From: Escherichia coli
GTDB lineage: Bacteria > Pseudomonadota > Gammaproteobacteria > Enterobacterales > Enterobacteriaceae
Assembly: GCF_024298765.1 (NCBI RefSeq)
Contig: NZ_CP101210.1
Reading direction: 5' to 3' (one strand)
DNA: 64,000 nt
Part shown: positions 1-64,000 of the stretch, in pieces
Position numbering within the stretch: the first letter of the stretch is position 1
How the letters are laid out: each line of letters starts with the position of its first letter
Position numbers and translations under genes: made by a program
Notes under the pieces: model-generated
What the model saw: only the letters and a program-made list of their open reading frames with translations
Database searches by the model: none
Told to the model about the DNA's origin: nothing

Positions 1-58
1 CTATAGTACGTTGCCATAAGGCCCTCTGAAATTTGTTAATTGGTAGCTAAGCCACAAA

Positions 59-1087
59 ATGGCGCATATTGTAACCCTAAATACCCCATCCAGAGAAGAT
101 TGGTTAACGCAACTTGCCGATGTTGTGACCGATCCTGATGAACTTCTGCGTCTTTTGAATATAGACGCGGACGAAAAACTGTTGGCCGGACGCAGTGCTA
201 AAAAGCTGTTTGCCCTGCGTGTGCCTCGATCATTTATTGAACGCATGGAGAAAGGTAATCCTGATGACCCTCTTTTGCGTCAGGTGCTTACATCGCAAGA
301 GGAGTATATTGTAGCGCCGGGATTCTCCACCGATCCGCTGGAAGAACAGCACAGCGTGGTGCCTGGTTTGTTGCATAAATACCACAACCGAGCGCTATTG
401 CTGGTAAAAGGCGGCTGTGCGGTAAATTGCCGCTATTGCTTCCGCCGCCACTTCCCGTATGCCGAAAATCAGGGCAATAAACGTAACTGGCAGACGGCAC
501 TTGAGTATGTTGCTGCGCATCCGGAACTGGACGAGATGATTTTCTCCGGCGGCGATCCGCTGATGGCGAAAGATCACGAGCTGGACTGGTTGCTCACACA
601 ACTGGAAGCCATCCCGCATATCAAACGTCTGCGGATTCACAGCCGTCTGCCGATTGTGATTCCGGCACGCATCACAGATGCGCTGGTTGAACGTTTTGCT
701 CATTCTACGCTGCAAATCTTGCTGGTGAATCACATCAACCATGCCAATGAGGTAGATGAAACATTCCGCCAGGCGATGGCTAAATTGCGCCGTGTCGGCG
801 TCACCCAGCTTAACCAGAGCGTTCTGTTACGTGGCGTGAACGATAACGCGCAAACGCTGGCAAATTTGAGTAATGCACTGTTTGACGCCGGTGTGATGCC
901 CTATTACCTGCACGTGCTCGATAAAGTGCAGGGCGCGGCGCATTTCGTGGTGAGCGATGATGAAGCACGGCAGATTATGCGTGAGTTGTTGACGTTAGTA
1001 TCGGGATATCTGGTGCCAAAACTGGCGCGCGAAATTGGTGGCGAACCCAGCAAGACTCCGCTGGATCTCCAGCTACGCCAGCAGTAA
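59..1087 (+). CDS. epmB: EF-P beta-lysylation radical-SAM enzyme (lysine 2,3-aminomutase-like)
   Basis: 342-aa ORF with radical-SAM Cys cluster (CAVNCRYC); matches remembered E. coli EpmB/YjeK and the conserved epmB-yjeJ-yjeI-groESL neighbourhood. Confidence 0.9.
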   Translation: MAHIVTLNTPSREDWLTQLADVVTDPDELLRLLNIDADEKLLAGRSAKKLFALRVPRSFIERMEKGNPDDPLLRQVLTSQEEYIVAPGFSTDPLEEQHSVVPGLLHKYHNRALLLVKGGCAVNCRYCFRRHFPYAENQGNKRNWQTALEYVAAHPELDEMIFSGGDPLMAKDHELDWLLTQLEAIPHIKRLRIHSRLPIVIPARITDALVERFAHSTLQILLVNHINHANEVDETFRQAMAKLRRVGVTQLNQSVLLRGVNDNAQTLANLSNALFDAGVMPYYLHVLDKVQGAAHFVVSDDEARQIMRELLTLVSGYLVPKLAREIGGEPSKTPLDLQLRQQ

Positions 1088-1117
1088 CTGATTAAACAGG
1101 GAAGTTAAACATTAAAA

Positions 1118-1228
1118 ATGCCTGATGCGCTACGCTTATCCGGCCTACATCGTGCTTTGAAATTGAATGAATTTTCTATGAACTGTAGGCCAGATAAGGC
1201 GTTTACGCCGCATCCGGCAAGAGCAACG
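1118..1228. repeat. REP/BIME-type extragenic palindromic repeats
   Basis: Two inverted copies of the enterobacterial REP consensus (gcctgatgcgctacgcttatccggcctac ... gtaggccagataaggcgtttacgccgcatccggc) in the epmB-yjeJ intergenic region. Confidence 0.8.
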
Positions 1229-1478
1229 AACACGAGTACAGCAACCTGCATTAAACTGGAAAGTTTAATCTTTGCCCGTTGCATTAGCCTTAAATATTCG
1301 TTTGATATGTTTTTTATTACTTACATAATTAACATCAATAATTATCCATTCTTTTCTGTTTATCTAGAGTGAGCCCCCTAAATTGTGTTATTTTAACAAC
1401 TATTACTACCAAGCCCATTTATCTGGCTTATAAATTAAAATTAATTATTTAATTGAGAAATGGTTAGGGAGAACCTAC

Positions 1479-2348
1479 ATGGCCATAAGCATCAAGGGTG
1501 TTAATACTGGTGTTATTCGCAAGAGTAATAATTTCATTGCGCTGGCGCTGAAAATAAAAGAGCCTCGCAATAAAGAATCGTTGTTCTTCATGTCTGCGAT
1601 GGAACTGCGCGACCTTTTGATAGCACTGGAAAGCCGTCTGTATCACAAGCATAAACTCGACGCTGAGGCTCGTCTTCAGTATGAGCAGGCGCGCGATAAA
1701 GCCATGAAAAAGATGGCAGAAAACATTCCAGAAATACAGATTGAAGAGCTTAAAAATGCCGATATTAATCGCCGAGTTAATATGCTGGAACTTACCGATA
1801 ATCAGGGCGAAAATCTTAGCTTCGTATTAACGTTACATGACGGTAGCAAATGTGAGTTAGTCGTCAATGAGTTGCAGATTGAAATGCTGGCGCGAGCAAT
1901 CATTCATGCAATTAATAATGCGGAAATGCGTGAACTGGCATTACGTATTACCTCACTGTTAGATTTCCTGCCGTTATACGACGTTGACTGCCAGGACAAT
2001 GGCAATCTGGAATATGACACCTATTCCCAACCGGAATGGAAACATAACTTGTTCAACCATTATCTGGCGGTGCTTTACCGCTTTAAAGATGAAAGTGGCA
2101 AAGAACAATTTAGCGGCGCAGTGGTGAAAACACGTGAAGCAACGCCGGGTAAAGAAGTGGAGGCGATCACTCGCCGAATGCTTGATTTCAGCCCACGACT
2201 GAAAAAACTTGCGGGTGTACCATGTCAGGTCTATGTTCGCACCGTAGCGGCAAATAACGCCCAACCGCTAACCCAGGATCAATGCTTACGCGCGCTGCAT
2301 CACTTACGTGTTCAATCCACCAGCAAAACTGCACCACAGGCGAAATAA
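1479..2348 (+). CDS. yjeJ: conserved protein YjeJ
   Basis: 289-aa ORF; position between epmB and groL locus matches K-12 synteny; length matches remembered YjeJ. Confidence 0.75.
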   Translation: MAISIKGVNTGVIRKSNNFIALALKIKEPRNKESLFFMSAMELRDLLIALESRLYHKHKLDAEARLQYEQARDKAMKKMAENIPEIQIEELKNADINRRVNMLELTDNQGENLSFVLTLHDGSKCELVVNELQIEMLARAIIHAINNAEMRELALRITSLLDFLPLYDVDCQDNGNLEYDTYSQPEWKHNLFNHYLAVLYRFKDESGKEQFSGAVVKTREATPGKEVEAITRRMLDFSPRLKKLAGVPCQVYVRTVAANNAQPLTQDQCLRALHHLRVQSTSKTAPQAK

Positions 2349-2397
2349 TCCCATCTGTTTTACTACGAGGCTGGAAGTATCCAGCCTCTGGATCACA

Positions 2398-2751
2398 TCA
2401 GTTCGGGCACTTATATACCTGGCCGATAATCTGGCTATCCGTCGGGACAAAACTGGACAACATTCCCTGCGACGGGCTGCTGATGCCATAAATCACGTTA
2501 CCGCCCATTGCAGCCGCCTGGTTGCGCAGATCATTTGCTGCGCCGCGCATAGAACCGCCCTCTTCACCGTGTTGCCCGGAAAGCCAGTTGCTTTGCTTAC
2601 CTGTCGCAGTACCAATCAGCTGGCACTCTGCGCCTGGCTGCTCGTCCACAATGCGTACACTCTGACCGGCAGCACTCAATTCGTTGCTGGAGCTACAACC
2701 CGCCATCAGTAGCGCGGCACCGACAATCCCTGCTAAGTATTTTACGTGCAT
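2398..2751 (-). CDS. yjeI: lipoprotein YjeI (DUF4156-like)
   Basis: ORF 2398..2784; likely start at internal Met giving lipoprotein signal peptide MHVKYLAGIVGAALLMAGC (lipobox LMAGC); synteny downstream of groL. Confidence 0.75.
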   Translation of the reverse strand: MHVKYLAGIVGAALLMAGCSSSNELSAAGQSVRIVDEQPGAECQLIGTATGKQSNWLSGQHGEEGGSMRGAANDLRNQAAAMGGNVIYGISSPSQGMLSSFVPTDSQIIGQVYKCPN

Positions 2752-2830
2752 GTTATTCCCCATAATCAATGAGCTGGACGCCACTCGCGTCGTCCGTGTC
2801 TGAATCTTATACTAGAAAGATGACCAAAAG

Positions 2831-2870
2831 AAAAACCCCCAGACATTTCTGCCCGGGGGTTTGTTTATTT
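2831..2870 (-). terminator. rho-independent terminator downstream of groL (hairpin usable in both orientations)
   Basis: GC-rich inverted repeat ccccc...ggggg flanked by A-run and T-run immediately 3-prime of groL stop. Confidence 0.65.
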
Positions 2871-2888
2871 CTGCGAGGTGCAGGGCAA

Positions 2889-4547
<1,659 letters not shown>

Positions 4548-4578
4548 TTAAATTCGTATGTTCAGTGTCGTGCGCGGA

Positions 4579-4923
<345 letters not shown>

Positions 4924-4929
4924 TTACGT

Positions 4930-4995
4930 GGTTTCCCGGCTGGTGACCAGAGAAATGGGGATGAGGCTTCGCCCCTTCAAGGGGGAAAAAGAAAA
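4930..4995 (-). promoter_or_regulatory. groESL heat-shock (sigma-32) promoter region
   Basis: Reverse complement reads tttcccccttgaaggggcgaagcctcatccccatttctc, matching the remembered sigma-32 -35 (CCCTTGAA) and -10 (CCCCATTT) elements of the E. coli groE promoter. Confidence 0.7.
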
Positions 4996-5147
4996 AAAAT
5001 TCTGATCAGCACAAAATCGGGTGAAAACCCTGATTCACCTCACATTTCATCGCTATTTCTTCATCACCGTCATAAGCGAATCTGATTGTGCTACCATCGA
5101 AAATCTACGCAGTTGCCCAAAATTTGGGCGCAATCGGACATCAACCC

Positions 5148-6404
5148 ATGAGTGGACTCAAACAAGAACTGGGGCTGGCCCAGGGCATCGGCCTGCTATC
5201 GACGTCATTATTAGGCACCGGCGTGTTTGCCGTTCCTGCGTTAGCTGCACTGGTAGCAGGCAATAACAGCCTGTGGGCGTGGCCCGTTTTGATTATCTTA
5301 GTGTTCCCGATTGCGATTGTGTTTGCGATTCTGGGTCGCCACTATCCCAGCGCAGGCGGTGTCGCGCACTTCGTCGGTATGGCGTTTGGTTCACGGCTTG
5401 AGCGAGTCACCGGCTGGCTGTTTTTATCGGTCATTCCCGTGGGTTTGCCTGCCGCACTACAAATTGCAGCCGGATTCGGCCAGGCAATGTTTGGCTGGAA
5501 TAGCTGGCAACTGTTGTTGGCAGAACTCGGTACGCTGGCGTTGGTGTGGTATATCGGTACTCGCGGTGCCAGTTCCAGTGCTAATCTACAAACCGTTATT
5601 GCCGGACTTATCGTCGCGCTGATTGTCGCTATCTGGTGGGCGGGCGATATCAAACCTGCGAATATCCCCTTCCCTGCGCCAGGAAATATCGAACTTACCG
5701 GGTTATTTGCTGCGTTATCAGTGATGTTCTGGTGTTTTGTCGGTCTGGAAGCATTTGCCCATCTTGCCTCGGAATTTAAAAATCCAGAGCGTGATTTTCC
5801 TCGTGCTTTGATGATTGGTCTGCTGCTGGCAGGATTAGTCTACTGGGGCTGTACGGTAGTCGTCTTACACTTCGACGCCTATGGTGAACAAATGGCCGCG
5901 GCAGCATCGCTTCCAAAAATTGTAGTGCTGTTGTTCGGTGTAGGAGCGTTATGGATTGCCTGCGTGATTGGCTATCTGGCCTGCTTTGCCAGTCTCAACA
6001 TTTATATACAGAGCTTCGCCCGCCTGGTCTGGTCGCAGGCGCAACATAATCCTGACCACTACCTGGCACGCCTCTCTTCTCGCCATATCCCGAATAATGC
6101 CCTCAATGCGGTGCTCGGCTGCTGCGTGGTGAGCACGTTGGTGATTCATGCTTTAGGGATCAATCTGGACGCACTTATCATCTATGCCAATGGCATCTTT
6201 ATTATGATTTATCTGTTATGCATGCTGGCAGGCTGTAAATTATTGCAAGGACGTTATCGACTACTGGCGGTGGTTGGCGGGCTGTTATGCGTTCTGTTAC
6301 TGGCAATGGTCGGCTGGAAAAGTCTCTATGCGCTAATCATGCTGGCGGGGTTATGGCTGTTTCTGCCAAAACGAAAAACGCCGGAAAATGGCATAACCAC
6401 ATAA
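5148..6404 (+). CDS. yjeH: APC-family amino-acid (methionine/branched-chain) exporter YjeH
   Basis: Multi-pass membrane ORF (track 5088..6404); start chosen at MSGLKQELGL to give a 418-aa product as in K-12 YjeH; synteny next to groS. Confidence 0.8.
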   Translation: MSGLKQELGLAQGIGLLSTSLLGTGVFAVPALAALVAGNNSLWAWPVLIILVFPIAIVFAILGRHYPSAGGVAHFVGMAFGSRLERVTGWLFLSVIPVGLPAALQIAAGFGQAMFGWNSWQLLLAELGTLALVWYIGTRGASSSANLQTVIAGLIVALIVAIWWAGDIKPANIPFPAPGNIELTGLFAALSVMFWCFVGLEAFAHLASEFKNPERDFPRALMIGLLLAGLVYWGCTVVVLHFDAYGEQMAAAASLPKIVVLLFGVGALWIACVIGYLACFASLNIYIQSFARLVWSQAQHNPDHYLARLSSRHIPNNALNAVLGCCVVSTLVIHALGINLDALIIYANGIFIMIYLLCMLAGCKLLQGRYRLLAVVGGLLCVLLLAMVGWKSLYALIMLAGLWLFLPKRKTPENGITT

Positions 6405-6419
6405 TCCGGCGTTTCGGCA

Positions 6420-6896
6420 TTAATCCTGGCGATCGTCTTTATGATCAAGGCGGTCGTGGTCATCATCCTTTCGCTGGTACTCACCATCAAAAGTATTACC
6501 GCCACCGGTCCCGGCGCTAAAACCGCCGCCTGGCATGCGAGAAAAGCGCAAATGCGGCATCAACTTCACTGTCAGATGCTTTTGCACCGGCGGCAATAAA
6601 AGCAGAAGACCGAGGAAGTCGGTGAAAAAGCCCGGTAATAAAAGCAGCAAACCGGCAATGATCAGCGAAACACTTTTAATCATCTCCGCCGCTGGGTTTT
6701 CACCCGCCGCCATTTTTTGCTGCATCAGCACGAAATTCTTAAAGCCCTGGTTGCGTACCAGTGACATACCGATAACTGACGTGAATATAACCAGCACGAG
6801 GGTCAGCAATACCCCCAATACATGGGCAACCTGAATAAAGATTGAAATCTCAATATAGACATAAAGGAAAATGGCAATAAAAGGTAACCAGCGCAA
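6420..6896 (-). CDS. fxsA: inner-membrane protein FxsA
   Basis: 158-aa ORF with N-terminal TM helices and acidic C-terminal tail (KDDDHDRLDHKDDRQD); located between yjeH and aspA as in K-12. Confidence 0.85.
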   Translation of the reverse strand: MRWLPFIAIFLYVYIEISIFIQVAHVLGVLLTLVLVIFTSVIGMSLVRNQGFKNFVLMQQKMAAGENPAAEMIKSVSLIIAGLLLLLPGFFTDFLGLLLLLPPVQKHLTVKLMPHLRFSRMPGGGFSAGTGGGNTFDGEYQRKDDDHDRLDHKDDRQD

Positions 6897-7232
6897 AGGT
6901 TTCTCCTGTAATAGCAGCCGGTTAACCCCGGCTACCTGAATGGGTTGCGAATCGCGTTCAGCTTATATTGTGGTCATTAGCAAAATTTCAAGATGTTTGC
7001 GCAACTATTTTTGGTAGTAATCCCAAAGCGGTGATCTATTTCACAAATTAATAATTAAGGGGTAAAAACCGGCACTTAAAGTGATCCAGATTACGGTAGA
7101 AATCCTCAAGCAGCATATGATCTCGGGTATTCGGTCGATGCAGGGGATAATCGTCGGTCGAAAAACATTCGAAACCACATATATTCTGTGTGTTTAAAGC
7201 AAATCATTGGCAGCTTGAAAAAGAAGGTTCAC

Positions 7233-8669
7233 ATGTCAAACAACATTCGTATCGAAGAAGATCTGTTGGGTACCAGGGAAGTTCCAGCTGATGCCTACTA
7301 TGGTGTTCACACTCTGAGAGCGATTGAAAACTTCTATATCAGCAACAACAAAATCAGTGATATTCCTGAATTTGTTCGCGGTATGGTAATGGTTAAAAAA
7401 GCCGCAGCTATGGCAAACAAAGAGCTGCAAACCATTCCTAAAAGTGTAGCGAATGCCATCATTGCCGCATGTGATGAAGTCCTGAACAACGGAAAATGCA
7501 TGGATCAGTTCCCGGTAGACGTCTACCAGGGCGGCGCAGGTACTTCCGTAAACATGAACACCAACGAAGTGCTGGCCAATATCGGTCTGGAACTGATGGG
7601 TCACCAGAAAGGTGAATATCAGTACCTGAACCCGAACGACCATGTTAACAAATGTCAGTCCACTAACGACGCCTACCCGACCGGTTTCCGTATCGCAGTT
7701 TACTCTTCCCTGATTAAGCTGGTAGATGCGATTAACCAACTGCGTGAAGGCTTTGAACGTAAAGCTGTCGAATTCCAGGACATCCTGAAAATGGGTCGTA
7801 CCCAGCTGCAGGACGCAGTACCGATGACCCTCGGTCAGGAATTCCGCGCTTTCAGCATCCTGCTGAAAGAAGAAGTGAAAAACATCCAACGTACCGCTGA
7901 ACTGCTGCTGGAAGTTAACCTTGGCGCAACAGCAATCGGTACTGGTCTGAACACGCCGAAAGAGTACTCTCCGCTGGCAGTGAAAAAACTGGCTGAAGTC
8001 ACTGGCTTCCCATGCGTACCGGCTGAAGACCTGATCGAAGCGACCTCTGACTGCGGCGCTTATGTTATGGTTCACGGCGCGCTGAAACGCCTGGCTGTGA
8101 AGATGTCCAAAATCTGTAACGACCTGCGCTTGCTCTCTTCTGGTCCACGTGCCGGCCTGAACGAGATCAACCTGCCGGAACTGCAGGCGGGCTCTTCCAT
8201 CATGCCAGCTAAAGTAAACCCGGTTGTCCCGGAAGTGGTTAACCAGGTATGCTTCAAAGTCATCGGTAACGACACCACTGTTACCATGGCAGCAGAAGCA
8301 GGTCAGCTGCAGTTGAACGTTATGGAGCCGGTCATTGGCCAGGCCATGTTCGAATCCGTTCACATTCTGACCAACGCTTGCTACAACCTGCTGGAAAAAT
8401 GCATTAACGGCATCACTGCTAACAAAGAAGTGTGCGAAGGTTACGTTTACAACTCTATCGGTATCGTTACTTACCTGAACCCGTTCATCGGTCACCACAA
8501 CGGTGACATCGTGGGTAAAATCTGTGCCGAAACCGGTAAGAGTGTACGTGAAGTCGTTCTGGAACGCGGCCTGTTGACTGAAGCGGAACTTGACGATATT
8601 TTCTCCGTACAGAATCTGATGCACCCGGCTTACAAAGCAAAACGCTATACTGATGAAAGCGAACAGTAA
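7233..8669 (+). CDS. aspA: aspartate ammonia-lyase (aspartase)
   Basis: ORF track 7188..8669; start at [30 protein letters not shown] gives 478 aa; fumarase/aspartase signature [12 protein letters not shown] present. Confidence 0.97.
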
Positions 8670-8692
8670 TCGTACAGGGTAGTACAAATAAA

Positions 8693-8722
8693 GAAGGCAC
8701 GTCAGATGACGTGCCTTTTTTC
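8693..8722 (+). terminator. rho-independent terminator after aspA
   Basis: Hairpin ggcacgtcagatgacgtgcc followed by ttttttc. Confidence 0.7.
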
Positions 8723-8786
8723 TTGTGAGCAGTAACTTAAAAATAACAATCTAATATCAACTTGTTAAAAAACAAGGAAGGCTAAT

Positions 8787-10088
8787 ATGCTAGTTGTAGA
8801 ACTCATCATAGTTTTGCTGGCGATCTTCTTGGGCGCCAGATTGGGGGGAATAGGTATTGGTTTTGCAGGCGGATTGGGGGTGCTGGTTCTTGCCGCTATT
8901 GGCGTTAAACCCGGTAACATCCCGTTCGATGTCATTTCCATTATCATGGCGGTTATCGCCGCTATTTCTGCCATGCAGGTTGCTGGCGGTCTGGACTATC
9001 TGGTTCATCAGACAGAAAAGCTGCTGCGCCGTAACCCGAAATACATCACGATCCTCGCACCGATCGTGACCTATTTCCTGACTATCTTTGCTGGTACTGG
9101 CAACATCTCTCTGGCGACACTGCCAGTTATCGCTGAAGTTGCGAAGGAACAAGGCGTTAAACCTTGCCGTCCGCTGTCTACTGCAGTGGTATCCGCGCAG
9201 ATTGCGATCACCGCATCGCCAATCTCAGCAGCAGTGGTTTACATGTCTTCCGTGATGGAAGGTCATGGCATCAGCTACCTCCATCTGCTCTCCGTGGTCA
9301 TCCCGTCCACCCTGCTGGCGGTTCTGGTGATGTCCTTCCTGGTCACTATGCTGTTCAACTCCAAACTCTCTGACGATCCGATTTATCGCAAGCGTCTGGA
9401 AGAGGGCCTGGTTGAACTGCGCGGTGAAAAGCAGATTGAAATCAAATCCGGTGCAAAAACGTCCGTCTGGCTATTCCTGCTGGGCGTAGTTGGCGTGGTT
9501 ATCTATGCAATCATCAACAGCCCAAGCATGGGTCTGGTTGAAAAACCGCTGATGAACACCACCAACGCAATCCTGATCATCATGCTCAGCGTTGCAACTC
9601 TGACCACCGTTATCTGTAAAGTCGATACCGACAACATCCTCAACTCCAGCACCTTCAAAGCAGGTATGAGCGCCTGTATTTGTATCCTGGGTGTTGCGTG
9701 GCTGGGCGATACTTTCGTTTCCAACAACATCGACTGGATCAAAGATACCGCTGGTGAAGTGATTCAGGGTCATCCGTGGCTGCTGGCCGTCATCTTCTTC
9801 TTTGCTTCTGCTCTGCTGTACTCTCAGGCTGCAACCGCAAAAGCACTGATGCCGATGGCTCTGGCACTGAACGTTTCTCCTCTGACCGCTGTTGCTTCTT
9901 TCGCTGCGGTGTCTGGTCTGTTCATTCTGCCGACCTACCCGACGCTGGTTGCTGCGGTACAGATGGATGACACGGGTACTACCCGTATCGGTAAATTCGT
10001 CTTCAACCATCCGTTCTTCATCCCGGGTACTCTGGGTGTTGCCCTGGCCGTTTGCTTCGGCTTCGTGCTGGGTAGCTTCATGCTGTAA
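8787..10088 (+). CDS. dcuA: anaerobic C4-dicarboxylate transporter DcuA
   Basis: 433-aa polytopic membrane ORF immediately downstream of aspA (aspA-dcuA operon arrangement). Confidence 0.95.
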   Translation: MLVVELIIVLLAIFLGARLGGIGIGFAGGLGVLVLAAIGVKPGNIPFDVISIIMAVIAAISAMQVAGGLDYLVHQTEKLLRRNPKYITILAPIVTYFLTIFAGTGNISLATLPVIAEVAKEQGVKPCRPLSTAVVSAQIAITASPISAAVVYMSSVMEGHGISYLHLLSVVIPSTLLAVLVMSFLVTMLFNSKLSDDPIYRKRLEEGLVELRGEKQIEIKSGAKTSVWLFLLGVVGVVIYAIINSPSMGLVEKPLMNTTNAILIIMLSVATLTTVICKVDTDNILNSSTFKAGMSACICILGVAWLGDTFVSNNIDWIKDTAGEVIQGHPWLLAVIFFFASALLYSQAATAKALMPMALALNVSPLTAVASFAAVSGLFILPTYPTLVAAVQMDDTGTTRIGKFVFNHPFFIPGTLGVALAVCFGFVLGSFML

Positions 10089-10094
10089 TGACCA

Positions 10095-10123
10095 ATCGCG
10101 GGGCTTCAGGCCCCGCTTTCTTT
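10095..10123 (+). terminator. rho-independent terminator after dcuA
   Basis: Hairpin gcggggcttcaggccccgc followed by tttcttt. Confidence 0.7.
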
Positions 10124-10202
10124 CCCGCCGACTAACATCCTTCCCCCGTCCGTTGTATAGTGACCTCTCTCTTGCGGTTCCATCTGTTCTTGCGAGGTGT
10201 TT

Positions 10203-10541
10203 ATGCTTGATGAAAAAAGTTCGAATACCGCGTCTGTCGTGGTGCTATGTACGGCACCGGATGAAGCGACAGCCCAGGATTTAGCCGCCAAAGTGCTGGC
10301 GGAAAAACTGGCGGCCTGCGCGACCTTGATCCCCGGCGCTACCTCTCTCTATTACTGGGAAGGTAAGCTGGAGCAAGAATACGAAGTGCAGATGATTTTA
10401 AAAACTACCGTATCTCTCCAGCAGGCACTGCTGGAATGCCTGAAGTCTCATCATCCATATCAAACCCCGGAACTTCTGGTTTTACCTGTTACACACGGAG
10501 ACACAGATTACCTCTCATGGCTCAACGCATCTTTACGCTGA
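10203..10541 (+). CDS. cutA: divalent-cation tolerance protein CutA
   Basis: ORF track 10197..10541 (GTG); ATG at 10203 gives 112 aa [55 protein letters not shown]; precedes dsbD. Confidence 0.9.
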
Positions 10542-12214
10542 TCCTGCTACTTTGCAGCACTTCCGTTTTTGCCGGATTATTCGACGCGCCGGGACGTTCA
10601 CAATTTGTCCCCGCGGATCAAGCCTTTGCTTTTGATTTTCAGCAAAATCAACATGATCTGAATCTGACCTGGCAGATCAAAGACGGTTACTACCTCTACC
10701 GTAAACAGATCCGCATTACGCCGGAACACGCGAAAATTGCTGACGTGCAGCTGCCGCAAGGCGTCTGGCATGAAGATGAGTTTTACGGCAAAAGCGAGAT
10801 TTACCGCGATCGGCTGACGCTTCCCGTAACCATCAACCAGGCGAGTGCGGGAGCAACGTTAACTGTCACCTACCAGGGCTGTGCTGATGCCGGTTTCTGT
10901 TATCCGCCAGAAACCAAAACCGTTCCGTTAAGCGAAGTGGTCGCCAACAACGAAGCGTCACAGCCTGTGTCTGTTCCGCAGCAAGAGCAGCCCACCGCGC
11001 AATTGCCCTTTTCCGCGCTCTGGGCGTTGTTGATCGGTATTGGTATCGCCTTTACGCCATGCGTGCTGCCAATGTACCCACTGATTTCTGGCATCGTGCT
11101 GGGCGGTAAACAGCGGCTTTCCACTGCCAGAGCATTGTTGCTGACCTTTATTTATGTGCAGGGGATGGCGCTGACTTACACGGCGCTGGGTCTGGTGGTT
11201 GCCGCCGCAGGGTTACAGTTCCAGGCGGCGCTACAGCACCCATACGTGCTCATTGGCCTCGCCATCGTCTTTACCTTGCTGGCGATGTCAATGTTTGGCT
11301 TGTTTACTCTGCAACTCCCCTCTTCGCTGCAAACACGTCTCACGCTGATGAGCAATCGCCAACAGGGCGGCTCACCTGGCGGTGTGTTTATTATGGGGGC
11401 GATTGCCGGACTGATCTGTTCACCATGCACCACTGCACCGCTTAGCGCGATTCTGTTGTATATCGCCCAAAGCGGGAACATGTGGCTGGGGGGCGGCACG
11501 CTTTATCTCTATGCGTTGGGCATGGGCCTGCCGCTGATGCTAATAACCGTCTTTGGTAACCGCCTGCTGCCGAAAAGCGGCCCGTGGATGGAACAAGTCA
11601 AAACCGCGTTTGGTTTTGTGATCCTCGCACTGCCGGTCTTCCTGCTGGAGCGAGTGATTGGCGATATATGGGGATTACGCTTGTGGTCGGCGCTTGGTGT
11701 CGCATTCTTTGGCTGGGCCTTTATCACCAGCCTACAGGCCAAACGCGGCTGGATGCGCGTAGTGCAAATAATCCTGCTGGCAGCGGCATTGGTTAGCGTG
11801 CGCCCACTTCAGGATTGGGCATTTGGTGCGACGCATACCGCGCAAACTCAGACGCATCTCAACTTTACACAAATCAAAACGGTAGATGAGTTAAATCAGG
11901 CGCTCGTTGAAGCCAAAGGCAAACCAGTGATGTTAGATCTCTATGCCGACTGGTGCGTCGCCTGTAAAGAGTTTGAGAAATACACCTTCAGCGACCCGCA
12001 GGTGCAAAAAGCGTTAGCAGACACGGTCTTACTTCAGGCCAACGTCACTGTCAACGACGCACAAGATGTGGCGCTGTTAAAGCATCTTAATGTCCTTGGC
12101 CTACCGACAATTCTCTTTTTTGACGGACAAGGCCAGGAGCATCCACAAGCACGCGTCACGGGCTTTATGGATGCTGAAACCTTCAGCGCACATTTGCGCG
12201 ATCGCCAACCGTGA
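10517..12214 (+). CDS. dsbD: thiol:disulfide interchange protein DsbD (DipZ)
   Basis: ORF track 10436..12214; start at [19 protein letters not shown] (signal peptide) gives 565 aa; central TM domain with CxxC pairs and C-terminal thioredoxin fold (WCVACK). Confidence 0.95.
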
Positions 12215-12250
12215 ACGACACTTGCAGTGGGAAAGACGGAGGAAAATAGC

Positions 12251-12826
12251 GTGCAACGTGAAGATGTACTGGGAGAAGCCCTGAAATTATTAGAATTACA
12301 AGGGATTGCCAACACCACGCTGGAGATGGTTGCTGAACGTGTGGATTATCCACTGGACGAGCTACGCCGCTTCTGGCCAGACAAAGAGGCAATCCTCTAC
12401 GATGCGCTGCGTTATCTTAGCCAACAGATAGATGTCTGGCGTCGTCAGCTGATGCTGGACGAAACGCAAACCGCCGAACAAAAGTTGCTGGCACGTTATC
12501 AGGCGTTATCGGAGTGCGTTAAAAACAACCGCTATCCGGGCTGTCTGTTTATCGCTGCCTGTACGTTTTATCCCGATCCTGGCCACCCTATTCATCAACT
12601 GGCCGATCAGCAAAAAAGCGCGGCCTACGATTTCACCCACGAACTGTTAACCACGCTGGAAGTTGACGATCCGGCGATGGTAGCAAAGCAGATGGAACTG
12701 GTGCTGGAAGGCTGTTTAAGCCGAATGCTGGTGAATCGTAGCCACGCGGATGTCGACACCGCACATCGGCTGGCAGAAGATATCCTGCGCTTCGCTCGCT
12801 GCCGCCAGGGTGGCGCACTGACCTGA
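12251..12826 (+). CDS. yjdC: TetR-family transcriptional regulator YjdC
   Basis: ORF track 12227..12826; GTG at 12251 gives 191 aa starting (M)[30 protein letters not shown] (TetR HTH); synteny dsbD-yjdC-pheU. Confidence 0.8.
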
Positions 12827-12932
12827 CAGAAACACAGAAAAGAAGCGATTTGCCGCAATCTTAAGCAGTTGAATCGCTTTTACTGAAATTAGGTTGACGA
12901 GATGTGCAGATTACGGTTTAATGCGCCCCGTT

Positions 12933-13008
12933 GCCCGGATAGCTCAGTCGGTAGAGCAGGGGATTGAAAATCCCCGTGTCCTTGGTTCGATTCCGAGTCC
13001 GGGCACCA
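12933..13008 (+). tRNA. pheU: tRNA-Phe (anticodon GAA)
   Basis: 76-nt sequence GCCCGGATAGCTCAGTCGGTAGAGCAGGGGATTGAAAATCCCCGTGTCCTTGGTTCGATTCCGAGTCCGGGCACCA; anticodon loop ATTGAAAAT; identical to remembered E. coli tRNA-Phe; pheU assignment from yjdC neighbourhood. Confidence 0.97.
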
Positions 13009-13020
13009 AATTCATATAAA

Positions 13021-13050
13021 CGGACCTCCACGGAGGTCCGTTTTTCGTTT
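13021..13050 (+). terminator. rho-independent terminator of pheU
   Basis: Perfect hairpin cggacctccacggaggtccg followed by tttttcgtttt. Confidence 0.85.
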
Positions 13051-13205
13051 TAGGACGCCACGATTTAAGCGTCCTGCCGCCAAATCAATTCTACCGAACT
13101 CAACCAGACTCCCCCCACATCAACCCCATTGTGTGGGTATAATTGCGGGTATACCCCAGTTCGACAGAATTTGTACCCTCTTTAACGCATTCAGAAGGCT
13201 GAACT

Positions 13206-14468
13206 ATGGCACTGACTGACGCAAAAATCCGGGCTGCAAAGCACACTGACAAGGCTTATAAACTCACTGACGGGGCTGGCATGTTCCTGCTGGTACATCC
13301 TAATGGTTCCCGTTACTGGCGTCTCCGTTATCGTATTCTGGGTAAGGAGAAGACTCTGGCACTTGGTGTGTATCCAGAAGTTTCTCTCTCCGAAGCTCGT
13401 ACAAAACGGGATGAGGCCCGAAAACTGATTTCAGAGGGGATTGACCCTTGCGAACAGAAAAGAGTTAAAAAAGTAGTCCCTGATTTACAGCTCTCTTTTG
13501 AACATATTGCACGACGCTGGCATGCCAGTAATAAACAATGGGCACAATCACACAGCGATAAAGTACTCAAAAGCCTCGAGACACACGTTTTCCCCTTTAT
13601 CGGCAACCGGGATATCACAACACTCAATACCCCGGACCTGCTTATCCCTGTTCGTGCTGCAGAAGCAAAACAAATTTATGAAATCGCCAGTCGTCTGCAG
13701 CAAAGAATATCTGCTGTAATGCGTTACGCCGTACAGTCTGGCATCATCAGATATAACCCGGCTCTGGATATGGCTGGTGCATTGACCACGGTAAAACGCC
13801 AGCATCGCCCCGCTCTGAATCTTTCACGTCTGCCTGAACTTCTGTCGCGTATTAACAGTTATAAAGGTCAGCCTGTCACCCGGCTTGCTGTTATGCTGAA
13901 TTTACTGGTTTTTATTCGCTCCAGTGAACTCAGATATGCCCGCTGGGCTGAAATTGATATTGACAATTCAATGTGGACTATTCCAGCCGAACGCAAACCT
14001 CTGCCAGGGGTAAAATTCTCACACCGGGGCTCCAAGATGCGAACACCACATCTTGTGCCACTCAGCAAACAGGCTGTAGCCATACTGACAGAACTTCAGA
14101 CATGGGCTGGTGAAAATGGTCTGATCTTTACGGGAGCACATGACCCGCGTAAACCAATCAGTGAAAATACCGTAAATAAGGCCCTCAGAGTGATGGGGTA
14201 TGACACAACCAAGGAAGTCTGTGGCCATGGATTCCGGGCGATGGCGTGCAGTGCATTGATTGAATCAGGTTTGTGGTCCCGCGATGCTGTGGAACGTCAG
14301 ATGAGCCATCAGGAGCGTAATGGTGTACGTGCTGCGTATATCCATAAAGCAGAACATCTGGAAGAACGTCGACTGATGCTACAGTGGTGGGCAGATTTTC
14401 TGGATGCGAACAGAGATAAGGGTATCAGCCCGTTTGAATATGCAAAGATTAACAATCCATTAAAATAG
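13206..14468 (+). CDS. int: P4-type tyrosine integrase (genomic-island integrase)
   Basis: 420-aa ORF immediately 3-prime of tRNA-Phe; N-terminal MALTDAKIRAAKHTDKAYKLTDGAGMFLLVHPNGSRYWRLRYR typical of P4/CP4-57-type integrases; C-terminal catalytic region with H-x-x-R and terminal Tyr region. Confidence 0.9.
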   Translation: MALTDAKIRAAKHTDKAYKLTDGAGMFLLVHPNGSRYWRLRYRILGKEKTLALGVYPEVSLSEARTKRDEARKLISEGIDPCEQKRVKKVVPDLQLSFEHIARRWHASNKQWAQSHSDKVLKSLETHVFPFIGNRDITTLNTPDLLIPVRAAEAKQIYEIASRLQQRISAVMRYAVQSGIIRYNPALDMAGALTTVKRQHRPALNLSRLPELLSRINSYKGQPVTRLAVMLNLLVFIRSSELRYARWAEIDIDNSMWTIPAERKPLPGVKFSHRGSKMRTPHLVPLSKQAVAILTELQTWAGENGLIFTGAHDPRKPISENTVNKALRVMGYDTTKEVCGHGFRAMACSALIESGLWSRDAVERQMSHQERNGVRAAYIHKAEHLEERRLMLQWWADFLDANRDKGISPFEYAKINNPLK

Positions 14469-14919
14469 TAAGCAGTCCGGGCTGATTGCCCGGACTGCTT
14501 TAACTGATTATTTTTCTTTGTAAATGATGACGAAGATTGATGTTCTGGCAAGTTACTCCGGCTTCCATTAAAGTCCCTTCGTCATGTTCTTCAGGCTATT
14601 TATGACTGTGATTAGCACCAGGAATATCTGGTTTCCATGAGAGCAGGTAATACCCCCCGGTGTTTTCGGCTGTTCTGGTATCCTTGTCCAACGCAGGCAG
14701 TCATTATAAACGGTAAAAAATGTATTCACTGTTATGAAATCAATAGTCCTGACGTACTGTTGAATGTGCTTGCGTTCTGAACCTTGTACAACCAGTACAT
14801 TTGATACCGAATTATAAACAAAACATTGCATCCAACTTTTTCAATATGGACAATAGTTGTCCATATGGTGGTTTTATATTCGATAAATCAATGGATTTCA
14901 TTGAGTCATAGGACTGGTA

Positions 14920-17900
14920 ATGGATGAAAATGCTTTAGGGTTTGCCTCATACTGGCGCAACTCGCTTGCGGACGCTGAGTCAGGAAAGGGCAGTTTTGAA
15001 CGGAAAGACGCCAAAAATTTCACTCATTGGCATGGGATAGCGGCGGGACGTCTTGACGAAGCGATTGTCAGTAAATTTTTTAAGGGAGAAAAAGACGATG
15101 TCGAAACGGTCGATGTCATCTTGCGCCCAAAAGTTTATTTCCGGTTACTGCAGCATGGTAAGGACCGTTCTGCAGGTGCGCCTGATATTGTTACCCCGAT
15201 AGTGACGCCAGCCTTGCTAAGCCGTGAGGGTTTTTTATATCCGACGCCAGCGACCTCCATTCCCAGAGACCTGCTTGAACCTTTGCCAAAAGGAGCATTT
15301 TCGATTGGTGAGATTGGGCAGTATGACAAATACAAGACGACCCATACCACGTTCTCTATCAACTTTGATGACAGCGTTGATAAGACTGCCGAAACGGATG
15401 AAGAACGGGAAGAACGATATGCAGCCTTGCAGCAGGAGTGGCGTCAATATCTGGATGATTCAGAGAGGCTGCTGAAGAACGTTGCCGGCGACTGGATTAA
15501 AAATCCTGAGCAATATGAACTCGCTGAGCACGGTTATATTGTTAAAACGGCGCAATCTGGCGGTGCCAGTTTCCATATCCTTTCTCTTTATGATCACCTG
15601 CTTGTTTGCAATAAGGATGTGCCGCTCTTCAATCGATTCGCCTCGCGAGAGGTTCATGCTGCAGAGTCTTTGCTGGCCCCTGGAGCAAAATTCAGCGACA
15701 GGCTTGGACACTCCGGAGATAAGTTTCCGCTGGCAAAGGCTCAGCGCGATGCCTTAAGCCATTTTCTGGATGCTAAACATGGCGATATCCTTGCTGTTAA
15801 TGGCCCTCCTGGAACCGGAAAAACCACGCTGGTGCTTTCTATCATCGCCACGCAGTGGGCCAGAGCGGCTCTCGAAAAATCTGAGCCTCCGGTTATTATC
15901 GCGACTTCAACGAATAACCAGGCTGTAACGAACATTATTGAGGCATTCGGGAAAGACTTTTCGCAAGGTTCAGGTGCGATGGCCGGGCGATGGTTGCCAG
16001 AGCTGAAAAGCTTCGGCGCTTATTTTCCCTCAGGCAGCCGTAAAGCTGAAGCAGCCAAAAAATATCAAACTGAAGATTTCTTCAACCAGGTTGAGTCAAA
16101 AGAGTATGTAGAAGATGCACTGCTGTTTTATCTGGAAAAGGCTAAGGCAGCCTTTCCTGAAAAAGAGTGTTCATCCCCTGAAAAGGTCATTGAACTCCTG
16201 CATGGTCAGTTGGCAGCAAAATCCGAGCAACTGATAAGACTGAACGCAACATGGCAAAAGTTAAGCCAGATTCGGGCTGCGCGTGAGCTTATTGCTAATG
16301 ATATTGAGCAATATCTCAATAATTTAAATAAATTACTTTCCGGACAAGAACAAAAAATCACTCTACTGAAGAGTGCTAAAACGGAATGGAAAAAATATCG
16401 CGCCGGTGAATCACTGATCTATTCATTATTTTCCTGGCTTCCGGCGGTTCGCAGTAAGCGACAGTACCAAATACAGCTGTTTCTCGAAGATAAATTAGGT
16501 GCGCTGATTGCAGGAAATCAATGGTCTGATCCTGAAACTATCGAACGTAATATTGATGGGCTGCTCAATTCCGCTGAGCGCGAGCAAACAACATACCGGC
16601 AGCAGATTGACTCCGCCCATGAAATCATTCTTAAAGAACAGCAGGCGGTTCAGGAGTGGCAGAGACTGGCTCTTGATTTAGGGTATGAGGGCGACGAGGA
16701 ACTGAGCTTCTCACAGGCCGATGAACTGGCTGATACGCAGATTCGCTTCCCTGCATTTTTACTGACGACTCACTACTGGGAAGGTCGTTGGCTGATGGAT
16801 ATGGCCAGCATTGATGATCTGCAGGAAGAGAAGAAGAAAAAAGGCGCTAAAGGGGTAACCGCCCGTTGGCAACGTCGAATGAAACTCACTCCATGTGTGG
16901 TGATGACATGCTATATGCTGCCCGGCAATATGCAGATAAGTGAGCACAAAGGACAGCGTAAATTCGAGAAAAGTTATTTGTATGATTTTGCCGATTTACT
17001 CATTGTCGATGAAGCCGGGCAGGTGCTTCCTGAAGTGGCTGCTGCCTCGTTTGCATTAGCTAAGAAGGCATTAGTGATTGGCGATACGGAGCAGATCCCG
17101 CCAATATGGAGTATTGCTCCTGCGATTGATATCGGTAACATGCTGGCGGAAAAAATTCTGTCTGGCAGTACGCAAGAAGAGATTACCGAGAAATATACGG
17201 CAATCGCAGACCTTGGTAAAAGTGCCGCATCTGGCAGCGTTATGAAAATAGCGCAGTTTGCTTCGCGCTATCAATATGATCCCGAACTGGCTCGTGGTAT
17301 GTACCTATATGAACACCGCCGGTGCTACGACAATATTATTGGATACTGTAATACGCTCTGCTATCACGGTAAGTTGTTGCCTAAAAGAGGGCGTGAAGAG
17401 AGCAATTTAATGCCCGCAATGGGGTATCTCCATATTGATGGTAAAGGAGAGCTGGCAAGTAGTGGAAGTCGATATAATTTGCTTGAGGCTGAAACGATAG
17501 CGGTCTGGTTGGCAGAGAACCAGCAAAATATTGAAGCGCATTACGGTAAATCGCTTCATGAAGTTGTCGGTATTGTGACGCCTTTTAGCGCTCAGGTATC
17601 CACTATCAAACAGGTGCTGGGCAAACAAGGTATCAGTACGGGCACGAATGAAAAGTCGCTCACAGTGGGCACCGTGCACTCTCTTCAGGGAGCGGAAAGA
17701 GCGATTGTGATATTCTCGCCAGTCTATTCAAAACATGAAGACGGCGGGTTTATTGATAGCGATAACAGCATGCTGAATGTTGCAGTCTCCCGTGCGAAGG
17801 ACAGTTTTCTGGTCTTCGGCGATATGGACCTGTTTGAGGTCCAGCCAGCCTCATCGCCACGGGGATTACTGGCAAAATACCTCTTTGAGTCAGAGAAGAA

Positions 17901-18435
17901 TGCGCTCTCTTTTGATTATAAAGAGCGTAAGGATTTAAAAACCGCCGGGACCAAAATCTACACACTTCATGGTGTGGAGCAACATGATAATTTCCTGAAT
18001 CAGACATTTGAAAATACCAGTAAACACATCACGATAGTTTCTCCATGGCTGACCTGGCAAAGGCTGGAGCAAACCGGTTTTCTTGATTCCATGATTGCGG
18101 CGTGTTCACGTGGAATTAACGTCACGATAGTCACTGACAGAAGCTACAACACTGAACATAATGATTTTGAGAAGCGAAAAGAGAAGCAGCAGAACTTTAA
18201 AGCGGCGCTGGAGAAACTGAATGCGCTGGGTATTGCTACAAAGCTGGTAAACCGTGTTCATAGCAAAATTGTTATTGGTGATGATGGTTTGCTGTGCGTG
18301 GGATCGTTCAACTGGTTTAGTGCGACACGGGAAGCGCGATATGAACGATACGATACATCAATGGTTTATTGCGGTGATAACCTGAAGGGTGAGATTGAGG
18401 CTATTTATAATAGTCTTGAGAGGCGGCAGGTTTAG
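14920..18435 (+). CDS. large SF1 (Upf1/DNA2-like) helicase fused to C-terminal PLD-family (HKD) nuclease; candidate single-gene anti-phage defence protein (Mokosh type II-like)
   Basis: 1171-aa ORF; Walker A GPPGTGKT at 15802..15825; Walker B-like LIVDEAGQ; motif VI-like [17 protein letters not shown]-terminal HxKxxxxD motif HSKIVIGDD at 18259..18285; first cargo gene after integrase. Confidence 0.7.
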
Positions 18436-18543
18436 AGCAGGAATGGTGAGTAGCCATCTTACCGATCGTTTTCGAGCGTAAGATGGCTGAATGGAATGGC
18501 TATTATTGCACAGTCCTTAATTATAACATTCATACCGACATGA

Positions 18544-20043
18544 TTATCTTCTGTCCGGAAGAATCAGAGGCTGTGGTTTCAGACTGTCTGCCGGTACATT
18601 CCTGTCTCCGTTAAAAACAATAACGGGTTCATTATCTTCGTCTGTCAGCGGATTGAATGGCGGTATATTTTCAGTACGAATGCCGGTCAGCCACTGAAAA
18701 ATACCTGCGAAATGACGGGCACTGATTTTTCTGCTGACGGACTGATGAGACGTGATGTCACTGGCGGTAATAATCAGGGGAACGCTGTAGCCTCCTTGTA
18801 TATGGCCATCATGATGAACAGGATTAGCACTGTCGCTGACCGACAGACCATGGTCAGAAAAGTAAAGCATGGCAAAATGACGGGAGTGCCGGCGAAGGAT
18901 ACCATCAAGCTGACCGAGAAAGTTATCCAGTTTACTGATGCTGGCGAGGTAACAGGCAATCTTTCGGGGATACTGCTCCAGGTAATGATTCGGCCAGGAG
19001 TTAAGTCGGTCACACGGATTCGGATGAGAGCCAATCATGTGCAGGAATATCACCTTCGGAGAGGATTTATCCGCCAGTGCACGTTCTGTTTCCTGTAACA
19101 ACAACATGTCATCCGTTTTACGGGAAGCAAAGCTGCCTTTCTTGAGGAAAACGGTATGCTCCGCATCAGAAGCAATAACAGAGATGCGTGTATCATGCTC
19201 CCCCAGTTTTCCCTGATTGGATATCCACCATGTGCTGTATCCTGCTTTTGCTGCCAGCGCCACCACGTTGTTGCCGGAGTCAGGGTTCTGCTCATAGTCA
19301 TAAATCAGTGTCCGGCTCAGGGAAGGTACGGTACTGGCTGCTGCCGATGTATAGCCGTCAATAAATAAACCGGGAGCCGTATTCAGCCATGGTGTGGTTG
19401 GCACGGGATAGCCATATACCGACATATAATCCCTGCGCACACTCTCACCAGTAACGATAACAATCGTGTCATACAACGGTGTTCCCGGCAGGATTTTCCA
19501 GTTGTCAGCCCCGTGCTGACTCAGTTGTTTATAACGCTGCATTTCACGCAATGTGTCAGTTGTTCCCACAACAATTCCTTTAACCATCCGCAACGGCCAG
19601 CTGTTTACAGAGCATAATACGAACAGCAGCAGTGCCAGCCAGTTACGGTGACCGCGGTGGTGTGTCCGCCAGAAAATCACCATGAATACCAGAATCGCGG
19701 CACTGACCAGAAAATGATAAACAGGAATCATCCCGGTAAACTCTGCAGCCTCATCAGCCGTGGTCTGCAGCAACGCGACAATAAAACTGTTGTTGATTTT
19801 ACCGTACGTCATACCCGCAGGCGCATACAGTGCACAACAGAACAGAAATAACAGCGTTGTAATGGATGTGAGGGTATTTCTGTGTGCAAGGAGCAGAAGG
19901 AGAAACAGAAGCAGCACATTTCCTGTGGCATTCTTCTCAGTGTATCCGCATGCAATTGTGGTTATCACAGAAATAACAAAAAAGAATAAAAACAATAAAA
20001 TCCGGGGTGTGTCGCCCGGACAAAACAGTTTTCTGATATTCAT
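18544..20043 (-). CDS. phosphoethanolamine transferase / sulfatase-superfamily inner-membrane protein (EptA/MCR-like family)
   Basis: 499-aa ORF; N-terminal multi-TM region then periplasmic domain with VTGESVRRDYMSVYGYP (cf. GE[T/S]AR nucleophile motif of EptA/MCR), HMIGSHPNP and FSDHG metal-site motifs. Confidence 0.7.
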   Translation of the reverse strand: MNIRKLFCPGDTPRILLFLFFFVISVITTIACGYTEKNATGNVLLLFLLLLLAHRNTLTSITTLLFLFCCALYAPAGMTYGKINNSFIVALLQTTADEAAEFTGMIPVYHFLVSAAILVFMVIFWRTHHRGHRNWLALLLFVLCSVNSWPLRMVKGIVVGTTDTLREMQRYKQLSQHGADNWKILPGTPLYDTIVIVTGESVRRDYMSVYGYPVPTTPWLNTAPGLFIDGYTSAAASTVPSLSRTLIYDYEQNPDSGNNVVALAAKAGYSTWWISNQGKLGEHDTRISVIASDAEHTVFLKKGSFASRKTDDMLLLQETERALADKSSPKVIFLHMIGSHPNPCDRLNSWPNHYLEQYPRKIACYLASISKLDNFLGQLDGILRRHSRHFAMLYFSDHGLSVSDSANPVHHDGHIQGGYSVPLIITASDITSHQSVSRKISARHFAGIFQWLTGIRTENIPPFNPLTDEDNEPVIVFNGDRNVPADSLKPQPLILPDRR

Positions 20044-20224
20044 CGGAGTATATCGACAACATTATTATGAAGAGAACAGGATAATAAAAATCAGAAATTA
20101 TCTGTAAAACAGATAACAGACAACCCTGCAGCAATAGACTGCAGGGTGTTTCTGTTTAATTGCAGAAGATATACAATTATATTAATTACAGAATATTCGT
20201 GATTATCTCTCGGGAACAGTGTTG

Positions 20225-20965
20225 TCAGAAGTTATAAGTCACACCAAGCATGATGTCATGACTTTTAACATCAACTTCTGACTTATATTTATCGCCCCAC
20301 TCGTCCTTGTAACTCACACTGCTGTCACCTGCATCAAGATAGCGATAGCTGAGGTCCAGAGCGATATCCGGGGTTACGTCATAGCGGACACCCGCGCCAA
20401 GGTTCCATGCGAAGTTGTCAGCAGAGCCTGAACGTGACAACGATTCGCGACCACTGCTTCCGTACTCATAATCCCAGGTACTGATACCGGTTGTTTTCTG
20501 GTGAATTCTGGCGTAGCCAATCCCTGCAGATATCCAAGGTGTGAATGCGCTGTCATTCCGGAAGTCATAGTACGCATTCAGCATTAGTGTGTTGACTGAC
20601 ACCTCATTCTTCAGGTCATCACGCCAGTAACCACCTGACCAACTGTCTTTATCTACGTTATACTTCGAATCAGCTTTTCCACGAGCGTAAAACTCCAGTT
20701 CTGTACGAACCGGAATACTGAACTGCGGATAAAAATCATAACCAGCCGCGATACCACCACTGAATACCGTATCATGGTCATCGCCGCCTTTATACTTTGA
20801 CGTTTCTTCCTCATCTCCTGACAGGAAACGCTGGTCTGAAAGTGACACCACAGAGGTACCGGCTTTACCGGTCAGATAAAAACCGCTTTTACCTTCCTCA
20901 GCACCTGCATTTGCTGCAAATACACAGGCTGCGGCCACCACTGAAACAGCAAAAACCTTTTTCAT
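20225..20965 (-). CDS. outer-membrane beta-barrel protein (OmpA-like transmembrane barrel family)
   Basis: 246-aa ORF; Sec signal peptide MKKVFAVSVVAAACVFAANA; alternating amphipathic beta-strands; C-terminal aromatic residue (GVTYNF) typical of OMPs. Confidence 0.7.
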   Translation of the reverse strand: MKKVFAVSVVAAACVFAANAGAEEGKSGFYLTGKAGTSVVSLSDQRFLSGDEEETSKYKGGDDHDTVFSGGIAAGYDFYPQFSIPVRTELEFYARGKADSKYNVDKDSWSGGYWRDDLKNEVSVNTLMLNAYYDFRNDSAFTPWISAGIGYARIHQKTTGISTWDYEYGSSGRESLSRSGSADNFAWNLGAGVRYDVTPDIALDLSYRYLDAGDSSVSYKDEWGDKYKSEVDVKSHDIMLGVTYNF

Positions 20966-21452
20966 TTCAATTATCTCCGTTATTGCTCCGTTGCTGCAAG
21001 CAGTACTCAGTGCATTTTAAAACCCGCCATGCTATAGCCTCAATCGAATAAAATCGATCGAATCGATCGATGATATCGATCGTCATTAACCAGAAATTTT
21101 TATCGTATTCAGTCAGCACAGACACAACAAATGCATGCCATGCAGGCAGCCATGCCCCGTCGCGACAGATGGTAGCAGTGGGCTGGCGAAGAGCAGAATT
21201 AATAAAATTTGTTTATTCTGTCAGGAGATAAGGTGTCACCTGTTCATGAACACAATTAAGGAAGAGACATACATGAGCTGACTGGCAGTCCAGAGTGCAT
21301 GCGGTTACAAGCCGGAAAGGTGAACCGGTATAACCAGTGAGCAGAGTTTGTGAAGGGGGGATATAAAAAAGCCCACTGCATGGCTGCGGGTAAAGAGTCA
21401 GTTATTTCCGGCGTTTTTCAAGGTAGTTGTCGCCTGATGTAATAAAATTACG

Positions 21453-21790
21453 TTATGCCGCTTCTTTTTCTGGATTCAGATAAACTGCCTGAATGAGTTC
21501 CCAGTCACGCAACTGTTTGCTCCAGCGCTCAGGATGACGCTTGCGAGCTTCGCGATAAACTTTTTTTCTGGCTTCCAGTATTTGTGCATCAATTCCGCGA
21601 TGGCGTTCATCCGGAGTAACATACTTAATACCGCTGTGCTTGTGTTCCAGGTTGTACCATTACGTGAACTTGCTTAACCAACTTCTGGCTTCATCTATGG
21701 TTCGAAAACCATTCTCCGGCCACCATGAACAATACTTAATCGTCCGGAAGAGCGATTCGGAATAAAGAAGTGTTACTGGCAGTTCTTTCA
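21453..21790 (-). pseudogene. remnant of IS3-family transposase OrfB (C-terminal part, in-frame stop)
   Basis: Minus-strand translation gives ...GFRTIDEARSWLSKFT*WYNLEHKHSGIKYVTPDERHRGIDAQILEARKKVYREARKRHPERWS..., typical integrase-core C-terminus, interrupted by a stop; no intact ORF. Confidence 0.5.
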
Positions 21791-21820
21791 TCGCATCAGT
21801 GAAAACCAGCAGGGCACTGC

Positions 21821-22162
21821 TCACCAGAGCAACACAGGAAAGTGAACCCGAACAAAAGTTCCTGTACCATTTTCTCCCAGCAGACGTGAGGCTTGTTCCA
21901 GTGACGCTGGTATACGTCCCAGCCGGACATCAAGTGCGCCGATGGCTATTGCCTGAAATCGCATCGTACAGCAAATCACCAACAGGACACCGACAGACAT
22001 TAAAGGTAACCCCCTGTAATCCAGTAGTTCCGACAGCCAGCGGTCATTTAGGGAGTCAGAAAACCAATCGCCAGAATCGTGCCCGGAAAGGCATAACCCA
22101 GCGACGCCCCTCTCATCACACCGCGCCTGAACAGTGGCATAGCGTTGAGGAATTCCGGGCAT
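21821..22162 (-). pseudogene. possible fragment of an ABC-transporter permease gene
   Basis: 113-aa ORF contains permease-like EAA-loop-type segment (IPASLEQASRLLG) but is far too short and lacks context. Confidence 0.25.
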
Positions 22163-22291
22163 TCCAGACTACGAGCAGACTGACAAAAATTACGACAAAG
22201 CGTTGAAGGAAGCCAGCGCGCGGACTGACAGGACTTTACCATAAAAACACAGGCTAACCGCGCCTGCGTTTTTAATGACGGATAAACAGAA

Positions 22292-24271
22292 TCAGGTGCC
22301 GATTATGCCGCCGTCGGCTTTTACGATAACGACAGTTGAGGAGCGCGGACGACCAGCCTTATCGCCGTCAGGCCAGCTTGATACTGCCGTCGGATGCTGC
22401 GGATCGCTAAGCCCTTCGCTTGGCTCGCCAGGGTGCTGGATGTTAATAAACAGCGTCCGGTTATCCGGAGTGAACGCGATGCCGGTGATTTCGCAGCCGC
22501 GCGGGCCGGTCAGGAAGCGGCGGAACTCATTGGTACCGGGGATCGTCGCCACCATCTGGTTGTTGCCCATGCCTTTGTAATCTTTACTATTGATGGTTGA
22601 TGACGACACGTCGGTCTGGATCCATAGCACGCCGCGGTGATCGAAGCTCAGGCCATCGGCGCTGCCGAATTCCGCCCCCTTCATGCTGCCTTTGGTTTCC
22701 GGTTTGTCCGTATCGGTGCGACCGCCCATCACAAGAATATCCCAGGCAAACTGCAGCGCGGTCGGGTCACCGTTATGCTCCAACCAGTGAATGATGTGGC
22801 CGTAAACGTTTTTGGCGCGCGGGTTGGCCGCATCCACTGGCGCTTTTCCTTCCTTACCGCGATCGCTGTTGTTGGTGAGCGTGCAGTAAACGCTGCCGGC
22901 GTGATATGGATCGACCGCAATCCACTCCGGGCGGTCCATTTTAGTGGCCCCCACGGCGTCTGCCGCCAGACGGGTTTTAATCAACAGGTCGCCCTGGTTT
23001 TCAAACCCTTTACTGGCGTCGAGCCCATTTTGTCCGAACACCAGCGGTAGCCACTCGCCTTTGCCGTCGTCGTTAAATTTCGCCACGTACAGAGTGCCTT
23101 TTTCCAGCAGGTGCATGTTGGCTTTGCGATCCTGCGGGTTGAATTTTCCTTCCGAGACAAATTTATATATGTATTCGAATTTCTGGTCATCGCCCATATA
23201 GACCACAACGCGGTTATCCGGGGCAATTGTCACCGCTGCGCCTTCGTGTTTGATGCGACCAAGCGCGGTGTGCTTGCGCGGCACTGAATGCGGATCGTAT
23301 GGATCGATTTCCACCACCCAGCCGAAGCGGTTCGGCTCGTTCGGCGTGGCGTCGACGCTGAACCTTTTATCCACTTCGTTCCAGCGGTAAGAGTCGTCGC
23401 TCCCGCTGATACCGTAACGTTTTTCCAGCGGGTTCATCTCTGCTTTTTTTACGAAAATATCGGACCAGTTCTCTTCACACGTCAGATAGGTGCCCCACGG
23501 CGTAAATCCGTTGGCACAGTTCTGCATGGTGCCGAGAATGATTTCGCCTTTCGGATCGTCAACTGTTTGCATCAGTGGGTTATGCAGCGCCGGACCGGTG
23601 ATTTTCATCGGCGTGTTAACGGTGATGCGGCGTGCGAAAGATGACGGGCGCACCACTTCCCAGCCCAGGGGCACTTTTTTTACTTCAATGACCGACACGC
23701 CCATCGCGTTCTGGCCTTTAAGAGCTTTATCGGCGCTCCAGTTGGCATCGCCATCTTTAAACAGTAGACCGTTATCGATGTATTCATGGTTTATGGCAAG
23801 CAGGCCGTGATCGGAGCTGTTCCCGCCCTGCGGCAGGCTAAACCACGCCATGCCGTCGTGGTGCATCCCGGCCTGCGCCGCCTGTTCTTCCGTGGTGTTG
23901 CTACCGTCGGTTTTAAAAACCGGCAGATTTCCGGCAATCCCGGTGGCGTCGCCCCATTTGTAGAAGGGCTTCGCGATGTATCCTTCCGGCACGATAACGG
24001 TATCTTCCGTGGAAACCGGCAGGCTGGTGAAACCGAGCGTCGTCGCTTTGCCGAGGTTACCGCTTGCTTTGGAGACCACTTTCGCCAGCGCGTTTTCCTG
24101 TTTCAGCAGAAATGGGAACGCTGCCGCGGCACCGGCGACCGTGCCTGCCTGTAACAGACGGCGGCGTGACAAATAGACTTCCGCCACCTGCGAAAACGCG
24201 CGGTTATCGCTCGGGTTACTGATTTCTTCACTATGCTCACGTTTGAATAAAGTTTTTAACGGTCTGCCCAT
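22292..24271 (-). CDS. phoX: Tat-secreted PhoX-family alkaline phosphatase (DUF839-like)
   Basis: 659-aa ORF; twin-arginine signal (SRRRLLQAGTVAGAAAAF); overall resemblance to PhoX family by memory. Confidence 0.6.
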   Translation of the reverse strand: MGRPLKTLFKREHSEEISNPSDNRAFSQVAEVYLSRRRLLQAGTVAGAAAAFPFLLKQENALAKVVSKASGNLGKATTLGFTSLPVSTEDTVIVPEGYIAKPFYKWGDATGIAGNLPVFKTDGSNTTEEQAAQAGMHHDGMAWFSLPQGGNSSDHGLLAINHEYIDNGLLFKDGDANWSADKALKGQNAMGVSVIEVKKVPLGWEVVRPSSFARRITVNTPMKITGPALHNPLMQTVDDPKGEIILGTMQNCANGFTPWGTYLTCEENWSDIFVKKAEMNPLEKRYGISGSDDSYRWNEVDKRFSVDATPNEPNRFGWVVEIDPYDPHSVPRKHTALGRIKHEGAAVTIAPDNRVVVYMGDDQKFEYIYKFVSEGKFNPQDRKANMHLLEKGTLYVAKFNDDGKGEWLPLVFGQNGLDASKGFENQGDLLIKTRLAADAVGATKMDRPEWIAVDPYHAGSVYCTLTNNSDRGKEGKAPVDAANPRAKNVYGHIIHWLEHNGDPTALQFAWDILVMGGRTDTDKPETKGSMKGAEFGSADGLSFDHRGVLWIQTDVSSSTINSKDYKGMGNNQMVATIPGTNEFRRFLTGPRGCEITGIAFTPDNRTLFINIQHPGEPSEGLSDPQHPTAVSSWPDGDKAGRPRSSTVVIVKADGGIIGT

Positions 24272-24693
24272 TGCGGTTTCCTTTCAAAAAATCGATTTCA
24301 AGGGGAATCATTTTTATGCACGTGAGTCTACGGAAAGATTGTTACGGAAATATAACAATTGTCATAAAAAACCGGCGATAAAATCATCTATGGTCGGGAC
24401 GCGGTTTCAGGTATGATGTGAGGCTAGAATTCTGAACGCTCTCTTTTGTTGAGCATATATGGACGTCCCAGATGAGGCAAGTACTGGTTCGATGCGGTTT
24501 GCGACCATATATCCGGCGTCGTTAGTAGGTTCAATGACCTGCGCCATGATGTTATCCGGGCCCTATTTCCTAATCACTACACCGGTATTTGATTACCCAG
24601 GTCAACTTCAGACTGTTACAGGGGCGGTAGCCGTTATCTCATCAGTGAATGTAAACTCAGTTAAAAATATTTTCTATAACTTACTGTTTTTCT

Positions 24694-24877
24694 TTAATTC
24701 ATCACAACGGCCTTCTGCATATTAAAATCAATACTATCGCTCAAAACACGCCAGATGATTCTTGTCAGCTTATTCGCCAGCGCACCAGTGGTTTTCAGGA
24801 ACCCTCGACGGGCTTCCATCCTTTGCAGACAAATACTCAGACTGTCAGTGAGCTTTTTCACACAGCGCATTACAGAC
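24694..24877 (-). pseudogene. possible IS110-family transposase C-terminal remnant
   Basis: Segment GALANKLTRIIWRVL resembles conserved C-terminal motif of IS110-family transposases; ORF N-terminus runs into IS911 end so it is chimeric. Confidence 0.3.
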
Positions 24878-25252
24878 TGAAATGGCACACTGAATTTGGT
24901 CACCTGAACAGAGGTGATATGCTCACCTCAGAACAAGACTGGTGCCCTAATGAAAAAAAGAAATTTTAGCGCAGAGTTTAAACGCTAATCCGCCCAACTG
25001 GTTGTTGACCAGAACTATACGGTGGCAGATGCCGCCAAAGCTATGGATATCGGCCTTTCCACAATGACAAGATGGGTCAAACAACTGCGTGATGAGCGTC
25101 AGGGCAAAACACTAAAAGCCTCTCCGATGACACCAGAACAAATCGAAATACGTGAGCTGAGGAAAAAGCTACAACGCATTGAAATGGAGAATGAAATATT
25201 AAAAAGGCTACTGCACTCTTGATGTCAGCCTCCCTGAACAGTTCTCTATAAT
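24878..25252 (+). mobile_element. IS911 (IS3 family) left end with orfA, frameshifted and truncated
   Basis: Terminal sequence tgaaatggcacactgaatttggtcacctgaacagaggtg; orfA product matches remembered IS911 OrfA (MKKRNFSAEFKR...[37 protein letters not shown]...) but has a TAA after codon 12 and a one-A deletion in the A6G slippery run; element is cut about 25252. Confidence 0.75.
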
Positions 25253-25361
25253 AGGGAAACTCAGGACACGTTATCCTTTGGTCACTCTCTGTGTAGTGGA
25301 TCGGTAATTCAGGACACCTCATTTTCACTGTTAATGTTAAAAAGTGAAAATGAGGTGATGC

Positions 25362-26161
25362 ATGATCAAAACTCGTCGGACTAAACGTACCTTTTCCCCG
25401 GAGTTCAAGCTTGAAGCTATCGAACAGGTGGTTAAATACCAGCGTGATGTCAGAGAAGTCGCGCTGGCACTCGAGCTCAACCCTGACCATTTGCGTAAAT
25501 AGATACGGTTGTATAAGCAGGAACTTCAGGGTATTGAGCCCGCTGGTAATGCTATTACTCCTGAACAACGCTAAATTAAGCAGCTTAAAGCGCAGATAAA
25601 GCGCCCTGAGATGGAAAAAGAAATACTAAAGCAGGCTGCCGTGCTGATGAGCGAAATCCCCGGGGAAACTGTCGCGCTAATCACACAGCTGAAAGCAAAG
25701 TGGCCAGTGCGGGTTCTTTGTCATTTATTCGGTATTCACCGTAGCATTTATTACGCGCAGGTGAAGCGTCCTGTTAATGTGCAAAGAATTGAATTACGAA
25801 GTCGGGTGAGGGCTGTCCATGCTCTCAGTCGTGGCGCAGTCGGTAGCCGGGCAATCAGTCAGATGTTGCGCCATAGTGGCGTTGATGCAGGCCGGTGGCT
25901 GGCACGACGACTGATGCGGGAATGCGGGCTGACAAGTCGACAGCCAGTTAAACATCACTACCGGGTAAACGAAGACAAAAGTCCGCCATTGCCAAATTTA
26001 CTGAACCGGCAATTTCACCCCGCCGCACCAAACCGCGTCTGGTGCGGCAACATCAGTTTTATTCGCCTGCAGGACAAATGGTGTTATCTCGCACTCGTTG
26101 TTGATTTATATTCACGGCGGATTATCGGTTCAGCCCTCTCATTAACCGCTGATGCTGAGTT
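25362..26161 (+). mobile_element. IS3-family element fragment (orfA with two in-frame stops; orfB truncated by IS66 insertion)
   Basis: orfA-like MIKTRRTKRTFSPEFKLEAIEQVVKYQRDV...LNPDHLRK*; orfB-like 25611..26165 (WPVRVLCHLFGIHRSIYY...) stops at the IS66-family terminus at 26162. Confidence 0.6.
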
Positions 26162-26198
26162 GTAAGCGTACAGCGAGGGCCGTATTGACGGGGATGTG

Positions 26199-27461
26199 TT
26201 ATTCAGCTGGCAGTGCTATGCGCCACGGAAGCAGTTCGCTGACCCGGTTGACCGGCCAGTCTGCTATGACGCCAAGCACATGGCGAAGGTAACTTTCTGG
26301 ATCCACGTCATTCAGTTTGCACGTCCCTATCAGGCTGTACAGTAGCGCTCCCCGCTCACCACCATGGCCAGAGCCGAAGAACAGGAAGTTTTTACGACCC
26401 AGACTTACCGCCCGCAGGGCATTTTCAGCGATGTTGTTGTCGATTTCCACCCAGCCATCGTTCGCATAGTACGTCAGTGCCGGCCACTGGTTAAGTGCGT
26501 ACGCGAACGCCTTCGCCAACTCTGAGTGTCGCGACAGGGTCTTCATCTTTTCACGCAACCAGCTTTCCAGGGATTTCAACAGCGGTTTCGTTTTTCGCTG
26601 ACGTTCAGCAAGCCGCTGCTCTGCCGGCATTCCCCTTATATCCGCCTCTATGGCGTACAACTGACCGATCTGCTCCAGGGCTTCTTCCGTCAGTGCTGAC
26701 GGGATGCGGACGTGCACATCGTGGATCTTTCGGCGGGCATGAGCCCAGCAGGCAGCTTCCGTTATCCCACCATTGCGATACAGCTCGTTGAACCCGGCGT
26801 ACGCATCCGCTTGCAGCACACCGCTGAAGCAAGCAAGATGAGTCTGCGGATGGATGCCTTTTCTGTCCGGGCTGTAAGCGAACCACACTGCAGGTGCCAA
26901 CGCTGACCCGGCATTGCGGTCATCACGAACATACGCCCACAACCGCCCGGTCTTCGTCTTCTTATTACCCGGCATCAGTACCTGGACCGGGGTATCATCG
27001 GCATGGAGTTTGCCGTCAGTCATGACATAGCCATGAAGCGCCTCTTCCAGCGGAGACAGCAGCCGGCAGCATGCATCCACCCAGCCCGACAGCAGTGAAC
27101 GGCTCAGCTCCACACCTTGCCGGCCGTATATTTCTGACTGGCGATACAGCGGGGTGTGCTCTGCATACTTCGAGGTCAGCACGCGGGCCAGCAGCCCCGG
27201 TCCGGCGATACCCCGCTCGATGGGCCGCGAAGGTGCAGGTGCCTGCACGATGGCATCGCACTGAGTACAGGCATGTTTTTCCCGTACCGTCCGGATAACC
27301 CGGAAGGCGCTACGCATCAACTCCAGCTGTTCGGCGGTATCCTCGCCCAGATAGCTCAGTGAACCGCCGCAGTTCGGGCAGCACGGCGCCGCAGGCAACA
27401 GTCGCTTTTCGTCACGGGGTAGTGATTCAGGGAACGGCTTACGGATGCGGGTCTGACGCAA
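26199..27461 (-). CDS. tnpC: IS66-family transposase TnpC (C-terminal 420 aa; N-terminal part in another frame)
   Basis: Zn-finger-like CCPNCGG...CTQC and DDE region; N-terminal leucine-zipper part is in ORF 27356..27736, implying a frameshift. Confidence 0.7.
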
Positions 27462-27736
27462 CGGACGCTGTACTGCGGGTCATACACCCTACCAGTCAGC
27501 GTATCGCTCTCTTTCTGAAGCCGGTTCAGATCGGCTTCCATTTGTGCGATACGGCGGGAGACTTTTTCGGAACGACTGCCGAAGTTCATCCGGCGGAGTT
27601 TATCCAGCTGCGCCTGCAGATGGTCTATTTCGCGCTCCCGGTTGCTCAGCTTTTCCTGCAGGGCGTGGATCAGCGCTTCCTGTTCGGCCAGGCGCTGTTT
27701 CAGCAGGAAGATGTCGTCAGAAGAGATGTCGTTCAT
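27356..27736 (-). pseudogene. IS66 TnpC N-terminal segment (frameshifted relative to the C-terminal part)
   Basis: 126-aa ORF with coiled-coil region (LLKQRLAEQEALIHALQEKLSNREREIDHLQAQLDKLRR); overlaps 26199..27461 in a different frame. Confidence 0.6.
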
Positions 27737-27785
27737 AAGCCCGTATTTTACCGGGCTTATTCTGTGACAACCAGGATAAAGAGAT

Positions 27786-28133
27786 TTACAGCATGGTCAG
27801 GGAGGTCAGCAGCCGCTTAGGCTGTCGCCAGTCGATACCTTCCAGCAGCATCGCCAGCTGCGCCTGTGTAAGGAACACTTTGCCATCACGGGCTGACGGC
27901 CAGGCGAAGCGCCCACGCTCCAGCCGTTTGGTCAGGAGGCACAGTCCGTCACCGGTGGACCACAGCAGTTTAACCTGACTGCCGCTGCGGCCCCGGAAAA
28001 TGAAAACATGGCCGGACATGGGATCGTCTTTCAGCGCCGTCTGTACTTTCGCAGCCAGGCCGTTGAAGCCATTTCTCATATCGGTGATACCGGCAACCAG
28101 CCAAATTTTGGTCCCGGAAGGTAACGGGATCAT
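27786..28133 (-). CDS. tnpB: IS66-family Orf2 (TnpB)
   Basis: 115-aa ORF MIPLPSGTKIWLVAGITDMRNGFNGLAAKV; canonical IS66 Orf2. Confidence 0.85.
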   Translation of the reverse strand: MIPLPSGTKIWLVAGITDMRNGFNGLAAKVQTALKDDPMSGHVFIFRGRSGSQVKLLWSTGDGLCLLTKRLERGRFAWPSARDGKVFLTQAQLAMLLEGIDWRQPKRLLTSLTML

Positions 28134-28531
28134 CGCTTCAGTTCCTGTATCAGCAGAGTCAGGAGCTTTTCGCTGACATTGCCATTGAAGCGGAGCGTCC
28201 CGTGCCGGAACGTTACCTCACAGCTGATACTGAGGGTTTCCGGGTCCTCTGCGAGCGATTCTGGCTGTTCGGCAGCTGCATCGAGAGTCACAGGAAGTAG
28301 CTGGGGGCTCTCTGAAGAAGGTAATATCAGCTTTCCCTCGCGCCATTGTTGTCGCCATTTGAACAACAGATTGGCGTTAATGCCATTTTCAAGAGCAAGT
28401 TTTGAGATGTATATCCCGGGTTCACAGGAGGCAGCAACGAGCTGCTGTTTAAATTCGGGAGGATAATTAGGGCAGCCTTTTCGCCTGCCGGGAGTCACAT
28501 TTTTCTGCATATCTGACACTTTGGTTCCCAC
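28130..28531 (-). CDS. tnpA: IS66-family Orf1 (TnpA)
   Basis: 133-aa ORF overlapping tnpB by 4 nt; typical IS66 Orf1. Confidence 0.8.
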   Translation of the reverse strand: MGTKVSDMQKNVTPGRRKGCPNYPPEFKQQLVAASCEPGIYISKLALENGINANLLFKWRQQWREGKLILPSSESPQLLPVTLDAAAEQPESLAEDPETLSISCEVTFRHGTLRFNGNVSEKLLTLLIQELKR

Positions 28532-28587
28532 TACTTATTTGAAGTGCGCCCCAATAGTTAGACACCAGATCTGTAACTGAGGAGCGT

Positions 28588-28943
28588 ATGAGCAAATTTT
28601 CATTAGAATTCAAAAGGGAAGTATCAGAAAAATACCTGGAAGGTGAGCTGAGTTTGAAGTCTGTTGGAAAAATGTACAATATTGACCCCAGCACGGTAAG
28701 GAAATGGGCTTATGTTTACCGTAAGCACGGATTAAAAACACTGACTGGGCAAAAAAGACGTTATGACGATAACTTCAGATTGAATGTGGTCAGAGATGTT
28801 ATTGATAATTCTCTTTCTATAAGGGAAGCTGCAGTGAAGTATGGGATCCCTGCTTTTAACACCATATCCAAATGGATTAAAAAATACAGTGAGGTTGATT
28901 TTTCGATGAAGGGACAAAAGGAAGATTTGAGGCCGAAAACTCC
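28588..28943 (+). pseudogene. HTH transposase-like OrfA gene, 3-prime end replaced by IS1
   Basis: 125-aa ORF with two HTH-like segments; last codons are encoded by the IS1 terminal repeat beginning at 28944. Confidence 0.5.
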
Positions 28944-28998
28944 GGTGATGCTGCCAACTTACTGATTTAGTGTATGATGGTGTTTTTGAGGTGCTCCA

Positions 28999-29274
28999 GT
29001 GGCTTCTGTTTCTATCAGCTGTCCCTCCTGTTCAGCTACTGACGGGGTGGTGCGTAACGGCAAAAGCACCGCCGGACATCAGCGCTATCTCTGCTCTCAC
29101 TGCCGTAAAACATGGCAACTGCAGTTCACTTACACCGCTTCTCAACCCGGTACGCACCAGAAAATCATTGATATGGCCATGAATGGCGTTGGATGCCGGG
29201 CAACAGCCCGCATTATGGGCGTTGGCCTCAACACGATTTTACGTCACTTAAAAAACTCAGGCCGCAGTCGGTAA
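28999..29274 (+). CDS. insA: IS1 InsA
   Basis: 91-aa [46 protein letters not shown]... Confidence 0.95.
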
Positions 29275-29696
29275 CCTCGCGCATACAGCCGGGCAGTGAT
29301 GTGATTGTCTGCGCTGAAATGGACGAACAGTGGGGCTACGTCGGTGCTAAATCACGTCAGCGATGGCTGTTTTACGCGTATGACAGGATACGGAGGACGG
29401 TTGTGGCGCACGTCTTCGGTGAACGCACTCTGGCCACACTGGAGCGTCTTCTGAGCCTGCTGTCGGCCTTTGAGGTCGTGGTATAGATGACGGATGGCTG
29501 GCCGCTGTATGAATCACGCCTGAAGGGAAAGCTGCACGTTATCAGCAAGCGTTACACTCAGCGCATTGAGCGACATAATCTGAATCTGAGACAACATCTG
29601 GCAAGGCTGGGACGGAAGTTACTGTCGTTCTCAAAATCGGTGGAGTTGCATGACAAGGTCATCGGGCATTATCTGAACATAAAACACTATCAGTAA
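29193..29696 (+). pseudogene. insB: IS1 insB with internal stop (TAG at 29484..29486)
   Basis: insB reading frame split into 29193..29486 and 29487..29696; canonical ...FEVVMWMTDGW... reads ...FEVVV*MTDGW... here. Confidence 0.8.
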
Positions 29697-29837
29697 GTTG
29701 GAGTCATTACCTCCTCCCGAACTCAAAGCTATCATACAGATAATTACTGGTTAACCCTATATAGGGCATTTTAAAGTGTTGTGATCTTACCCAGCAATAG
29801 TGGACACGCGGCTAAGTGAGTAAACTCTCAGTCAGAG

Positions 29838-30143
29838 GTGACTCACAAGACAAAACAGTTTCAACCAGTAAAAAAACGTAAACAGCATTCGCCTGAATTT
29901 CTCAGTGAAGCCCTGAAACTTGCTGAACGCATCGGTGTTGCTGCCGCAGCCCGTGAACTCAGCCTGTATGAATCACAGCTCTATGCGTGGCGCAGCAAAC
30001 TGCAGCAACAAATGAGTTCGTCAGAGCGTGAAAGTGAACTGGCCGCTGAAAATGCCCGCCTGAAGCGGCAACTGGCGGAGCAGGCAGAGGAACTGGCTAT
30101 CCTCCAAAAGGCCGCGACATACTTTGCGAATCGTCTGAAATGA
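29838..30143 (+). CDS. IS3 OrfA (GTG start)
   Basis: 101-aa HTH/leucine-zipper ORF ...[42 protein letters not shown]... Confidence 0.85.
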
Positions 30144-31006
30144 AGTATGTCTTTATTGAAAAACATCAGGCTGAGTTCAGCATCAAAGCAATGTGCCGCG
30201 TGCTCCGGGTGGCCCGCAGCGGCTGGTATACGTGGTGTCAGCGGCGGACAAGGATAAGCACGCGTCAGCAGTTCCGCCAACACTGCGACAGCGTTGTCCT
30301 CGCGGCTTTTACCCGGTCAAAACAGCGTTACGGTGCCCCACGCCTGACGGATGAACTGCGTGCTCAGGGTTACCCCTTTAACGTAAAAACCGTGGCGGCA
30401 AGCCTGCGCCGTCAGGGACTGAGGGCAAAGGCCTCCCGGAAGTTCAGCCCGGTCAGCTACCGCGCACACGGCCTGCCTGTGTCAGAAAATCTGTTGGAGC
30501 AGGATTTTTACGCCAGTGGCCCGAACCAGAAGTGGGCAGGAGACATCACGTACTTACGTACAGATGAAGGCTGGCTGTATCTGGCAGTGGTCATTGACCT
30601 GTGGTCACGTGCCGTTATTGGCTGGTCAATGTCGCCACGCATGACGGCGCAACTGGCCTGCGATGCCCTGCAGATGGCGCTGTGGCGGCGTAAGAGGCCC
30701 CGGAACGTTATCGTTCACACGGACCGTGGAGGCCAGTACTGTTCAGCAGATTATCAGGCGCAACTGAAGCGGCATAATCTGCGTGGAAGTATGAGCGCAA
30801 AAGGTTGCTGCTACGATAATGCCTGCGTGGAAAGCTTCTTTCATTCGCTGAAAGTGGAATGTATCCATGGAGAACACTTTATCAGCCGGGAAATAATGCG
30901 GGCAACGGTGTTTAATTATATCGAATGTGATTACAATCGGTGGCGGCGGCACAGTTGGTGTGGCGGCCTCAGTCCGGAACAATTTGAAAACCAGAACCTC
31001 GCTTAG
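30140..31006 (+). CDS. IS3 OrfB (integrase core, DDE)
   Basis: 288-aa ORF with rve-type catalytic core (WAGDITYL...[15 protein letters not shown]...[10 protein letters not shown]...). Confidence 0.85.
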
Positions 31007-31036
31007 GCCTGTGTCCATATTACGTGGGTAGGATCA

Positions 31037-31685
31037 CTAAGCCAGGAATTAAGTCATTTAAAGATATTTCAAATTCACTGGCAATCGTATCTAATCCTTC
31101 CTTATCAATAGATTCAAGCCATAAATTATAATCAATAGGAAGAAGCAACGGATGAGTAAAGTTCAATCTATTTACTAAAGATGATTTAGTATACTCATCA
31201 TTACTTAGCTCTCCAATAAATTCATTATTTATAGAAACAGCATAGTTCTTTATATATGCTGCTCTGTGCAATTGTGACCATGCGATTTTAAACTCTACAT
31301 AAACCTTTTCAGTTTCATCTGCAATGTCTTTCATTTTTATAAAATGAATATCGAAAATATCACCAAGTTCTTCTAAATATGTTTTATATTCTACACCTAT
31401 TGTTTGTTCAGGATCGAAACCGATACCAATAGTAATTACATTATTCAGATCCCCATTATGGACTAGAGATCTAAATCCATCTATGCGCCTGTTCCCCATA
31501 GCTTCTAAATATATAGGATCACACTGCTCACGGTCTAATATTTGTTGAAGATAAAATAATGCAATTAAAATAGTAGTCTTGCCCGCGCTGTTTGGCCCCA
31601 ATAGTAATGTTACAGGTGCAAAATCAATTTCCTGCCGCTCTCTAACAGATCTGAAATTTTCAAGTACAAGTTTAGTTAATTTCAT
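31037..31685 (-). pseudogene. AAA/ABC-type ATPase gene (OLD/Abi-like N-terminus) truncated at 3-prime end by IS3
   Basis: N-terminus MKLTKLVLENFRSVRERQEIDFAPVTLLLGPNSAGKTT (Walker A); ORF runs into the IS3 terminus after about 215 codons. Confidence 0.65.
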
Positions 31686-31693
31686 AATGAACC

Positions 31694-32800
31694 TTACATG
31701 AAATATTTATTCGATAGGTTTGATGCTAAAAGTTGAAGTTGCATTGCGCTTTTATCATAAATGCTTAGTCCTTTTTTTATTTTTTTATAAATAATCTCAT
31801 ACTCATCTTGTAGATGCTTAGGTGGGATTAATATCTCTATATTCTGCAATTCCTGTGCATTAATATTAGCCATGCCAACAATACTTTTACACATATTCAT
31901 CAATGTGATTTTGCCATGGATGGAATTAAGATACCCTGAAATATAGTAGTTATTTCCGATAGAATTAGGTCTAACGCGGATTAAATATCCAGCAAATGCC
32001 ATAGGCCTGTCTTCTTCATACACAGCTGTTTTACCAACAAGTTCCTTACTGTTAGTACGATTGAAAAGAAGATCGCCTTCTTTAACCAAATATTTATCCT
32101 TTTCTTTTACACTGAGATCAAGATATTTTAAATCTGTAAAATCCCACCTACCTTGATATGTTATATTACCCATCCGTAATATAGGATATTCACCAGAATC
32201 AATAGAGGCTTTTGCTGAAGTTCCATAATTTACTGAATCAACCAAGTCGCGAATCGTTCCTTTCGGGAAACGATGTATGTTGTTTGCAGGAGTTCCAAAC
32301 ATCTCTAGAAACTTAGCCCGCAAAAAATCATCAGCCAGTTTGATGGCTTGTTCGCGTTTTTGGCGTATACCCTCAGCTTTATCGAGAAGATCCACAATTC
32401 GTTTCTGCTCTTCAAAAGGTGGTAATTTAATAAATGTATCATAGAGATCGTCTCTATTTAATCCAGGAATACTTGTGGTAATCGTTTTCTTAGTGAGATC
32501 AATTCCGCTCAGAATATAAAACAAGTATCGGAGATCTAACTTATTATTATCTTTGATCTCAACGTAATAAGCAGTATCAATGATCCAACCTCCGTCAGGA
32601 GCCCAGGTAATAGCACCAACGCTGCCTTTGCGACCAATAATTATCGTGGGATAGCTGCAAAGCGTTTTATCGTGGTTGCCGACAATTCCTGAACTACCAA
32701 AAACATGGACACTTCCATTCGATACTCGCTGATCAGCTTTTAATGCTTTTCCGTAGTGAACATTAATAACATCCCCTAACTTCACCATCGCCGAACTCAC
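31694..32800 (-). CDS. hsdS: type I restriction-modification specificity subunit HsdS
   Basis: 368-aa ORF overlapping hsdM stop by 4 nt; two target-recognition-domain-like halves; operon position. Confidence 0.8.
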   Translation of the reverse strand: MSSAMVKLGDVINVHYGKALKADQRVSNGSVHVFGSSGIVGNHDKTLCSYPTIIIGRKGSVGAITWAPDGGWIIDTAYYVEIKDNNKLDLRYLFYILSGIDLTKKTITTSIPGLNRDDLYDTFIKLPPFEEQKRIVDLLDKAEGIRQKREQAIKLADDFLRAKFLEMFGTPANNIHRFPKGTIRDLVDSVNYGTSAKASIDSGEYPILRMGNITYQGRWDFTDLKYLDLSVKEKDKYLVKEGDLLFNRTNSKELVGKTAVYEEDRPMAFAGYLIRVRPNSIGNNYYISGYLNSIHGKITLMNMCKSIVGMANINAQELQNIEILIPPKHLQDEYEIIYKKIKKGLSIYDKSAMQLQLLASNLSNKYFM

Positions 32801-34431
32801 AGCATACCCTCCAGCTCATCCAGATCCGCCAGAATTTCTTTTTCCAAATCTTTTAAGCGCTTTAGTATCACCTTCGGATCTTCATATTCCTCCGCCTGAT
32901 ACACCACTTCTTTATAACGATTGATAGAGAGATCGTATTTCTGCGCAGCAATATCCGCTTTCGGTACAACAAACGCCGCCTGCGTGCGATCTTTAAAATC
33001 AACGCCAGCATCAATCCCTTCCGGGTACTGCTGTTTAAGCAACGAGGCTAACTTCTCACCCATAAAGTTATCAACCGGTAGCCCGCGTAAAGTACGGTAA
33101 TGCTTCCAGCTTGCCAGCAGATGCGGCAGATCGTTGTCTTTTATCGGGTTGCGCTTATCATCCAGGCTGTAGCCATCATTTTGCAGATCGTAGAACCAGA
33201 CCTCATCCGTTTGACCGCCTTTGGTAAAGATCAGGATCGCCGTCGCCACGCCAGCGTAAGGTTTAAATACACCAGAAGGCAGATTGATCACCGCTTCCAG
33301 TTGGTTATCTTCCACCAGCGTTTTGCGAAGTGACTGGTGCGCCTTGCTGGAGCCAAACAGCACGCCCTGCGGCACGATAGTGGCACTGCGCCCGCCCACT
33401 TTCAGCATTTGCAGAATACGCGCCAGGAACAGCAGTTCGGTTTTTTTGGTTTTCACCATTGCCGACAACGTGGAGTCGATATCTTCCTCGTCCAGTGAAC
33501 CGGTAAAAGGCGGGTTCGCCAGAATCAGATTGAAAGCGTTTTTACTGGCCTGAGGGAAGTTAGTGCTGAAGCTCTGGCTCATGGTGTCCTGATAGTGAAT
33601 ATCCGGCGCTTCCACACCGTGCATAATCAGGTTCATAGCGGCGATACGCAGCATGGTGGTATCAAAATCGTAACCGTGGAACATATTGTTATCTACATGG
33701 TTACGCCACGGTGTCAGCAGATCGCCGGTAAAGATTTTTTGCTCTTCCAGTTCGCCACGTTCGTTGGTGCCAATCTCAGTATGGATGGATTCCAGCGAGC
33801 TGTACTTCTCCAGAAGATATTCATAGCTGGTTGCCAGAAAACCACCGGTGCCACAGGCGGGATCACAAATCGTCTCGCCGCGGGCCGGGTTCGGCTCCAT
33901 CATTTCAACCATCGTGCGGATAATGTGGCGCGGCGTGCGGAACTGACCGTTGATTCCGGCAGTGGTCAGCTTGCTTAACAGGTATTCGTAAAGGTCGCCT
34001 TTGGTGTCGCCACGATCCAGCGGCAGGTTTTTGATCACCTCAACCGCTTTGGTCAGTAATGACGGCTTAACAATCTCCAGACGAGCATCTTTCATAAAGT
34101 TGCCCAGCAGCGTCACCTTCGACGCATCGGCCTGGCCAAGCTGACGAAAATGCTGGAATACGCCATCGCGCACCACTTCCATCATCTCATCCGAGCCAAG
34201 ATTGCTATAGTGACTGAAACGGAACTCCTGCTGTTCTGGCGCAAAACGCGGTTTAAAATCAATTCCCGCGATTTGTTTACGCTTCTCGTCGCGTTGTTCC
34301 TGGGTATCCAGCATCCGGGAATACATCAGATAGGTGATCTGTTCGATTACGGTCAGCGGGTTGGTGATACCACCCACCCAGAAATCTTCCCACAGGCCGT
34401 CGATTTTACTTTTTAAGTCACCAGTGATCAT
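32797..34431 (-). CDS. hsdM: type I restriction-modification N6-adenine DNA methyltransferase HsdM
   Basis: 544-aa ORF; SAM-binding [10 protein letters not shown] and catalytic NPPF motifs. Confidence 0.9.
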
Positions 34432-34494
34432 TGTTAGCGTTTATATCCTGTTTTAAATACAAAAGCCCCGCTGTCGGGGCTTGTCATGTGCGTA

Positions 34495-37400
34495 TTATAC
34501 CGTCGCTGCGTCGGTCACAACACCCAGCTCTTCGACTATCTTTTGCAGGCGGGCGATCTGCTCTATATCCGGGAACACACCGGTAACGCCTTCGTTGTGG
34601 ATATGCGTAAAAGGCTGTTCAAAGAGCTGCCGCATTTCAATGGTGCCGTAATCGCGAATGTGGTTTTTCAGCAATGACAGGAAGCGCAGTTGTTGGCTGG
34701 TCAGACTGTTATCAGCGGCGAACTGAGCAAAGCGCACTTCCACCGCGTCGCTGTCCATCCCGATGATGGTACGCAAAAGTTTATCCAGGCTGGCAGTTGC
34801 CTGCGGATAGAACTCTTTCAGTGCCCGGATATCAACGTTGGGGTTCTGGATCAGCACCAGCTTCGCCAGCTCATCCAGCTCGTTTTGCGTGACTGGCTCA
34901 CCGTTGCGGATTTTCTTCAGCACCGGATTTTGCTGGAACAGCGGCTCCAACGCTCCCTGAACCTGCTGGCGATAGAGTTTGAAATCAATCGAGCGGATAT
35001 TAGTTTTGCGGGTCTCTGTCTGGATCAGGTTCGCATCTTCGGTAATATCTACCTGTATCGAACCAAATTTTGGCGTCGCGTCTTTTTCCATCAGGTGCAT
35101 GATGCCGCGCAGATGAATGCGGATATCTTCCAGCTCTTCCAGGCTGGCCTGCTTCCACCAGCCTAAATCACGAAGCTGATTGATCCGCGGTCCTTGCTGT
35201 TGGACCTGCGCCAAATGCGGCGGCAGGCGCTCCACTTTTTCGACGATGACCGGCCAGAGCACATCCAGCTCTTCCGGGTTGGTATAACGGGCAGTTTGCG
35301 CCGCCAGAATATCCATATCAAAGCGCATAGCGTCGCTTTGCCCGCGCACGTCCAGCCACTGCATCAGCGGGGCCAGGACAGATAGCAAATCCTGCTGTGT
35401 TTTCGGGGAAAGCTGGCGCAGCACTTTTTCATCGCTGTACTGCGCTTTTTGATGCCACTTTTCCTGGACGGCAATCGACTTTTCATCCAGTGCATTGATT
35501 TGCTCGCGTAGCTGGTGAGCAACTAAATCCACCGCCTGTTTGTCGAATTTACGTTGCGCAGCGGCCCCCAGCATAACCCACGCTTCGAAGCGTTTTTGTG
35601 CAAGCGATTTTGTCGCTGTGACTTCGGCCTCTTCGGTATGCAGTTCGTGATACTCAAAATTGCCCCAGTGATCGAAAATGCGGAATTTCTGTTTATCCAG
35701 AGGTTTGCCGTTATCGTCGTAACCGTACAACCCCGGACAGAGGCGCGTACCACGGCCAATCATCTGCCAGAACTTCACTTTTGATTTGACCGGTTTGGCA
35801 AAGACCAGATTCACAATTTCCGGGACATCAATACCGGTATCGAGCATGTCAACGGAGATAGCGATGGTCAGCTCTTTGTTGGTGCTTTCATCCAGCCCTT
35901 TAAAATCATCAATCAGTTGCTCGGCGCGGGGATCGTAATTGTCGATGACCTGGCAGAAGCGCCCGGCAAACTGCGGGTACATATCGTCGAATAATTCATT
36001 CAACAGCAGCGCGTGTTTGTGGTTACGGGCGAAAATGATGGTTTTACCTGGCAACTGGCCGTCCCGATCTTTCAGGCCATTTTCCATCAGGTTACGCAGG
36101 ATATAGCGGTTGGTGTCTTTGTTGTAGATCGCCTCATCCAGCGCCTTGCCATCAAACTCCAGCGTATTGGGATCTATGCCTTGTTCTTCCAGCTCGCGGA
36201 TTTGTGCGTCGCTTAATTTCTCCCGTTTGATGCCTTCGCGCAGGAATTCTGTGGTGTGCGTGACAACCTCATAGGGAACCAGATTGTTATCGGCGATGGC
36301 ATCTTCCAGGCTGTAGTTGGCGGTAGGAATACGTCCTTCACAACCAAACAGGCCGAAAGTGGTTTTACTCACCATGTCAATCGGCGTGGCCGTCAGGCCA
36401 ATCTGGAGGGCATCAAAATACTTAAACAGATCGCCGTAAACGTTGTAGATAGAGCGATGGGATTCATCGGCGATGATCAAATCGAAATAACCAACATCGA
36501 AATGGTCCATGATTTTCATCATACCAGGATAGGTGGCGATGTAGATCCTAGCATTCTGCCTGTCTGCTTTTTTCGATTTCCCGACCACATACAGCGGCTC
36601 ATTGGTGAATTGATTAAAGGCATTCGCCGCCTGTTTACGTAGTTCCTTGCGGTCGCAAAGAAACAGGACGCGTTTTACCCAGCGGGCATCAATCATCAGT
36701 TTGCTTAGCGCTATTGCCACGCGGGTTTTGCCTGTACCCGTAGCCTGAACAATTAGCGATTGCCGGTATTTGTTGGTAAACCGCTCGCTGACACGGGCAA
36801 TGGTTTCAAGCTGGTACAAACGTCCGGCAACGGCCTTACCTTCGTTATCTTTTACGTGCGGCACACTGTTCAGCGGAAGACGGGTTTCACGCTGTTGAAT
36901 AAGATATTGCAGGCTTTCCTTGCTGTAGAAGCCAAACACCCGACGCGGGGGATAACCATGAGTTTTATGGTCATCCCACAGCCAGATATCATAGCCGTTG
37001 GTGTAGAAGATGATCGGACGCTGGCCGTATTCTTTTTCCAGCCAGTCTGCATACAGCCGGGCCTGAATTCGTCCTTGCTCGGCATTGACGCTGGTTTTTT
37101 TTGCTTCCACCACCGCCAGCGGTTTGTGTGCCTCATCCCACAAGACATAGTCCGCATAACCGTCTCCGGTCGCGGTAGGTTGTTCTTTAACGGGATGTTC
37201 CTGCGTAACCTGATCGGTATTTTTAAGGCCTTCGCCTACATTCCAGTCAGCAGCAAGCAGGCGAGAGTCAATCAGGCGACGGCGGGTTTCCGCTTCATCA
37301 ATAGAGAGAATATCGGCAACATGCTGGTTACGCGCTCTGGCTTCATTCAGGCGTTGAGTGAGGTGTTCGGCCTTTTCCTGTTCTTGCTGTAGTGCGCGTT

Positions 37401-37911
37401 GCAGCGCCAGTTCGCGCTCACGGCTTTCATCCTGAGCCCTGATTGCATCTTCCAGACGTTTTTCATCTGCACGACCTGAAGATTGTGTTAATGGAGGGAG
37501 TGTAAATTTGGGGCAGTCATCAACATTACCGTGGGCGTAGCGAACATACAGCCAAATTCCCAACAAATACGCTTCTTTGAGCAGCCAGTAAGTATCTTTA
37601 GCTTTGATACGTCCGCCGTGCGCGGCACGGTTGCCATGGATACGCAGCGCATCCATTTTCATGATGATGGCTTCCGGCATCATGCTGGTAAAGACATCAG
37701 CATTCATTAAATCGTAAAGATTAGCCTTAATACCTTCCGGCAACCGCTCCTGACGATACAACCAGCGCACCATCAATTCGGTGTAGTTGCGCAGCTTGAC
37801 CAGACAGCTTTCCGGATCGGAGTGAACATAGCGTTCCGCCATACACGCGAGTTCAGCCAGTTCCGGCCACTGGCTGCGCAACATTTCAAAATTGAGAGAC
37901 TGCTCCATCAA
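34495..37911 (-). CDS. hsdR: type I restriction enzyme endonuclease/helicase subunit HsdR
   Basis: 1138-aa ORF; PD-(D/E)xK-like segment (DYVLWD...VVEAKK), SF2 helicase motifs (ATGTGKT, DESH); upstream of hsdM on same strand. Confidence 0.9.
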   Translation of the reverse strand: MMEQSLNFEMLRSQWPELAELACMAERYVHSDPESCLVKLRNYTELMVRWLYRQERLPEGIKANLYDLMNADVFTSMMPEAIIMKMDALRIHGNRAAHGGRIKAKDTYWLLKEAYLLGIWLYVRYAHGNVDDCPKFTLPPLTQSSGRADEKRLEDAIRAQDESRERELALQRALQQEQEKAEHLTQRLNEARARNQHVADILSIDEAETRRRLIDSRLLAADWNVGEGLKNTDQVTQEHPVKEQPTATGDGYADYVLWDEAHKPLAVVEAKKTSVNAEQGRIQARLYADWLEKEYGQRPIIFYTNGYDIWLWDDHKTHGYPPRRVFGFYSKESLQYLIQQRETRLPLNSVPHVKDNEGKAVAGRLYQLETIARVSERFTNKYRQSLIVQATGTGKTRVAIALSKLMIDARWVKRVLFLCDRKELRKQAANAFNQFTNEPLYVVGKSKKADRQNARIYIATYPGMMKIMDHFDVGYFDLIIADESHRSIYNVYGDLFKYFDALQIGLTATPIDMVSKTTFGLFGCEGRIPTANYSLEDAIADNNLVPYEVVTHTTEFLREGIKREKLSDAQIRELEEQGIDPNTLEFDGKALDEAIYNKDTNRYILRNLMENGLKDRDGQLPGKTIIFARNHKHALLLNELFDDMYPQFAGRFCQVIDNYDPRAEQLIDDFKGLDESTNKELTIAISVDMLDTGIDVPEIVNLVFAKPVKSKVKFWQMIGRGTRLCPGLYGYDDNGKPLDKQKFRIFDHWGNFEYHELHTEEAEVTATKSLAQKRFEAWVMLGAAAQRKFDKQAVDLVAHQLREQINALDEKSIAVQEKWHQKAQYSDEKVLRQLSPKTQQDLLSVLAPLMQWLDVRGQSDAMRFDMDILAAQTARYTNPEELDVLWPVIVEKVERLPPHLAQVQQQGPRINQLRDLGWWKQASLEELEDIRIHLRGIMHLMEKDATPKFGSIQVDITEDANLIQTETRKTNIRSIDFKLYRQQVQGALEPLFQQNPVLKKIRNGEPVTQNELDELAKLVLIQNPNVDIRALKEFYPQATASLDKLLRTIIGMDSDAVEVRFAQFAADNSLTSQQLRFLSLLKNHIRDYGTIEMRQLFEQPFTHIHNEGVTGVFPDIEQIARLQKIVEELGVVTDAATV

Positions 37912-38004
37912 TCATCGCCTTATGTCGTGGATACAACAGCATTTCTGGAAAGAATATCACACTAATTTGGCCGACGAAGTGAGCCGGAAAGGGCGGAATT
38001 ACCA

Positions 38005-38337
38005 TTAATTCTCATATTTAAAGTCGATGTTTATTTTGAGTGTTTCAATATTCACAGTGACTTCGCAACCATGCCAGAATGGCTTTTCTTGTGATTTAAA
38101 GTTATCCACAAACAAATTTCTTAGTTCCACCAAAAGATCTAAAAGTCTTTCACTGGCATCTGCGGTTTCAGTGATCCAATGTTGATTGCCCTGTTTATCT
38201 ACATAGTCATAAGTAAACTCACCACAGTCGCTTTCCGGTTCTAACTTTGCACACAGAATGATTTTGACTGCATCACTAGGAGTGATCGATAGCAACACCG
38301 AACCAATGTCATTATAAATATCCTGATCAGAACGCAT
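38005..38337 (-). CDS. cdiI: putative CdiI immunity protein for the adjacent CdiA-CT toxin
   Basis: 110-aa ORF whose ATG overlaps the cdiA stop (TAATG); position immediately downstream of a VENN-delimited CdiA-CT. Confidence 0.6.
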   Translation of the reverse strand: MRSDQDIYNDIGSVLLSITPSDAVKIILCAKLEPESDCGEFTYDYVDKQGNQHWITETADASERLLDLLVELRNLFVDNFKSQEKPFWHGCEVTVNIETLKINIDFKYEN

Positions 38338-41300
38338 TATTTACCTCCGGGTGCATTGTTAAATACTTTTTCAATCGGGCGACCTCCATCTATCGAATAT
38401 ACTACTTTAAATTTAGCAGGTCTGACACTATCCCCAATATACGATGGCTGAATGTTGACCTTAACCTCTTTTCCTTCACCCAATGCTTTTGCCCAAGTAT
38501 TTTCCATCTGCTTCCAGGCTCCTTTGTTCAGATTTCCATCCATTGGAACAAGGTTCAATTTTTCACCAGGACCATTAAAAATACTGGCTATTAAATGACC
38601 ACCCTCATCTCCATCAAGGCCACACTTACCTGCTTTACATTGTTGATAGCCATTTCTATCCTTTACATTAGGACTAAGAGTTGCTTCAACCTGGCTTGGC
38701 CTTGCCTGAGCATCAGTTTTATAAATTTTATCACCATCTACATGATAAACTTTATTCGGCTGTGGGTTATTTAGCTCTTTGCTCCAGTTCCCTTTACCAC
38801 CTGAGTCTAGCATCAGCTTTTCAAGTGACTCCGCACTGATTTTCTGACCTGTCTGTTTTTCAACAGCCATTAGAGCCTTCAACTCTGACAACTCGCTGGC
38901 AGACATTTTACCAACCGCCGCTACTGTCAGGCCCGCTGGAAGAGCATCGCCAGCGACCATTTCCGCAACCCAGATACTAACTTCATTTGCACACAGCACA
39001 GTATTCGCACCACAGGCACTGACTGCTGCCTGGGCGGCTGCAATTGCTTCCGGAGTCAGAGCAATCACTACCCCACCTGTAGCCCCCCCAACAAGCGCTG
39101 CTGCAATCGCTTTGTTTACAGCCTCACCGCGTTTACATTCAGCCCCGCCAGGGTTAGTCGAGCAGGACGCAATATCTTTGCCATGCTCCTGCACGAACTT
39201 GGTCTGAGTGTCTTCATTACCACCCAGCAGGTTATTCTCAACAACATTCTTCCCAGCAGCAGCTCCGGTAGCCACACCCGCAGTATTCCCACCTGCAACA
39301 CCACCCGCCATACCTGCTGAGATACTCGCCAGCGTACTTAGCGTCTGCTTCTGGTCCTCGGTCAGCTTCGACAGGTCTTTCTCATCCGGATATAAAACCT
39401 TCGCGATTGCACCTGCGATAAGTTCACCGCTCACCGCACCGACTGAACCTGCTGCGGCATTATTTCCCTGAAGAGCCGCAGTCACACCGCCGAGAATGGC
39501 ATGAGCAATGGCTTTCGCTGCATCGTTATCATTAATTCCAGCATTGTGCCCTATGAAGTTTGCCAGTTCCGGTGCAGAAGCTCCGGCCAGAGCACCCGCT
39601 AAATTCCCCCCAGCCAGTCCCTGAAGCGCGGCTGTCGCGGCCTGGATACCCCGCTGCATATCGCTACCGGTACCATACTTTTCCTGTTCCTTTTTGTATT
39701 CCGGCGTATCACGCAGTTTTGCCAGATATGCCTGCCGCTGTTCTTCCGTCGTATCCGCCGGAACAGGCCCATATTTATCCTGCGCAGCCTTCAACGCATT
39801 CAGTTCACCCTGCGTCCGCGCGATATCCGCCACCTGACTGCCTATGTCACTGATAAGCCCCACTGTCTGCAGACGCCTCTGCTCTTTCTCCTTGTCAAAT
39901 ATCGGGCTGATACTGTCGTTGGCGTGTTCCGGGTCACGGCTCAGGTTCGCCAGATTCTGCTTCTGATTGTCCCTGTCCCGGATGGTGATAGTGCCTTCTG
40001 CCACTGCGGCCTGAGTCGTTCCTTCCGCATGTCCGCTGTGACCTCCGGCGGATATCATGCCACCCGGCATGTTACCCTGAAATTTATCCCCGAAGCTGCC
40101 ACCACCGCTCAGACTGATTCCACTGTGACTGACTTTATAATCCGCTTCGTTGTGAAGGTCACTGAACCCCAGCGTTCCGGTATCCAGGTGGTTTTTATCC
40201 GGTGTGGCAGTGGAGGCAATCACCGCACCATCCAGTTGGGTATGTTTACCCACTGTGATGTCGAAGCCGCCGTCACCGGCAAACATTCCGGTTTGTTCAG
40301 CAACGGAGTCAAAGCGGCTCTTCATCTTATCCCGGGAGGCAGCGATGTAACCTGAGCCGGTCATGGAGCCAAAGGTAAAACTGCCGCCGGCAGCCACGCT
40401 GGTCTGTTTACTGTCGTACTTACTGGTGTCCTGCTGGCTGCTTATCAGCAGGTCGTGGCCCACATCGGCGATAATCCTGTTGCCGTTGACCTGAGCACCG
40501 TTCAGTACCGTATCCCGACCACTGTTGATGGTGACGGTTTTACCGCTGTCTATTGTGGTTTCAGTCCACTCAGTACCGTTACCTTTCTCGCTGCCTTTTG
40601 CCGCATTAACGCTGGCAAAGACACTGATACCGGCACCGTTACCACCGGCACCGATACTGACACCCACGCCACCGCCACTGCTGCTGTTCCTGCCCGTTGT
40701 TTTTTGTGTGTTTGCCGCGCCACTCAACAGAACATCATTCGCAGCATCCAGGTTTGTGTTACCACCGGCCTTAAGCTGGCTTCCGGCAATCACAATATCT
40801 CCGCGGTTATCGCCCCTGTTTTTACCGGTTGCGACAACAGACAGATTATTCCCGGCATTCAGCGTACTGCCGGATACTGTGTCACTTTCAGAATGTTGTT
40901 GTGATTTCGATTTCTGGGTGGTGAGCGACAGGCTGACTCCCATCGCATTCGGGTCACCGGTTGCGGAGGCCATTGCCGCAGCCTGTCCGGCCTGCACACC
41001 AGACAGCGCTGTCTTTGTAGCCTGCAGGGTTTTCAGACGGCTGTCACTGCTCTCCTTCGTCTCCTGTGCACTGGTGACCGCATTATTGATGGCACTGCCC
41101 ACTGTGCCGGAAAGGGCAACCGTCAGCCCGCTTTTCTTCTGCTCAAATTTTTCGTCCACAGTACGACGGTCATGCCCCGGGTCAACCACCACACTGTCAC
41201 CGGTAATGCTGATATCCCGGTTCGCAATCACATCCGAACCGCTGATATGAGCCTGTTTGCCCGCGGTAATACTGACATTACCGGCAGTGGAGCCGATGGT

Positions 41301-41801
41301 ACTGGCACTCTGACTCTGCGTTGTCCCGGCCTCGCGGCGGTCGTGCGTTGTCTTACTGCTGCCAATGGTGAAGCCAATACCGCCGGTACCCATCAGACCG
41401 GATTTCTTCGTTTCCTTAAAGCGCCAGGACGTATCTGTACTGGTGGCAGCAAGAACATCAACATGGTTACCCGCCGCCAGTGACACATCCCGGTCAGCCA
41501 CCACATCCGAACCCTCTACCGTCAGGTTATCACCGGCGTTAACGGTCACGCGGTTCCCCGACAGCAGGGAGCCTGCTTCACGGGAGGCACTGTTCTCACT
41601 GATGGTGTGGGTGGTTTTCTTACTGAGAAAACCTCCGCTTTTTTTCTTCGTTTCCAGATAGTGATAGTCACTTTCTGTCGCCGTGGTCAGGGCGACATCA
41701 CGACCGGCATTCACACTGATATTGCCGGTTGCGGTAACGGATGACGCAACAGCGGTGATACGCATACTGAAGAGCATTCCGTATAAAGATTCAGCTGGCA
41801 A
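38337..41801 (-). CDS. cdiA: 5-prime-truncated contact-dependent inhibition toxin CdiA fragment (FHA-repeat region, pretoxin VENN, variable CT toxin domain)
   Basis: 1154-aa ORF rich in Gly/Ser/Thr beta-helical repeats; VENN motif ([11 protein letters not shown]) encoded at 39231..39242; about 298-aa CT after VENN; no TPS domain or cdiB upstream. Confidence 0.8.
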
Positions 41802-42032
41802 AACTTTATCAGTCCATAAAAATCAACGGAAGCGCAGATGGTTCACACGTCCATTACCAACTGATTGTTGTCACAACCGGTAACACAAAGTACTGAACGA
41901 CTGTTTTTAACAGCGGTGTTGCGTCATCCACCACCGTGAAACAACGCTGTGCAGGGAATCGTCCGCATCCCCATAACGGTCAAACATCGTGGCGTTGACA
42001 GAATGACCGACGAAAAGCCAGAAAGCGCTGAT

Positions 42033-42581
42033 TCACTGAGCTGTAATCAATGTACAGCGCTGTACCGGACGATGGGTAATGGCGGTCACAACCGGTAACC
42101 CCAGAGACAATGCGACTGTTTTTAACGCAACATACTGACCGGATGTATCACCCCGGGCAACCCGAAAACACCTTTCCACCCGGCATTGTCCGCCAGCACT
42201 TATCACCTGCCAGCTATGTTGCAGTAAATCCACCACTTGCGAACATTGTTCATCAACTGTGACACAGGCTCGCGGGTGACAAATACTCGTCTGGCTGAGC
42301 AGCAACAGGCATCGAATTGTTGCTCCTCCATGTTGTTCCCGCAACCAGCGTAATACCACCGACGATGATGGACTGGCAGTGTGATTGCTCTCAGTAATAC
42401 GTTCATGCAGTTGTCGATAAAAGGAAGTACAGAATGCATGAATCTGTTGCCCGTTGATATTTCCTTCTGCCGAATGGAGTGTGAAGTAAAATGCCAGCAA
42501 ATGCGGCCAGTGGTCCACCGCCTGCTGAACAAAACGCCGGATGTCTCCCGGCTCTGAAATTAAGGCTTCGGTTATTTGCAC
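42033..42581 (-). CDS. YfjJ/YagK (inovirus Gp2-like) family protein, possibly degenerate
   Basis: 182-aa ORF; pattern ...RWLREQHGG..IRCLLLLSQ... parallels ...FWCREFGKMYGRKHYHVILLLNKD... of the paralogue at 61862..62593. Confidence 0.4.
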   Translation of the reverse strand: MQITEALISEPGDIRRFVQQAVDHWPHLLAFYFTLHSAEGNINGQQIHAFCTSFYRQLHERITESNHTASPSSSVVLRWLREQHGGATIRCLLLLSQTSICHPRACVTVDEQCSQVVDLLQHSWQVISAGGQCRVERCFRVARGDTSGQYVALKTVALSLGLPVVTAITHRPVQRCTLITAQ

Positions 42582-43026
42582 GAAATGTTCCTTTTCAAAC
42601 CCTGTTGGATTTTGTCAAGACGGTACAGACACAGTAAAGCGCGCATCAACACCTGAAAGGTACGATACAAACACAAGTTACAAACAATAAGAACGGAAGG
42701 ACAATTAATCAGTGAGGAATAATAACTAAATTAACCAAAAGAATGTTACTGACAATACCACCAATACTTAAATAGCAATATATTAATTAATGTAAGAACA
42801 GATGCCCGGTAAGACATATACACAATACATCCACAAACACACTCTTTTCATTAAATAAATCACCTGATTAAACCATGAAAGTGTGATGTAAGTCAAAATT
42901 ACTGACACAATCAATTGATAATGATTATCTCTATCATTATCGTGAAATTCGAGAATGAAAGGAGAAGTAGTCATTATAAGTCTTTTATAAATCGTCATCA
43001 TCATAGTAAAGTAGAACACTTTTTAT

Positions 43027-43485
43027 ATGAGTTACTATATGAAAATATACTGGACAAGAAAAAACATTCCTGAACTTTCAGCACTTCCACCTTCATTAAG
43101 AAAGAAAAATTTTACTGACGCATATAATGCTGCATCTTCCCATATCGAATACTGGATAGGTGCTGGCGTCTCATTTATCTCGATGATGATTTTATTCAAA
43201 GTATATGACTTTCTTTTACCCGCCCAAGATACTTTCCCGGGTGATATCATAAGAAGTTTATGTGTTGTGTGTCCATCCATATTAATCTGGTTTCAGTTTT
43301 CGGTATATGTCATGAGGAAATATTACAGACATATTCTGGAACGAGGTAAGGAAACCGAAACCATTTCAGAAAGGTTGATACGTGAGGCTGATACACGAGA
43401 ATATGAATTATGGCGTCCGGCCCATCGCTTTTTCTCCATTATTCTATTAGTTTGCATTCATTCACTGATAACAACTATAAAATAA
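43027..43485 (+). CDS. hypothetical small membrane protein at edge of microcin cluster
   Basis: 152-aa ORF with 2-3 hydrophobic helices; no recognizable family. Confidence 0.4.
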   Translation: MSYYMKIYWTRKNIPELSALPPSLRKKNFTDAYNAASSHIEYWIGAGVSFISMMILFKVYDFLLPAQDTFPGDIIRSLCVVCPSILIWFQFSVYVMRKYYRHILERGKETETISERLIREADTREYELWRPAHRFFSIILLVCIHSLITTIK

Positions 43486-43584
43486 AAGTTATGGCTGTTC
43501 TGATACAGGAAAATAAACGTTCATTCTATGGTTACCTCTTCCTGTTATATAAAAGAATTTTAAACAACAAGTAAGGGAATATAA

Positions 43585-44271
43585 ATGGAAATAACAAAAA
43601 ATAAAAATGCAACTATAAAAAAACAGTCATCAGCCGGCTGCTTTTCAATGTTTACTTTATCATTTTCCATTACCTTTATTCCTGCATTTCTTACAAACAG
43701 GCAGGAACTTATATCCAGGGGGCTTCTTGTTCCAGCATTATTTCTTGCTGAATTTCTAATTCTTGTTCCACTGTATTTTATTTTCTTCCGAAAAAGAGAA
43801 GGATTAGGAAGAGGTTCTTTTCGACTGGATGTTTTTTTTACTCTTTTCTCTTTAATAATGATTATTCAGTTATTTGTCCCTTATCTGCTGGCAGTGAGGA
43901 AAACGGAAGAATGGATGATCTCGCAAATGTCTTTTTCCGGGGCCATTTTATGGATTAATATATTTTCTTCCGTACTTCTTGTTCCTGTATATGAAGAGAT
44001 TGTATTTCGAGGGTGTCTTTTTAACTCTTTTAAATTCTGGTTTAATGACAATATTTACATCTCTGCTATTGTAACATCAGTCATATTTTCTGCATTACAT
44101 CTACAATATACTGACTTTCGTACATTTTTGATGCTCTTTCTGATATCGTTAGTTCTTATCAGTGCAAAAATAAAGTCGAATGGCCTGTTAATGCCCATAT
44201 TACTTCACATGGCGATGAATGCAGTCATAACAGGAATACAATATACGTTACAATATCACATAACAGTCTGA
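43585..44271 (+). CDS. CPBP-family (CAAX protease/Abi) intramembrane protein, MceF/McmM-like microcin accessory protein
   Basis: 228-aa polytopic ORF with CPBP motifs EEIVFRG, FSALH and HMAMN; such genes accompany class II bacteriocin/microcin loci. Confidence 0.7.
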   Translation: MEITKNKNATIKKQSSAGCFSMFTLSFSITFIPAFLTNRQELISRGLLVPALFLAEFLILVPLYFIFFRKREGLGRGSFRLDVFFTLFSLIMIIQLFVPYLLAVRKTEEWMISQMSFSGAILWINIFSSVLLVPVYEEIVFRGCLFNSFKFWFNDNIYISAIVTSVIFSALHLQYTDFRTFLMLFLISLVLISAKIKSNGLLMPILLHMAMNAVITGIQYTLQYHITV

Positions 44272-44644
44272 AATTGTTATTATGAGATATCTATAACACC
44301 TGAAGTTGGAAAAAGAAGCAAATAATTCCTTATAAGGAATCGTTTACTAATATATTTAGATGATCTCATATTTGTTTATGATATACATCTGATTAAGATA
44401 TAATGGATTATAAATTACTCAAAGGTGAACAAATATCTTCGCCTTTTCTCGTAGAAAGAGACTTGAAACTTATAATACATCTATATAAACGTGATTTAAA
44501 TCACGATTTGCAGTAAAAGCAATTGGTATAATTCATTGGTATTACTATTATTTCATCTATTGCACGAACTATTTTACAACAATAAAAAAGATATACAAAC
44601 AGCAAGAAGTAAAAATATTCGGATAAATAAAAATTTTTGCTACC

Positions 44645-44881
44645 TTGGTTTCTATAGTCTTTATTTCTAAGTTTTTCATAAGCACTCAAAGACTCATGTA
44701 TAGGGACGGTTTAATAATGAAACTATTTTTTTATTTCTCGTTGTTCTTTATAATACAACTTATAAATTCAGACTTAGACACATTAACCCTTTATCTTTTC
44801 ATAAAGAAAATAATTCTTTCGTTACTTGCGAGTGTACTGTTTTTATTTGTTTTATCTTTCTTTAATAAAAAGAGGAAATAA
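44645..44881 (+). CDS. small hydrophobic protein, candidate microcin immunity protein
   Basis: 78-aa ORF (alternative start at 44717 gives 54 aa) ending 1 nt before the microcin-like precursor gene; two predicted TM helices. Confidence 0.45.
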   Translation: MVSIVFISKFFISTQRLMYRDGLIMKLFFYFSLFFIIQLINSDLDTLTLYLFIKKIILSLLASVLFLFVLSFFNKKRK

Positions 44882-44882
44882 C

Positions 44883-45206
44883 ATGAGAAATATAACAACC
44901 GATGAACTTGCTTTAATACATGGTGCAGGATTAGATAAAGATGCATCCGTTGCAATAGGTACTGCGGCTGGTGGTTTTTTAGGTAAAGCAACAAAAATCC
45001 CTGGTGCGGATATAGCAGGAAGTGCAATTGGAGGATATATTGGAGGAGTTATTGCTGATGGTTCAAATAGGACAATAACAATACCATCAAACGGTATTAA
45101 CTATAATCCGGGTATAGGACTTGGAAGTTTTAATCCAAACTACAATGGAGGTTTATTAAACTCAGGATTTAACTCATCAACATCCTCTTCTAGTAGTGGA
45201 AGTTGA
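44883..45206 (+). CDS. double-glycine-leader class IIb (siderophore-type) microcin precursor, identity unassigned
   Basis: ORF track 44826..45206; start at ATG 44883 (RBS aagagg) gives 107 aa; leader MRNITTDELALIHGA-G parallels MchB leader; Gly-rich core; Ser-rich C-terminal tail NSSTSSSSSGS. Confidence 0.65.
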   Translation: MRNITTDELALIHGAGLDKDASVAIGTAAGGFLGKATKIPGADIAGSAIGGYIGGVIADGSNRTITIPSNGINYNPGIGLGSFNPNYNGGLLNSGFNSSTSSSSSGS

Positions 45207-45266
45207 TTAATTTCTAAAGCAGCATAGCTTATTATGCAGCAATGCTGCTTTTAGTGATATATTATC

Positions 45267-47369
45267 CTAATTTGTAATTCTAAAAATCCGATCAACTGTT
45301 CTTAAAGTTGTCTCTCTATGTGCAATAATCACCCGGGTGATATTCATCTTTTTTATAGCAGCATTCACGAAACGTTCACTTTCTGTATCAAGAGAACTTG
45401 TAGCCTCATCCATAAATAATATTCCAGGTTTCCGGTATAAAGCTCGGGCAATGAATATACGCTGTTTTTGACCGCCGGAAAGACCTTCCCCCAGTTCACC
45501 TATTAACGTTTCATACCCCATTGGCATTTTCATTATCACATCATGAATATGACTTGCTCTGGCACATTCTGTCATCCATTCGTCGTCTGTTTCTTCTGCA
45601 AACCCACAGATATTTTCACGAATTGATCCTGAAAATAGCCGGTCGTCCTGCATAACACAGGCTATCATACGGTGATAATTATTTATTCCAAGTTGACGTA
45701 TATCCGTGCCATTAACCAGTACTTTTCCACTATCTGGTTCAAACAGTCCACATAATACTTTCATTAATGTGGTTTTTCCGGCACCGGAGGCACCAGTTAT
45801 AGCCACACTTTCTCCCGGAGCCACAGACAAATTCAGACCACTGAATACCTGTGCTGACTGGCTGTCATACCGGTAGCTTAAATCAGTGGTTTCCAGTGAA
45901 ACCGGGCTCATGTCAGCAACGATTTCAATTTCCGGTTTCTTTTCTTCCTTTTCATGTAGTGCAATATCTGCAATGCGCTCATTATGCAGACTCATTATTC
46001 TCAGTTGAAGAAGAAAACTGGTCAGCGAAGCAACCCGATCCGAAAACTGCCCACGAAAAGAACCAAATGCCACAAACATCCCTATTGTCATCTGATTATC
46101 GATCACAAGGCTTGCACCCAGCCATAAAATCGCCACCTGATCACAGGCGGCAACAAAAGTATTTATCCCCCCGAAGAGCAAATCCATCCTGGTTAACTTA
46201 ATACCTGAATTGATCGCATCTATTTTCAGGTTAAGCCAGTGTGTTCCCCGAATCCCAGCCATACCCTGGATTTTTACCGTGGCAATACCATACAGGCTTT
46301 CCATAAAATAGGAGCTGGCCCGGGCCCCCCTGACAAGAGTTTCTTCCGATATTTGCCGGTAATAGCCGTATGTCACCAGACGAATAAGAACGTAAACCAT
46401 GGTAAAACCGAGCACTATCCAGGTAAGATATCCTCCATATAACAGCATCATCACAAAAACACCCACAACCATAATACTGTCCATGATTGCCCCAACAACA
46501 CAGGTGGTAAAGGTGGCCCTCAAAGTGTCAAGGGAGCCAAAACGCGACTGGATATCACCTAATTTACGGCGTTCAAAAAACGCCAGCGGCAGTCTGAGAA
46601 GATGGTTAAACAGACCCGACTGCCACTGTATATTGATGAGCGTGCTCATAACCAGTGAGGACCATGCACGCAGCATACTCACCGCGGCCCTGAGCAATAT
46701 AAAGAACATCAGGCCAGCAGAAATAAGCGTCAGCAGCCCTCTGTCCCCCGCCGGAATCGCATGATCCATAACCAGCTGAGTTCCCACCGGCATTACCAGA
46801 TTGATTGCTTCAATTACAACTGACAGACAGAAAATTTTCGCCAGTGTTCTTTTAATACCGTAAATACTGTTAATCAGTGAACGGAGACTTATGCGGGTCT
46901 GCTGGGTTTCCGCCAGGAATTCACTTCCGGGCCAGACCTCAAGTGCAATGCCCGTAAAATACCGGCTCATTTCCTCCCGACCGAGATATCTTCTGCCTCT
47001 GGCCGGATCATGCAGTACATAACGGTTACGCTTTACGCTGACCAGCACGACGAAGTGACTGAAATCCCAGTGGAGAATACACGGCATTTTGAGGGCACCA
47101 AGTTCATCCAGCTCCAGTGAAAGAGCCCGGGTGACCATCCCCAGCTGCTCCGCTATTCCATTGATTCCTGCAAGGTTTGCTCCACGGGCCGAGAGATTAA
47201 ACTTCCGGCGAAGAGATATCAGGTCAATATTCTTACCAAAATGACCGCATATCATTGCCAGGCAGGCCAGTCCACATTCAGCGGTCTCCGTCTGATGAAT
47301 AACCGGAACACGACGTCGCCAGCGCATATCAAGCTGATTTATAATTTGTCTGAAATTCCCGTTAGTCAT
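45267..47369 (-). CDS. mchF: microcin export ABC transporter with N-terminal C39 peptidase domain (CvaB/MchF family)
   Basis: ORF track 45267..47387; near-identical over long stretches to remembered CvaB ([32 protein letters not shown]...); Walker [10 protein letters not shown], signature LSGGQKQR. Confidence 0.9.
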
Positions 47370-48636
47370 TGAGCGGTCCTGTTGCACTGTGTTTCATGTC
47401 ATAGAAAGGAGAAAGCATCCACTGGTAAATACGCCTTTTTTCCAGAAATAGTGTACTTTCGGCTTTCATTCCATTTTCCAGAGGGAGGTATTTTTCGTCA
47501 TATCTGATAATCTGCTTTTCAGGCATCGCAATGACTTTATACCAGGGAACAGAGTCGCCCGGCGTATTCTGTGGTGCTCCCTTATAGGTCAACATTTCCT
47601 GTGTTGACGCAGGAGTCCTGGATATAGTTTTAACCGTAGCAGAGAACTGCCCAAATTTTTCTGCCGGAAAGGCTTCATAACGAATATTCACTTTGTCACC
47701 AGCCGAAATATAAGGAACAGCATCATTCGGGACCCAGAGAATAAGATAATAGTTTTCAATGTTCTCAGGAATAACCTGCAGAAGGCTGTCTCCGGTATTG
47801 ACCATTTGCCCGACAGTGACACTCAAGGAGTCAACTTTCCCGTCAGTCAACGCCCGGATAATGATTTCGCCCTCCACATCAGTGTTAACCAGTTCTTTCT
47901 GTAACTCATACCGTTGCAGTTCCATCTGGTAGATACGGTTATCAAAATCTGCAGCCTGAGTCTGAATCTGACTCTCCAGAGTGGTTATCTGCAGGGCATT
48001 CTGTTCGTTCTGTCCGCTCAGGCTGAGAAGATTGTTTTGTTGCTGATAATATAATGCCACCTGGTTAGTTAACTGATCTTTATTAATCAGCCCTTTTGCC
48101 TGATAGTTTCTGTAATTCTCCATATTGTTTTTCATTATTTTTATCCCTTCCTCTGCACGCTGTATAATATCTGATGAGCGACGAAACGCATCTGTGTATT
48201 GCAGGCGTTGTTTTTCCAGGGTATCTAGCGTTATTTTTTTACTTTCTTCCAGACGGGAAATAATGTTGTCCACACGAACCAACTGGTTTTCTATATCCCG
48301 ACGATGATTATCAGTGACAATACCACTACGTGTACTTTTACTGATGTCAATCAGATAAACAGGATCCCCTTTTTTTATCAACTGTCCTTCATGAACAAAC
48401 TGCCTGACAACAAATCCCTGTACACCTGAATATATATTGACAGCTCTTGGCCAGGTTGTGACCTCACCACTGACATTAACACGGCGGCTATAGGTACCAA
48501 CAATAATGAACATCAGAAATGCCGTAATAAACACTATGCTTCCCAGCATGATTAACCATAGTGGTATTCCGGGAAGTAATATTGCCCGTCCCTGCCACTT
48601 CATTTTTCTGTTTTCTAAAGCATCCTGACGAAACAA
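47362..48636 (-). CDS. mchE: microcin secretion membrane-fusion protein (CvaA/MchE, HlyD family)
   Basis: 424-aa ORF; N-terminal TM anchor, coiled-coil region; matches remembered CvaA. Confidence 0.9.
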
Positions 48637-48788
48637 AATAGCTCCTCTTACTCACACTTTTCCTGTAATACCTTCACTGGTTAACCGAAATGCTATAATC
48701 AAAGCCAGAAAATATAGAGTCCTGTTAAAATAGTATCAGCGATGCATTTACCCCGTAATTTACAATTATCTCTGTATCTTCAGAGGTA

Positions 48789-49241
48789 CTACGTTTTATG
48801 CAGCCGCTCAGGGATGTATGTCACAATTTTCTTTCGCCTGCTTAACCATCGTACTTCTCCTTCTCCCCATGGCTGAAGCTGTATGAGATAGTCAATAACT
48901 TTTCGACCAAAGCCTGGTTTACAACAGAAATCCAGAATCCAAATCCTTCCATCTTCATTCCATTCAGACGGATGCAACCTGAATTCTGGATCCCTGAGCA
49001 GGCGCGCTTCTGTATCAGCCTCAAGATATGCCCAGGTAATATACGCCAGTGGAAAACCTCGTGAATCAAACAGGAATTTAATCTGATTATGCTGTATCGC
49101 ATATTCAGTCCAGTATTGAATGGTTAACACCGGATACAGACTGTAATTACGATTGTAGAGCATACAACTGACCGCAAAACCGATCTGTTCATAAACAGTC
49201 CATTCATCTTTTCCTCTGATGTTTTCCCTTATATAAGACAT
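48789..49241 (-). CDS. mchD: microcin maturation accessory protein (MchD/MceI-like)
   Basis: 150-aa ORF between mchE and mchC; assignment by synteny with the H47/E492 systems as remembered. Confidence 0.55.
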   Translation of the reverse strand: MSYIRENIRGKDEWTVYEQIGFAVSCMLYNRNYSLYPVLTIQYWTEYAIQHNQIKFLFDSRGFPLAYITWAYLEADTEARLLRDPEFRLHPSEWNEDGRIWILDFCCKPGFGRKVIDYLIQLQPWGEGEVRWLSRRKKIVTYIPERLHKT

Positions 49242-49266
49242 GATTACTATTTCCCTTATATATTTT

Positions 49267-50817
49267 TTACACTGTGTTTCTTATCGGTTCAAGATATCCA
49301 AATGCATCTCTGGAAAACTTAAGCATAAAATTTTTCATATCAGAAATTGCTTCTTGTAAAAAAAGGGGATCATCGCCATGATTATCCAGCAGGATGGCAA
49401 TTTTTTCGCACATATTCTCTTTCCTCAGCTCTTCCCTGGGTTGCAGCCTTTTCATGGTATGATGTTCAATTTCTTTCAGGAGTAATGAGGCATTTATCTG
49501 ACGTCTGGTACTGCCTTGCGTCAGCCAGTGGATGGCCTGGGAAAAACACTGTTGTGCAACGGTGAAATAAACATCATTCTTGATGCTACTATTCAGTGCC
49601 TGCTTTTGATTATGCCTATGATGGATTAGCGTCACAACCAACTTTTGCAATGGTGAACCATCCTGATTGACAATATCTTGGGCATGTGATTTCTCGCAGT
49701 ATTGATTGAGTAATGCAACAAAACTGTTAACCAGTTCTTTCAATATATCAGGTATCTCTTTTTGTGTTATAAATTCTCCAGGAATACCCAACAGTTCTAG
49801 ATAACAGTAATAACATGCTTCATGAAAAGTTTTCTGAAATATCTCCTCAACCTTCAAACGGGCTGCAAGAGTGAAGTCAGGGTCAAACATATATTTTCCG
49901 ATATACAAGCAGAGATCAGACAGCCCTTGCATAAGTACCATCGGTTCTTTTGCCAGTTCAGCTAATCTTAGTTTATACCCAAAATCAGCTGGGGAATCTC
50001 CCGGAAACAGACAACTGAGTCCGCTAAAATCCATTAATCTGCCATCCATTGCAATATTAGAAGGAGAAGTTGTCAATCTCAGGAAACGTGTTCGACAAAA
50101 TGCCATTTGCCAGGCCTCACGACGTGCCAGTTCACATAACCCCTCAATGCAATAAATCCGGGGATCAGTTCGTGCTTCAGCATCAATTTCTTCCGGTGGT
50201 ACAGGTAGATATCCTGGCAGCTTGTGGATCACAGATCTAACCCGACAGGCATCGTGAATTAACAGACTGGAATACTCCGGTTTTACTTGGAAGTAAGGTG
50301 CCCGTTCAAAATGCGCCGGACGAACAACAGGCTCACGTACCAACAGGGCTCTTCGTGATTTCCTACCGGAGCGCTCAAATGCCTTTTCAGTATAGAGATC
50401 TGTAAGTAAAACCGCCCGAACCCGCACAGCACTATAAGGTAATATTTGAGCCAGTACTTCTCCCCACAAAGCCTCATATATTGCATGAACAGCGCCGAGT
50501 GCACCATTAGAATGACGTTCGTCAGTACCTTCGCCAACCAACGGATTACTTCCTATTCCTTTAACCTGGTAGTTACCATCAAACCCACAACGTGCACCAC
50601 CTCCATTACGCTGAATACCACTGCCACCATAGCGCTCTGCATGGAACACTTTGGCAGAAGCTGTACTGCCAGGATCGATAATATAACTGCAGGCATTTTG
50701 CAGCTCGTCTGGATTTCTGACATCCTCTGCACACCAGATTAATGAGGCCTTGATCTGCCTGGCAGTGAAAGGCACCAGGTTTTCATTCAGTTCAGAAAGT
50801 GAACACTGATGACTCAT
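49267..50817 (-). CDS. mchC: microcin maturation protein (MchC/MceJ-like)
   Basis: 516-aa ORF immediately downstream of mchB; size and position match remembered MchC. Confidence 0.6.
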   Translation of the reverse strand: MSHQCSLSELNENLVPFTARQIKASLIWCAEDVRNPDELQNACSYIIDPGSTASAKVFHAERYGGSGIQRNGGGARCGFDGNYQVKGIGSNPLVGEGTDERHSNGALGAVHAIYEALWGEVLAQILPYSAVRVRAVLLTDLYTEKAFERSGRKSRRALLVREPVVRPAHFERAPYFQVKPEYSSLLIHDACRVRSVIHKLPGYLPVPPEEIDAEARTDPRIYCIEGLCELARREAWQMAFCRTRFLRLTTSPSNIAMDGRLMDFSGLSCLFPGDSPADFGYKLRLAELAKEPMVLMQGLSDLCLYIGKYMFDPDFTLAARLKVEEIFQKTFHEACYYCYLELLGIPGEFITQKEIPDILKELVNSFVALLNQYCEKSHAQDIVNQDGSPLQKLVVTLIHHRHNQKQALNSSIKNDVYFTVAQQCFSQAIHWLTQGSTRRQINASLLLKEIEHHTMKRLQPREELRKENMCEKIAILLDNHGDDPLFLQEAISDMKNFMLKFSRDAFGYLEPIRNTV

Positions 50818-51088
50818 CTGGCAGTATTCTCCGTTTCAATTTTCATAAAAGAGTGTTCATAAAAGAGCAAGTAAGTGTCCTGACAGCTTCTTCCTTATTA
50901 CAGTAAAACTCTATTAATTACACATAAATTAAAAAATTATTTATCAACGACTGTAAATCATATCTTCATCAGTAAAGTGTTGAACATAAAAACACACTTA
51001 TAAATGGATCTTCTATCTGTTTTAAACAAAAAGGATATATTTTACAGGTACTACCGAAAAAGTGCCTGTAAAATAAATAAAAATATAA

Positions 51089-51316
51089 TTAGCTACCGCC
51101 ACCAGCAGAAGAACTGGCACTACCACTTCCCACGGTCGAGCCAATTGCTGTTGTCAAACCGGCAGATACGGCTCCAACTACAACCCCAAGTGGACCACCA
51201 GGTATTCCGGCGAGAGCTCCAACAATAGCTGCAGCACCTGCAGCATTAGCTGAAGTCGCTGGCGCACCTCCCGCCCCGGAAATATATCTTAACTGTGATT
51301 CTGTTATTTCTGGCAT
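51089..51316 (-). CDS. mchB: microcin H47 precursor
   Basis: 75-aa ORF M(P)EITESQLRYISGA-GGAPATSANAAGAAAIVGALAGIPGGPLGVVVGAVSAGLTTAIGSTVGSGSASSSAGGGS; core matches remembered MccH47 sequence. Confidence 0.9.
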   Translation of the reverse strand: MPEITESQLRYISGAGGAPATSANAAGAAAIVGALAGIPGGPLGVVVGAVSAGLTTAIGSTVGSGSASSSAGGGS

Positions 51317-51343
51317 ATAAACTGCATATAAACTCCATCATAT

Positions 51344-51553
51344 TTAACTTCCGTTTTTCCAGTCTGACCAGACCAGAATCCTTCGAATCCCATGAATCAG
51401 CTCAATAAAACCAAGAAATATTATAAAGCTTAGAAAAACGTCAACATAAGAATTCCCTTCGCCAACAATCCGAAGGGATGAAAGTGAAACCAATAAGATA
51501 GTAATAGGTAAACTGAATATAGCCGTCAATTGGGACAGTTTTTTATAACTCAT
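51344..51553 (-). CDS. mchI: microcin H47 immunity protein
   Basis: 69-aa hydrophobic ORF immediately upstream of mchB on same strand; size matches MchI. Confidence 0.75.
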   Translation of the reverse strand: MSYKKLSQLTAIFSLPITILLVSLSSLRIVGEGNSYVDVFLSFIIFLGFIELIHGIRRILVWSDWKNGS

Positions 51554-51964
51554 TAATCCCTACCTGTTGCTTTATTTTCATTATGAAAAGTTACCAAATC
51601 TTAGCACCTCAGTCAGGAGAGTCAGGTCATCGATAAAGAATATTCCAGTAGAGTGGCGCTCATGATCAAAGATAACAGCAAAGTTGATGACAGTGCTGAC
51701 CGACTGTCATTTACAGAAACCCTGTTTGTAGCAAATTCCATCTTACCTGACCTCACCCAGACAAAGACAAAAGAGAATGATTGTTATTTACTTTTCAAAA
51801 AAAGTGTCATATTGTCCATATAAAGTCAAGAGGTATTTTACGTTATGTCACTGATGCAATTGTTAGTCAGGATCTCATGGTTGTCGCTCATGTATAACCT
51901 GAGACTTGAACGCACACTAATAGCGCTGACGGTCATACATCGGGAAATGTGAGGAGGCATAAGA

Positions 51965-52210
51965 ATGAATTGTGATAATAATCACAGAAATGAAGAATTC
52001 ATTGTTACCTTTGATAAAGGCAACAAGCAAGACAATTCAAGACGAAAACACGATAATTTTCCTATAGAGGTAGAATCCTCCGTAGAGCAGGAGACACACT
52101 GTATCACAAATAATAAGTCAGCTTCCGGTATAGTAACACATGACTATGATGCCGATTATATTTGTGGTTGTGGTGAAATTATGTGTCCTGGTTGCGGTCA
52201 TGACCTATAA
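51965..52210 (+). CDS. small Cys-rich hypothetical protein
   Basis: 81-aa ORF with C-terminal CGCGEIMCPGCGH cluster; no family assignable; coding status uncertain. Confidence 0.3.
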   Translation: MNCDNNHRNEEFIVTFDKGNKQDNSRRKHDNFPIEVESSVEQETHCITNNKSASGIVTHDYDADYICGCGEIMCPGCGHDL

Positions 52211-52365
52211 CAAACATTTTTGCAAACTGATACCTGATCAGGTACAAGCCTGTTGATTATTATGCTGAATATTTCATGTTATAAAACCATCGATATAAAC
52301 ATTAACAAGAAAAAACATATATTGTTTATCTGAACATTTATCGATGGAAAACCAAAGGGGAAAGT

Positions 52366-52800
52366 ATGTATCTTACGAAAAAGATTATAATAAGTATGAT
52401 GTTTATATTACCATCTGCTGCATTTTCATCAGATCCACCTCCCCTTCAACAATCGTTAGAAAAAACAACCTATTTTTCTATAGGTATGAATGGGTTTATA
52501 GGCTATCAGAGCGAAGGGGAAAAATTATACACACACATTCTTACATTAGATAATCCCGAAGAGATATTTAAAAATATAATAGAAAATAGAAAGTCAACTA
52601 AGGAGTCTAAAATTTATGCTGCTTGTGGGCTATATTATTTAAACGTAGAAAATATAGAGTCATTGTTTAATGAAAATGATAAACAAGAATATATGTCTGT
52701 CTTAAGAGGGGATATTTTAACAAAAATAAAACTGAATGATATTCTGAATTCTGTGATAATAAATGGTTGCAACACCAAATTAATATCTGAACATAAATGA
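52366..52800 (+). CDS. secreted small protein adjacent to microcin-like precursor (possible immunity/accessory protein)
   Basis: 144-aa ORF with Sec signal peptide (MYLTKKIIISMMFILPSAAFS); ends 16 nt before the precursor gene. Confidence 0.45.
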   Translation: MYLTKKIIISMMFILPSAAFSSDPPPLQQSLEKTTYFSIGMNGFIGYQSEGEKLYTHILTLDNPEEIFKNIIENRKSTKESKIYAACGLYYLNVENIESLFNENDKQEYMSVLRGDILTKIKLNDILNSVIINGCNTKLISEHK

Positions 52801-52816
52801 GCAGGAGGTTTTTAAA

Positions 52817-53053
52817 ATGAGAGAAATATCAGATCACATGCTTGATTTCGTGAAAGGAGGGATGAATCTTAATGGATTACCTAGTTCTACTAATGTAATA
52901 GATCTACGAGGAAAAGATATGGGAACATATATTGATGCTAATGGAACATGCTGGGCTCCGGGTACTCCATCCATCATCATGTATCCGGGGGGAAGTGGAC
53001 CTTCTTATAGTATGAGTAGTTCCACATCCAGCGTAAACAGCGGCACATCATAA
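52817..53053 (+). CDS. double-glycine-leader class IIb microcin-like precursor (possibly MccI47-type; identity not confirmed)
   Basis: 78-aa ORF; leader MREISDHMLDFVKGG; Ser-rich C-terminus SMSSSTSSVNSGTS; located next to IroD/IroB homologues. Confidence 0.6.
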   Translation: MREISDHMLDFVKGGMNLNGLPSSTNVIDLRGKDMGTYIDANGTCWAPGTPSIIMYPGGSGPSYSMSSSTSSVNSGTS

Positions 53054-53337
53054 ATACCCTCCGGCATGGCCGGAGGGTATTTATGATGTGCCTGTAAGAC
53101 TCTACTTCTGTCGTCTCTTTACAAAGGCATATGATCTGTCATTTTGTACCAGACATCTTAACGAGAGCCTTTTCATATATTACTTACATACGTGAAATCT
53201 ACAGTATAAAGCAAAAATTTTATTAAACCTGTTTTATATTTATCATCAATACAACAGATTTAATTCCGGAAAGTCACTCATCATCCCTTGAATGAACGTC
53301 ATTTGATGTATTATTCTTACACTTGGATTAATTTAAG

Positions 53338-54612
53338 ATGATACCTATGAAAAACTATCTTTTCCAGACTCCCGAAGATATTTGTGTACAGTTAAAAAAA
53401 ATGACACATCCTGTCACAATAAGAACAACAGATATTGCTAATTTCTGGCACTATCTTGAGTCAGCAACACTTCCAGTGATCACAAAAAGCACCACTACAG
53501 AAAATCGGGAGGTTACATTTCTGTGGCGCTCAGAGAAAGCACTGCAAGGCGTATATCTTCGCCTGAATCGTGTTACAGATAAAAAAGACGTCAAAAAAGG
53601 ACTAATGACTCATATCCCTTCGACAGATATCTGGATGCTGACACTGGTGTTACCAGCTTCATATCGGGGCTCATACTCATTTATAGAAATTCCCACAGAT
53701 ATGACACAAAAAGACATATTTCAACTAGGAAGTCGCTTCTCTCCATTACCCGGTAAATCTGATCCATTTAACAAAACAGCAGAAATAAATATACGAGGAT
53801 TCGGAGAATCAGTCCTTTCTCTTGATATGGCTCCTGAACAAAAGGAATGGGATGATACTTCCCATAAATGTACAGGTATTCTTTCAATATTACATTCCTT
53901 TGTTGCAGGATATCAACGCCGGATTCGTTTATATTTCCCCCTGAATCCAACATCAGTACCTCTTGGATTACTTGTGTTACCTGATGCTGAAACATGGTTT
54001 GACCGGATAGATATTACCCGGGCATTAGATATGGCCATCACCACTGGTCGTATCACGCCAATGGCAATTATGGGGATAGACAATATTAATGAATCTGATC
54101 GTATGAATATACTGGGAGGCAATAAAGAACTCATCTTTGATATAGCGGAAAATCTGATACCCCAGTTATACAGAGACTATCCGGATATCGTATGGGCTGG
54201 TCGCTCTAATACTGTACTGGCCGGGCAGAGCCTCGGTGGAGTGACAGCACTGATGGCAGCTATATATGCGTCGACAACATTTGGTACAATCATTAGTCAC
54301 TCACCTTCAATGTGGTGGAACCCTGACCAGGGCAGCCCGATCTTGTTTACTGAGAATAATACCTCCTGGGTAAGTGAGCAGATACTTTCAGCGCCTCCGA
54401 AAGATGTAAATATCCGACTTGGAGTCGGTTCTTTAGAAGGTACAACCGTCTCACATGTTCAGCGATTGCATCATTCGTTAATCGCAGCTGGTTTGGAAAG
54501 TAACCTCACTGTCTATACCGGTGGTCACGATTATGCTTGGTGGCGCGGAGCAATTATTGATGAATTAGCAAATTATAATTGCAGGAAGGTATCAAATAAT
54601 AACTCTGTGTAA
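53338..54612 (+). CDS. enterobactin/salmochelin esterase homologue (IroD/Fes-like; MceD/McmK/MchS1-type)
   Basis: 424-aa ORF with serine-hydrolase motif GQSLGG. Confidence 0.7.
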   Translation: MIPMKNYLFQTPEDICVQLKKMTHPVTIRTTDIANFWHYLESATLPVITKSTTTENREVTFLWRSEKALQGVYLRLNRVTDKKDVKKGLMTHIPSTDIWMLTLVLPASYRGSYSFIEIPTDMTQKDIFQLGSRFSPLPGKSDPFNKTAEINIRGFGESVLSLDMAPEQKEWDDTSHKCTGILSILHSFVAGYQRRIRLYFPLNPTSVPLGLLVLPDAETWFDRIDITRALDMAITTGRITPMAIMGIDNINESDRMNILGGNKELIFDIAENLIPQLYRDYPDIVWAGRSNTVLAGQSLGGVTALMAAIYASTTFGTIISHSPSMWWNPDQGSPILFTENNTSWVSEQILSAPPKDVNIRLGVGSLEGTTVSHVQRLHHSLIAAGLESNLTVYTGGHDYAWWRGAIIDELANYNCRKVSNNNSV

Positions 54613-54753
54613 AATATCGTTTTATCGTCCGATAACTCTTTCTGCAATATTATTATGGGAGACTGTCTCATTTATTTAGTGATGTCCTTCATTTATGTGA
54701 TGAAGGACATTATATTACTCATAACATTTCTCGTTGAAAATTTCAGCAATACG

Positions 54754-55878
54754 CTACAATTGTTTCCCGTTGTTTTTTAATTTTCTCATCAAAACCTCTG
54801 CGATCTCTGCAGGAGTGGGTTGTTCAGCCATTTCAGCGGCTACCTGATCTGAACAGAAGCGTAGTGAATCATCATAAAGCAGGCGATTTACCAAATCACT
54901 GGTCAGTCCATGCTTGTCCGGAATAATCCCACACCCACGCTTCGCAACAATTTCTGCATTAACAGAGCGATCTGCACCTTCTCCAAACACAATCTGTGGT
55001 ATTCCACTATACAGCGCTGTCAGGGTATTACCTGCGCCACCGTGATGAATAAATCCATCAGCTCCATTAAGGAATACACCCATAGGTATCCAGTCAACCA
55101 GACGTACATTTGATGGTAGTTTTCGTAATCCAGTACGAGCATTTATTGCAAGTTGCAAAATGATATCAGCATCAACTTCATTTGCTGAATCCATAACCCA
55201 TGAAATCAGCTCCAGACCATCAACCATTGGTTTTACAGTGCCAAGGCTGATGAGTAAACGTTTCCGATCAGAATCCCTGTCCCACCATGTTTCCTTTACA
55301 GCACCTCCGTTATAAGGAATATATCGCATTGAGATAATCGGTTCTTCAGCATTTTTAAGAATGCTCATACTTGGGGGAGCAACATCAATCCATGCTAAAT
55401 CACATAGTGGACCGCTGACTCCATGCCGCCTGTAAGCATTGCTTAAAGAACGGTTTAACATCTGAATATGGGCAGATGTATGCGCGAATCCAACAGCCAG
55501 CATCACTGAAGAAATTCTATATTTAGCAGCAACCAATGGGCCTGCCGGACCAAGCGGGGGATAGACTATTAAATCTGGCCTCCATTTTCCTGCAAAATCG
55601 ATGAGGTTATCTGCCATTTCATCGCTAAAAAAAGAGAAATGACCAATAATATTACTTTTTTTCCTCAACTCTTCCTGATGACGATATCCAGCCTCTGAAT
55701 CTAAACTTGGAGCTGCATCAAAAACAACCAGTCCAGCTTCTGCTGCTTTATTCGCGAATTTGCCAGCGCTACTAATTACTACATCATGTCCGATTACACG
55801 AAAGGCCTGAGCCAGAGAAATCAATGGGTATAACAAACCGTACAGCGGAGGGCCAATAAAAAGAATACGTTTTCGCAT
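54754..55878 (-). CDS. IroB-like C-glycosyltransferase (MceC/McmL/MchA-type) for siderophore-microcin maturation
   Basis: 374-aa ORF; GT1-family architecture; C-terminal donor-binding region ...HHGGAGNTLTALYSGIPQIVF... Confidence 0.7.
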   Translation of the reverse strand: MRKRILFIGPPLYGLLYPLISLAQAFRVIGHDVVISSAGKFANKAAEAGLVVFDAAPSLDSEAGYRHQEELRKKSNIIGHFSFFSDEMADNLIDFAGKWRPDLIVYPPLGPAGPLVAAKYRISSVMLAVGFAHTSAHIQMLNRSLSNAYRRHGVSGPLCDLAWIDVAPPSMSILKNAEEPIISMRYIPYNGGAVKETWWDRDSDRKRLLISLGTVKPMVDGLELISWVMDSANEVDADIILQLAINARTGLRKLPSNVRLVDWIPMGVFLNGADGFIHHGGAGNTLTALYSGIPQIVFGEGADRSVNAEIVAKRGCGIIPDKHGLTSDLVNRLLYDDSLRFCSDQVAAEMAEQPTPAEIAEVLMRKLKNNGKQL

Positions 55879-56554
55879 TAAAAAAGTCCGTCTTCTGCTT
55901 ACCTGTTTATTTTTCTATCGCTAAGAAAACATAATTAATATTATTTTTATGTGAGCTTATGCACAAAAATAACAAAGTATCTTATCTTCTGGTAGAGATA
56001 CAGGATACAGTTTGTAGGAGCTTTCTTTTTTTGAACAATGATTTGCAGGACAGTTATGCCAACCTAGCAGAATCAGTATCACAACAATAAATGACAGATC
56101 ATACCTGAAATTTGAATTAACAGGCATCATGAATGTCAATAGTCTAAGCGGTTACTACTTACATCGCTTGCATAAATACTAAACACTGACTAGAAAAGTA
56201 TTGGATAACCCCGTCACTAAAAGTAACACTTCGGTTATTTGCTCGGAATGTATCAACGCCAAGATTGTTAGCCGTTACGCCTTATATCACTGGCGCTGAC
56301 AAATGTTTCTTTTCTAATTTACTGAACCGGCGCAGACTTACAGAAAAACACTCCGGCACCGGTGTAATGCCAGTTATAAACAATGTGAATGGAATGACGA
56401 ATCAGTCAGGAAAGAGCTACAATCTGCTGGCTGACCGGAGAGGGTCAGCAGGAAGATGAACGGTAATGTCGCCAGCACCAGGGGCAGGGCCGGGTTCCAC
56501 AATACCAGCGCCGGCATTTTGCACATTGCCAGCGTACCGGCATCACAACACGTT

Positions 56555-56728
56555 TCATGCAGCTGCTCCTCGTGATTCCTCAATTCGCTGCTGCATCCAC
56601 TGCTCCACTTCACTTTTGTACCAGCGGCTGCTGCGGCCCAGCTTGATGGGTTTCGGGAAATGGCCTTCACTGATCAGCTTGTAAAACCATTTATCTGTCA
56701 TACCGGTGAAACTGGTGATGTAGTTCAT
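56555..56728 (-). CDS. alpA: AlpA-family phage/island transcriptional regulator
   Basis: ORF track 56555..56791; internal start gives MNYITSFTGMTDKWFYKLISEGHFPKPIKLGRSSRWYKSEVEQWM, typical Phage_AlpA HTH. Confidence 0.75.
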   Translation of the reverse strand: MNYITSFTGMTDKWFYKLISEGHFPKPIKLGRSSRWYKSEVEQWMQQRIEESRGAAA

Positions 56729-56859
56729 GTCGATCAGGGGATCGTCGGCACGCAGCAACACGCAGTCGTGGCCTGTCATTGAGGTCAACATGGTCAGAAT
56801 ATCCTCTGTGAGATTTATGAAGGTTGTGCGAATGCGGGGAAAGGTGCTGAGCCGTATTC

Positions 56860-57435
56860 TCAGAACGGTCCTGCAGATCCGGGATAGCCGGGATTACCGG
56901 CGAGGCAACGGGCTTCCGGATCGCACACACCACGACGATCGCGGGCGAAATCACTGAACGCCCAGATCAAATCTTTGAGGATGTCTTCGCAGTCCGGTGA
57001 ACGACTGTCCAGCACCACATCCCGGGTTATCTGTTTCTGGTACGGTGCCGCTTCCCCCGGTGACGCGAAGCCCAGTACGTTGCTCCAGGCATCCAGAATC
57101 AGCCGGTCCAGTTCGGGGCCGTCGAAATACTCCTGTCTGACGCACAGCACCACGTGGTATTCCGGCTTTTCCGGATGACGGGTCAGGAGCCAGCAAAGGT
57201 CGCGTCCGGGTTTCGCATTCATCAGCGCACTGACGGTTTCGATAAAATCCATACCAAACCAGGTCTGTCTGCTGTTGAAGGCGTTGTCATGTTCCCACGG
57301 CAGACGAAGCAGGATCCGCCGTATCCGTGAGCCGGACTGCTCACGCAGCGCACGCTCAAGGACGCCGATGACTTTGTTCTGATAAGATGGCCAGAAGGGT
57401 GCCAGGCTATAGTCGAAATAAGGAATAGCATTCAT
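56860..57435 (-). CDS. YfjJ/YagK (inovirus Gp2-like) family protein
   Basis: ORF track 56860..57567; start at MNAIPYFDYSLAPFW gives about 191 aa; downstream of alpA as in CP4-57-type islands. Confidence 0.6.
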   Translation of the reverse strand: MNAIPYFDYSLAPFWPSYQNKVIGVLERALREQSGSRIRRILLRLPWEHDNAFNSRQTWFGMDFIETVSALMNAKPGRDLCWLLTRHPEKPEYHVVLCVRQEYFDGPELDRLILDAWSNVLGFASPGEAAPYQKQITRDVVLDSRSPDCEDILKDLIWAFSDFARDRRGVCDPEARCLAGNPGYPGSAGPF

Positions 57436-57681
57436 AAGATATGTTCCGTTATGCGCAGCCCACAATGCGTCCTGCCCGTGAATGAGCTGACGTGTTATGG
57501 CTTGCGGATGAGATTGATGGAATAAGTGAAGAACTGAAGCAGAACGGGAAGATAAGGGACAGAACACCGGATTCAGGTTCAGGATGAATGATCTCCGTTG
57601 ACTTCAGTTCACATCATTAATCAATGCGGTAAGTTTTTACCGACGGAGTGTTTCCAGGAGCGGAGGCTCAGGCCTTAAGCT

Positions 57682-58248
57682 TCAGAAGTGAGGCTTACGA
57701 GGACGCCCTGCAGCAGGACGTTCAGGAACTTCATTGCAGCCGTAGGCACACAGCCCGTCTTTTTGTTCTTCTTTCGCCAGATAATGCAGGGCACCGCGAA
57801 TATTATCGATGCTTTCAGGATCGTTGTGGCGCACAGGAATGTTGATGTTGTATGCATAATGCGGCTGATATGTACAGCGGTGCGCCGAACCACAGTTATA
57901 CGTAATTGCCTGCCAGCATTCCGCTATCCGCTCCGCAAAGGGATATATTTTTTTAACCCTCTGACGATCGATCCAGAAAACGACATGCGCATGAAAACCA
58001 TGATCAGCCGTCCATTCAATCACCCAGAAGAAACCAACGATATTTTCAAATTGTTCCACCTGCTCCAGCAGCATACGCAACTGTAATTCAAGCCAGCGAT
58101 GATCAGGTTGTAAGAAATCGGGCGTATCTTTCCTGTAGAAGAAATCCATCCGTAAGGCCCGCAGGCAGGAATAGCGTGCCATCATTTGATTGATGTGATT
58201 GTCAAGTAAAGCGGTAAAAAACCAGTTTGGTGTGTAAGATTTAGGCAT
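57682..58248 (-). CDS. YfjJ/YagK (inovirus Gp2-like) family protein
   Basis: 188-aa ORF MPKSYTPNWFFTALLDNHINQMMARYSCLRALRMDFFYRKD...; paralogue of 56860..57435 and 61862..62593. Confidence 0.6.
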   Translation of the reverse strand: MPKSYTPNWFFTALLDNHINQMMARYSCLRALRMDFFYRKDTPDFLQPDHRWLELQLRMLLEQVEQFENIVGFFWVIEWTADHGFHAHVVFWIDRQRVKKIYPFAERIAECWQAITYNCGSAHRCTYQPHYAYNINIPVRHNDPESIDNIRGALHYLAKEEQKDGLCAYGCNEVPERPAAGRPRKPHF

Positions 58249-59665
58249 GTTGATGACTCCTGAAAGTTAATGATGTTTTAAGCTCTGTGAGCGAATTAAT
58301 GCTTTCGCTCATAATCAGATCTAAAACGGTAATAACTTACAGATGGTATTTATCAGGCATGCTGTAACAGAATGGATACGACGGATTATTAACGACACAC
58401 AGCGTTGTGCTGAAGGGTATGAGTTATCTGATGGCATTGTCTATAGAGATGAGATAAACGAGGTGCGAAGAAAATACAGATTCAATACAACACAGTGAAA
58501 TACAGAAAAATACGAACTGTAATCCCGCTGCCAGGCGGTTAGGAAACATATTACAACTATAAGCTCATGATTTGTAAATTTGCTCTCAGTGAGTCTGAAA
58601 AAACGTTTATAAGGTCACCACAATAAACTCACACGCGCTTATTCAATCTGTTTTCCAGGATATGAACGTTAACGACACACGATAGCATAAGACAACATAC
58701 AATGGATGAATAATTTTCACCCAGTACCTTAAACAATACAACCGGCAACAAATATAATCAGAAATTCACTCTGTTAATTCTGTTGTTTATCCTGCGCTGT
58801 TAAACATGACGGAATCATGGATACCTTATCAAAGAGTAAACATTCAGTTAATCTGTGATGACAGAGAAATTGTTTCCAACCAGAATAGTTAAAACACTTC
58901 AGATAAACAATCATTGTTAAGCAAATACAGTTCATGATGGATAAGATTAAAATCAATTGCTGTTTCACTGAAAATGAGAACAGATGGATATCAGCAATAG
59001 CGTAGTAGAGAATAACTTATCCGAACATCATATGAGTTACAGTAATTATGATTGAGGGGGATGGAGTGGATACGATAACAAGAGTAAATAAAGACAGAGT
59101 AAAAGTAAAGGGCAAGTGTAATAATAGTAATAAACCTAAATTAAAATTATCCATGTTTGATGTAAAAATAATAATATACTGACAACCATGAAGGTAAGAA
59201 AAAGAGAGTGCAGGTATCAGGAAGATCTCAGGATATGAAGATTCCCACAGCACAGATTTAAAATTAGTCGAATATAATAAATTTAAAAACCTTAATTAAA
59301 ATGTAATCTCATCCATGGTTAACATGCTCCTGAAAAGGAAAGTTACAAATACCGTATGCTACCAACTAATTACAACAATGATATATGTACATTCAGTAAG
59401 AATACAGATAAAATATTAATACCAACTTCCAGTATCAAGATCGTATCGCGAACTTCAGATGCGCTATGAGGCAGTTCAATTTTTAACTTTCGTTTTCCTC
59501 TTCCTCCCTGGCTTCATATGCATAAGCGACTTGAAAGACCCGATGATAGTTACAATTTCAGGTTGTGGCATGACGATCAATTTGTAACTGAAACAATGAA
59601 CGGTAACGCTGCCATATAAACATCAAAATGCGAGCATTACAGCGACATTGAACCGATTAGATGTA

Positions 59666-60406
59666 TCACTCATAATCAGAACAAGATGATGTATCCTGAG
59701 ATATAAGAAAATCATCAAGAGAACCTCCGGCTTTTATTGCTTCTGCAATAACATTAGGCCGACGACCTTGTCCACTCCAGTACATTGTTTGACCGTTATA
59801 CTCATATCTGTATTTATGCCCTCCTGACACACTTTTTCTGCCTGCCTGTAATTTTTTGCCAAATTCACGTTCGTCGATCATGGTAATGATATAGCGACGC
59901 ATTTCACCCATTCTGAGCTCAATGGCGTCCATCCCAATGAGCTCACCGGTCTTTACCAGACGGTAGTGCTTTGGCCGGTGGGGTTTGGCGGTTCGCTTTT
60001 TGACAAGCAGAGCCTTACCCCGCGAGCTCAGACGTACTGGTACCATCCGCATTTTATCGTGTGCGGTGGCGATCATTCTGCCGATGGTGGAAACACTCGG
60101 GCAGGTCAGATGGCGCTGTGCGCACCAGGGCTTCAGGCGAACAAAAATCTGCTCTTTACCGAGGTTTGGCAGCTCTGTCCTGAGGCGTCGAATCTCTTTC
60201 AGCACATCGGGATGCCAGTGCTTTTTTCGTCGCACCAGAGGTGCCTTACTGTGCGGGATTAGCCCCTCAGGTCCTCCCTTGTTCAGTAACTGACGCCACC
60301 AGTAAAGCGTGCGGCAGGACACGCCAAAGGCTTCAGAAGCCGCAGAAATACCGTGTTTATCCCAGAAGTGCAGAGCCTTCATTCTCATTGTTGCTATATC
60401 AGCCAT
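59666..60406 (-). pseudogene. transposase-like gene fragment (HTH plus start of integrase core), probably degenerate
   Basis: ORF track 59666..60421; HTH region (FGVSCRTLYWWRQLL) then partial rve-like start (GMDAIELRMGEMRRYIITMID) but no complete catalytic core. Confidence 0.4.
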
Positions 60407-60899
60407 CACTGAAAGCCTCAACGCATAATCGGCCGTTTAGGATAGCCAACCATCAGATGCTGCATTTGCATAGTGCAATCTCCCCTTACTTATCCGGAGG
60501 CAATTGCAATATCTCTGTGAACTTACACACAGGTATAATCAATAAGGGCGTACGGAGATTGCCCGTTATTGCTGCAGGATCGGCAGACTGGTTCCCGTCC
60601 TTGCGCATATAACTGTACAACCACAGAGAAAAGCATCAATGCACGCTTTATGTTGCGTCAGGGCAGCGAACGACTCCTTTTGTTGACGACACATATCACC
60701 TTCTGTACTGCCAATTATGGCATTCAGCGTCTCCCCGAGTTTTAAGCTCCTGCTCTTACGAACCAGCGACAAGCAATAAATAACTATGGCAATGAATCTA
60801 ATAACAGCATAAATATGAGACTCATCGATACTCATCGTGATTAGTATAATCGGGGCAGAATTATATTCACTGTCTGATTTATTATTGAGTTAAATATAA

Positions 60900-61352
60900 T
60901 TAAAGTGTTCTCAAAAGTCTGGCTGGATTACCGGCATACACGCCTTTTACCAGCACGGGCTTTGTAACCACACTACCAGCACCAATCACTGCTCCACTGC
61001 AAATTTCTGTGGTTAAAATGGTCGCTCCGCTACCCACTGTTACAGTGTTACCTAATACGATGCGTATCCAGCTTTCTGCAGAGGCATCGGGACCACCACA
61101 CTTAAAAAGATCATTAGCAAAAGTTACGCCATGACCGATGAAACAGCCATCACCTAAAATGACGTTCTCACAGATGAAACTGTGGGACTGAATTCGGCTC
61201 CGGTTGCCAATGATACATCCCTTCTGTATTTCCACAAAGGGACCGATAAAAACATCATCCCCCAGTTCACATTCATAGAGGTTTACTGGCATGACGACTT
61301 TCACATTTTCACCAAATTTCACATCACGAATGCGGCTGTCAATAACGTTCAT
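60900..61352 (-). CDS. hexapeptide-repeat (left-handed beta-helix) acetyltransferase
   Basis: 150-aa ORF with tandem [LIV]-G-x-x-x-x hexapeptide repeats (IGDGCFIGHGVTF, LGNTVTVGSGATI, SGAVIGAGSVV). Confidence 0.75.
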   Translation of the reverse strand: MNVIDSRIRDVKFGENVKVVMPVNLYECELGDDVFIGPFVEIQKGCIIGNRSRIQSHSFICENVILGDGCFIGHGVTFANDLFKCGGPDASAESWIRIVLGNTVTVGSGATILTTEICSGAVIGAGSVVTKPVLVKGVYAGNPARLLRTL

Positions 61353-61861
61353 ATCCGTTGTATCCTCCCTCAGGATGATTCTTATCAGAACATTTCACCT
61401 GTCAGAATATTCCCGGTAATGTGATACAAGAGCCAGTCTCACCGGGTACCATGTGTTATTGCTCGTATCCTTTTGCCCGTTACGAGTGTACAACCGGTTT
61501 TATATTTTGCAATCCAGGCCTGTTACACCAGAGCATCCTCTCACTGCCCCCTCACTGGTCAATCCGGGATTCAAAGTCATCCTCCAGCACTAAACCCCAT
61601 ACCAGTCCTGAACCTTCCCTCGCCAGCAGCCAGACTCCTACTGTTCACCACAATCCTCTTCCGTGAATGGCCGTAAGTGCGCAGCACCAAAATAAATCGG
61701 TACTTCCGATGACAGACAGTGAAAGCGTCAGAGAAATATGAACATGAGAATGGAAGCAGATACATGACTTCAGGACGACTTTTTCAGAAAACGAGCTAAG
61801 GGCGTCAGCCAACGACCTTACCGTGGTATACGCTCAGGCGCCGGATGCCGTTTTACCCGGT

Positions 61862-62593
61862 TCACCTGCCATCCAGCAAACGCCCCGGCCCACGACTGCA
61901 ACCATAATTACGTTGCCCGGAACCGTCATGCTGCTTCGTCTCATATTTCACGAGATAACTGGCTCTGTTCCGGGCTTTCTGCATCGCTTCCACATCACCA
62001 CGCTTGATCCAGAGAACAGCGGCTTCACCAGACTTTTTGTCTGAAGCCTTCCAGGTATCAGAACATCCACCCGACAAAGGCGTGTCATCGGAAGAAGGGC
62101 GAACATCAGACGATGCTGGTTTACGGGAAGGCGTCCACCTGGAAAAATGGACCAGGCCATCGCCTTGCCAGGGCTCAAGATGCAGGGCGCTGCACCATGC
62201 CTCCTGGATCATCGTCGCCAGCGAAGACGGTTCGCTGAAATCCCCGAGCGAGCACCAGGTATCTTTGTTGAGCAGTAATATCACGTGATAATGTTTCCTG
62301 CCATACATCTTGCCGAACTCCCGGCACCAGAAATAACCCAGGCTGGTTGCATGCACACGCTGATTGGCACATCTTTTTTTCCGCTGGTAAGCCTGAATTT
62401 TGGCTTTCAGGGATGCAAAAAAACGAGAAATCACCGCTGAATCCGGATCGGGATCCATGATGGTGACAGGCATATACTCAGGGAAACGTAAATCCACCCG
62501 GATTAACGAGACGGCACGGTGCTGCGCCAGGGCACTGTCGAGAAGGCTGTCAAAACGGGATAACCAGTAAGCATTGTGTATTGGTTGATTCAT
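61862..62593 (-). CDS. YfjJ/YagK (inovirus Gp2-like) family protein
   Basis: 243-aa ORF MNQPIHNAYWLSRFDSLLDSALAQHRAVSLIRVDLRFPEY...; CP4-like island backbone family. Confidence 0.6.
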   Translation of the reverse strand: MNQPIHNAYWLSRFDSLLDSALAQHRAVSLIRVDLRFPEYMPVTIMDPDPDSAVISRFFASLKAKIQAYQRKKRCANQRVHATSLGYFWCREFGKMYGRKHYHVILLLNKDTWCSLGDFSEPSSLATMIQEAWCSALHLEPWQGDGLVHFSRWTPSRKPASSDVRPSSDDTPLSGGCSDTWKASDKKSGEAAVLWIKRGDVEAMQKARNRASYLVKYETKQHDGSGQRNYGCSRGPGRLLDGR

Positions 62594-62984
62594 GATGAGA
62601 GATCTCCGTTGATTTGGATTGACTTCACATCATTAATCAACGCAGTAAAACTTTACGGCATCCGACATTGAGCAATACTACAACTCTCTGATTAAGAGTG
62701 ATTGAAACGGAACAAACCATCCCGGAACGAAAAGATAATCCTGCACACAGCAGCAAAATACGCAACAACAGCATGAATGGATTTAAAAACGACATGGACG
62801 ACGAGAAAAGTCTGAAGGGAAAAGGAGCCACAGAACATTCGAACAAAACACCAGAAATGCAACCAGAACGCTTCCTGGCAATGCAAATCAACAACAACGC
62901 CAAAACCTACAACTTAATCACACAACTCAATCACGGATGCGAATGACACGCTTAAAACCTGTTTACAGATAACGCCGTAACACG

Positions 62985-63026
62985 ATCATCACCATCACCA
63001 TCACCATCACCATCACCATCACCATC
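62985..63026. repeat. hexanucleotide microsatellite (ATCACC/CATCAC) of about 6.7 units
   Basis: Perfect tandem atcacc repeats 62988..63023 with partial flanking units; not in any long ORF. Confidence 0.9.
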
Positions 63027-63460
63027 AGAATCGATTTTCTCATCCCGAAAATGTTACGTTTCACTACGCACCATAAAAACGATTAACCATCGATAACGTA
63101 AATCTCATCTGAATCAAAACACCAAAACCGTTCATCACACTTTCGCAATGCAAGAAGAAACCTCATGACAAAAAGAATGACCTTACACGGAAAAGAAAAA
63201 CGTCAGGAATCGTTAATGCCTCAATCTGATTGTTATCAAAACATCCAGAAAGTCGTTTAACAGAATCGTCGTAAGCACATCGAAAAGAACGTCAGATTAC
63301 TTCAGGAAAGTTCGGGTTGATTTAGCGTAAAGATACTTTTCTCAAGCTAACGTCGAAACTCGAAATCTCAGGAAAGGTTAAACGTAACATCAGTAAAATC
63401 GAATAGCAGATTGATTGCTTAAACAGAAAGGTTTTACAGCAGCATTAAACTGATTTAGTT

Positions 63461-63494
63461 AACGTAAAGATTTACTAAACGTAAAGATTTACTA
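63461..63494. repeat. two perfect tandem copies of a 17-bp unit (acgtaaagatttactaa)
   Basis: Direct tandem duplication; related copies (ttagcgtaaagatac, ttagttaacgtaaagat) nearby at about 63316 and 63455. Confidence 0.85.
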
Positions 63495-64000
63495 AACTGG
63501 ATGTGTATCAGATCAAACAATGTGTACAGCAATGCTTAATGAAAATACTTGTAGAATTGTTTATGAGAAAGCGTGTATAACACTTACTGAAATGCTTAGT
63601 TAAATACGTGTATGTTTGGTAAAACACTTAAGTAAAATACGTGTATAGTACCATTCCCGACATTCTCAACATCTTCAGACATCCATGCAGACTGAGTGTT
63701 GATTTCAGTTTTTCACGGCCAGCATGGATCTTTACTGTTTAAAAAACATACAGATTTACTCTGAAATTATTTACCCAGGCCTCCCTGAAAAGACCATCCG
63801 GAGCATCCCGTTCGTCAGCTTCCATGTTGTCTTTTACCCCGGAAAGTGATCGCATTTTCCAGCCAGAATGACAGCCATACTGATTATGACGTCTCTCCGG
63901 CCCCTTCACATATAACATTCATGTCAGTCATTTCTTACTGCCTCACTCACCGGAATTCTCCATGCCGGATGAAGCAATTGTTCTGAACTGAGCAGAAGCA

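Follow-up and report, generated by a model that had tools for sequence, protein, structure and literature searches.

Mosaic structure of a genomic island at the pheU tRNA-Phe gene of Escherichia coli

A 64,000-nucleotide stretch of Escherichia coli DNA (contig NZ_CP101210.1; the whole stretch is here called the window) leaves the conserved chromosome at the pheU copy of tRNA-Phe, raising the question of what lies beyond this point and how its parts came together. A first-pass annotation, made from the sequence alone, had proposed that pheU carries an island exceeding 50 kb, with a P4-type integrase and missing from K-12, and this is what we find, with 50,992 bp of the island inside the window. 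It had also read the island as composite, which agrees with the very different distributions of its segments among the 5,426 complete genomes that we surveyed. Positions 13009–64000 are very probably the proximal 51 kb of a mosaic pheU island of ~61 kb, the parts of which were joined by recombination between islands.

The tRNA-Phe (GAA) gene at 12933–13008 (forward strand) was identified by both ARAGORN and Rfam, and an Rfam gathering scan found no other RNA families. Its last 23 nt (12986–13008) are the attL core, TTCGATTCCGAGTCCGGGCACCA. The upstream gene order (groL, groS, yjeH, fxsA, aspA, dcuA, cutA, dsbD, yjdC/dicD) is that of the K-12 pheU flank, and 3560–13122 aligns to K-12 with 98.8% identity. 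The K-12 genes that come after pheU, the yjdQ integrase pseudogene and then cadC-cadBA, are absent from the window, and no part of 13123–64000 has a match in the alignment to K-12, so that the collinearity with cadC and cadBA that would speak against an island is not seen. The K-12 homology extends 114 bp beyond the tRNA because the arm nearest int of an old island, related to this one, survives in K-12. By sequence comparison this arm, which includes the tRNA terminator hairpin, spans 13009–13141 (forward strand); the K-12 pheU remnant is homologous up to 13122, and the arm recurs after attR in strain ACN002 with 89.7% identity.

Apart from attL itself, a search for the 23-mer allowing up to 3 mismatches in 23 nt found no copy of the tRNA-Phe 3′ end anywhere in the window, and the distal att site therefore lies outside it, as the first-pass annotation had anticipated. 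Exact copies of the 23-mer are present at the far end of the island in ACN002 and XB2. In ACN002, where the island is at pheU, it ends ~9.9 kb past the window edge at the exact 23-bp repeat, after which come an older integrase remnant and cadC; in XB2 the attR 23-mer sits in the same right-end sequence, although the island is at pheV and is followed by a second island. The distal boundary is thus placed by proxy through these two relatives, the window itself stopping short of it. With ACN002 as the proxy the total length would be about 60.9 kb, and the window's own distal end (attR, cadC) probably matches that of ACN002. We considered whether ACN002 was an unreliable proxy, as the last 8 kb of the window seemed nearer to strain GPEC1031, and rejected this: 19 of the 22 differences are in one variable kilobase, and there are only 3 differing positions in 22 kb outside it.

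The first gene after the tRNA encodes an intact P4-type tyrosine integrase of 420 aa (13206–14468, forward strand), recognized by its domains and its similarity to IntA. Its start is 198 bp downstream of tRNA-Phe, in line with the earlier statement that the core ends at the tRNA and that such an integrase follows within 200 bp. The domain order (Arm-DNA-bind_3, Phage_int_M, Phage_integrase) is the P4-type architecture, and over its whole length the protein shares 35% identity with IntA of CP4-57. A 485-bp patch (13334–13818) derives from another common allele, giving four amino acid changes relative to WP_001218753.1; mismatches were read position by position only in stretches free of indels. 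The integrase family is found in 3,444 of the 5,426 genomes; no further integrase fragments were found in the window by tblastn with IntA and the island integrase as queries.

The integrase is followed by a gene (14920–18435, forward strand) that is predicted by PADLOC to be mkoC, a single-gene type II Mokosh anti-phage system. The match is full length (E = 0, 1694 bits; residues 1–1169 against 1–1135/1136), with an SF1 helicase-like part and a C-terminal nuclease-like region, and the protein is identical to those of XB2 and CH4804. Further head cargo occupies 18544–24271 on the reverse strand and, using PGAP names in relatives, comprises a phosphoethanolamine (PEtN) transferase (18544–20043), an OmpW/Adr-like outer membrane protein (20225–20965), an ABC permease pseudogene fragment and a PhoX phosphatase (22292–24271). 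Of the 5,426 genomes, 369 carry this head (13.0–24.4 kb; integrase, Mokosh II, PEtN transferase, outer membrane protein, PhoX) at pheU and 210 carry it at pheV, placing one integrase lineage at both loci. In B771 an identical head is joined to unrelated cargo beyond ISEc8.

The head gives way to a graveyard of insertion sequences (24401–31010) that forms a mosaic joint. It contains IS3-family fragments (~24.4–26.2 kb), an ISEc8 with a frameshifted tnpC (~26.1 kb to 28541), a 402-bp IS3-family OrfA fragment (28542–28943), IS1 (28944–29711) and an IS3-family element (29838–31006). The widely distributed head stops at 28541 and identity to a leuX-type island begins at 28943; the left edge of this second block is an IS1 end and not an att site. 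In other genomes the joint fragment is mostly plasmid-borne.

From 28943 to 64000 and beyond, the sequence is 99.1–100% identical to the interior of the GPEC1031 leuX island, excepting a deletion in the cdi locus. The GPEC1031 island (with fec, pgt and fimbrial genes, at the K-12 KpLE2 position) has the order ahr-leuX-int…fec-IS1-IS3-R-M…nanC-fimB, and shares with the window the series IS1, IS3, truncated AAA ATPase, R-M, cdi, microcin H47, alpA and YfjJ. It differs in its tRNA, its integrase (WP_001218930.1), its left part (fimbriae, pgt, fec) and its right end (nanC-fimB). The fec-IS1-IS3 context is also present in N21 and FDAARGOS_1287, with GPEC1031 being the one genome traced all the way to leuX; about 22 genomes carry this tail block. 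In ACN002 the near-identity goes on for ~3.4 kb past the window end and then drops to 96.9, 93, 86 and 84% through the CP4-like backbone towards attR. This 'yee' backbone (GTPase, DUF932, antirestriction, RadC, CbtA/CbeA, DUF4942) is seen only in relatives, beyond the window end, which qualifies the first-pass reading of a CP4-like backbone downstream of pheU.

The accessory character of the DNA downstream of pheU, as first described, is evident throughout: in addition to MkoC and the insertion sequences there are a type I R-M system, a CdiA fragment with CdiI, a microcin H47 cluster, and AlpA and YagK/YfjJ genes. The leftmost gene of the shared block is a truncated AAA ATPase (221 aa; 31020–31685, reverse strand) cut by the adjoining IS3, which in a profile search is matched by GajA/PDC-M55A-like profiles over their N-terminal third only; VTB96959v retains a 540-aa version plus a partner gene. 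Next is a complete type I restriction-modification system (31694–37911, reverse strand), with hsdS (31694–32800), hsdM (32797–34431) and hsdR (34495–37911) intact in one cluster and each matched at full length by PADLOC (Specificity_I, 1.6e-112; MTase_I, 1e-192; REase_I, 7.6e-274). Together with Mokosh II, the R-M and truncated AAA systems put on record a defence cluster next to the integrase. The neighbouring contact-dependent inhibition (CDI) locus (38005–41801, reverse strand) consists of cdiI, encoding a YezG-family immunity protein (38005–38337), and the C-terminal 1154 codons of cdiA (38337–41801), with hemagglutinin repeats, PT-VENN and an Endonuclease_NS_2 toxin tip. Compared with XB2 and GPEC1031 the window has lost 9,379 bp here, the deletion junction lying at ~41755–41760; the loss took out cdiB, two small genes and the N-terminal two thirds or so of cdiA (~6.3 of 9.7 kb), whereas GPEC1031 retains a full cdiBA. 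No match to the CdiA N-terminal secretion domain was found with Pfam, and the window lacks an intact cdiBAI set. With only the C-terminal toxin tip and cdiI left, the locus is a remnant that no longer works as a CDI system, although in this reduced form it may still protect against neighbours bearing the full toxin.

Nested within the block is a microcin H47 small genomic island (42547–56412). Its G+C content is 0.39, compared with 0.45–0.52 elsewhere and 0.50 in the core, and the compositional profile proposed as a check is thus heterogeneous. The mch set is complete for precursor, immunity, maturation and export, with intact reading frames for mchF (45267–47387), mchE (47362–48636), mchD (48789–49241), mchC (49267–50817), mchB (51089–51316), mchI (51344–51553) and the mchA glycosyltransferase (54754–55878) on the reverse strand, and mchS3 (52366–52800) and the mchS1 esterase (53338–54612) on the forward strand; a CPBP protease gene (43585–44271, forward strand) lies to their left. 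Imperfect direct repeats flank the island (42547–42719 and 56210–56412, 13,663 bp from start to start), and no integrase was found between them among the ORFs or by tblastn. The island described in E. coli H47 and as GI-2 of strain 042 is likewise ~13 kb and low in G+C, has no integrase of its own, and shares mchA, S1, S3, I, B, C, D, E and F as well as imperfect terminal direct repeats (PMC3191183). In the window the repeats came out as two collinear blocks (42 bp at 81% and 44 bp at 77%), whereas the published figures are larger, 148/144 bp at 76% (PMC3191183). A 'complete' microcin H47 cluster has also been recorded in ACN002 (PMC6776366). Other strains have this island inside a leuX island, whereas in the window a tRNA-Phe island is its host.

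To the right of the microcin island is a gene for a 78-aa AlpA-family small DNA-binding protein (56555–56791, reverse strand), so named by PGAP for the identical WP_000958149.1 in relatives, and a candidate excisionase or regulator; K-12 AlpA gave no BLAST match in the window at E≤1e-3. Beyond it is a region of YagK/YfjJ (inovirus Gp2-like) genes (56860–62593, reverse strand), which contains the sole hypervariable kilobase of the leuX-type block. Four YfjJ-family paralogues had been counted at first pass. A local HMM run on the six-frame translation, Pfam, and BLAST with K-12 YfjJ reduce this to two solid members (57682–58248 and 61862–62593, both by PF11726 and the local HMM) and one ORF of marginal similarity (56860–57567), all on the reverse strand. 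Immediately upstream of the genes at 56860 and 61862 are the two copies of a 43-nt repeat (79% identity; 57598–57640 and 62614–62656), and the region also includes a chimeric HTH/H-NS-C-terminal ORF (59666–60421) and an acyltransferase gene (60900–61352).

The position of these genes bears on the proposal that several modules were fused in tandem, in which independent islands would have inserted in succession at tRNA-Phe and lost their internal att sites and integrases, the AlpA and YfjJ-like genes being relics. In favour of this view, alpA-yfjI-yfjJ adjoin int within 5 kb in K-12 CP4-57, which is at ssrA, whereas here AlpA (43 kb from the integrase) and the YagK/YfjJ genes (up to 49 kb) are distant and on the opposite strand, with YfjJ at 31% identity. 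Tandem arrays also form at tRNA-Phe in relatives, outside the window: ACN002 has the island plus a yjdQ-like remnant, XB2 the island plus a second integrase-bearing island, and CH4804 an SPI-7-type ICE plus the island. However, the window has no second tRNA-Phe 3′ end, no leuX 3′ end (20–30-mers, up to 3 mismatches) and no further integrase fragment; the AlpA and YfjJ genes lie within a block that is 99–100% identical in the leuX island, where they are equally far from any integrase; and the left edge of that block is an IS1 end rather than an att site. We therefore regard tandem accretion as unlikely.

The location of AlpA and YfjJ inside the leuX-type block, the IS joint, and the gradual decay of the backbone are together best explained by exchange between tRNA-linked islands through IS elements and the shared backbone, with a small island nested in the result. 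Probably the P4-type integrase encoded beside the tRNA brought the island in, recombining attP site-specifically with the 3′ end of pheU. The present content is a mosaic of four parts: a head module that circulates at the two tRNA-Phe genes, which are identical; the IS cluster; a block of at least 35 kb shared almost base for base with leuX-linked islands; and, beyond the window, a CP4-like backbone tail. Related islands at tRNA genes would have supplied these parts, with homologous or IS-mediated recombination making the joins. IS insertions and the 9.4-kb deletion would represent later erosion. The position, boundaries and gene content of the island and the distribution of its parts are observed, whereas the recombination mechanism and any direction of exchange are inferred from the few genomes inspected.

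A different possibility, and in our estimation an improbable one, is that the ~38–48 kb block from IS1 to the GTPase gene transfers as a self-contained unit, with a mechanism of its own, from one tRNA-linked island to another, instead of having been spread passively by homologous recombination. AlpA together with Gp2/Rep-like YagK/YfjJ would be an example of such a mechanism, and the block is 99–100% identical at leuX, pheU and pheV. A related and likewise improbable idea is that the whole 61-kb island still hops between the two tRNA-Phe genes. A single crossover between inverted pheU and leuX (or pheV) islands, leaving the island to end at a foreign flank, is highly unlikely. In its favour, pheU and leuX are oppositely oriented on the K-12 map, islands at pheU, leuX and pheV have long homologous stretches in common, the distal end is outside the window, and over 22 kb the window tail is as near to the leuX version, with 8 differences, as to ACN002, with 22; but the carriers of the ISEc8-IS3′-IS1 joint traced to their ends have matching flanks (yjdC…cadC in ACN002, yqgA…gspM in XB2), and ACN002 is nearly identical to the window outside its one variable kilobase.

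Recombination between islands accords with what is described for islands at tRNA-Phe, which are IS-separated mosaics with only intP4 conserved and an attR of 19–23 bp (PMC11537424). In common with GI-pheV and GI-pheU (PMC11537424) the island has insertion at the tRNA-Phe 3′ end, an intP4-type first gene, IS-separated modules and a 23-bp attR, with a CP4-44/CP4-57-like 'yee' tail (in relatives) and tandem arrays; its presence also varies among strains and its composition is heterogeneous. The cargo differs, being neither the classical UPEC set (pap, sat, iuc, iha) nor LEE, but Mokosh II, type I R-M, a CDI remnant and a complete microcin H47 island, in a copy at pheU. Resemblance to CP4-57 extends to the P4-like integrase, an AlpA-family protein and YfjJ-domain proteins and, in the ACN002 continuation, to a tail of GTPase, DUF932, antirestriction, RadC and a toxin-antitoxin pair, although neither alpA-yfjI-yfjJ beside the integrase nor four YfjJ paralogues are present. 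The island is thus conventional, belongs to a well-described class and leaves current concepts of island biology unchanged. Its value is descriptive, offering a base-resolution view of island assembly from a tRNA-Phe-specific head, a leuX-shared block and a nested, integrase-less microcin island.

The exact combination of cargo is rare, with at least 80% of the proximal 25 kb present in only two of the 5,426 complete genomes, XB2 and CH4804. A pheU/pheV inversion in XB2, suspected from its gspM-glc distal flank, was rejected: the proximal flank is yqgA-pheV, and the island is therefore simply at pheV. As indirect evidence of integrase-dependent excision or integration, one island with the same two ends is found at pheU in ACN002 and at pheV in XB2.

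The DNA upstream of tRNA-Phe(GAA) (12933-13008, + strand), which is the sole tRNA gene of the window by both ARAGORN and Rfam, is the K-12 pheU flank; 3560-13122 aligns to MG1655 4,362,437-4,372,000 with 98.8% identity and includes groL, groS, yjeH, fxsA, aspA, dcuA, cutA, dsbD and yjdC/dicD. The K-12 order after pheU is the yjdQ integrase pseudogene, then cadC-cadBA; alignment to the MG1655 locus finds none of these genes in the window and no match past 13122. The check for cadC/cadBA collinearity thus leaves standing the first-pass annotation of an island at pheU, with the core ending at the tRNA. A P4-type integrase had also been placed within 200 bp of the tRNA, and a 420-aa reading frame (13206-14468) does begin 198 bp after it, with the P4-type architecture (Arm-DNA-bind_3, Phage_int_M and Phage_integrase) and 35% identity to CP4-57 IntA across the full length. 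We note that a 485-bp patch within this gene (13334-13818; ~4.7% divergence, four amino acid changes) holds 23 of the 24 mismatches between the island head and that of E. coli XB2, with only one mismatch in the following 12 kb, and the same set is seen against strains B771 and ACN002. The patch allele is common (at least 99% identity in 306 genomes, strain 042 among them), and its pattern in the alignments resembles a tract of gene conversion between integrase alleles.

The final 23 nt of the tRNA have no second copy in the window, allowing three mismatches, and the distal att site therefore lies outside view. The same island is present at pheU in E. coli ACN002, with 99.97% identity over 28024-55968 (where ACN002 has one additional IS2) and 99.74% over 55963-64000; with one variable kilobase set aside, three positions differ in 22 kb. 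The ACN002 island ends 9,914 bp past the equivalent of position 64000 with …GATAGAAGCATTC, then an exact copy of TTCGATTCCGAGTCCGGGCACCA. Beyond this 23-bp repeat is K-12-like DNA that is 89.7% identical to 12986-13141, and next comes part of another P4-like integrase gene, which at the nucleotide level is 70% identical to the 3′ terminus of the island integrase gene plus the DNA directly after it, and then cadC. The fragment is the counterpart of yjdQ. With its distal end taken from ACN002, the island is therefore about 60.9 kb long, of which the window contains 50,992 bp, and it stands in tandem with an ancient integrase remnant; K-12 also keeps this remnant, which is why K-12 homology runs 114 bp beyond the tRNA.

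The island matches the GI-pheV class, in which a P4-like integrase is the only conserved gene, modules are separated by IS elements, attR repeats are 19-23 bp, the tail is of the yee type and ICEs occur in tandem with the island (PMC11537424); the features tested for class membership are all found, attR by proxy only. It is organised otherwise than CP4-57, since alpA and yfjJ are distant from int. Few complete genomes have this exact combination, which is conceptually ordinary.

The att core is identical at the two tRNA-Phe genes, and integrases of this lineage use either one: among 5,426 complete genomes, 369 have the head (integrase plus next gene) attached to the pheU flank and 210 have it attached to the pheV flank. 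XB2 carries the island behind yqgA-tRNA-Phe (pheV), with 99.8% identity over 13009-38000 and the same right-end sequence and 23-bp repeat as ACN002; beyond these lie a second island, with a further integrase, a CBASS-like cluster and ICE fragments, and then gspM-glc. In E. coli CH4804 (locus coordinates 41126-46001) the same head is preceded by a tRNA-like stretch of 78 nt, given as ‘tRNA-Ser’ in the annotation, and by the ParA/DnaB-PI/ParB end of an SPI-7-type ICE; this is a tandem array of ICE and island with a hybrid att miscalled as a tRNA. Another pheU island with the same head, in strain Es_ST80 (31831-45001 of its locus), contains a frameshifted yghD/gspM fragment, normally of the pheV flank, adjoining an array of orphan cdiA-CT/cdiI modules, a hint that DNA has moved between the pheV and pheU loci in the past. 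The ACN002 head (1585-4351 of its locus) has an ISVsa5-aac(3)-AAA ATPase resistance segment in place of the window's ~14.5-28 kb, replacing Mokosh, the phosphoethanolamine transferase, the outer membrane protein, PhoX and most of ISEc8, and shows recent turnover.

That the island is composite, as had been proposed, is evident from the strongly different distributions of its parts. The segment 13009-28541 is common to many genomes at 99.7% identity or more, and divergence begins exactly at the end of ISEc8, after which B771, for example, has an S6 peptidase and AbgT. Only XB2 and CH4804 have at least 80% coverage of 13009-38000, and the distal 25 kb is present in 22 genomes. One of the relatives, GPEC1031, is 100.0% identical over 31501-41760 and 99.96% over 41755-64000, and its counterpart sits in a ~95-kb island at tRNA-Leu leuX, in the order ahr, leuX, a different integrase, fimbriae, pgt, fec, IS1, IS3, R-M…, nanC-fimB; the fec-IS1-IS3 context recurs in N21 and FDAARGOS_1287. 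Identity to the leuX version begins at the IS1 end (28943) and in ACN002 extends ~3.4 kb past the window, then drops stepwise (96.9, 93, 86, 84%) through the shared CP4-like backbone toward the tRNA-Phe-type attR. The most economical reading of these alignments would be that related tRNA-linked islands exchanged a large block, with the left crossover in IS sequence and the right one in the backbone. Fusion of modules in tandem had been suggested instead, and real tandem arrays do occur at this site in relatives, but the window has no internal tRNA-Phe or leuX att relic and no integrase fragment, and head-to-tail accretion within it is not supported. A hybrid formed by a single-crossover inversion in the source genome, whose distal end lies beyond the window, is unlikely because, in relatives that share this joint, the left and right flanks match each other. 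Under block exchange, the microcin H47 island would have been nested in the block beforehand, and the IS insertions and cdi deletion would have come after.

The head (13.0-24.4 kb) encodes, after the integrase, a 1171-aa protein matching PADLOC MkoC along its entire length (E=0, 1694 bits; type II Mokosh), a phosphoethanolamine transferase that scores far under the curated cut-offs of all EptA/CptA and MCR family models, an OmpW/Adr-like outer membrane protein and a PhoX phosphatase. An IS graveyard (24.4-31.0 kb) follows, with IS3-family fragments, ISEc8 with a frameshifted transposase, a 402-bp IS3-family OrfA fragment (plasmid-borne at 71 of 89 places elsewhere), IS1 and a further IS3-family element. 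The adjacent 221-aa AAA ATPase (31020-31685) matches just the N-terminal third of its families and is a remnant truncated by IS3. Directly upstream of the same hsdS, strain VTB96959v has a 540-aa version together with a 298-aa partner gene, which suggests that a two-gene system, possibly for defence, was formerly attached to the type I R-M cluster, itself complete in the island (PADLOC).

XB2 and GPEC1031 retain cdiB, two small genes and the 5′ two thirds of cdiA, all of which are missing here through a 9,379-bp deletion with ~2 bp of microhomology (junction 41755-41760) that ACN002 shares. What is left of cdiA is its final 1154 codons, with hemagglutinin repeats, PT-VENN and an Endonuclease_NS_2 toxin tip (Pfam), next to the YezG-family immunity gene cdiI. 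With cdiB and the secretion domain of CdiA gone, the locus is a remnant and not a functional CDI system, and immunity may have been kept after loss of the weapon.

The microcin H47 island (42.5-56.4 kb; G+C 0.39) has mchA, S1, S3, I, B, C, D, E and F all intact and is flanked by imperfect direct repeats at a spacing of 13,663 bp. It matches the published MccH47 small genomic island of ~13 kb, with long imperfect repeats and without an integrase (PMC3191183), and ACN002 is among the non-B2 strains listed with a ‘complete’ cluster (PMC6776366).

The final region (56.5-64 kb) encodes an AlpA-family protein, YagK/YfjJ (Gp2-like) proteins, a chimeric reading frame and an acyltransferase. Four YfjJ paralogues had been counted; two are solid and one is possible. 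A K-12 YfjJ search finds a single homologue (61862-62593; 31% identity, E=7e-23), Pfam PF11726 and a local HMM run on the six frames yield just one further member (57682-58248), and similarity of the 56860-57567 frame is marginal (22% over 157 aa). A 43-nt repeat (57598-57640 and 62614-62656) is upstream of both this frame and the 61862 gene, and suggests that YfjJ-like genes may be regulated together and that paralogues may recombine. The sole hypervariable kilobase of the tail block (28943-64000) is 57000-57999, which spans the YfjJ-like genes at 56860-57567 and 57682-58248 and holds 19 of the 22 differences from ACN002 and 71 of the 101 from XB2. A continuous 251-aa frame at 59666-60421 (- strand), annotated in relatives as two pseudogene fragments, joins a transposase-type HTH N-terminus to the C-terminal DNA-binding domain of H-NS (Histone_HNS in Pfam, 1.5e-11). 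This frame is probably an artefact of a junction, and could alternatively be a xenogeneic-silencing modulator.

Follow-up and report, generated by a model that had tools for sequence, protein, structure and literature searches.

The gene on the plus strand at positions 14920..18435 of the analyzed stretch of Escherichia coli DNA (64,000 nucleotides, hereafter the window) is very probably mkoC, which encodes a helicase-PLD nuclease and constitutes the single-gene E. coli Mokosh type II system, contained in a compact cassette (approximately 14817-18498) inside the pheU island. The open reading frame starts with ATG, lacks internal stops and specifies a protein of 1171 amino acids (131.5 kDa). 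Among the PADLOC models, that of MkoC (PDLC03924) was the top match and covered the full length, with residues 1-1169 aligned to model positions 1-1135/1136 (E = 0, 1694 bits), and the scores of the MkoA (3.5e-36) and MkoB (7.6e-17) models for the same protein were far below it. The helicase precedes the PLD nuclease in one polypeptide, with neither a kinase domain (no kinase match in the Pfam search of the 1171-aa protein) nor a separate MkoB gene, which is the arrangement of type II. The gene is flanked by that of an integrase on one side and that of a phosphoethanolamine transferase on the other; four neighbouring genes tested against the PADLOC models gave no matches. Mokosh type I (MkoA and MkoB, for example, in ETEC H10407) likewise combines a COG1112 Upf1-like core with a PLD nuclease, but it consists of two genes, with a Ser/Thr kinase on the helicase protein and a separate HTH-PLD protein, MkoB, and is without the N-terminal domain of MkoC. 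The window protein matched the MkoA and MkoB models only partially, at residues 692-994 and 1011-1138, respectively, and the assignment to type I was rejected on the basis of the single gene, the absent kinase domain and this limited coverage by MkoA.

The verified representative of type II, SG150, is an MkoC of 1171 amino acids from E. coli 5-366-08_S1_C1 (IMG gene 2586378093; Millman et al. 2022, bioRxiv 10.1101/2022.05.11.491447), of which the first 399 residues were compared with the window protein. Over this part, the two were 97% identical, with 9 of the 12 differences located in the N-terminal domain. Such high identity would extend across the full length, judging from the other E. coli alleles, which were 95.9-98.4% identical to the window protein. 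As far as the SG150 record could be compared, the two copies are alike in length, domain order, motifs, immediate upstream DNA and ribosome-binding site, and they differ by approximately 3% of the amino acids, mostly in the N-terminal domain. The initial annotation had described the gene as Mokosh type II-like. The type was correct, and likeness proved to be an understatement, since the same length, the 97% identity over 399 residues and the conservation of the native upstream DNA indicate, at the level of sequence, that the window gene is an allele of the E. coli gene that experimentally established type II. The defence role of the window allele is, hence, predicted from a near-identical verified protein. 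The gene, the defence role and the first biochemistry have already been published, so that the finding is not new, and it is of low value as a discovery, being flagged by standard tools (PADLOC and DefenseFinder). The conserved residues and the cassette limits described below could nevertheless provide handles for experiments on sensing by the N-terminal domain, the need for ATP and the activation of the single HKD motif.

Domain architecture of the protein

The protein was shown to be an SF1B Upf1-like helicase that carries an N-terminal domain, a helical insertion in RecA1 and a C-terminal PLD (HKD) lobe. Motif searches, with all features on the plus strand, located Walker A (helicase motif I), GPPGTGKT, at residues 295-302 (15802..15825), with K301 as its lysine, as had been annotated initially; Walker B, LIVDEAGQ, at residues 694-701 (16999..17022); VSRAKD at residues 956-961 (17785-17802); and HSKIVIGDD at residues 1114-1122 (18259-18285), in which the HKD motif spans 1114-1121. 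The SF1 helicase core claimed for the intact 1171-aa frame was also supported by matches to Pfam AAA_12 at 777-969 (2.2e-21) and to Pfam AAA_11, which was split between 272-492 and 679-729, and a partial match to TIGR00376 (the IGHMBP2 family) was obtained. Together with the secondary structure in an AF2 model (pLDDT 92.8, pTM 0.88), the splitting of AAA_11 delimits an insertion of approximately 310 amino acids in RecA1 (residues 346-655; 15955..16884, +), which consists mostly of long helices (394-654) in the model. A Foldseek search with this model matched senataxin, UPF1, IGHMBP2, Aquarius, Sen1, DNA2 and nsp13, with senataxin, UPF1 and IGHMBP2 at the top. The eukaryotic SF1B Upf1-like helicases (UPF1, senataxin/Sen1, IGHMBP2, Aquarius, DNA2 and MOV10L1/Armitage), which share the RecA1/RecA2 core and accessory insertions in RecA1, were thus the best structural matches (Foldseek E of 1e-16 to 1e-12), with weak sequence matches and 11-14% identity. 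MkoC differs from them in its far longer helical insertion, its N-terminal domain and its fused PLD nuclease. In the model, the insertion lies where Upf1-like helicases carry the 1B/1C accessory stalk and may be equivalent to it.

The PLD nuclease lobe (residues 996-1171; 17905..18432, +) was identified by Pfam PLDc_2 at 1028-1138 (1.2e-09), PLDc (9.6e-04) and partial matches to the PADLOC models of MkoB and DrmC. As initially noted, the HKD motif is single: HxK(x)4D occurs exactly once in the whole protein (H1114-K1116-D1121), and a GSxNWS motif follows at 1128-1134. In an alignment of 61 homologues, Walker A was invariant or nearly so, D1121, G1128 and W1132 were invariant, and H1114 and K1116 were nearly invariant. 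One HxK(x)4D motif and GSxN within a lobe of approximately 150-175 amino acids are also found in the single-HKD nucleases Nuc (of the Salmonella plasmid pKM101), Zucchini/MitoPLD, BfiI, NucT and DISARM DrmC, and the window protein gave weak profile matches to NucT and DrmC. Hachiman HamAB, Gabija GajAB, Nhi, Hhe and PLuB share with MkoC the logic of a helicase/NTPase sensor and a nuclease effector, but they differ in the helicase family or the nuclease fold; the Hhe and PLuB models matched the helicase core partially, with scores far below the family cut-offs.

The N-terminal domain (residues 1-270; 14920..15729, +), a family-specific domain of mixed alpha/beta composition, is a candidate sensor or regulator. 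The initial annotation had recognized no motif in it, and this was borne out, as residues 1-270 gave no Pfam match, no PDB sequence match and no convincing fold match. A reading of the domain as distinctive of this copy did not hold, because the same domain is present in the verified MkoC as well as in over 100 distant relatives; by sequence comparison, it appears to be a conserved part of the family and not an addition peculiar to the window copy. Its invariant residues are D18, G104, R116, L119, P121 and Y224, with R116, L119 and P121 lying in IPRDLLEP. A homologue search with the N-terminal 280 amino acids gave fragments only. For SG149, a Bacillus megaterium candidate for Mokosh type II that did not defend, profile comparison revealed no similarity in the N-terminal region, and the domain is therefore not universal among the proteins labelled type II. 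Diversifying selection was considered as well: dN/dS was highest in this domain (0.27, compared with 0.15 overall) but well under 1, and positive selection is, for that reason, not claimed.

Relatives without the PLD lobe were found to keep the N-terminal domain and the helicase and to be tightly linked to genes for an ART-PolyVal ADP-ribosyltransferase, GGDEF or CTD1/MComp1. If this chassis is paired with other genes in place of the PLD lobe, Mokosh type II would be one branch of a wider, undescribed family that swaps effectors, in which the N-terminal domain could be a new sensor or autoinhibitory module that selects the triggering phages. We put this forward tentatively, as a possibility that we consider rather doubtful.

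Published activity and proposed mechanism

The SG150 allele, together with its native upstream DNA, protects E. coli from phage, and this protection is abolished by mutations of Walker A or the PLD active site (Millman et al. 2022, bioRxiv 10.1101/2022.05.11.491447). For EcMokosh II, the construct limits of M1-A995 and L996-end fit the boundary at A995/L996 in the window protein, and the predicted mass of 132 kDa agrees with the 131.5 kDa obtained here (bioRxiv 10.1101/2025.07.10.664194). When purified, EcMokosh II is monomeric in solution; it cuts ssDNA (M13 and SECphi17) and nicks plasmid DNA, with dsDNA not being cleaved, and this cleavage in vitro requires the nuclease site and does not depend on the NTPase site (bioRxiv 10.1101/2025.07.10.664194). 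The NTPase is, in other words, needed in vivo and dispensable for cleavage in vitro. The text and the figure legends of that preprint conflict as to the concentrations at which cleavage takes place (all of them, or 1 uM alone), and, in a panel of 11 phages, protection was observed only against the ssDNA phage SECphi17, where it again depended on Walker A and the HKD motif (bioRxiv 10.1101/2025.07.10.664194).

As the explanation that we prefer, the helicase may load onto exposed single-stranded phage nucleic acid, either the genome of an ssDNA phage or an intermediate of replication, and translocate in the 5' to 3' direction driven by ATP. This translocation would find the substrate or feed it to the PLD lobe, which would cut it. 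The N-terminal domain and the helical insertion might act as a sensor or autoinhibitor that spares host nucleic acid.

Single-HKD PLD nucleases are homodimers that form one active site from two lobes. MkoC is unlike them in being reported as monomeric in solution and in being fused to a helicase, and the monomeric state sits uneasily with the activity of a single HKD lobe, which was counted against the preferred explanation. By analogy with Nuc, Zucchini and BfiI, in which two lobes together make up a single active site, the MkoC monomer probably has to join another copy once it is on the substrate.

The target may alternatively be RNA, in that MkoC would sense and destroy phage RNA or RNA/DNA hybrids, with the cleavage of ssDNA in vitro being secondary. 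RNA or RNA/DNA intermediates were the target proposed by the discoverers (bioRxiv 10.1101/2022.05.11.491447), from the likeness to Upf1 and the analogy to the piRNA pathway, in which a helicase (Armitage/MOV10L1) works with a PLD nuclease (Zucchini). The closest solved folds are, moreover, those of RNA helicases (senataxin with ssRNA, UPF1 and IGHMBP2), and RNA and tRNA were outside the substrate panel of the preprint, as noted there (bioRxiv 10.1101/2025.07.10.664194). However, the sole direct biochemistry is cleavage specific to ssDNA, and the sole phage restricted in the panel has an ssDNA genome. Upf1-like helicases, DNA2 and IGHMBP2 among them, act on ssDNA too. We regard an RNA target as unlikely. 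A literature search on condensates or a piRNA mechanism for Mokosh returned nothing relevant.

Cassette boundaries, island context and distribution

Alignment to the SG150 fragment and eight other E. coli loci indicated that the region at 14817..14919 (+) moves with mkoC in all contexts, with weaker similarity extending back to approximately 14775. It includes a palindrome, TGGACAATAGTTGTCCA, at 14847-14863, and a ribosome-binding site, AGGA, at 14910-14913. The window shares the last approximately 145 nucleotides before the start codon with the cloned SG150 fragment, and the DNA farther upstream differs, as the verified copy has different island surroundings, which resemble those of loci L009 and L010. 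The native promoter is presumably within 14817..14919. A scan upstream of mkoC for the sigma-70 consensus found no site, and only poorly spaced hexamers were seen by eye, because of which no specific promoter is claimed; the absence of a consensus promoter was also counted against the preferred explanation.

The initial annotation had taken flanking hairpins as a sign of a self-contained unit. The unit is supported by the cassette boundaries and by the downstream hairpin, whereas the upstream hairpin was rejected as a part of it. The latter, a perfect 13-bp GC-rich hairpin at 14470..14500 (fold z = -7.9), begins 2 nt past the integrase stop codon and is missing upstream of mkoC in L009, L010 and the cloned SG150 fragment; since mkoC copies in other contexts do without it, it is likely to be the integrase terminator, outside the mkoC cassette. 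The downstream 12-bp hairpin (18451..18489, +; fold z = -2.6) is located 16 nt past the mkoC stop codon, in the interval that separates mkoC from the convergently oriented phosphoethanolamine transferase gene, and was conserved in all nine loci. In L009 and L010, which have other downstream neighbours, a compensatory change from C-G to U-A preserves its pairing. It is probably a terminator or a 3' stabiliser, and the homology of the cassette stops near 18498.

The integration site of the island is a tRNA-Phe (GAA) gene at 12933..13008 (+; ARAGORN), the pheU copy, which lies downstream of dsbD-dicD in the RefSeq context of strain 26561. It is followed by a P4-type tyrosine integrase of 420 amino acids (13206..14468, +), identified by Pfam (Arm-DNA-bind_3, 7.6e-29; Phage_int_M, 2.4e-27; Phage_integrase, 2.6e-17) and NCBIfam (PRK09692, 2.6e-74), and mkoC is the next gene. 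An arm-binding DUF4102-type N-terminus and a tyrosine recombinase core downstream of a tRNA gene characterize a P4-type island, in line with the initial description of mkoC as the first cargo gene.

The gene was found in 888 of 5426 complete E. coli genomes (16%). It adjoins integrases at pheU, pheV and leuX in other strains and also occurs in other islands, where its neighbours include an HNH endonuclease gene, genes for restriction enzymes and for a TIR protein, and a type I RM locus; the 64-kb window likewise contains a type I RM system. In E. coli, 975 instances of Mokosh II have been counted, and the system co-localises with RM IV. Some copies are truncated or interrupted by IS elements, and the gene is under purifying selection overall, with the catalytic motifs intact in all nine alleles. 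This distribution refutes a role as a housekeeping or repair helicase with an accidental island location, to which we assign a negligible probability. Such a role could be read into the RefSeq name, given as no more than "AAA domain-containing protein" in every complete E. coli genome inspected, and into weak partial matches to RecD and RecD2. These matches, however, span the P-loop only (25-27 bits against cut-offs of 310-500), and the presence in only 16% of genomes, in several unrelated islands, points to a mobile, non-housekeeping context for the homologues, as had been anticipated.

It is also conceivable that the gene chiefly serves the island, its nuclease-helicase product being directed at rival mobile elements, such as satellites or conjugative plasmids entering as ssDNA, and that phage defence is secondary. 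The conserved position directly after the integrase at three tRNA sites, the exclusively chromosomal location of the E. coli matches (930 of 930, none on a plasmid) and the specificity for ssDNA, which would also suit incoming conjugative DNA, are in accordance with this role. Full-length homologues are, however, carried on plasmids of other genera, and protection against phage has been demonstrated experimentally, making this role quite improbable compared with phage defence.

In UPEC/APEC, the classic islands at pheU, pheV and leuX open with the integrase, followed by mkoC, the phosphoethanolamine transferase gene and the gene for an outer membrane protein. Their conserved entry module therefore includes a phage-defence gene. 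In strain 26561, the gene is 100% identical to that of the window; the island departs from the window beyond approximately 29 kb, and the region at 28-48 kb of the window is matched better by other strains.

Identity of mkoC as a Mokosh type II gene

The open reading frame of mkoC, located at 14920-18435 (+) in the window, was confirmed to start with ATG and to run uninterrupted for 1171 codons. A motif search of its product, MkoC, located the Walker A motif GPPGTGKT at residues 295-302, LIVDEAGQ at 694-701, VSRAKD at 956-961 and, as the sole HxK(x)4D motif, HSKIVIGDD at 1114-1122, and every motif quoted in the initial annotation was present, K301 included. The SF1 helicase and PLD nuclease assignment was also borne out by Pfam, in which AAA_11 (split in two, residues 272-492 and 679-729), AAA_12 (777-969, 2.2e-21) and PLDc_2 (1028-1138, 1.2e-09) all matched. 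The PADLOC model of MkoC was aligned with residues 1-1169 over model positions 1-1135/1136 (E=0, 1694 bits), and those of the type I proteins, MkoA and MkoB, matched the helicase core and the PLD lobe only. No NCBIfam model reached its own cut-off for the product, and its RefSeq label is only "AAA domain-containing protein".

Mokosh systems are defined by a COG1112 RNA-helicase domain and a PLD nuclease, which are both present in one gene in type II (bioRxiv 10.1101/2022.05.11.491447). Millman et al. (2022) reported that E. coli was defended by three Mokosh systems, that native intergenic DNA was included in their clones and that mutations of the ATP-binding or PLD active site abolished the defence, and their supplementary table gives the verified type II system, SG150, as "Escherichia coli 5-366-08_S1_C1, MkoC, 1171 aa" (bioRxiv 10.1101/2022.05.11.491447). 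Over the first 399 residues of SG150, which were those compared, the window MkoC has 12 differences (97.0% identity), and the last ~145 nt upstream of the mkoC start codon align with the cloned SG150 fragment. We also compared nine E. coli alleles, which share 95.9-98.4% full-length identity with the window MkoC with all catalytic motifs intact, and one of them has only 2 differences from SG150 in the 399 positions. Because of the match to SG150 and this comparison, mkoC of the window is, by its sequence, an allele of the Mokosh type II type specimen. Thus, the reading of mkoC as a defence gene was supported, but the wording "Mokosh type II-like" was too weak. Type I is excluded, since mkoC is a single gene without a kinase.

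All the type II features that are testable in silico were found, namely an Upf1-like helicase, an HKD PLD nuclease, a single kinase-less polypeptide and a full-length HMM match, and the defence phenotype has been demonstrated for the SG150 allele, which is 97% identical over its first 399 residues. Therefore, the finding itself is already known, and the value of this analysis is in confirmation and descriptive detail, the additions being the cassette limits, the conserved residues of the N-terminal domain, a conserved palindrome and hairpin, and the first-cargo position in pheU, pheV and leuX islands.

Domain architecture and PLD-less relatives

MkoC was searched with phmmer against 1.84 billion cluster representatives, giving 12,979 matches at E<=1e-3, of which 1,141 reached E<=1e-30, with more than 100 representatives aligning from residue ~1-10 to ~1150-1170. 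We aligned 61 full-length members (30-51% identity). The motifs of the helicase and the PLD residues H1114, K1116, D1121, G1128, S1129, N1131, W1132 and S1134 were invariant or nearly so, and Y11, D18, G43, F54, G104, R116, L119, P121, D136, W174 and Y224 were conserved in the N-terminal domain, R116, L119 and P121 falling in its 'IPRDLLEP' motif. The AlphaFold2 model built with this alignment (pLDDT 92.8, pTM 0.88) consists of a mixed alpha/beta N-terminal domain (residues 1 to ~270), a RecA1 domain into which a long bundle of helices (394-654) is inserted, a RecA2 domain and, following it, a compact PLD lobe (~1012-1171). A Foldseek search of the PDB with the predicted structure returned senataxin, UPF1, IGHMBP2, Aquarius, Sen1, DNA2, nsp13 and ZNFX1, which places the modelled helicase in the SF1B Upf1-like group, and the phmmer matches agree with this assignment.

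Pfam gave no match to residues 1-270, in agreement with the earlier description of this domain as unassigned. It is, however, a hallmark of the MkoC clade, the verified protein included, rather than special to the window copy. The domain is absent from a Bacillus megaterium type II candidate, which failed to defend. Among the E. coli alleles, the dN/dS of the whole gene was 0.15, indicating purifying selection, with the first RecA1 segment most constrained (0.01) and the N-terminal domain least so (0.27). The latter value hints weakly at diversification but gives no evidence of positive selection.

About a dozen phmmer representatives, 967-1036 aa long, correspond to MkoC residues ~1-996 and are without the PLD lobe. 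Such relatives of window 14920-17904, with lengths of 967-1005 aa and the same N-terminal domain, are placed tightly beside varied genes on four contigs (L011:4322-7982, L012:3851-7973, L016:920-4872 and L017:4001-9649). The neighbours, each on one contig, are, on the upstream side, an ART-PolyVal ADP-ribosyltransferase (gap of 26 nt) and a GGDEF protein (gap of 8 nt); a CTD1 protein with a 4-nt overlap, which has MComp1 and an SMC-like ATPase fragment behind it; and, 43 nt downstream, an 872-aa protein with no Pfam match. On two further contigs, no informative partner gene was found. This arrangement suggests effector swapping on a shared chassis of N-terminal domain and helicase, which is the sole part of this analysis that might go beyond published knowledge.

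Proposed mechanism

A protein termed EcMokosh II was purified in a 2025 preprint, with construct limits of M1-A995 and L996-end and a predicted mass of 132 kDa (bioRxiv 10.1101/2025.07.10.664194). The window MkoC has the same A995/L996 boundary and a mass of 131.5 kDa, and, to judge by the construct limits and predicted mass, the two are the same protein. EcMokosh II was reported to be a monomer (~138 kDa by mass photometry), to nick plasmid DNA and to cut none of the dsDNA genomes tested; M13 DNA cleavage was lost with mutation of the nuclease site only, not of the NTPase site, and the text and legends conflict on the concentration dependence of cleavage (bioRxiv 10.1101/2025.07.10.664194). 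In vivo, the ssDNA phage SECphi17 was the only one restricted among 11 phages (bioRxiv 10.1101/2025.07.10.664194), and the ATP-binding site is needed for defence (bioRxiv 10.1101/2022.05.11.491447). In vitro, only ssDNA (M13 and SECphi17) was cut among the DNA substrates of the panel (bioRxiv 10.1101/2025.07.10.664194), and RNA or RNA/DNA intermediates, which were proposed by the discoverers (bioRxiv 10.1101/2022.05.11.491447), are an alternative target.

When the preprint biochemistry is combined with the ATP-site requirement in vivo, the best-supported model is that an Upf1-like 5'-to-3' translocase would engage exposed single-stranded phage nucleic acid and deliver it to the PLD nuclease, or license the nuclease. 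Single-HKD PLD nucleases, such as Nuc, Zucchini and BfiI, usually build a single active site out of two lobes. Given this rule, the MkoC monomer with its one lobe would be expected to pair on the substrate to complete the active site, as we infer. The N-terminal domain and the helical insertion are obvious candidates for sensing or autoinhibition.

Mobile cassette and island context

Nine mkoC loci representing at least three kinds of context were compared. The similarity starts at ~14817 (weaker back to ~14775) and stops near 18498. The upstream part of this cassette contains an AGGA ribosome-binding site and the palindrome TGGACAATAGTTGTCCA at 14847-14863, 57-73 nt before the start codon, which is kept in all nine E. 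coli loci even where the more distal upstream DNA is unrelated. Its variants disrupt pairing without compensation, and the palindrome is therefore read as a probable protein-binding site, such as an operator, or promoter element rather than as an RNA hairpin; a consensus sigma-70 scan upstream of mkoC detected no promoter. Downstream, a 12-bp hairpin at 18451-18489 is kept in all nine loci, and the cassette homology ends ~10 nt past it. In two loci with different downstream neighbours (L009 and L010), a C-G pair is replaced by U-A and the loop differs, a compensatory change characteristic of a structure under selection, and the hairpin probably serves as a terminator for both mkoC and the convergent gene. 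Since the cassette limits are shared across contexts, the initial annotation was right to call mkoC a self-contained unit, but only the downstream one of its flanking hairpins belongs to it, and the strong hairpin at 14470-14500, directly behind the stop codon of the integrase, is not carried along with mkoC. The 450-nt gap between integrase and mkoC also holds an 87-aa ATG ORF on the opposite strand (14568-14831, -), which has no RefSeq annotation and lies in a region swapped for other DNA in some mkoC contexts.

The position of mkoC as the first cargo gene after a P4-type integrase at a tRNA gene was verified, with tRNA-Phe at 12933-13008 and a 420-aa integrase (Arm-DNA-bind_3/Phage_int_M/Phage_integrase) at 13206-14468; groES/EL, aspA, dcuA, cutA, dsbD and dicD upstream of tRNA-Phe identify the pheU site. 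After mkoC, 18544-20965 (-) encodes a 499-aa CptA/EptA-like phosphoethanolamine transferase, below all curated cut-offs, and a 246-aa outer membrane protein, whose NCBIfam match is the adhesin Adr; one other strain has a gene labelled Tia at this position. Together with the integrase and mkoC, these two genes form a conserved module that also opens islands at other sites in other strains, being found at leuX in UPEC 536 (pap genes next), at pheV in other strains and at pheU in ST131. Elsewhere, mkoC lies between an HNH endonuclease and a restriction endonuclease, a TIR-domain protein and a type I RM system, or beside IS debris. The window is chromosomal E. coli DNA, and mkoC is present in 888 of 5426 complete E. 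coli genomes, always on the chromosome and 100% identical in many; in CFT073 the match covers just one half of mkoC, and IS100 interrupts the copy of another strain. A survey of E. coli counted 975 "Mokosh II" instances, 882 of them co-occurring with type IV restriction, with non-random co-localisation of both systems (bioRxiv 10.1101/2022.08.21.504612). Full-length homologues (40-57% identity, residues ~4-1169) are carried by plasmids of Arsenophonus, Pseudomonas syringae, Vibrio and Agrobacterium. Thus, mkoC is an accessory, mobile, defence-associated gene; its island, plasmid and patchy distribution rules out a housekeeping role, and the mobile context on which the earlier reading had been staked held at several island sites.

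Strain 26561 (NZ_CP027118.1) carries a 100% identical mkoC with the same left flank, and its island departs from the window beyond ~29 kb, with pap fimbriae in place of the type I RM system and cdiA, indicating that the cargo behind the conserved entry module varies between strains. In the window, the island of mkoC carries a complete type I RM system at 31694-37911 (-), with strong full-length PADLOC matches for hsdS (31694-32800), hsdM (32797-34431) and hsdR (34495-37911), all on the minus strand. Just downstream of hsdS, a 221-aa ORF at 31020-31685 (-) aligns solely with the N-terminal ATPase portion of models for PDC-M55A, AriA, NsnB and GajA-type proteins (E 2e-17 to 1e-11), and may be a truncated OLD/Gabija/PARIS-like ATPase remnant or a short accessory protein. 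A 1154-aa ORF at 38337-41801 (-) is annotated as CdiA or a hemagglutinin-repeat protein in matching genomes, and 45267-48636 (-) encodes an mchF-like microcin export ABC transporter of 706 aa with a 424-aa partner; with these genes, the island mixes defence, competition and virulence cargo.

Follow-up and report, generated by a model that had tools for sequence, protein, structure and literature searches.

Intact yjgX in Escherichia coli, a putative OpgE-like phosphoethanolamine transferase gene in a conserved cassette with a Hra-family adhesin gene

A 2023 review of phosphoethanolamine (PEtN) transferases (PMC10525099) sets out the roles of their catalytic residues and an 11-class scheme, in which OpgE (YbiP), the PEtN transferase for osmoregulated periplasmic glucans (OPG), stands as class IX and YjgX does not appear. 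Another described member, the plasmid-borne O-antigen PEtN transferase Lpt-O/Opt of Shigella flexneri, was reported to share 31-38% identity with 'sulfatase' proteins of E. coli (PMC3458804). A transferase gene beside an adhesin gene is already drawn on the published maps of two islands, as the 'sulfatase ORF' next to tia on SE-PAI and as ORF4 next to hes on LAA, and is uncharacterised on both. In the literature searched, we found no mention of the protein treated here (WP_001313263), and yjgX occurs only in neutral-site uses and as one false-positive screen hit. Deletion of yjgX in K-12 was negative for HNP-1 (PMC4808223), a result that says nothing on activity because the K-12 gene is a pseudogene.

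Here, we analysed a 64-kb stretch of E. coli DNA (the window), for which an original prediction had proposed an island-borne EptA/MCR-family transferase next to an outer-membrane beta-barrel gene. The transferase gene turned out to be ordinary and widely annotated, and its tight linkage to an adhesin gene is the sole mildly interesting point.

The pheU island and its two-gene cassette

The features of the tRNA-proximal part of the island are as follows.

12933..13008, plus strand: tRNA-Phe gene (pheU), the island integration site (ARAGORN)
13206..14468, plus strand: P4-type tyrosine integrase (Pfam Arm-DNA-bind_3, Phage_int_M and Phage_integrase; NCBIfam PRK09692)
14920..18435, plus strand: MkoC, type II Mokosh anti-phage helicase/PLD nuclease (PADLOC MkoC, 1694 bits, full length; Pfam AAA_11, AAA_12 and PLDc_2)
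18544..20043, minus strand: intact yjgX-type PEtN transferase, 499 aa (ORF call, Pfam, NCBIfam, alignment, AF2, Foldseek)
20081..20108, minus strand: predicted sigma-70-like promoter immediately before the transferase start, TTTACA-16-TATTAT, 10/12 (consensus scan)
20123..20147, minus strand: predicted terminator-like hairpin directly after the OMP stop codon, 10-bp stem with 6 GC pairs, tail TGTCTGTTAT (consensus scan)
20225..20965, minus strand: Hra-family (Hra1/Hek/Hes/Tia) beta-barrel adhesin-type outer-membrane protein (OMP), 246 aa, with signal peptide (Pfam, PDB, identity to Tia)
21014..21043, minus strand: weak promoter-like site ahead of the OMP gene (consensus scan, 9/12)

The predicted 499-aa ORF and its beta-barrel neighbour are real genes, with bounds identical to those of the RefSeq/PGAP calls WP_001313263.1 ('phosphoethanolamine transferase') and WP_000755103.1 ('outer membrane protein'). 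Their placement on an island was likewise borne out: a P4-type integrase gene adjoins the tRNA-Phe gene, and the cassette occurs at several tRNA loci, namely pheU in the window and pheV in two further loci (L001, L109), with a yjgX remnant at leuX in K-12. We assign the island to pheU since dsbD and dicD/yjdC lie upstream of the tRNA gene, as read from a matching genome. The 23-nt 3' end of tRNA-Phe is the direct repeat published for LAA; it occurs only once in the 64-kb window, without a second copy, and the far island boundary thus lies beyond the window end. MkoC fills a variable slot separating the integrase from the OMP-transferase cassette, and other islands carry shiA/sisA instead of MkoC at this place. 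PADLOC matched neither the transferase nor the OMP, and an Rfam scan of positions 18000-22400 returned nothing near any gathering score.

The OMP matches Pfam OMP_b-brl (E 5.9e-22), in agreement with the predicted beta-barrel, as well as Opacity, and its top PDB sequence match is Opa60. With PGAP-named Tia it shares 62-64% identity, in line with the ~65% published for Tia against Hra1/Hes. The database names of its relatives are generic; judged by these matches, it belongs to the Hra adhesin family (Hra1/Hra2/Hek/Hes/Tia). The primer hes_det2 finds a site with one mismatch on the OMP gene and hes_det1 none at up to four mismatches, so that the allele is probably not hes.

Promoter and terminator calls in the spacer are consensus matches and are to be read as such. 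The -10 element of the predicted transferase promoter is unchanged in a tia-linked allele (L018) and reads TATTGT in allele L019, and in both alleles the outer stem halves of the hairpin are kept with a variable inner stem and loop. Upstream of the OMP gene, 9/12 sites are no more numerous than in shuffled sequence. The OMP gene and the transferase gene probably form separate transcription units. As a side observation, made by eye and not by a scan, the spacer of a Salmonella-type cassette (L013) holds a similar hairpin with a T-run.

Catalytic residues and family placement of the transferase

The transferase has an N-terminal helical membrane domain (residues ~1-177) and, C-terminal to it, a sulfatase-fold domain in the periplasm (~190-499). 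Pfam Sulfatase PF00884 matches residues 193-446 with E 1.3e-36, while the match to EptA_B_N PF08019 is weak (23.6 bits, cut-off 22.3); like that of the OMP to OMP_b-brl, these scores lie far beyond chance. The membrane domain holds hydrophobic segments, which the AF2 model (pLDDT 89, pTM 0.79) folds into helices at 14-31, 39-53, 57-80, 108-127, 135-145 and 149-177. Foldseek matched this model to the catalytic domain of EcEptC and, over ~550 alignment columns, to full-length MCR-1 (9nww) and NmEptA (5fgn). With the sulfatase domain, the membrane domain and the catalytic set all present, the protein is a member of the PEtN transferase superfamily (COG2194; EptA/OpgE type, alkaline-phosphatase fold).

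The catalytic set consists of E200, T238, H340, D397, H398 and H411, corresponding to E246, T285, H395, D465, H466 and H478 of MCR-1. Five of these residues are invariant in 45 aligned sequences, and H411 is a His in 43 of the 45. Both motifs named in the original prediction, GESVRRD and FSDHG, are present, but GESVRRD had been taken for the nucleophile region with Ser in place of the usual Thr, which is incorrect. In the HMMER alignment to MCR-1, it pairs with GETARAD, whose Glu246 acts as metal ligand and general base, and the nucleophile Thr285 pairs with T238 in the motif AAAS-T-VPS. The Ser of GES is common to OpgE, YhbX and EptC and thus marks non-lipid-A subfamilies, not a substitution of the nucleophile.

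The K-12 pseudogene yjgX shares 91.3% DNA identity with the transferase gene over 1191 bp, and the 499-aa ORF is its intact allele. Among transferase alleles, dN/dS is 0.18-0.21, and the gene is under purifying selection.

In BLASTP against the K-12 paralogs, OpgE scored 236 bits (E 3e-75; 31% identity in an alignment of 493 aa that takes in the membrane domain), followed by YhbX (105 bits), EptC (94), EptB (55) and EptA (45). No other pairing among the compared K-12 paralog types scores as high as the transferase with OpgE, and the match is reciprocal among the K-12 paralogues. A neighbour-joining tree, calculated without Lpt-O (O-antigen) of S. flexneri and PptA (pilin) of Neisseria, placed the transferase beside the OpgE clade and EptA in a separate clade; this is the OpgE/YhbX-type clustering that the original prediction had itself named as speaking against it. 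None of the NCBIfam equivalog cut-offs was reached: CptA models gave 106.7 bits against a cut-off of 404 and 82 against 900, EptA models 57 against 561 and 38 against 660, the EptB model 50 against 493, and MCR models 18-35 against 1075-1250. Identity to EptA is 18-22% and confined to the catalytic domain. Hence, membership of the broad EptA/OpgE superfamily stands, the narrower EptA/MCR framing does not, and an mcr-like role, with the polymyxin relevance hinted at initially, appears unlikely given the EptA score and the MCR scores.

The relation to OpgE is an old one. OpgE orthologues occupy a core locus: among 80 loci of species-representative genomes, 46 have a convergent ompX directly downstream and were judged to be the orthologues from identity and organism. 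The transferase gene lies on a tRNA island and not in an ompX-convergent core locus, and its product is equally far (31-33%) from OpgE orthologues of other genera. OpgE is its closest characterised relative, a paralogue and not an orthologue. An identity of 31% to OpgE does not fix the specificity.

Prevalence and linkage of the cassette

Of 5426 complete E. coli genomes, 1450 (~27%) carry the transferase gene at full length, and a junction query that runs from the 5' end of the transferase gene across the spacer into the 3' end of the OMP gene was contiguous in 1468 of them. Roughly half of all genomes that give a match hold a K-12-like, 5'-truncated remnant alone, indicating that the gene is dispensable; the remnant in K-12 and many other genomes covers ~78% of the gene, and some copies are broken by IS elements. 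Within P4-integrase tRNA islands (pheU, pheV, leuX and others), the cassette occupies the end nearest the integrase, with the Hra-family adhesin gene first and the transferase gene second on one strand.

The adhesin-transferase pair is a conserved two-gene cassette. In the cassette with Tia, the transferase is 96% identical and the OMP only 64%, and in an allele comparison dS amounted to 1.57 for the OMP versus 0.10 for the transferase, reflecting OMP allele replacement. Cassettes from Salmonella and metagenomes, with differing flanks, encode transferases of 56-58% and OMPs of 53-54% identity in blastp local alignments (OMP 51% over the full length for three of them). In the Salmonella-type elements the cassette is flanked by the genes of a YeeP-like GTPase on one side and a DUF932 protein on the other, a differing island position which indicates that it moves as a unit.

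More distant copies are not always paired. A 52% plasmid paralogue and a 57% copy in locus L015 have no OMP alongside, and OMP homologues at 46% and 37% have no transferase alongside. In a scan with one genome per species, relatives reached at most 39% identity, and those of 31-39% were never accompanied by a Hra-type OMP. Small plasmids of 4-10 kb carry relatives ~31% identical to the transferase; two Neisseria records are counted among the plasmid matches (E < 1e-30), and Shigella records are absent from these matches. A putative clade of 42% identity on a 6.6-kb E. coli 'plasmid' (H233/L025) was rejected, as it proved to be a frameshift-ridden copy of tia and yjgX. Two side observations concern the relatives: the neighbours of twelve loci at 31-39% are heterogeneous, with scattered acyltransferase, glycosyltransferase and galU genes (translations read, no family search), and one 66%-identical relative (P0012) has no contig on record.

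Proposed role and comparison with known systems

Why should a PEtN transferase gene travel with an adhesin gene? On balance, we favour the view, with some reserve, that intact yjgX encodes an OpgE-like inner-membrane PEtN transferase whose acceptor is most probably not lipid A and which belongs to a conserved adhesin cassette. By homology, the enzyme, which belongs to the OpgE-like branch within the alkaline-phosphatase superfamily, would face the periplasm and work by a ping-pong mechanism: PEtN from phosphatidylethanolamine would be loaded onto Thr238, with metal bound by E200, D397 and H398, and would then be handed from Thr238 to the acceptor. This acceptor is more likely a periplasm-exposed glycan, such as the LPS core, an OPG-like glucan or some other sugar of the envelope. 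With opgE already present in E. coli, an enzyme serving OPG alone would be redundant, and since yjgX-carrying strains are of diverse O types, we infer that a single O-unit sugar is an unlikely acceptor.

The linkage might reflect island-backbone co-inheritance only, with the transferase acting as a strict OpgE isozyme that places PEtN onto osmoregulated periplasmic glucans. The full-length homology to OpgE agrees with this idea, as does the position of the cassette always one slot from the integrase, which is the pattern of an inherited backbone block. We nevertheless consider it possible but unlikely, as an identity no higher than to the OpgE orthologues of other genera points to an old paralogue, the core opgE is still kept beside ompX, and the Salmonella-type cassette has moved as a unit to another island position. 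Alternatively, the enzyme could be directed at a protein, as are Neisseria PptA and C. jejuni EptC, with the Hra-family OMP or another surface protein as target. In E. coli, the OMP adjoins essentially every full-length copy, and this adjacency has outlasted both OMP allele replacement and deep divergence; moreover, a 43%-identical homologue adjoins a type IV pilin gene, and a truncated plasmid homologue is annotated 'Dca', the old name of PptA. Against this stand the unpaired plasmid paralogue and L015 copy, the OMP homologues without enzyme, and the behaviour of a cloned adhesin. HB101 is a K-12-derived strain, and a K-12 background holds only the yjgX pseudogene. Hes cloned alone in HB101 gives agglutination, aggregation and adhesion (PMC5539235). 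The literature searched contained no modification of a Hra-family protein, and we regard a protein target as rather improbable.

That the transferase modifies lipid A and lowers polymyxin susceptibility in the manner of mcr seems very improbable to us, although it shares overall fold and catalytic residues with MCR-1 and EptA and is encoded on a mobile element. Beyond the low EptA and MCR scores, the PLSDB resistance-gene calls flag mcr matches and leave plasmid copies and paralogs of the transferase gene unflagged. E. coli is generally colistin-susceptible, and more than a quarter of its complete genomes carry the gene. With an acceptor that is most probably not lipid A, mcr-like behaviour is not expected. 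The truncated remnants and IS-interrupted copies might finally be taken to mark yjgX as a functionless, decaying passenger, which we find scarcely credible in view of a dN/dS of ~0.2, the invariant catalytic residues and the full-length copy in 1450 genomes.

The tie to the adjoining OMP suggested in the original prediction gains indirect support from the very tight and deep synteny. A functional pair, in which YjgX would place PEtN on the adhesin or on the glycan or LPS immediately around it, is in our opinion a tentative and rather doubtful extension. If true, YjgX would tune adhesion, autoaggregation or antibody recognition, the phenotypes of hes, tia and hek in native strains would be partly due to the transferase, and the pair would be a new case in which an OMP adhesin has a partner dedicated to modifying the envelope. 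YjgX is a widespread, uncharacterised PEtN transferase subfamily of pathogenic E. coli and should not be taken for a cryptic mcr; carried by roughly one in four complete E. coli genomes and placed on the OpgE-like branch, it is a poor colistin-resistance candidate. Its gene is nearly invariably linked to genes of the virulence-marker adhesins Hra1/Hek/Hes/Tia, so that deletion or cloning of the adhesin can silently include or exclude the enzyme. In the 2026 'delta hes-sisA' mutant, the 5.5-kb deletion took out the yjgX-type gene too (PMC13340028).

Among the known systems, K-12 yjgX (b4575) beside leuX-intB has the same layout, with tRNA gene, P4-type integrase and the transferase on the opposite strand. 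In K-12, about 300 bp are missing from the start of the gene and no OMP gene precedes it; the window gene is complete and encodes every catalytic residue. The cassettes of SE-PAI and LAA are the same as that of the window, and a PCR primer for LAA module I falls within the window transferase gene (19368-19387, one mismatch); the window differs in carrying MkoC instead of shiA/sisA in the integrase-side slot and an OMP allele of neither tia nor, probably, hes type. OpgE shares the GES and HxxGSHPxxC motifs with the window transferase, but its gene is a core gene convergent with ompX, whereas the window gene is island-borne and follows a same-strand Hra-family OMP gene. EptC/CptA, the heptose-I phosphate PEtN transferase, likewise has GES and provides the best solved-structure match to the catalytic domain (5zzu/6a82), to which its BLASTP alignment of 94 bits is confined. 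EptA and MCR-1 to MCR-10 have the same arrangement of helical membrane domain and sulfatase-fold domain and the same Glu/Thr/His/Asp-His set, but belong to a different clade. Lpt-O/Opt, compared by its published description, resembles the window transferase in being mobile and about 500 aa long.

Island setting of the two genes

Both open reading frames of the original prediction, one for a phosphoethanolamine (PEtN) transferase and one for a beta-barrel outer membrane protein (OMP), were recovered exactly where it had placed them; ORF calls and the RefSeq/PGAP annotation of the 100% identical genome of strain 26561 agree on their coordinates. The two frames are separated by 181 bp and belong to the following neighbourhood.

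12933-13008: tRNA-Phe gene
13206-14468: P4-type integrase gene
14920-18435 (+): MkoC (type II Mokosh), 1171-aa SF1 helicase with PLD nuclease (PADLOC, full length, 1694 bits)
18544-20043 (-): PEtN transferase, 499 aa (WP_001313263.1, 'phosphoethanolamine transferase')
20225-20965 (-): OMP, 246 aa (WP_000755103.1, 'outer membrane protein')

The predicted island location also held, as a tRNA-Phe gene and a P4-type integrase near both genes are the hallmark of a classic tRNA island. Gene order runs from tRNA-Phe, integrase and MkoC through the transferase and OMP genes to PhoX, IS debris, a pap operon, microcin M and ireA. The upstream genes cutA, dsbD and yjdC identify the locus as pheU, and an identical cassette is found at pheV in APEC E19035 and strain Sanji. 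Since the repeat of the tRNA 3' end occurs only once in the window, the island extends past it.

MkoC, a type II Mokosh anti-phage defence protein, lies between integrase and cassette in a position that in other islands is occupied by shiA/sisA (encoding a TPR protein) or is empty, and which thus looks like a variable cargo slot. An intact PhoX-family alkaline phosphatase gene (659 aa, 22292-24271 (-), Pfam E 6e-166) sits in a patch of 55-57% GC beside an iron ABC permease gene fragment (21738-22196); it is missing from the otherwise identical cassette context of APEC E19035. Typical ExPEC cargo lies at 29000-49500. It comprises a pap-type fimbrial operon (PapG-like to PapC), ireA, an inovirus Gp2-type gene and microcin M (mcmA), whose exporter gene is degraded, together with a DUF4198 gene, the remnant of a TonB receptor gene and numerous IS fragments. 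Two patches within the island are very AT-rich (43000-45000, 29-34% GC; 31000-33000, 33-40% GC).

An OpgE-like phosphoethanolamine transferase

The transferase gene is a full-length counterpart of the K-12 pseudogene yjgX (b4575), which has lost its 5' end and shares 91.3% DNA identity with it over 1191 bp. K-12 yjgX lies beside leuX and an intB pseudogene, and its orientation with respect to the integrase matches that of the copy studied here. Pfam assigned residues 193-446 to Sulfatase (E 1.3e-36), while the EptA/B N-terminal membrane domain was matched weakly. We compared the protein by BLASTP with the five intact K-12 family members.

BLASTP matches of the transferase to K-12 family members
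OpgE: 236 bits, 31% identity over 493 aa, E 3e-75, membrane domain included
YhbX: 105 bits, query residues 192-425 only
EptC: 94 bits, query residues 193-462 only
EptB: 55 bits, query residues 194-429 only
EptA: 45 bits, query residues 195-410 only

The score with OpgE tops that of every pair among the K-12 paralogue types compared. In a neighbour-joining tree the OpgE clade adjoins the YjgX clade, with EptA, EptB and EptC far off, and all NCBIfam models scored far below cut-off (CptA 107 versus 404 bits, EptA 57 versus 561, EptB 50 versus 493, MCR models 18-35 versus 1075-1250). Among solved structures, the best sequence match was to the catalytic domain of E. coli EptC (E 1.2e-17), with MCR-1 reaching only ~4e-4. 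A confident AlphaFold model (36 homologues, pLDDT 89.2, pTM 0.79) comprises an N-terminal helical bundle, a long bridging helix and an alpha/beta catalytic domain; in Foldseek it aligns with EcEptC and, over ~550 alignment columns, with full-length MCR-1 (9nww) and NmEptA (5fgn). Given these results, the protein is a bona fide integral-membrane PEtN transferase of an OpgE-like branch. Of the proposed EptA/MCR-family enzyme, the membrane PEtN transferase was thus confirmed by Pfam and Foldseek, but the affiliation to EptA/MCR gave way to the 45-bit EptA match, the low MCR model scores and the tree; a position beside OpgE is the phylogenetic outcome that the original prediction itself had named as speaking against it.

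The closest paralogue, opgE, is convergent with ompX, a gene for a small 8-stranded beta-barrel OMP (K-12, L007 4451-6598), a synteny seen in 46 of 80 loci from species-representative genomes (L029-L108). Both OpgE-branch transferases hence adjoin small barrel OMP genes, albeit in different orientations; chance or an ancient duplicated block could explain this.

The motif GESVRRD had been read as a nucleophile region with Ser replacing Thr. HMMER alignment to MCR-1 corrects this: GESVRRD pairs with GETARAD, whose Glu is Glu246 by chain numbering, while the nucleophile is kept as T238 (AAAS-T-VPS), paired with Thr285 (GTS-T-A). In MCR-1, Thr285 acts as nucleophile and Glu246 as proton acceptor, and His395, Asp465, His466 and His478 are active-site residues (PMC10525099, a 2023 review). 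Across a 45-sequence alignment E200, T238, H340, D397 and H398 are invariant and H411 is His in 43 sequences; GES also occurs in OpgE, YhbX and EptC, and EptA and EptB have GET. Judged by this conservation, the catalytic set is complete and the Ser of GES is a subfamily marker.

A conserved cassette with an exchangeable adhesin gene

The OMP matched Pfam OMP_b-brl (E 5.9e-22) and Opacity, its best PDB sequence match is Opa60, and it is 62-64% identical to proteins named 'invasion outer membrane protein Tia' by PGAP. The Hra family is defined as Hra1, Hra2, Tia, Hek and Hes, with Tia ~65% identical to Hra1 or Hes (PMC5539235). One hes primer fits the gene with 1 mismatch and its hes-specific partner found no match there, so that the OMP is, by primer fit, probably a Hra1/Hek-like allele rather than hes.

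OMP and transferase genes form a conserved cassette. A 481-bp query across the junction, joining 200 bp from the OMP 3' end, the spacer and 100 bp from the transferase 5' end, was contiguous in 1468 genomes, about as many as carry a full-length transferase. Three metagenome contigs and one from Salmonella show the same order with a spacer of ~210 bp (transferase 56-58% identical; OMP 53-54% in local alignment, 51% over full length) in another island context, where a YeeP-like GTPase gene lies upstream of the pair and DUF932 or GntR genes lie downstream. The OMP gene was not found beside a 57% copy (L015), the 52% plasmid paralogue or the 50% and 39% chromosomal relatives, nor the enzyme gene beside OMP homologues at 46% and 37%.

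In a Tia-partnered cassette the transferase is 96% identical to the window copy, the OMP just 64%. Compared with this tia allele (20225-20965 versus L018 5001-5747), dS is 1.57 for the OMP and 0.10 for the transferase, a ~15-fold difference indicating that the OMP gene was replaced or recombined within a stable frame. The adhesin gene is thus a hotspot of recombination or allele replacement, and unusually high tia variation was noted independently (PMC7371111).

In the spacer, a predicted terminator-like hairpin directly after the OMP stop codon is followed by a good predicted sigma-70-like promoter before the transferase, so that the two genes are more likely transcribed separately, with some read-through possible, than as a tight operon. 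The outer stem halves and the -35 region are kept between alleles; the -10 element is kept in L018 and reads TATTGT in a further cassette allele, L019.

Distribution, acceptor and known systems

The transferase evolves under purifying selection, as indicated by dN/dS of 0.18-0.21 between E. coli alleles and similar values within the Salmonella-type clade. By megablast, 2913 of 5426 complete E. coli genomes contain any match and 1450 a full-length copy; many remaining matches are a truncated remnant covering 78% of the gene (K-12, DH5alpha and ATCC 11303 included), and some copies are broken by IS elements. When one genome of each species was scanned, no relative exceeded 39% identity, so the YjgX clade proper seems restricted to mobile elements in E. 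coli, Salmonella and their close relatives. A ~52%-identical paralogue (511 aa; L002 5908-7443 on pRM10466-1, and about 120 other E. coli plasmids) is common on large conjugative or virulence plasmids (IncF/IncI), adjoining epeA and a DUF2569 gene near a thermonuclease gene, without a Hra-type OMP. Several small plasmids of 4-10 kb carry PEtN transferases ~30-33% identical to YjgX (6.2 kb in E. kobei, L026; 9.6 kb in A. baumannii, L027; H237, H243, H245), recalling the S. flexneri pSFxv_2/lpt-O arrangement.

But what does the enzyme modify? By the family mechanism, phosphatidylethanolamine would serve as donor, a PEtN-Thr238 intermediate would form and an acceptor at the periplasmic face would then receive the PEtN. 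We favour by analogy a non-lipid-A glycan as acceptor, because the closest relative modifies glucans and no family members are more distant than the lipid A enzymes. The enzyme might be a strict OpgE isozyme, although core opgE would make that role redundant. An mcr-like lipid A enzyme is unlikely on sequence grounds, and also because ~27% of complete genomes of this generally colistin-susceptible species carry the gene; PLSDB resistance-gene calls label mcr matches, not YjgX plasmid copies or paralogues.

A protein acceptor, namely the adhesin itself, is suggested by the OMP-transferase synteny and by a homologue of 43% identity (P0026, L021 2316-4622). The homologue is oriented divergently to a type IV pilin gene, past which lies FimB, and adjoins a second sulfatase-family gene, a layout recalling pilin PEtN modification by Neisseria PptA. 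However, HB101 is derived from K-12, which has only the yjgX pseudogene. Hes cloned alone in HB101 nevertheless works (PMC5539235). That Hra-family adhesin and YjgX transferase are a functional pair seems doubtful to us.

The literature searched held neither a characterisation of the YjgX subfamily nor an explicit statement of its near-obligate cassette with Hra-family adhesins. The gene has been sequenced many times and its family-level annotation is correct, which makes the finding as such an ordinary one. Its presence bears on a 2026 'delta hes-sisA' STEC mutant, whose deleted 5,485-bp block also holds the PEtN transferase gene and part of atoS, so that virulence and biofilm phenotypes are not assignable to hes and sisA alone (PMC13340028). 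Published island maps show the OMP-transferase pair without comment: the LAA supplement lists int, sisA, a 53-aa ORF3 and ORF4 'sulfatase', the LAA module-I diagnostic primer falls within the transferase gene, and in PGAP sisA, transferase and hes are consecutive genes of LAA.

Follow-up and report, generated by a model that had tools for sequence, protein, structure and literature searches.

What does a dense cluster of palindromes do in front of an outer membrane protein (OMP) gene on an Escherichia coli genomic island? We addressed this question in a 64-kb stretch of DNA, here called the window. The sequence-only reading of this DNA had reported several overlapping ATCGAT palindromes about 80 bp upstream of the OMP start and suggested that they could be an operator for a dimeric regulator. 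We found the palindrome-rich cluster at 21044 to 21082, and the string quoted for it, cgaataaaatcgatcgaatcgatcgatgatatcgatcg, is present at 21045 to 21082. The OMP gene is on the minus strand (20225 to 20965, with its ATG at 20965), and thus the cluster lies upstream of it. The four ATCGAT hexamers of the cluster are at 21053, 21062, 21066, and 21075, 88 to 117 nt upstream of the ATG, in agreement with the reported distance. The literal palindrome GATCGATC, also quoted, is absent. The palindromes that actually overlap here are three copies of CGATCG and two of TCGATCGA, the latter arranged as TCGATCGA-T-TCGATCGA.

Many APEC and ExPEC chromosomes carry the region around the cluster with 100% identity. 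This region belongs to a tRNA-Phe genomic island, which is at the pheU site in the strains that match the wider window (dsbD-dicD-tRNA-Phe-integrase). In APEC E19035, the same module of an OMP gene and a phosphoethanolamine transferase gene is at pheV. The gene order is integrase, a gene for an 1171-amino-acid helicase/PLD protein on the plus strand (14920 to 18435), the phosphoethanolamine transferase gene on the minus strand (18544 to 20043; Pfam Sulfatase and EptA_B_N), and the OMP gene on the minus strand. The 1171-amino-acid helicase and PLD-nuclease protein is MkoC-like, with a full-length PADLOC match to MkoC (E = 0) of Mokosh type II anti-phage defense; this match adjoins the island integrase, and RefSeq labels the protein only "AAA domain-containing protein." Its gene is convergent to the OMP/transferase unit, and the other neighbors are insertion sequence (IS) or pseudogene remnants. 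Upstream of the cluster are a fragmentary iron ABC transporter permease pseudogene (within 21660 to 24271) and an intact PhoX-family alkaline phosphatase gene (22292 to 24271, minus strand), followed by IS3 and IS66 elements. The island is a mosaic.

The OMP gene encodes a 246-amino-acid outer membrane beta-barrel protein of the Hra/Hek/Tia adhesin family. The protein matches Pfam OMP_b-brl (E = 5.9e-22) and Opacity, is a beta-barrel of ~25 kDa homologous to Tia and Hek, and is ~63% identical to a protein named Tia by PGAP. Databases call it adhesin or opacity-like, and its sister 90% clusters are named Hek and Tia. Proteins of this family are adhesins, invasins, and autoaggregation factors, and Hra1, Hek, Hes, and Tia occur in ExPEC, APEC, EAEC, ETEC, and LEE-negative STEC (PMC5539235, PMC8286834). 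Functional work on these adhesins used inducible promoters (PMC8286834, PMC5539235), and we found no account of native Hra/Hek/Tia regulation in the literature that we searched. We presume that the OMP gene is the target of the putative switch described below.

ATCGAT is not enriched in the window as a whole (21 copies observed, 18.4 expected). The local density is nevertheless unusual: in 300 dinucleotide-preserving shuffles, three or more copies never fell within 28 bp. The same cluster contains three Dam sites, a GATC triad at 21056 to 21081, with the distal site at 21078 to 21081, the central site at 21065 to 21068, and the proximal site at 21056 to 21059. Toward the gene, the spacing is 13 and then 9 bp. 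The sites at 21056, 21065, and 21078 are the only GATCs between 18467 and 22402 (3.9 kb), and the next ones are 1324 bp upstream and 2592 bp downstream. The entire OMP and transferase unit (18468 to 21055) is free of GATC at an ordinary GC content of 0.47. Only one GATC gap in the window is longer than this one of 2592 bp, and the mean spacing is ~300 bp.

By consensus scan, we predicted a sigma-70 promoter for the OMP gene at 21014 to 21043 on the minus strand, with a -35 element TTGAGG (21043 to 21038), an 18-nt spacer, and a -10 element TAAAAT (21019 to 21014), which would put +1 near 21007. Relative to this predicted promoter, the three GATCs are at about -73, -60, and -51, and the triad adjoins the predicted -35. 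The 17-mer TCGATCGATTCGATCGA (21053 to 21069, minus strand) spans the central and proximal GATCs. The segment ATCGATGATATCGAT (21066 to 21080), between the central and distal GATCs, is an ATC-N9-GAT LysR-type box.

The sequence-only reading had proposed a search for the palindromes upstream of homologues. We ran this check, and the motif persists upstream of diverged hra/tia alleles despite nearly unrelated flanks. The upstream regions of other family members form several classes. The tia-type upstream region (L004, a BLAST match) is 71% identical overall to that of the window. The 17-mer is 100% identical between the window-type and tia-type regions while the flanks are essentially unrelated, and the three GATCs are in the same register (tia-type GATCGATTTTGTCGATCGATTCGATCGA versus window GATCGATATCATCGATCGATTCGATCGA). 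Two loci found by protein-similarity search, a motif-independent route, also carry GATCs at offsets 0, 13, and 22 (L011 and L012), and one of the two has a fourth GATC 9 bp further on. In most of the identity classes sampled (99, 98, 94, 93, 91, 83, 81, and 76%), the triad is intact and the changes are in the flanks.

At a coverage of at least 80%, the tia-type 106-bp region is present in 1,509 of 5,426 complete E. coli genomes (~28%). The window-type upstream region is present in ~104 of the complete E. coli genomes searched. Carriers of the element include APEC E19035 (NZ_CP126926), strain B771 (NZ_CP120557), and E. coli ATCC 11775. We also retrieved 54 metagenomic Hra-linked copies with a pattern that required the GATCs, and these copies therefore show allele diversity, not independent conservation. 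In hek-type UPEC loci, the motif at first seemed absent; it is further upstream, beyond a gene for a 122-amino-acid hypothetical protein. A protein search of genome contigs returned few close relatives, and the Arsenophonus and more distant homologues from that search have no triad. A BLAST search of the 71-bp element against a phage collection gave chance hits only.

Two further elements accompany the triad. In 19 of 19 regions, including that of the Salmonella std operon, a -10-like hexamer (TAAAAT, TAGAAT, or TATAAA) is 33 to 36 nt downstream of the proximal GATC. An ungapped alignment of the 19 regulatory regions also contains a CGATAA(A/G)AAA box (21100 to 21105, minus strand, in the window) that starts 24 nt upstream of the distal GATC. 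The box is kept in most Hra-family alleles and in two loci designated L040 and L159, and it does not match the OxyR half-site consensus.

The conservation also bears on the proposal of a plain palindromic operator, to which a dimeric helix-turn-helix regulator would bind irrespective of Dam methylation. At about -55, TCGATCGA-T-TCGATCGA forms a perfect inverted repeat (8+1+8), and the site is conserved upstream of homologues. However, the std version of the site (GATCAAT...GATCTTATCGATCTAT) and the four-GATC alleles have broken palindromes and keep the GATCs with their 13/9 spacing. The conserved feature across homologues is thus three GATCs at 13 and 9 bp and not the ATCGAT hexamers. In addition, natural variants hit the GATCs specifically, and no regulator gene adjoins the OMP/transferase unit. 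We consider a plain operator quite unlikely. The general idea of a regulator-binding site was right, since the motif is kept upstream of homologues; the palindromes as the conserved element and the dimeric regulator did not hold up. LysR-type regulators bind as tetramers, and the closest characterized elements are LysR-type sites at which Dam methylation blocks binding, of HdfR at std and of OxyR at agn43, gtr, and mom. This suggests that the cluster is part of an epigenetic switch and not the operator of a simple dimeric repressor.

The closest of these elements is the upstream activating sequence (UAS) of the Salmonella std operon. The std UAS contains three GATCs in 25 bp, at -242, -229, and -220, which is a spacing of 13 and 9 (PMC6735912). 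HdfR, a LysR-type regulator, binds an unmethylated but not a methylated std UAS probe; binding needs GATC-2 and GATC-3, and HdfR protects both from Dam (PMC6735912). The std operon is bistable, and Std-ON cells carry nonmethylated GATC sites (PMC6735912). We reached the S. Typhimurium std sequence (L162) through a StdA homologue and found its GATCs at 1775, 1788, and 1797. We found that GATCAATATCATCGATCTTATCGATC of std and GATCGATATCATCGATCGATTCGATC of the window are identical at 22 of 26 positions, and at 10 of 14 when the GATC columns are set aside. The flanks agree at only 17/45 and 18/42 positions (~40%). One metagenomic locus (L044) links the two systems: a triad 23/26 identical to that of the window precedes genes for a StdA homologue and then an usher. 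Like std, the cluster has three GATCs in 25 to 26 bp spaced 13 and then 9 bp toward the gene, a -10-like hexamer ~35 nt downstream, and a position upstream of a horizontally acquired adhesin locus. The 17-mer is the counterpart of the std GATC pair needed for HdfR. E. coli K-12 carries an annotated hdfR gene.

We therefore propose that the cluster is a std-type Dam/HdfR epigenetic switch, or UAS, for the promoter of the Hra/Hek/Tia-family adhesin, and we give this reading a probability of roughly 0.5. The proposal builds on observed features: the sequence and spacing of the triad, its position relative to the predicted promoter, its conservation across alleles, and its near-identity to the std site. 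From homology to std, we infer the identity of the binder, its methylation sensitivity at the adhesin locus, the direction of regulation, and bistability. According to this model, a LysR-type regulator, most likely HdfR, would bind the region of the central and proximal GATCs only when it is unmethylated. The bound regulator, sitting just upstream of the -35, would activate adhesin transcription. Dam methylation of the GATCs would block binding, and the bound regulator would shield the GATCs from Dam after replication. If methylation blocks binding and binding blocks methylation, then each state would perpetuate itself. A culture would split into heritable adhesin-OFF and adhesin-ON lineages, and the model accordingly predicts that the adhesin is ON or OFF in subpopulations of cells.

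The element in the window also differs from std. Its presumed target is a single OMP adhesin gene, possibly together with the transferase gene, in contrast to a chaperone-usher operon, and its GATCs are each extended to CGATCG or ATCGAT. The published UAS is ~220 bp from +1, whereas the triad in the window adjoins the predicted -35, ~90 nt from the ATG. In our hands, the published std numbering did not fit the std sequence that we fetched, and the promoter geometry of std may therefore differ from that of the window. The std switch further depends on StdE and StdF, both products of the std operon (PMC6735912). Within the OMP/transferase unit, we found no stdE or stdF, only the OMP and transferase genes. 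The hdfR promoter region of K-12, the hdfR-maoP intergenic region, has no triad-like site. We know of no HdfR consensus motif with which the cluster could be scored, and to our knowledge std in Salmonella is so far the only HdfR/Dam switch. In the literature that we searched, Hra1, Hek, Hes, and Tia are linked neither to Dam, HdfR, or OxyR nor to phase variation; one review covers the adhesins and these regulatory topics, but apart from each other. The primary adhesin papers were outside this search, and a prior description is possible. No GATC site is reported as unmethylated in the methylome papers on ST131 and avian E. coli or in their supplements.

There are two further rival readings. In the first, the cluster folds, as RNA or DNA, into a hairpin that would stop read-through from upstream into the mobile two-gene module, acting as an intrinsic terminator or insulator. 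On the gene strand, a scan picked out an 8-bp stem with TTTATT after it, a stem in tia-type alleles precedes AUUUUCUCUUUUU, and the cluster marks the upstream edge of homology between alleles. The folding energies, however, are no different from those of shuffled sequences (z = -1.6, -0.4, and -0.9), and the std version forms only a 4-bp stem. Runs of self-complementary GATC and CGATCG give hairpins as a by-product. We regard a terminator or insulator as most improbable.

In the second, the cluster is a relic that has no function, a short repeat rich in TCGA and GATC that came with the island. At least one GATC triad within 26 bp appears in 35% of 64-kb shuffles, so that such a triad is weak evidence when taken alone, and several lineages have lost sites (L003, L005, and L175). 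The case for the triad, however, rests on its position and conservation, not on its rarity. Register and sequence are kept across alleles with ~40% flank identity and across genes and species, and the distance to the -10-like hexamer is fixed. A relic is, in our estimate, very unlikely.

Several natural variants affect the GATCs. In L002 (at about 1620 to 1650) and in L170, the central GATC has become TATC by a G-to-T change; the two changes are independent and occur in different allele backgrounds. In L003, all three GATCs have been lost by three separate changes (GAAC, a 4-bp deletion, and GTTC). L005 is decayed and retains no GATC, and in L175 a deletion of 46 bp has spared only the proximal GATC. 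Judged from their sequences, these five are candidate "locked" alleles.

Another regulator could be responsible for a switch of this general kind. Dam also controls phase variation together with OxyR, as in agn43, gtr, opvAB, and Mu mom. On this reading, OxyR would bind the unmethylated triad in the window and Dam methylation would exclude it. At the OMP promoter, OxyR would act as a repressor with its second half-site over the -35 and as an activator from a position further upstream. In the known OxyR/Dam switches, GATC pairs 13 bp apart are inside an OxyR half-site (PMC2909390, PMC4856963). The distal and central GATC pair of the window has the G-ATCGnTnnnAnCGAT-C form of the proven half-sites of agn43 and gtr. 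The agn43 half-site ATCGTTTATATCGAT and the P22 gtr half-sites ATCGGTAACAACGAT and ATCGCTTGTATCGAT have the same form as this pair, Mu mom contains a near-identical string, CGATCGAATCAAT, and the core ATCGATCG-N3-ATATCGATCG is common to the window and agn43. We scored the cluster against the OxyR half-site consensus ATAGnTnnnAnCTAT, on which known switches score 7 to 10 of 10. The segments at 21066 to 21080 and 21053 to 21067 each scored 8/10, a value of 8 or more being reached by only 0.045% of window positions. Against the full 37-bp OxyR consensus, the cluster scored 14/20, the same value as the genuine agn43 site and a joint maximum for the 64-kb window. The cluster sequence is equally compatible with the OxyR half-site rules. 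The central G-to-T changes in L002 and L170 turn the half-site toward CTAT, and the L002 score rises to 9/10. The targets are also alike: OxyR/Dam switches control surface and autoaggregation factors by competition between a LysR-type regulator and Dam, a GATC pair 13 bp apart in a ATAGnTnnnAnCTAT-like half-site is common to the cluster and to agn43, gtr, opvAB, and mom, and Ag43 is an autoaggregation factor, as are Hra1 and Hek (PMC8286834).

The arrangement of half-sites speaks both for and against OxyR. For binding of an OxyR tetramer, a second half-site is needed at 22 bp (oxidized) or 32 bp (reduced), the 32-bp offset being the spacing described for reduced OxyR (PMC4856963). The window-type allele has a 7/10 half-site 32 bp downstream, overlapping the -35. 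This partner is weak and not conserved, however, scoring 5/10 in tia-type alleles, where none reaches 7. The two good half-sites overlap at an offset of 13 bp, which keeps a single tetramer from engaging both in the usual manner. In agn43 and mom, the GATCs are spaced 19 or 18 and then 13 bp apart, unlike the triad in the window, where the third GATC is 9 bp away. The gtr and opvAB switches combine four GATCs with three or four half-sites at 32-bp intervals, unlike the cluster, which is without a conserved second half-site. Finally, the std UAS is the nearest match in sequence and has identical three-site spacing, and the binder there is, by experiment, HdfR (PMC6735912). An OxyR/Dam switch is the main rival but a doubtful one, and we prefer the std-type Dam/HdfR switch.

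Two other types of adhesin control were considered and rejected. Pap switches use two GATCs ~102 bp apart within Lrp sites, plus the papI and papB genes. The Pap family (pap, sfa, daa, fae, and pef) resembles the locus in its Dam-dependent ON/OFF control of adhesins on pathogenicity islands. A Pap-type Lrp/PapI/Dam switch is ruled out by GATC spacing, there being no other GATC within 1324 bp upstream and 2592 bp downstream of the triad, and by gene content, with no papI- or papB-like gene annotated beside the unit. The ucl promoter of the ExPEC Ucl fimbriae is activated by OxyR through a LysR-type site at about -82 to -66, where natural single nucleotide polymorphisms tune expression (PMC9236248). 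Like the OMP gene, ucl is an island-encoded ExPEC adhesin locus with a LysR-type site. Unlike the cluster, it has a canonical OxyR site, GATAGgtgcaatCTATC, and no GATC triad, with no Dam role reported (PMC9236248). The ucl OxyR site is a different sequence, which rules out that the two are the same element. The fimbrial operon of L044 is likewise neither ucl nor from E. coli.

The gene content next to the triad varies among loci. The phosphoethanolamine transferase gene follows the OMP gene in most loci examined, a conserved synteny; it is truncated in L003, and an IS3 transposase takes its place in L170. Between the OMP and transferase genes of the window are a hairpin with a 10-bp stem, ACCCTGCAG...CTGCAGGGT (20123 to 20147), and a promoter-like site, TTTACA-16-TATTAT (20108 to 20081). 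The transferase gene may thus have its own promoter, and it is uncertain whether the two genes are cotranscribed. In the hek-type UPEC loci (L165, 729 to 1097; L007, L173, and L174), the gene for the 122-amino-acid hypothetical protein WP_001275822 is between the triad/promoter and the OMP gene, and these loci possibly contain a three-gene unit that includes it. In strain SF-468 (L004, 1885 to 2895), the tia and transferase module is directly downstream of papG-II, at the end of the pap operon, so that two differently regulated adhesin systems abut.

The triad followed by the -10 element also occurs outside E. coli in front of non-Hra genes, on metagenome and viral contigs (L044, L063/L149, L159, and L040). 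The downstream genes include a std-like fimbrial operon (L044) and a gene for a 287-amino-acid exported protein that has no Pfam match and is beside DUF932 and RadC genes. The other contexts are two small signal-peptide proteins on an IMG/VR viral contig and one unknown gene. We found no E. coli counterpart of the L149 and L159 contexts. A broader and more tentative proposal is that the triad and promoter form a portable epigenetic switch cassette, placed before unrelated surface or secreted genes on Enterobacterales islands. HdfR and Dam may then control a "surface regulon," with mutations of the central GATC as lineage-specific locks.

On the sequence evidence, the element at the adhesin promoter is a purely predicted addition to a known type of switch, notable for its prevalence in E. 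coli and its apparent portability. If the portable-cassette reading is true, the cassette would define a previously unrecognized phase-variable regulon of horizontally acquired genes, and roughly 30% of E. coli genomes would have it in front of Hra/Tia/Hek adhesin genes. If the std-like switch is true, E. coli would supply a further case of the very few HdfR/Dam switches, and the signature GATC-N9-GATC-N5-GATC with a -10 element ~35 nt later would serve to find more phase-variable island genes. Only some cells would make the adhesins, with Dam in control, and this would affect how expression, vaccine-antigen, and colonization studies are interpreted.

Follow-up and report, generated by a model that had tools for sequence, protein, structure and literature searches.

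A PhoX-family phosphatase gene carried on a pheU genomic island of Escherichia coli

The region considered here is a stretch of 64,000 nucleotides of Escherichia coli DNA, referred to below as the window. Its minus strand carries phoX, an intact gene whose position is given in Table 1 together with those of the surrounding features. The product matches the protein annotated as 'PhoX family protein' in strains 135 and XB2 with 100% identity. Because RefSeq has already given this name to an identical protein, the gene is less novel than the first-pass annotation of this DNA implied. A literature search on PhoX in E. coli, PhoX in pheU islands and PhoX in Enterobacteriaceae returned no paper on this gene and no experimental work in E. 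coli.

The gene is located some 9 kb into a genomic island integrated at pheU, in which accessory genes are found beyond the integrase. It is cargo of this tRNA-integrated island, as had been proposed, on the combined evidence of the tRNA-Phe gene and integrase, its presence in 98 of 5,426 complete E. coli genomes (∼2%, many from poultry) and its atypical composition, with a GC content of 56% and a GC3 of 67% against a GC content of ∼46–47% in the adjacent 2-kb windows. The surrounding island is heavily decayed, and phoX forms an isolated cassette with an IS graveyard on one side and a permease pseudogene on the other. This pseudogene separates phoX from a gene for an outer-membrane (OMP) β-barrel protein; an EptA-like PEtN transferase is also among the island neighbours.

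Table 1. Features of the phoX locus and its island (window coordinates).
Feature	Position	Strand	Remarks
tRNA-Phe (pheU)	12933..13008	plus	Island integration site; ARAGORN
Integrase	~13206-14468		Follows tRNA-Phe; annotated context dicD-dsbD-cutA / tRNA-Phe / integrase
Iron ABC transporter permease fragment	21765..22196	minus	Frameshifted internal pseudogene per RefSeq in collinear strains
Putative Cronobacter-like acquired segment	22197..24371	minus	Promoter, phoX and terminator only; blastn 92.1% to Cronobacter-like chromosome (L005)
Intrinsic terminator	22241..22266	minus	Hairpin CAGGC-GCGGTTA-GCCTG with A-run/U-run extension, then UGUUUUUAU; 25-50 nt past the stop codon
phoX CDS	22292..24271	minus	659 aa, ATG start, intact ORF; product identical to RefSeq WP_029400569.1
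PhoX catalytic domain	22427..24034	minus	Residues 80-615; Pfam domain envelope
Predicted Tat signal peptide	24083..24271	minus	Codons 1-63; 33-residue pre-RR extension, SRRRLL, h-region, ALA↓K
Shine-Dalgarno sequence GAAAGGAAA	24277..24285	minus	AAGGA core 7 nt before ATG; read from the sequence
Candidate -10 hexamer TAGACT	24325..24330	minus	10 nt downstream of the Pho box
Pho-box-like element TTGTTATATTTCCGTAAC	24341..24358	minus	-87 to -70 from ATG; 4 mismatches to CTGTCATAWAWCTGTMAY

Assignment of the product to the PhoX family is based on full-length similarity. The Pfam profile PF05787 (PhoX, formerly DUF839; curated cut-off 24 bits) matches with 554 bits (E = 6e-166) over profile positions 2–515 of 515. 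The structure of Pseudomonas fluorescens PhoX (PDB entry 3zwu) is recovered by phmmer with an E-value of 9e-168 over residues 70–658, and BLASTP against the same protein gives 47% identity and 61% positives over 585 residues (74–658); the identity is 49% in a MAFFT-based alignment. The first-pass annotation had described a 659-residue product resembling PhoX/DUF839 and had suggested an HMM search; the reading frame is exactly as described, on the minus strand, which that annotation had left unstated, and the search places the protein in the PhoX family and in no unrelated family of Tat substrates. Given 47% identity over its full length to 3zwu, the protein is expected to adopt a six-bladed β-propeller, and any other fold is very unlikely.

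The alignment maps C252, E343, D361/D362 and D446/R447/E449 of the island protein onto C179, E273, D291/D292 and D384/R385/E387 of the P. fluorescens enzyme. C179 and E273 are reported to belong to the active site (Yong et al. 2014). The literature also assigns D292 and R385 to the active site (PMC11098088). For the positions checked, which cover a subset of the cofactor ligands, the equivalent residues are invariant in 115–116 of 116 family sequences.

The first 63 codons encode a predicted Tat signal peptide, and the twin-arginine signal noted by the first-pass annotation is plainly recognizable. The motif S-R-R-R-L-L occupies residues 35–40 (RR at residues 36–37, window 24161–24166), the extension that precedes it is conserved among homologues, and the h-region, QAGTVAGAAAAFPFLL, which follows is mildly hydrophobic (mean Kyte–Doolittle value 1.35). 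The signal-peptidase site is predicted after residue 63, and alignment with homologues reveals no lipobox cysteine in the signal region. An alternative is that the protein leaves the cytoplasm by Sec or stays there, the RR motif being incidental. The Pfam TAT_signal profile scores 16.7, below its gathering threshold of 22.7, and the motif has L at the consensus F position, both of which are in keeping with this alternative. However, the NCBIfam model TIGR01409 (TAT_signal_seq) scores 17.8 against a cut-off of 16.7, and RR is retained in 115/115 aligned homologues within the context S-R-R-x-[FL]-[LM]-Q, with the AxA motif likewise conserved. The low hydrophobicity of the h-region is typical of Tat signals, and an enzyme loaded with a cofactor is expected to fold ahead of export. 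Moreover, relatives are proven Tat substrates, as shown by experiment for PhoX of Campylobacter jejuni (PMC3197622), and Tat export has been described for the PhoX family (PMC11098088). Taken together, these points leave the Sec or no-export alternative with next to no likelihood. We infer that PhoX is a Tat substrate, for which both the cleavage site and the export route are predicted.

In the promoters of the Pho regulon, an 18-bp box formed by two CTGTCAT-like direct repeats with 11-bp phasing replaces the -35 element and lies about 10 bp before the -10 element. This geometry is present in the phoX leader, in which a Pho-box-like element is followed by a candidate -10 hexamer. Taken alone, the half-site score of the element (9/14) is at chance level, and inference of a Pho box is therefore based on conservation across genera rather than on the window sequence by itself. 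In 8/8 native or ancestral loci the best Pho-box match within 200 nt upstream of the gene is located at -70 to -102 with 2–4 mismatches; with up to three mismatches allowed, chance matches are expected at 1.8e-5 per position, which amounts to 0.003 sites per upstream window. Furthermore, in 7/7 enterobacterial loci among these eight the box is followed by a 10-nt spacer and TAnnCT, the hexamer occurring at this same spacing in the Cronobacter-like, Franconibacter, Klebsiella, Enterobacter, Buttiauxella and Shimwellia loci. A scan of the window with CTGTCATAWAWCTGTMAY allowing up to three mismatches gave a single chance-level match at 8103 and none near phoX; the element was missed because it carries four mismatches, including a derived T-to-C change. 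A σ70 scan found no strong canonical promoter, as expected where a promoter depends on an activator, although such a result does not in itself speak for one. The conserved box, spacer and -10 hexamer point to putative control of phoX by PhoB. At the other end of the gene, the terminator folds with -19.3 kcal/mol (z = -4.1 relative to shuffled sequences) and was also matched by a pattern scan at 22250–22266.

The derived C is located at window position 24346, which is position 13 of 18 of the Pho box and belongs to its second half-site. The ancestral T is present in the Cronobacter-like, plasmid and AR_0085 alleles. Induction could be weaker for the window allele with its four-mismatch box. A stronger form of this idea is that the enzyme is intact while the window allele is poorly expressed or not expressed at all, the ∼100-bp leader being weakened for PhoB binding by the T-to-C change and the gene persisting as near-silent hitch-hiking cargo. 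The window box does have four mismatches where most native loci have two or three, the first half-site is entirely absent from the plasmid alleles, in which it has been lost at an upstream rearrangement breakpoint, and the decay of the island around phoX would suit such a fate. On the other hand, the C allele outnumbers the T allele (84 places compared with 32), some genomes such as NZ_CP033635.1 hold both alleles, and native Buttiauxella and Shimwellia boxes have the same CCGT in a half-site; the variant is therefore tolerated in promoters that are presumably functional. The coding sequence also argues against silence. The reading frame is intact in all chromosomal copies among the matches listed, even though island neighbours are pseudogenes. 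Purifying selection acts on the gene, with dN/dS values of 0.063 relative to the Cronobacter-like allele and 0.13 relative to the plasmid alleles (overall range 0.04–0.14); among island alleles dN/dS is 0.04, a value derived from 8–9 nucleotide differences only and hence weak evidence. We thus assign a small though appreciable chance to a near-silent allele, and regard a gene that is expressed and PhoB-controlled as the better reading.

The origin of the gene is reflected in the extent of its DNA homology. Similarity to a Cronobacter-like chromosome is confined to 2.2 kb, that is, phoX with about 100 bp on each side, and homology to plasmid pEA8_2 (93.8% identity) has nearly the same boundaries (22193–24355). 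At the protein level, identity is 96% to the Cronobacter universalis cluster, 81% to Franconibacter and 76–78% to Klebsiella and Enterobacter. Horizontal acquisition, as suggested earlier, is thus supported, with 92% identity to the Cronobacter-like DNA and the contrast in GC content; phoX appears to have been acquired as a single-gene unit from a Cronobacter-like enterobacterium. The chromosomally encoded proteins of Cronobacter, Franconibacter, Klebsiella and Enterobacter, named 'PhoX family phosphatase' in RefSeq, share with the island protein a common length, the pre-RR extension and the Tat motif, and their genes share the layout of Pho box and -10 hexamer; the window box differs in having the derived C. 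The native neighbourhoods of phoX differ in every genus examined, and in these four they are ordinary chromosomal settings unlike the island cassette of the window. In the Cronobacter-like contig the gene lies by iol/MFS and metNIQ-like genes, in Franconibacter it is near DUF7480 and GH15, and in K. pneumoniae and Enterobacter it is accompanied by an integrase and a ZnuA/ABC-3 metal transporter. The last arrangement suggested that phoX might be linked in function to the adjacent permease in the window. This was rejected because only a frameshifted internal fragment of the permease gene is present, which is located beyond the donor-derived segment and whose ORF has no Pfam match.

The plasmid-borne copies of E. 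coli and E. albertii (for example on pEA8_2 and pRM14721) represent the same gene, but differ from the window allele by 34–36 amino acids. On pRM14721, phoX is paired with an intact gene for a phytase-like esterase, which also accompanies phoX in strain 135; a tblastn search of the window with this esterase gave no match. It can be imagined that phoX, with the esterase on some replicons, constitutes a small mobile module for organophosphate scavenging, carried by plasmids and by islands of the pheU type in E. coli strains that are mainly poultry-associated, that its Fe/Ca-dependent and zinc-independent phosphatase suits a calcium/phytate-rich or zinc-restricted gut, and that the common T-to-C allele has retuned phoX expression or partly uncoupled it from PhoB. 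We consider this proposal as a whole unlikely, while granting it some weight.

The neighbours of phoX bear on its substrate as well. The presence on the island of adjoining genes for an OMP β-barrel and an EptA-like PEtN transferase raises the alternative that PhoX does not act on general phosphomonoesters and is instead a diesterase, a nucleotidase or an envelope-modifying phosphatase, possibly working with these two proteins; characterized PhoX enzymes do take varied substrates, such as pNPP, AMP and phosphocholine (PMC11098088, Table 1). Against this, donor and plasmid homology ends about 100 bp from each side of phoX and the neighbours were not co-inherited with it, the permease pseudogene intervenes before the OMP gene, and the variation in native context from genus to genus argues for a stand-alone enzyme. 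Because the active-site residues match those of a characterized monoesterase, and the conserved Pho box suits phosphate scavenging, a different substrate class is rather improbable. The reading that we prefer is that phoX encodes a functional PhoX-family alkaline phosphomonoesterase. As part of a joint best explanation which includes Tat export, PhoB control and a Cronobacter-like origin, it is given a probability of roughly 0.85.

Comparison with known phosphatases helps to place the predicted enzyme. The P. fluorescens Pf0-1 protein (PDB entries 3zwu, 4a9v, 4a9x and 4alf), reportedly crystallized by Yong et al. 2014 (Science 345:1170), belongs to the same Pfam family, is homologous over its full length with conserved active-site residues and likewise has an N-terminal twin-arginine signal. 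It differs from the island protein at 53% of residues and by several short indels, among them a deletion of 8 residues around position 400 and an insertion of 11 residues close to the C-terminus, and its gene is a chromosomal member of the Pho regulon, whereas the window gene resides on a mobile island. PhoA of E. coli is a Zn/Mg enzyme that is exported by Sec and requires periplasmic disulfide formation. Both PhoA and PhoX would be periplasmic phosphomonoesterases expected to be induced by phosphate starvation, yet they are unrelated in fold and family, PhoX being predicted to use Fe/Ca and Tat. PhoA is encoded in 5,425 of the 5,426 complete E. coli genomes. Thus phoA is core and phoX accessory, and PhoX adds to PhoA without replacing it, in agreement with the first-pass annotation. 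The distant PhoX homologue of the epsilonproteobacterium C. jejuni (Cj0145), which contributes to phosphate metabolism (PMC3197622), is the sole alkaline phosphatase of its organism. The E. coli strains with phoX include many avian-pathogenic or poultry isolates and some human lineages such as ST38.

A mechanism can be proposed by projecting the known functions of the family onto the sequence features described above. Under phosphate starvation, phosphorylated PhoB would bind the Pho box and activate the promoter from its position 10 nt upstream of the -10 hexamer. The 659-residue precursor would fold in the cytoplasm and take up the Fe3+/Ca2+-oxo cofactor of the family, after which the SRRRLL signal would direct it, already folded, to TatABC for export, and signal peptidase I would cut after ALA63. 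The mature β-propeller enzyme of ∼64 kDa would then hydrolyse organic phosphomonoesters in the periplasm, and Pst would take up the phosphate set free. In evolutionary terms, a 2.2-kb monocistronic unit would have passed from a Cronobacter-like enterobacterium to E. coli, where it now resides in the pheU island with related alleles on plasmids, and a minority of strains would have gained a zinc-independent second alkaline phosphatase beside core PhoA. The interpretation originally offered for this locus is supported as a whole; in it, enzymatic activity, bound metals, dependence on Tat and regulation by PhoB are read from homology.

As a finding, the gene is ordinary. The PhoX family, its cofactor, export route and regulation are well established elsewhere, the RefSeq name is already correct, and no new question is opened. 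Its practical relevance lies in screens of wild strains that use phoA reporters or BCIP. The locus also offers a clean natural case in which a whole promoter–gene–terminator unit has apparently passed from one enterobacterial genus to another together with an intact Pho box. A Tat-exported Fe/Ca enzyme could work under zinc withholding by the host or when DsbA-dependent folding of PhoA fails. For E. coli, the textbook organism of PhoA, the distribution of phoX means that about 2% of complete genomes encode a second, mechanistically unrelated alkaline phosphatase, which would modestly widen the phosphate-scavenging repertoire of the species.

The phoX reading frame lies exactly where the first-pass annotation had placed it (see the table), and its product genuinely belongs to the PhoX family, with the chromosomal PhoX proteins of Cronobacter and related Enterobacteriaceae as its orthologues. 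The PhoX/DUF839 resemblance suggested for it is borne out by the profile search that had been proposed: the product matches Pfam PF05787 (PhoX) over profile positions 2-515 of 515 (554 bits, E 6e-166), and among all PDB sequences it comes closest to PhoX, the alkaline phosphatase of P. fluorescens (3zwu and related entries; residues 70-658, E 9e-168), the BLASTP alignment of 585 residues showing 47% identity with 61% positives. D292 and R385 are active-site residues of PhoX (PMC11098088). This published numbering is the chain index of 3zwu, D292 being the D in YMGDD and R385 the R in MDRPEW; the equivalents in the island protein are D362 and R447. Yong et al. 2014 reportedly described C179 and E273 of P. 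fluorescens PhoX as cofactor ligands, and both are kept, as C252 and E343, along with the adjoining acidic residues D361, D446 and E449. In a partial ligand check covering C252, E343, D361, D362, D446, R447 and E449, each residue was kept by 115-116 of the 116 family members in the alignment.

The twin-arginine signal read earlier in the sequence is confirmed. The motif is followed by the h-region QAGTVAGAAAAFPFLL (mean hydropathy 1.35) and then by KQENALA/K, and the signal scores above the curated cut-off of TIGR01409 (17.8 versus 16.7) and below that of Pfam TAT_signal (16.7 versus 22.7). All of the 115 homologues (115 of 115) keep the RR pair; conservation extends to the AxA site, and the signal has no lipobox cysteine. 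Tat export has been demonstrated for C. jejuni PhoX (PMC3197622) and the family is described as Tat-exported (PMC11098088); by analogy, the island protein would take the same route, and export by Sec is very unlikely. The 33 residues before RR, MGRPLKTLFKREHSEEISNPSDNRAFSQVAEVY, are conserved from Enterobacteriaceae to Neisseriaceae (pattern ..ISNxSxNxxFSxV..), which supports the annotated start codon. The n-regions of signal peptides are not usually conserved in this way, and the segment might be where a chaperone or proofreading factor contacts the precursor carrying its cofactor.

Positions of phoX, its signals and the surrounding island features
Feature	Window position	Strand	Remark
tRNA-Phe	12933-13008		neighbours dicD-dsbD-cutA
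1,171-aa helicase/PLD protein	14920-18435	plus	
PEtN transferase and OMP genes	18544-20965	minus	
phoX ORF	22292..24271	minus	ATG start, 659 codons; ORF listing
Counterpart of 112-bp fragment	23298-23409		phoX nt 863-974
phoX codons 1-33	24173-24271		
Twin-arginine motif S-R-R-R-L-L	residues 35-40 of PhoX	minus	sequence and alignment
Candidate Pho box, window allele TTGTTATATTTCCGTAAC	24358-24341	minus	cross-genus comparison
Type I restriction-modification system	31020-37908		
CDI remnant	38005-41760		
Microcin H47 cluster	~45266-52800		

The neighbours of the tRNA-Phe gene identify the site as pheU. The island runs from an integrase through a helicase/PLD-nuclease-like AAA protein, a phosphoethanolamine (PEtN) transferase, an OMP and an iron-permease pseudogene to phoX, followed by IS3/IS66/IS1 debris, a type I restriction-modification system, a cdiA-CT/cdiI remnant and the microcin H47 cluster. 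The window is collinear with XB2 except for a 9.4-kb deletion and one absent IS3, and its match to strain 135 ends at window 28371. In the 1,171-aa protein adjoining the integrase, helicase domains of superfamily 1 (AAA_11/AAA_12) are joined to a PLD-like nuclease domain at the C-terminus, a domain arrangement that resembles that of defence or nuclease-helicase proteins. The restriction-modification system, flanked by the IS debris on one side and the CDI remnant on the other, comprises an AAA ATPase, hsdS, hsdM and a DEAD/DEAH helicase R subunit. The deletion relative to XB2 took cdiB and most of cdiA; the C-terminal toxin part of cdiA and a YezG-family immunity gene are left as an orphan toxin/immunity remnant. 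The microcin cluster (mchF exporter, HlyD-family partner, mchB, mchI, mchS3) was assigned by collinearity with the XB2 annotation. The EptA-like transferase (Sulfatase and EptA_B_N, 499 aa) and the adjacent 246-aa OMP beta-barrel protein are both intact cargo, and a second, truncated PEtN transferase lies further along the island of strain 135. Another substrate for PhoX, or a role tied to these two neighbours, is unlikely, because their genes are not co-inherited with phoX.

The 2-kb neighbourhood of phoX has 55.6% G+C versus about 46-47% on both sides (the gene itself 56%, GC3 67%). Outside Escherichia, the closest proteins are those of the Cronobacter universalis cluster (96% identity), Franconibacter (81%) and Klebsiella/Enterobacter/Kosakonia (76-78%). 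In Cronobacter, Franconibacter, Klebsiella and Enterobacter the gene occupies ordinary chromosomal contexts, different in each genus, whereas in the window it sits on the pheU island. A Cronobacter-like contig shares 92.1% DNA identity over window 22197-24371 only, that is, the gene with 100 bp upstream and 95 bp downstream, which upholds the horizontal origin proposed in the first-pass annotation; for the copies on E. coli and E. albertii plasmids the identity is 93.8% over 22193-24355. This short segment is a complete transcription unit, with a Shine-Dalgarno sequence in the leader, the ORF, and a terminator 25-50 nt past the stop (hairpin and U-run, -19.3 kcal/mol, z -4.1). Full-length phoX occurs in 98 of 5,426 complete genomes, and both junctions are common to all 94 chromosomal copies at >=99.3%, evidence that the gene was probably acquired once and then spread together with its island. 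Among the 57 chromosomal records listed, a rough tally of hosts gives about 27 chicken or poultry and 17 human, an impression of poultry bias. About 375 further E. coli records, among them the BL21/C41(DE3) lineage (C41(DE3) locus, 5001-5112) and many plasmids, hold an internal 112-bp fragment of phoX, 90-93% identical, which bears the annotation of an 'alkaline phosphatase' pseudogene and lies beside a RelE-toxin fragment and an autotransporter; these fragments therefore indicate an earlier entry of phoX into the E. coli mobilome, followed by decay.

Neighbouring genes elsewhere also deserve mention. Plasmid pRM14721 (locus positions 3085-6682) carries phoX and an intact gene annotated 'esterase-like activity of phytase' in tail-to-tail arrangement. 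Some 25 kb (approximate) from its phoX, the pheU island of strain 135 has a 93%-identical copy of the esterase gene (15242-16585), together with a ugpB disrupted by a frameshift. The esterase gene is absent from the window by tblastn. The pairing may be a sign of cargo for organophosphate scavenging that recurs. A ZnuA/ABC-3-type metal ABC transporter follows phoX in Klebsiella (K. pneumoniae loci L008/L009, 4560-10826) and Enterobacter (1501-4974), and a phage-type integrase precedes phoX in K. pneumoniae; in these genera, the placing of a metal importer beside an enzyme that depends on iron and is exported by Tat may have functional significance.

No Pho box was found near phoX by a plain consensus scan, and the best leader element, taken alone, scores at chance level. 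Across genera, however, eight of eight native or ancestral loci (E. coli T allele, Cronobacter-like contig, Franconibacter, K. pneumoniae, Enterobacter, Buttiauxella, Shimwellia and Snodgrassella) have their best match to the consensus, searched over 200 nt upstream, at -70 to -102 and with 2-4 mismatches; the pooled background for <=3 mismatches is 1.8e-5 per position (about 0.003 per upstream window). In all seven enterobacterial loci a 10-nt spacer and then a TAnnCT hexamer come after this element, the remaining leader not being conserved; Snodgrassella has tandem phased half-sites instead. Box, 10-nt spacer and hexamer form the classic geometry of PhoB-activated promoters. In the second half-site of the candidate box the window carries a minus-strand C at 24346, which is derived; T occupies this position in the Cronobacter-like locus, in the plasmids and in E. 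coli AR_0085. In SNP-anchored searches C turned up at 84 places, spread over 74 genomes, and T at 32 places in 32 genomes; some genomes (e.g. NZ_CP033635.1, PK8261 and GF4) hold one of each and therefore two phoX-bearing elements. Since native Buttiauxella and Shimwellia boxes likewise contain a CCGT half-site, the change in this candidate PhoB site may be tolerated. An expression-attenuated or silent allele is possible, given the C in the candidate box and the truncated context, but these natural half-sites, the universal intactness of phoX and purifying selection on it argue against this (dN/dS 0.063 versus the Cronobacter-like allele and 0.13 versus plasmid alleles; among island alleles about 0.04, based on only 8-9 differences).

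The observation of the first-pass annotation is thus confirmed and its interpretation, a Tat-dependent PhoX-type phosphatase, supported. Alongside the sequence features observed, characterised homologues suggest every functional step by analogy: phosphate starvation would activate PhoB and switch on the phoX promoter; the precursor would fold in the cytoplasm and load its Fe3+/Ca2+-oxo cofactor; the folded enzyme would be exported by Tat and cut by signal peptidase after Ala63; and in the periplasm it would hydrolyse phosphomonoesters, delivering phosphate to Pst. The gene is already known by annotation, RefSeq naming the identical protein (WP_029400569.1, 'PhoX family protein', 100% identical, in strains 135 and XB2). 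Literature searches found no paper on phoX in E. coli, so experimental characterisation is apparently lacking. The sequence of the island phoX holds nothing unexpected, and the suggestion that PhoX adds to PhoA agrees with the genomes: phoA is present in 5,425 of the 5,426, phoX in the 98, and PhoX is therefore an extra enzyme, not a replacement.
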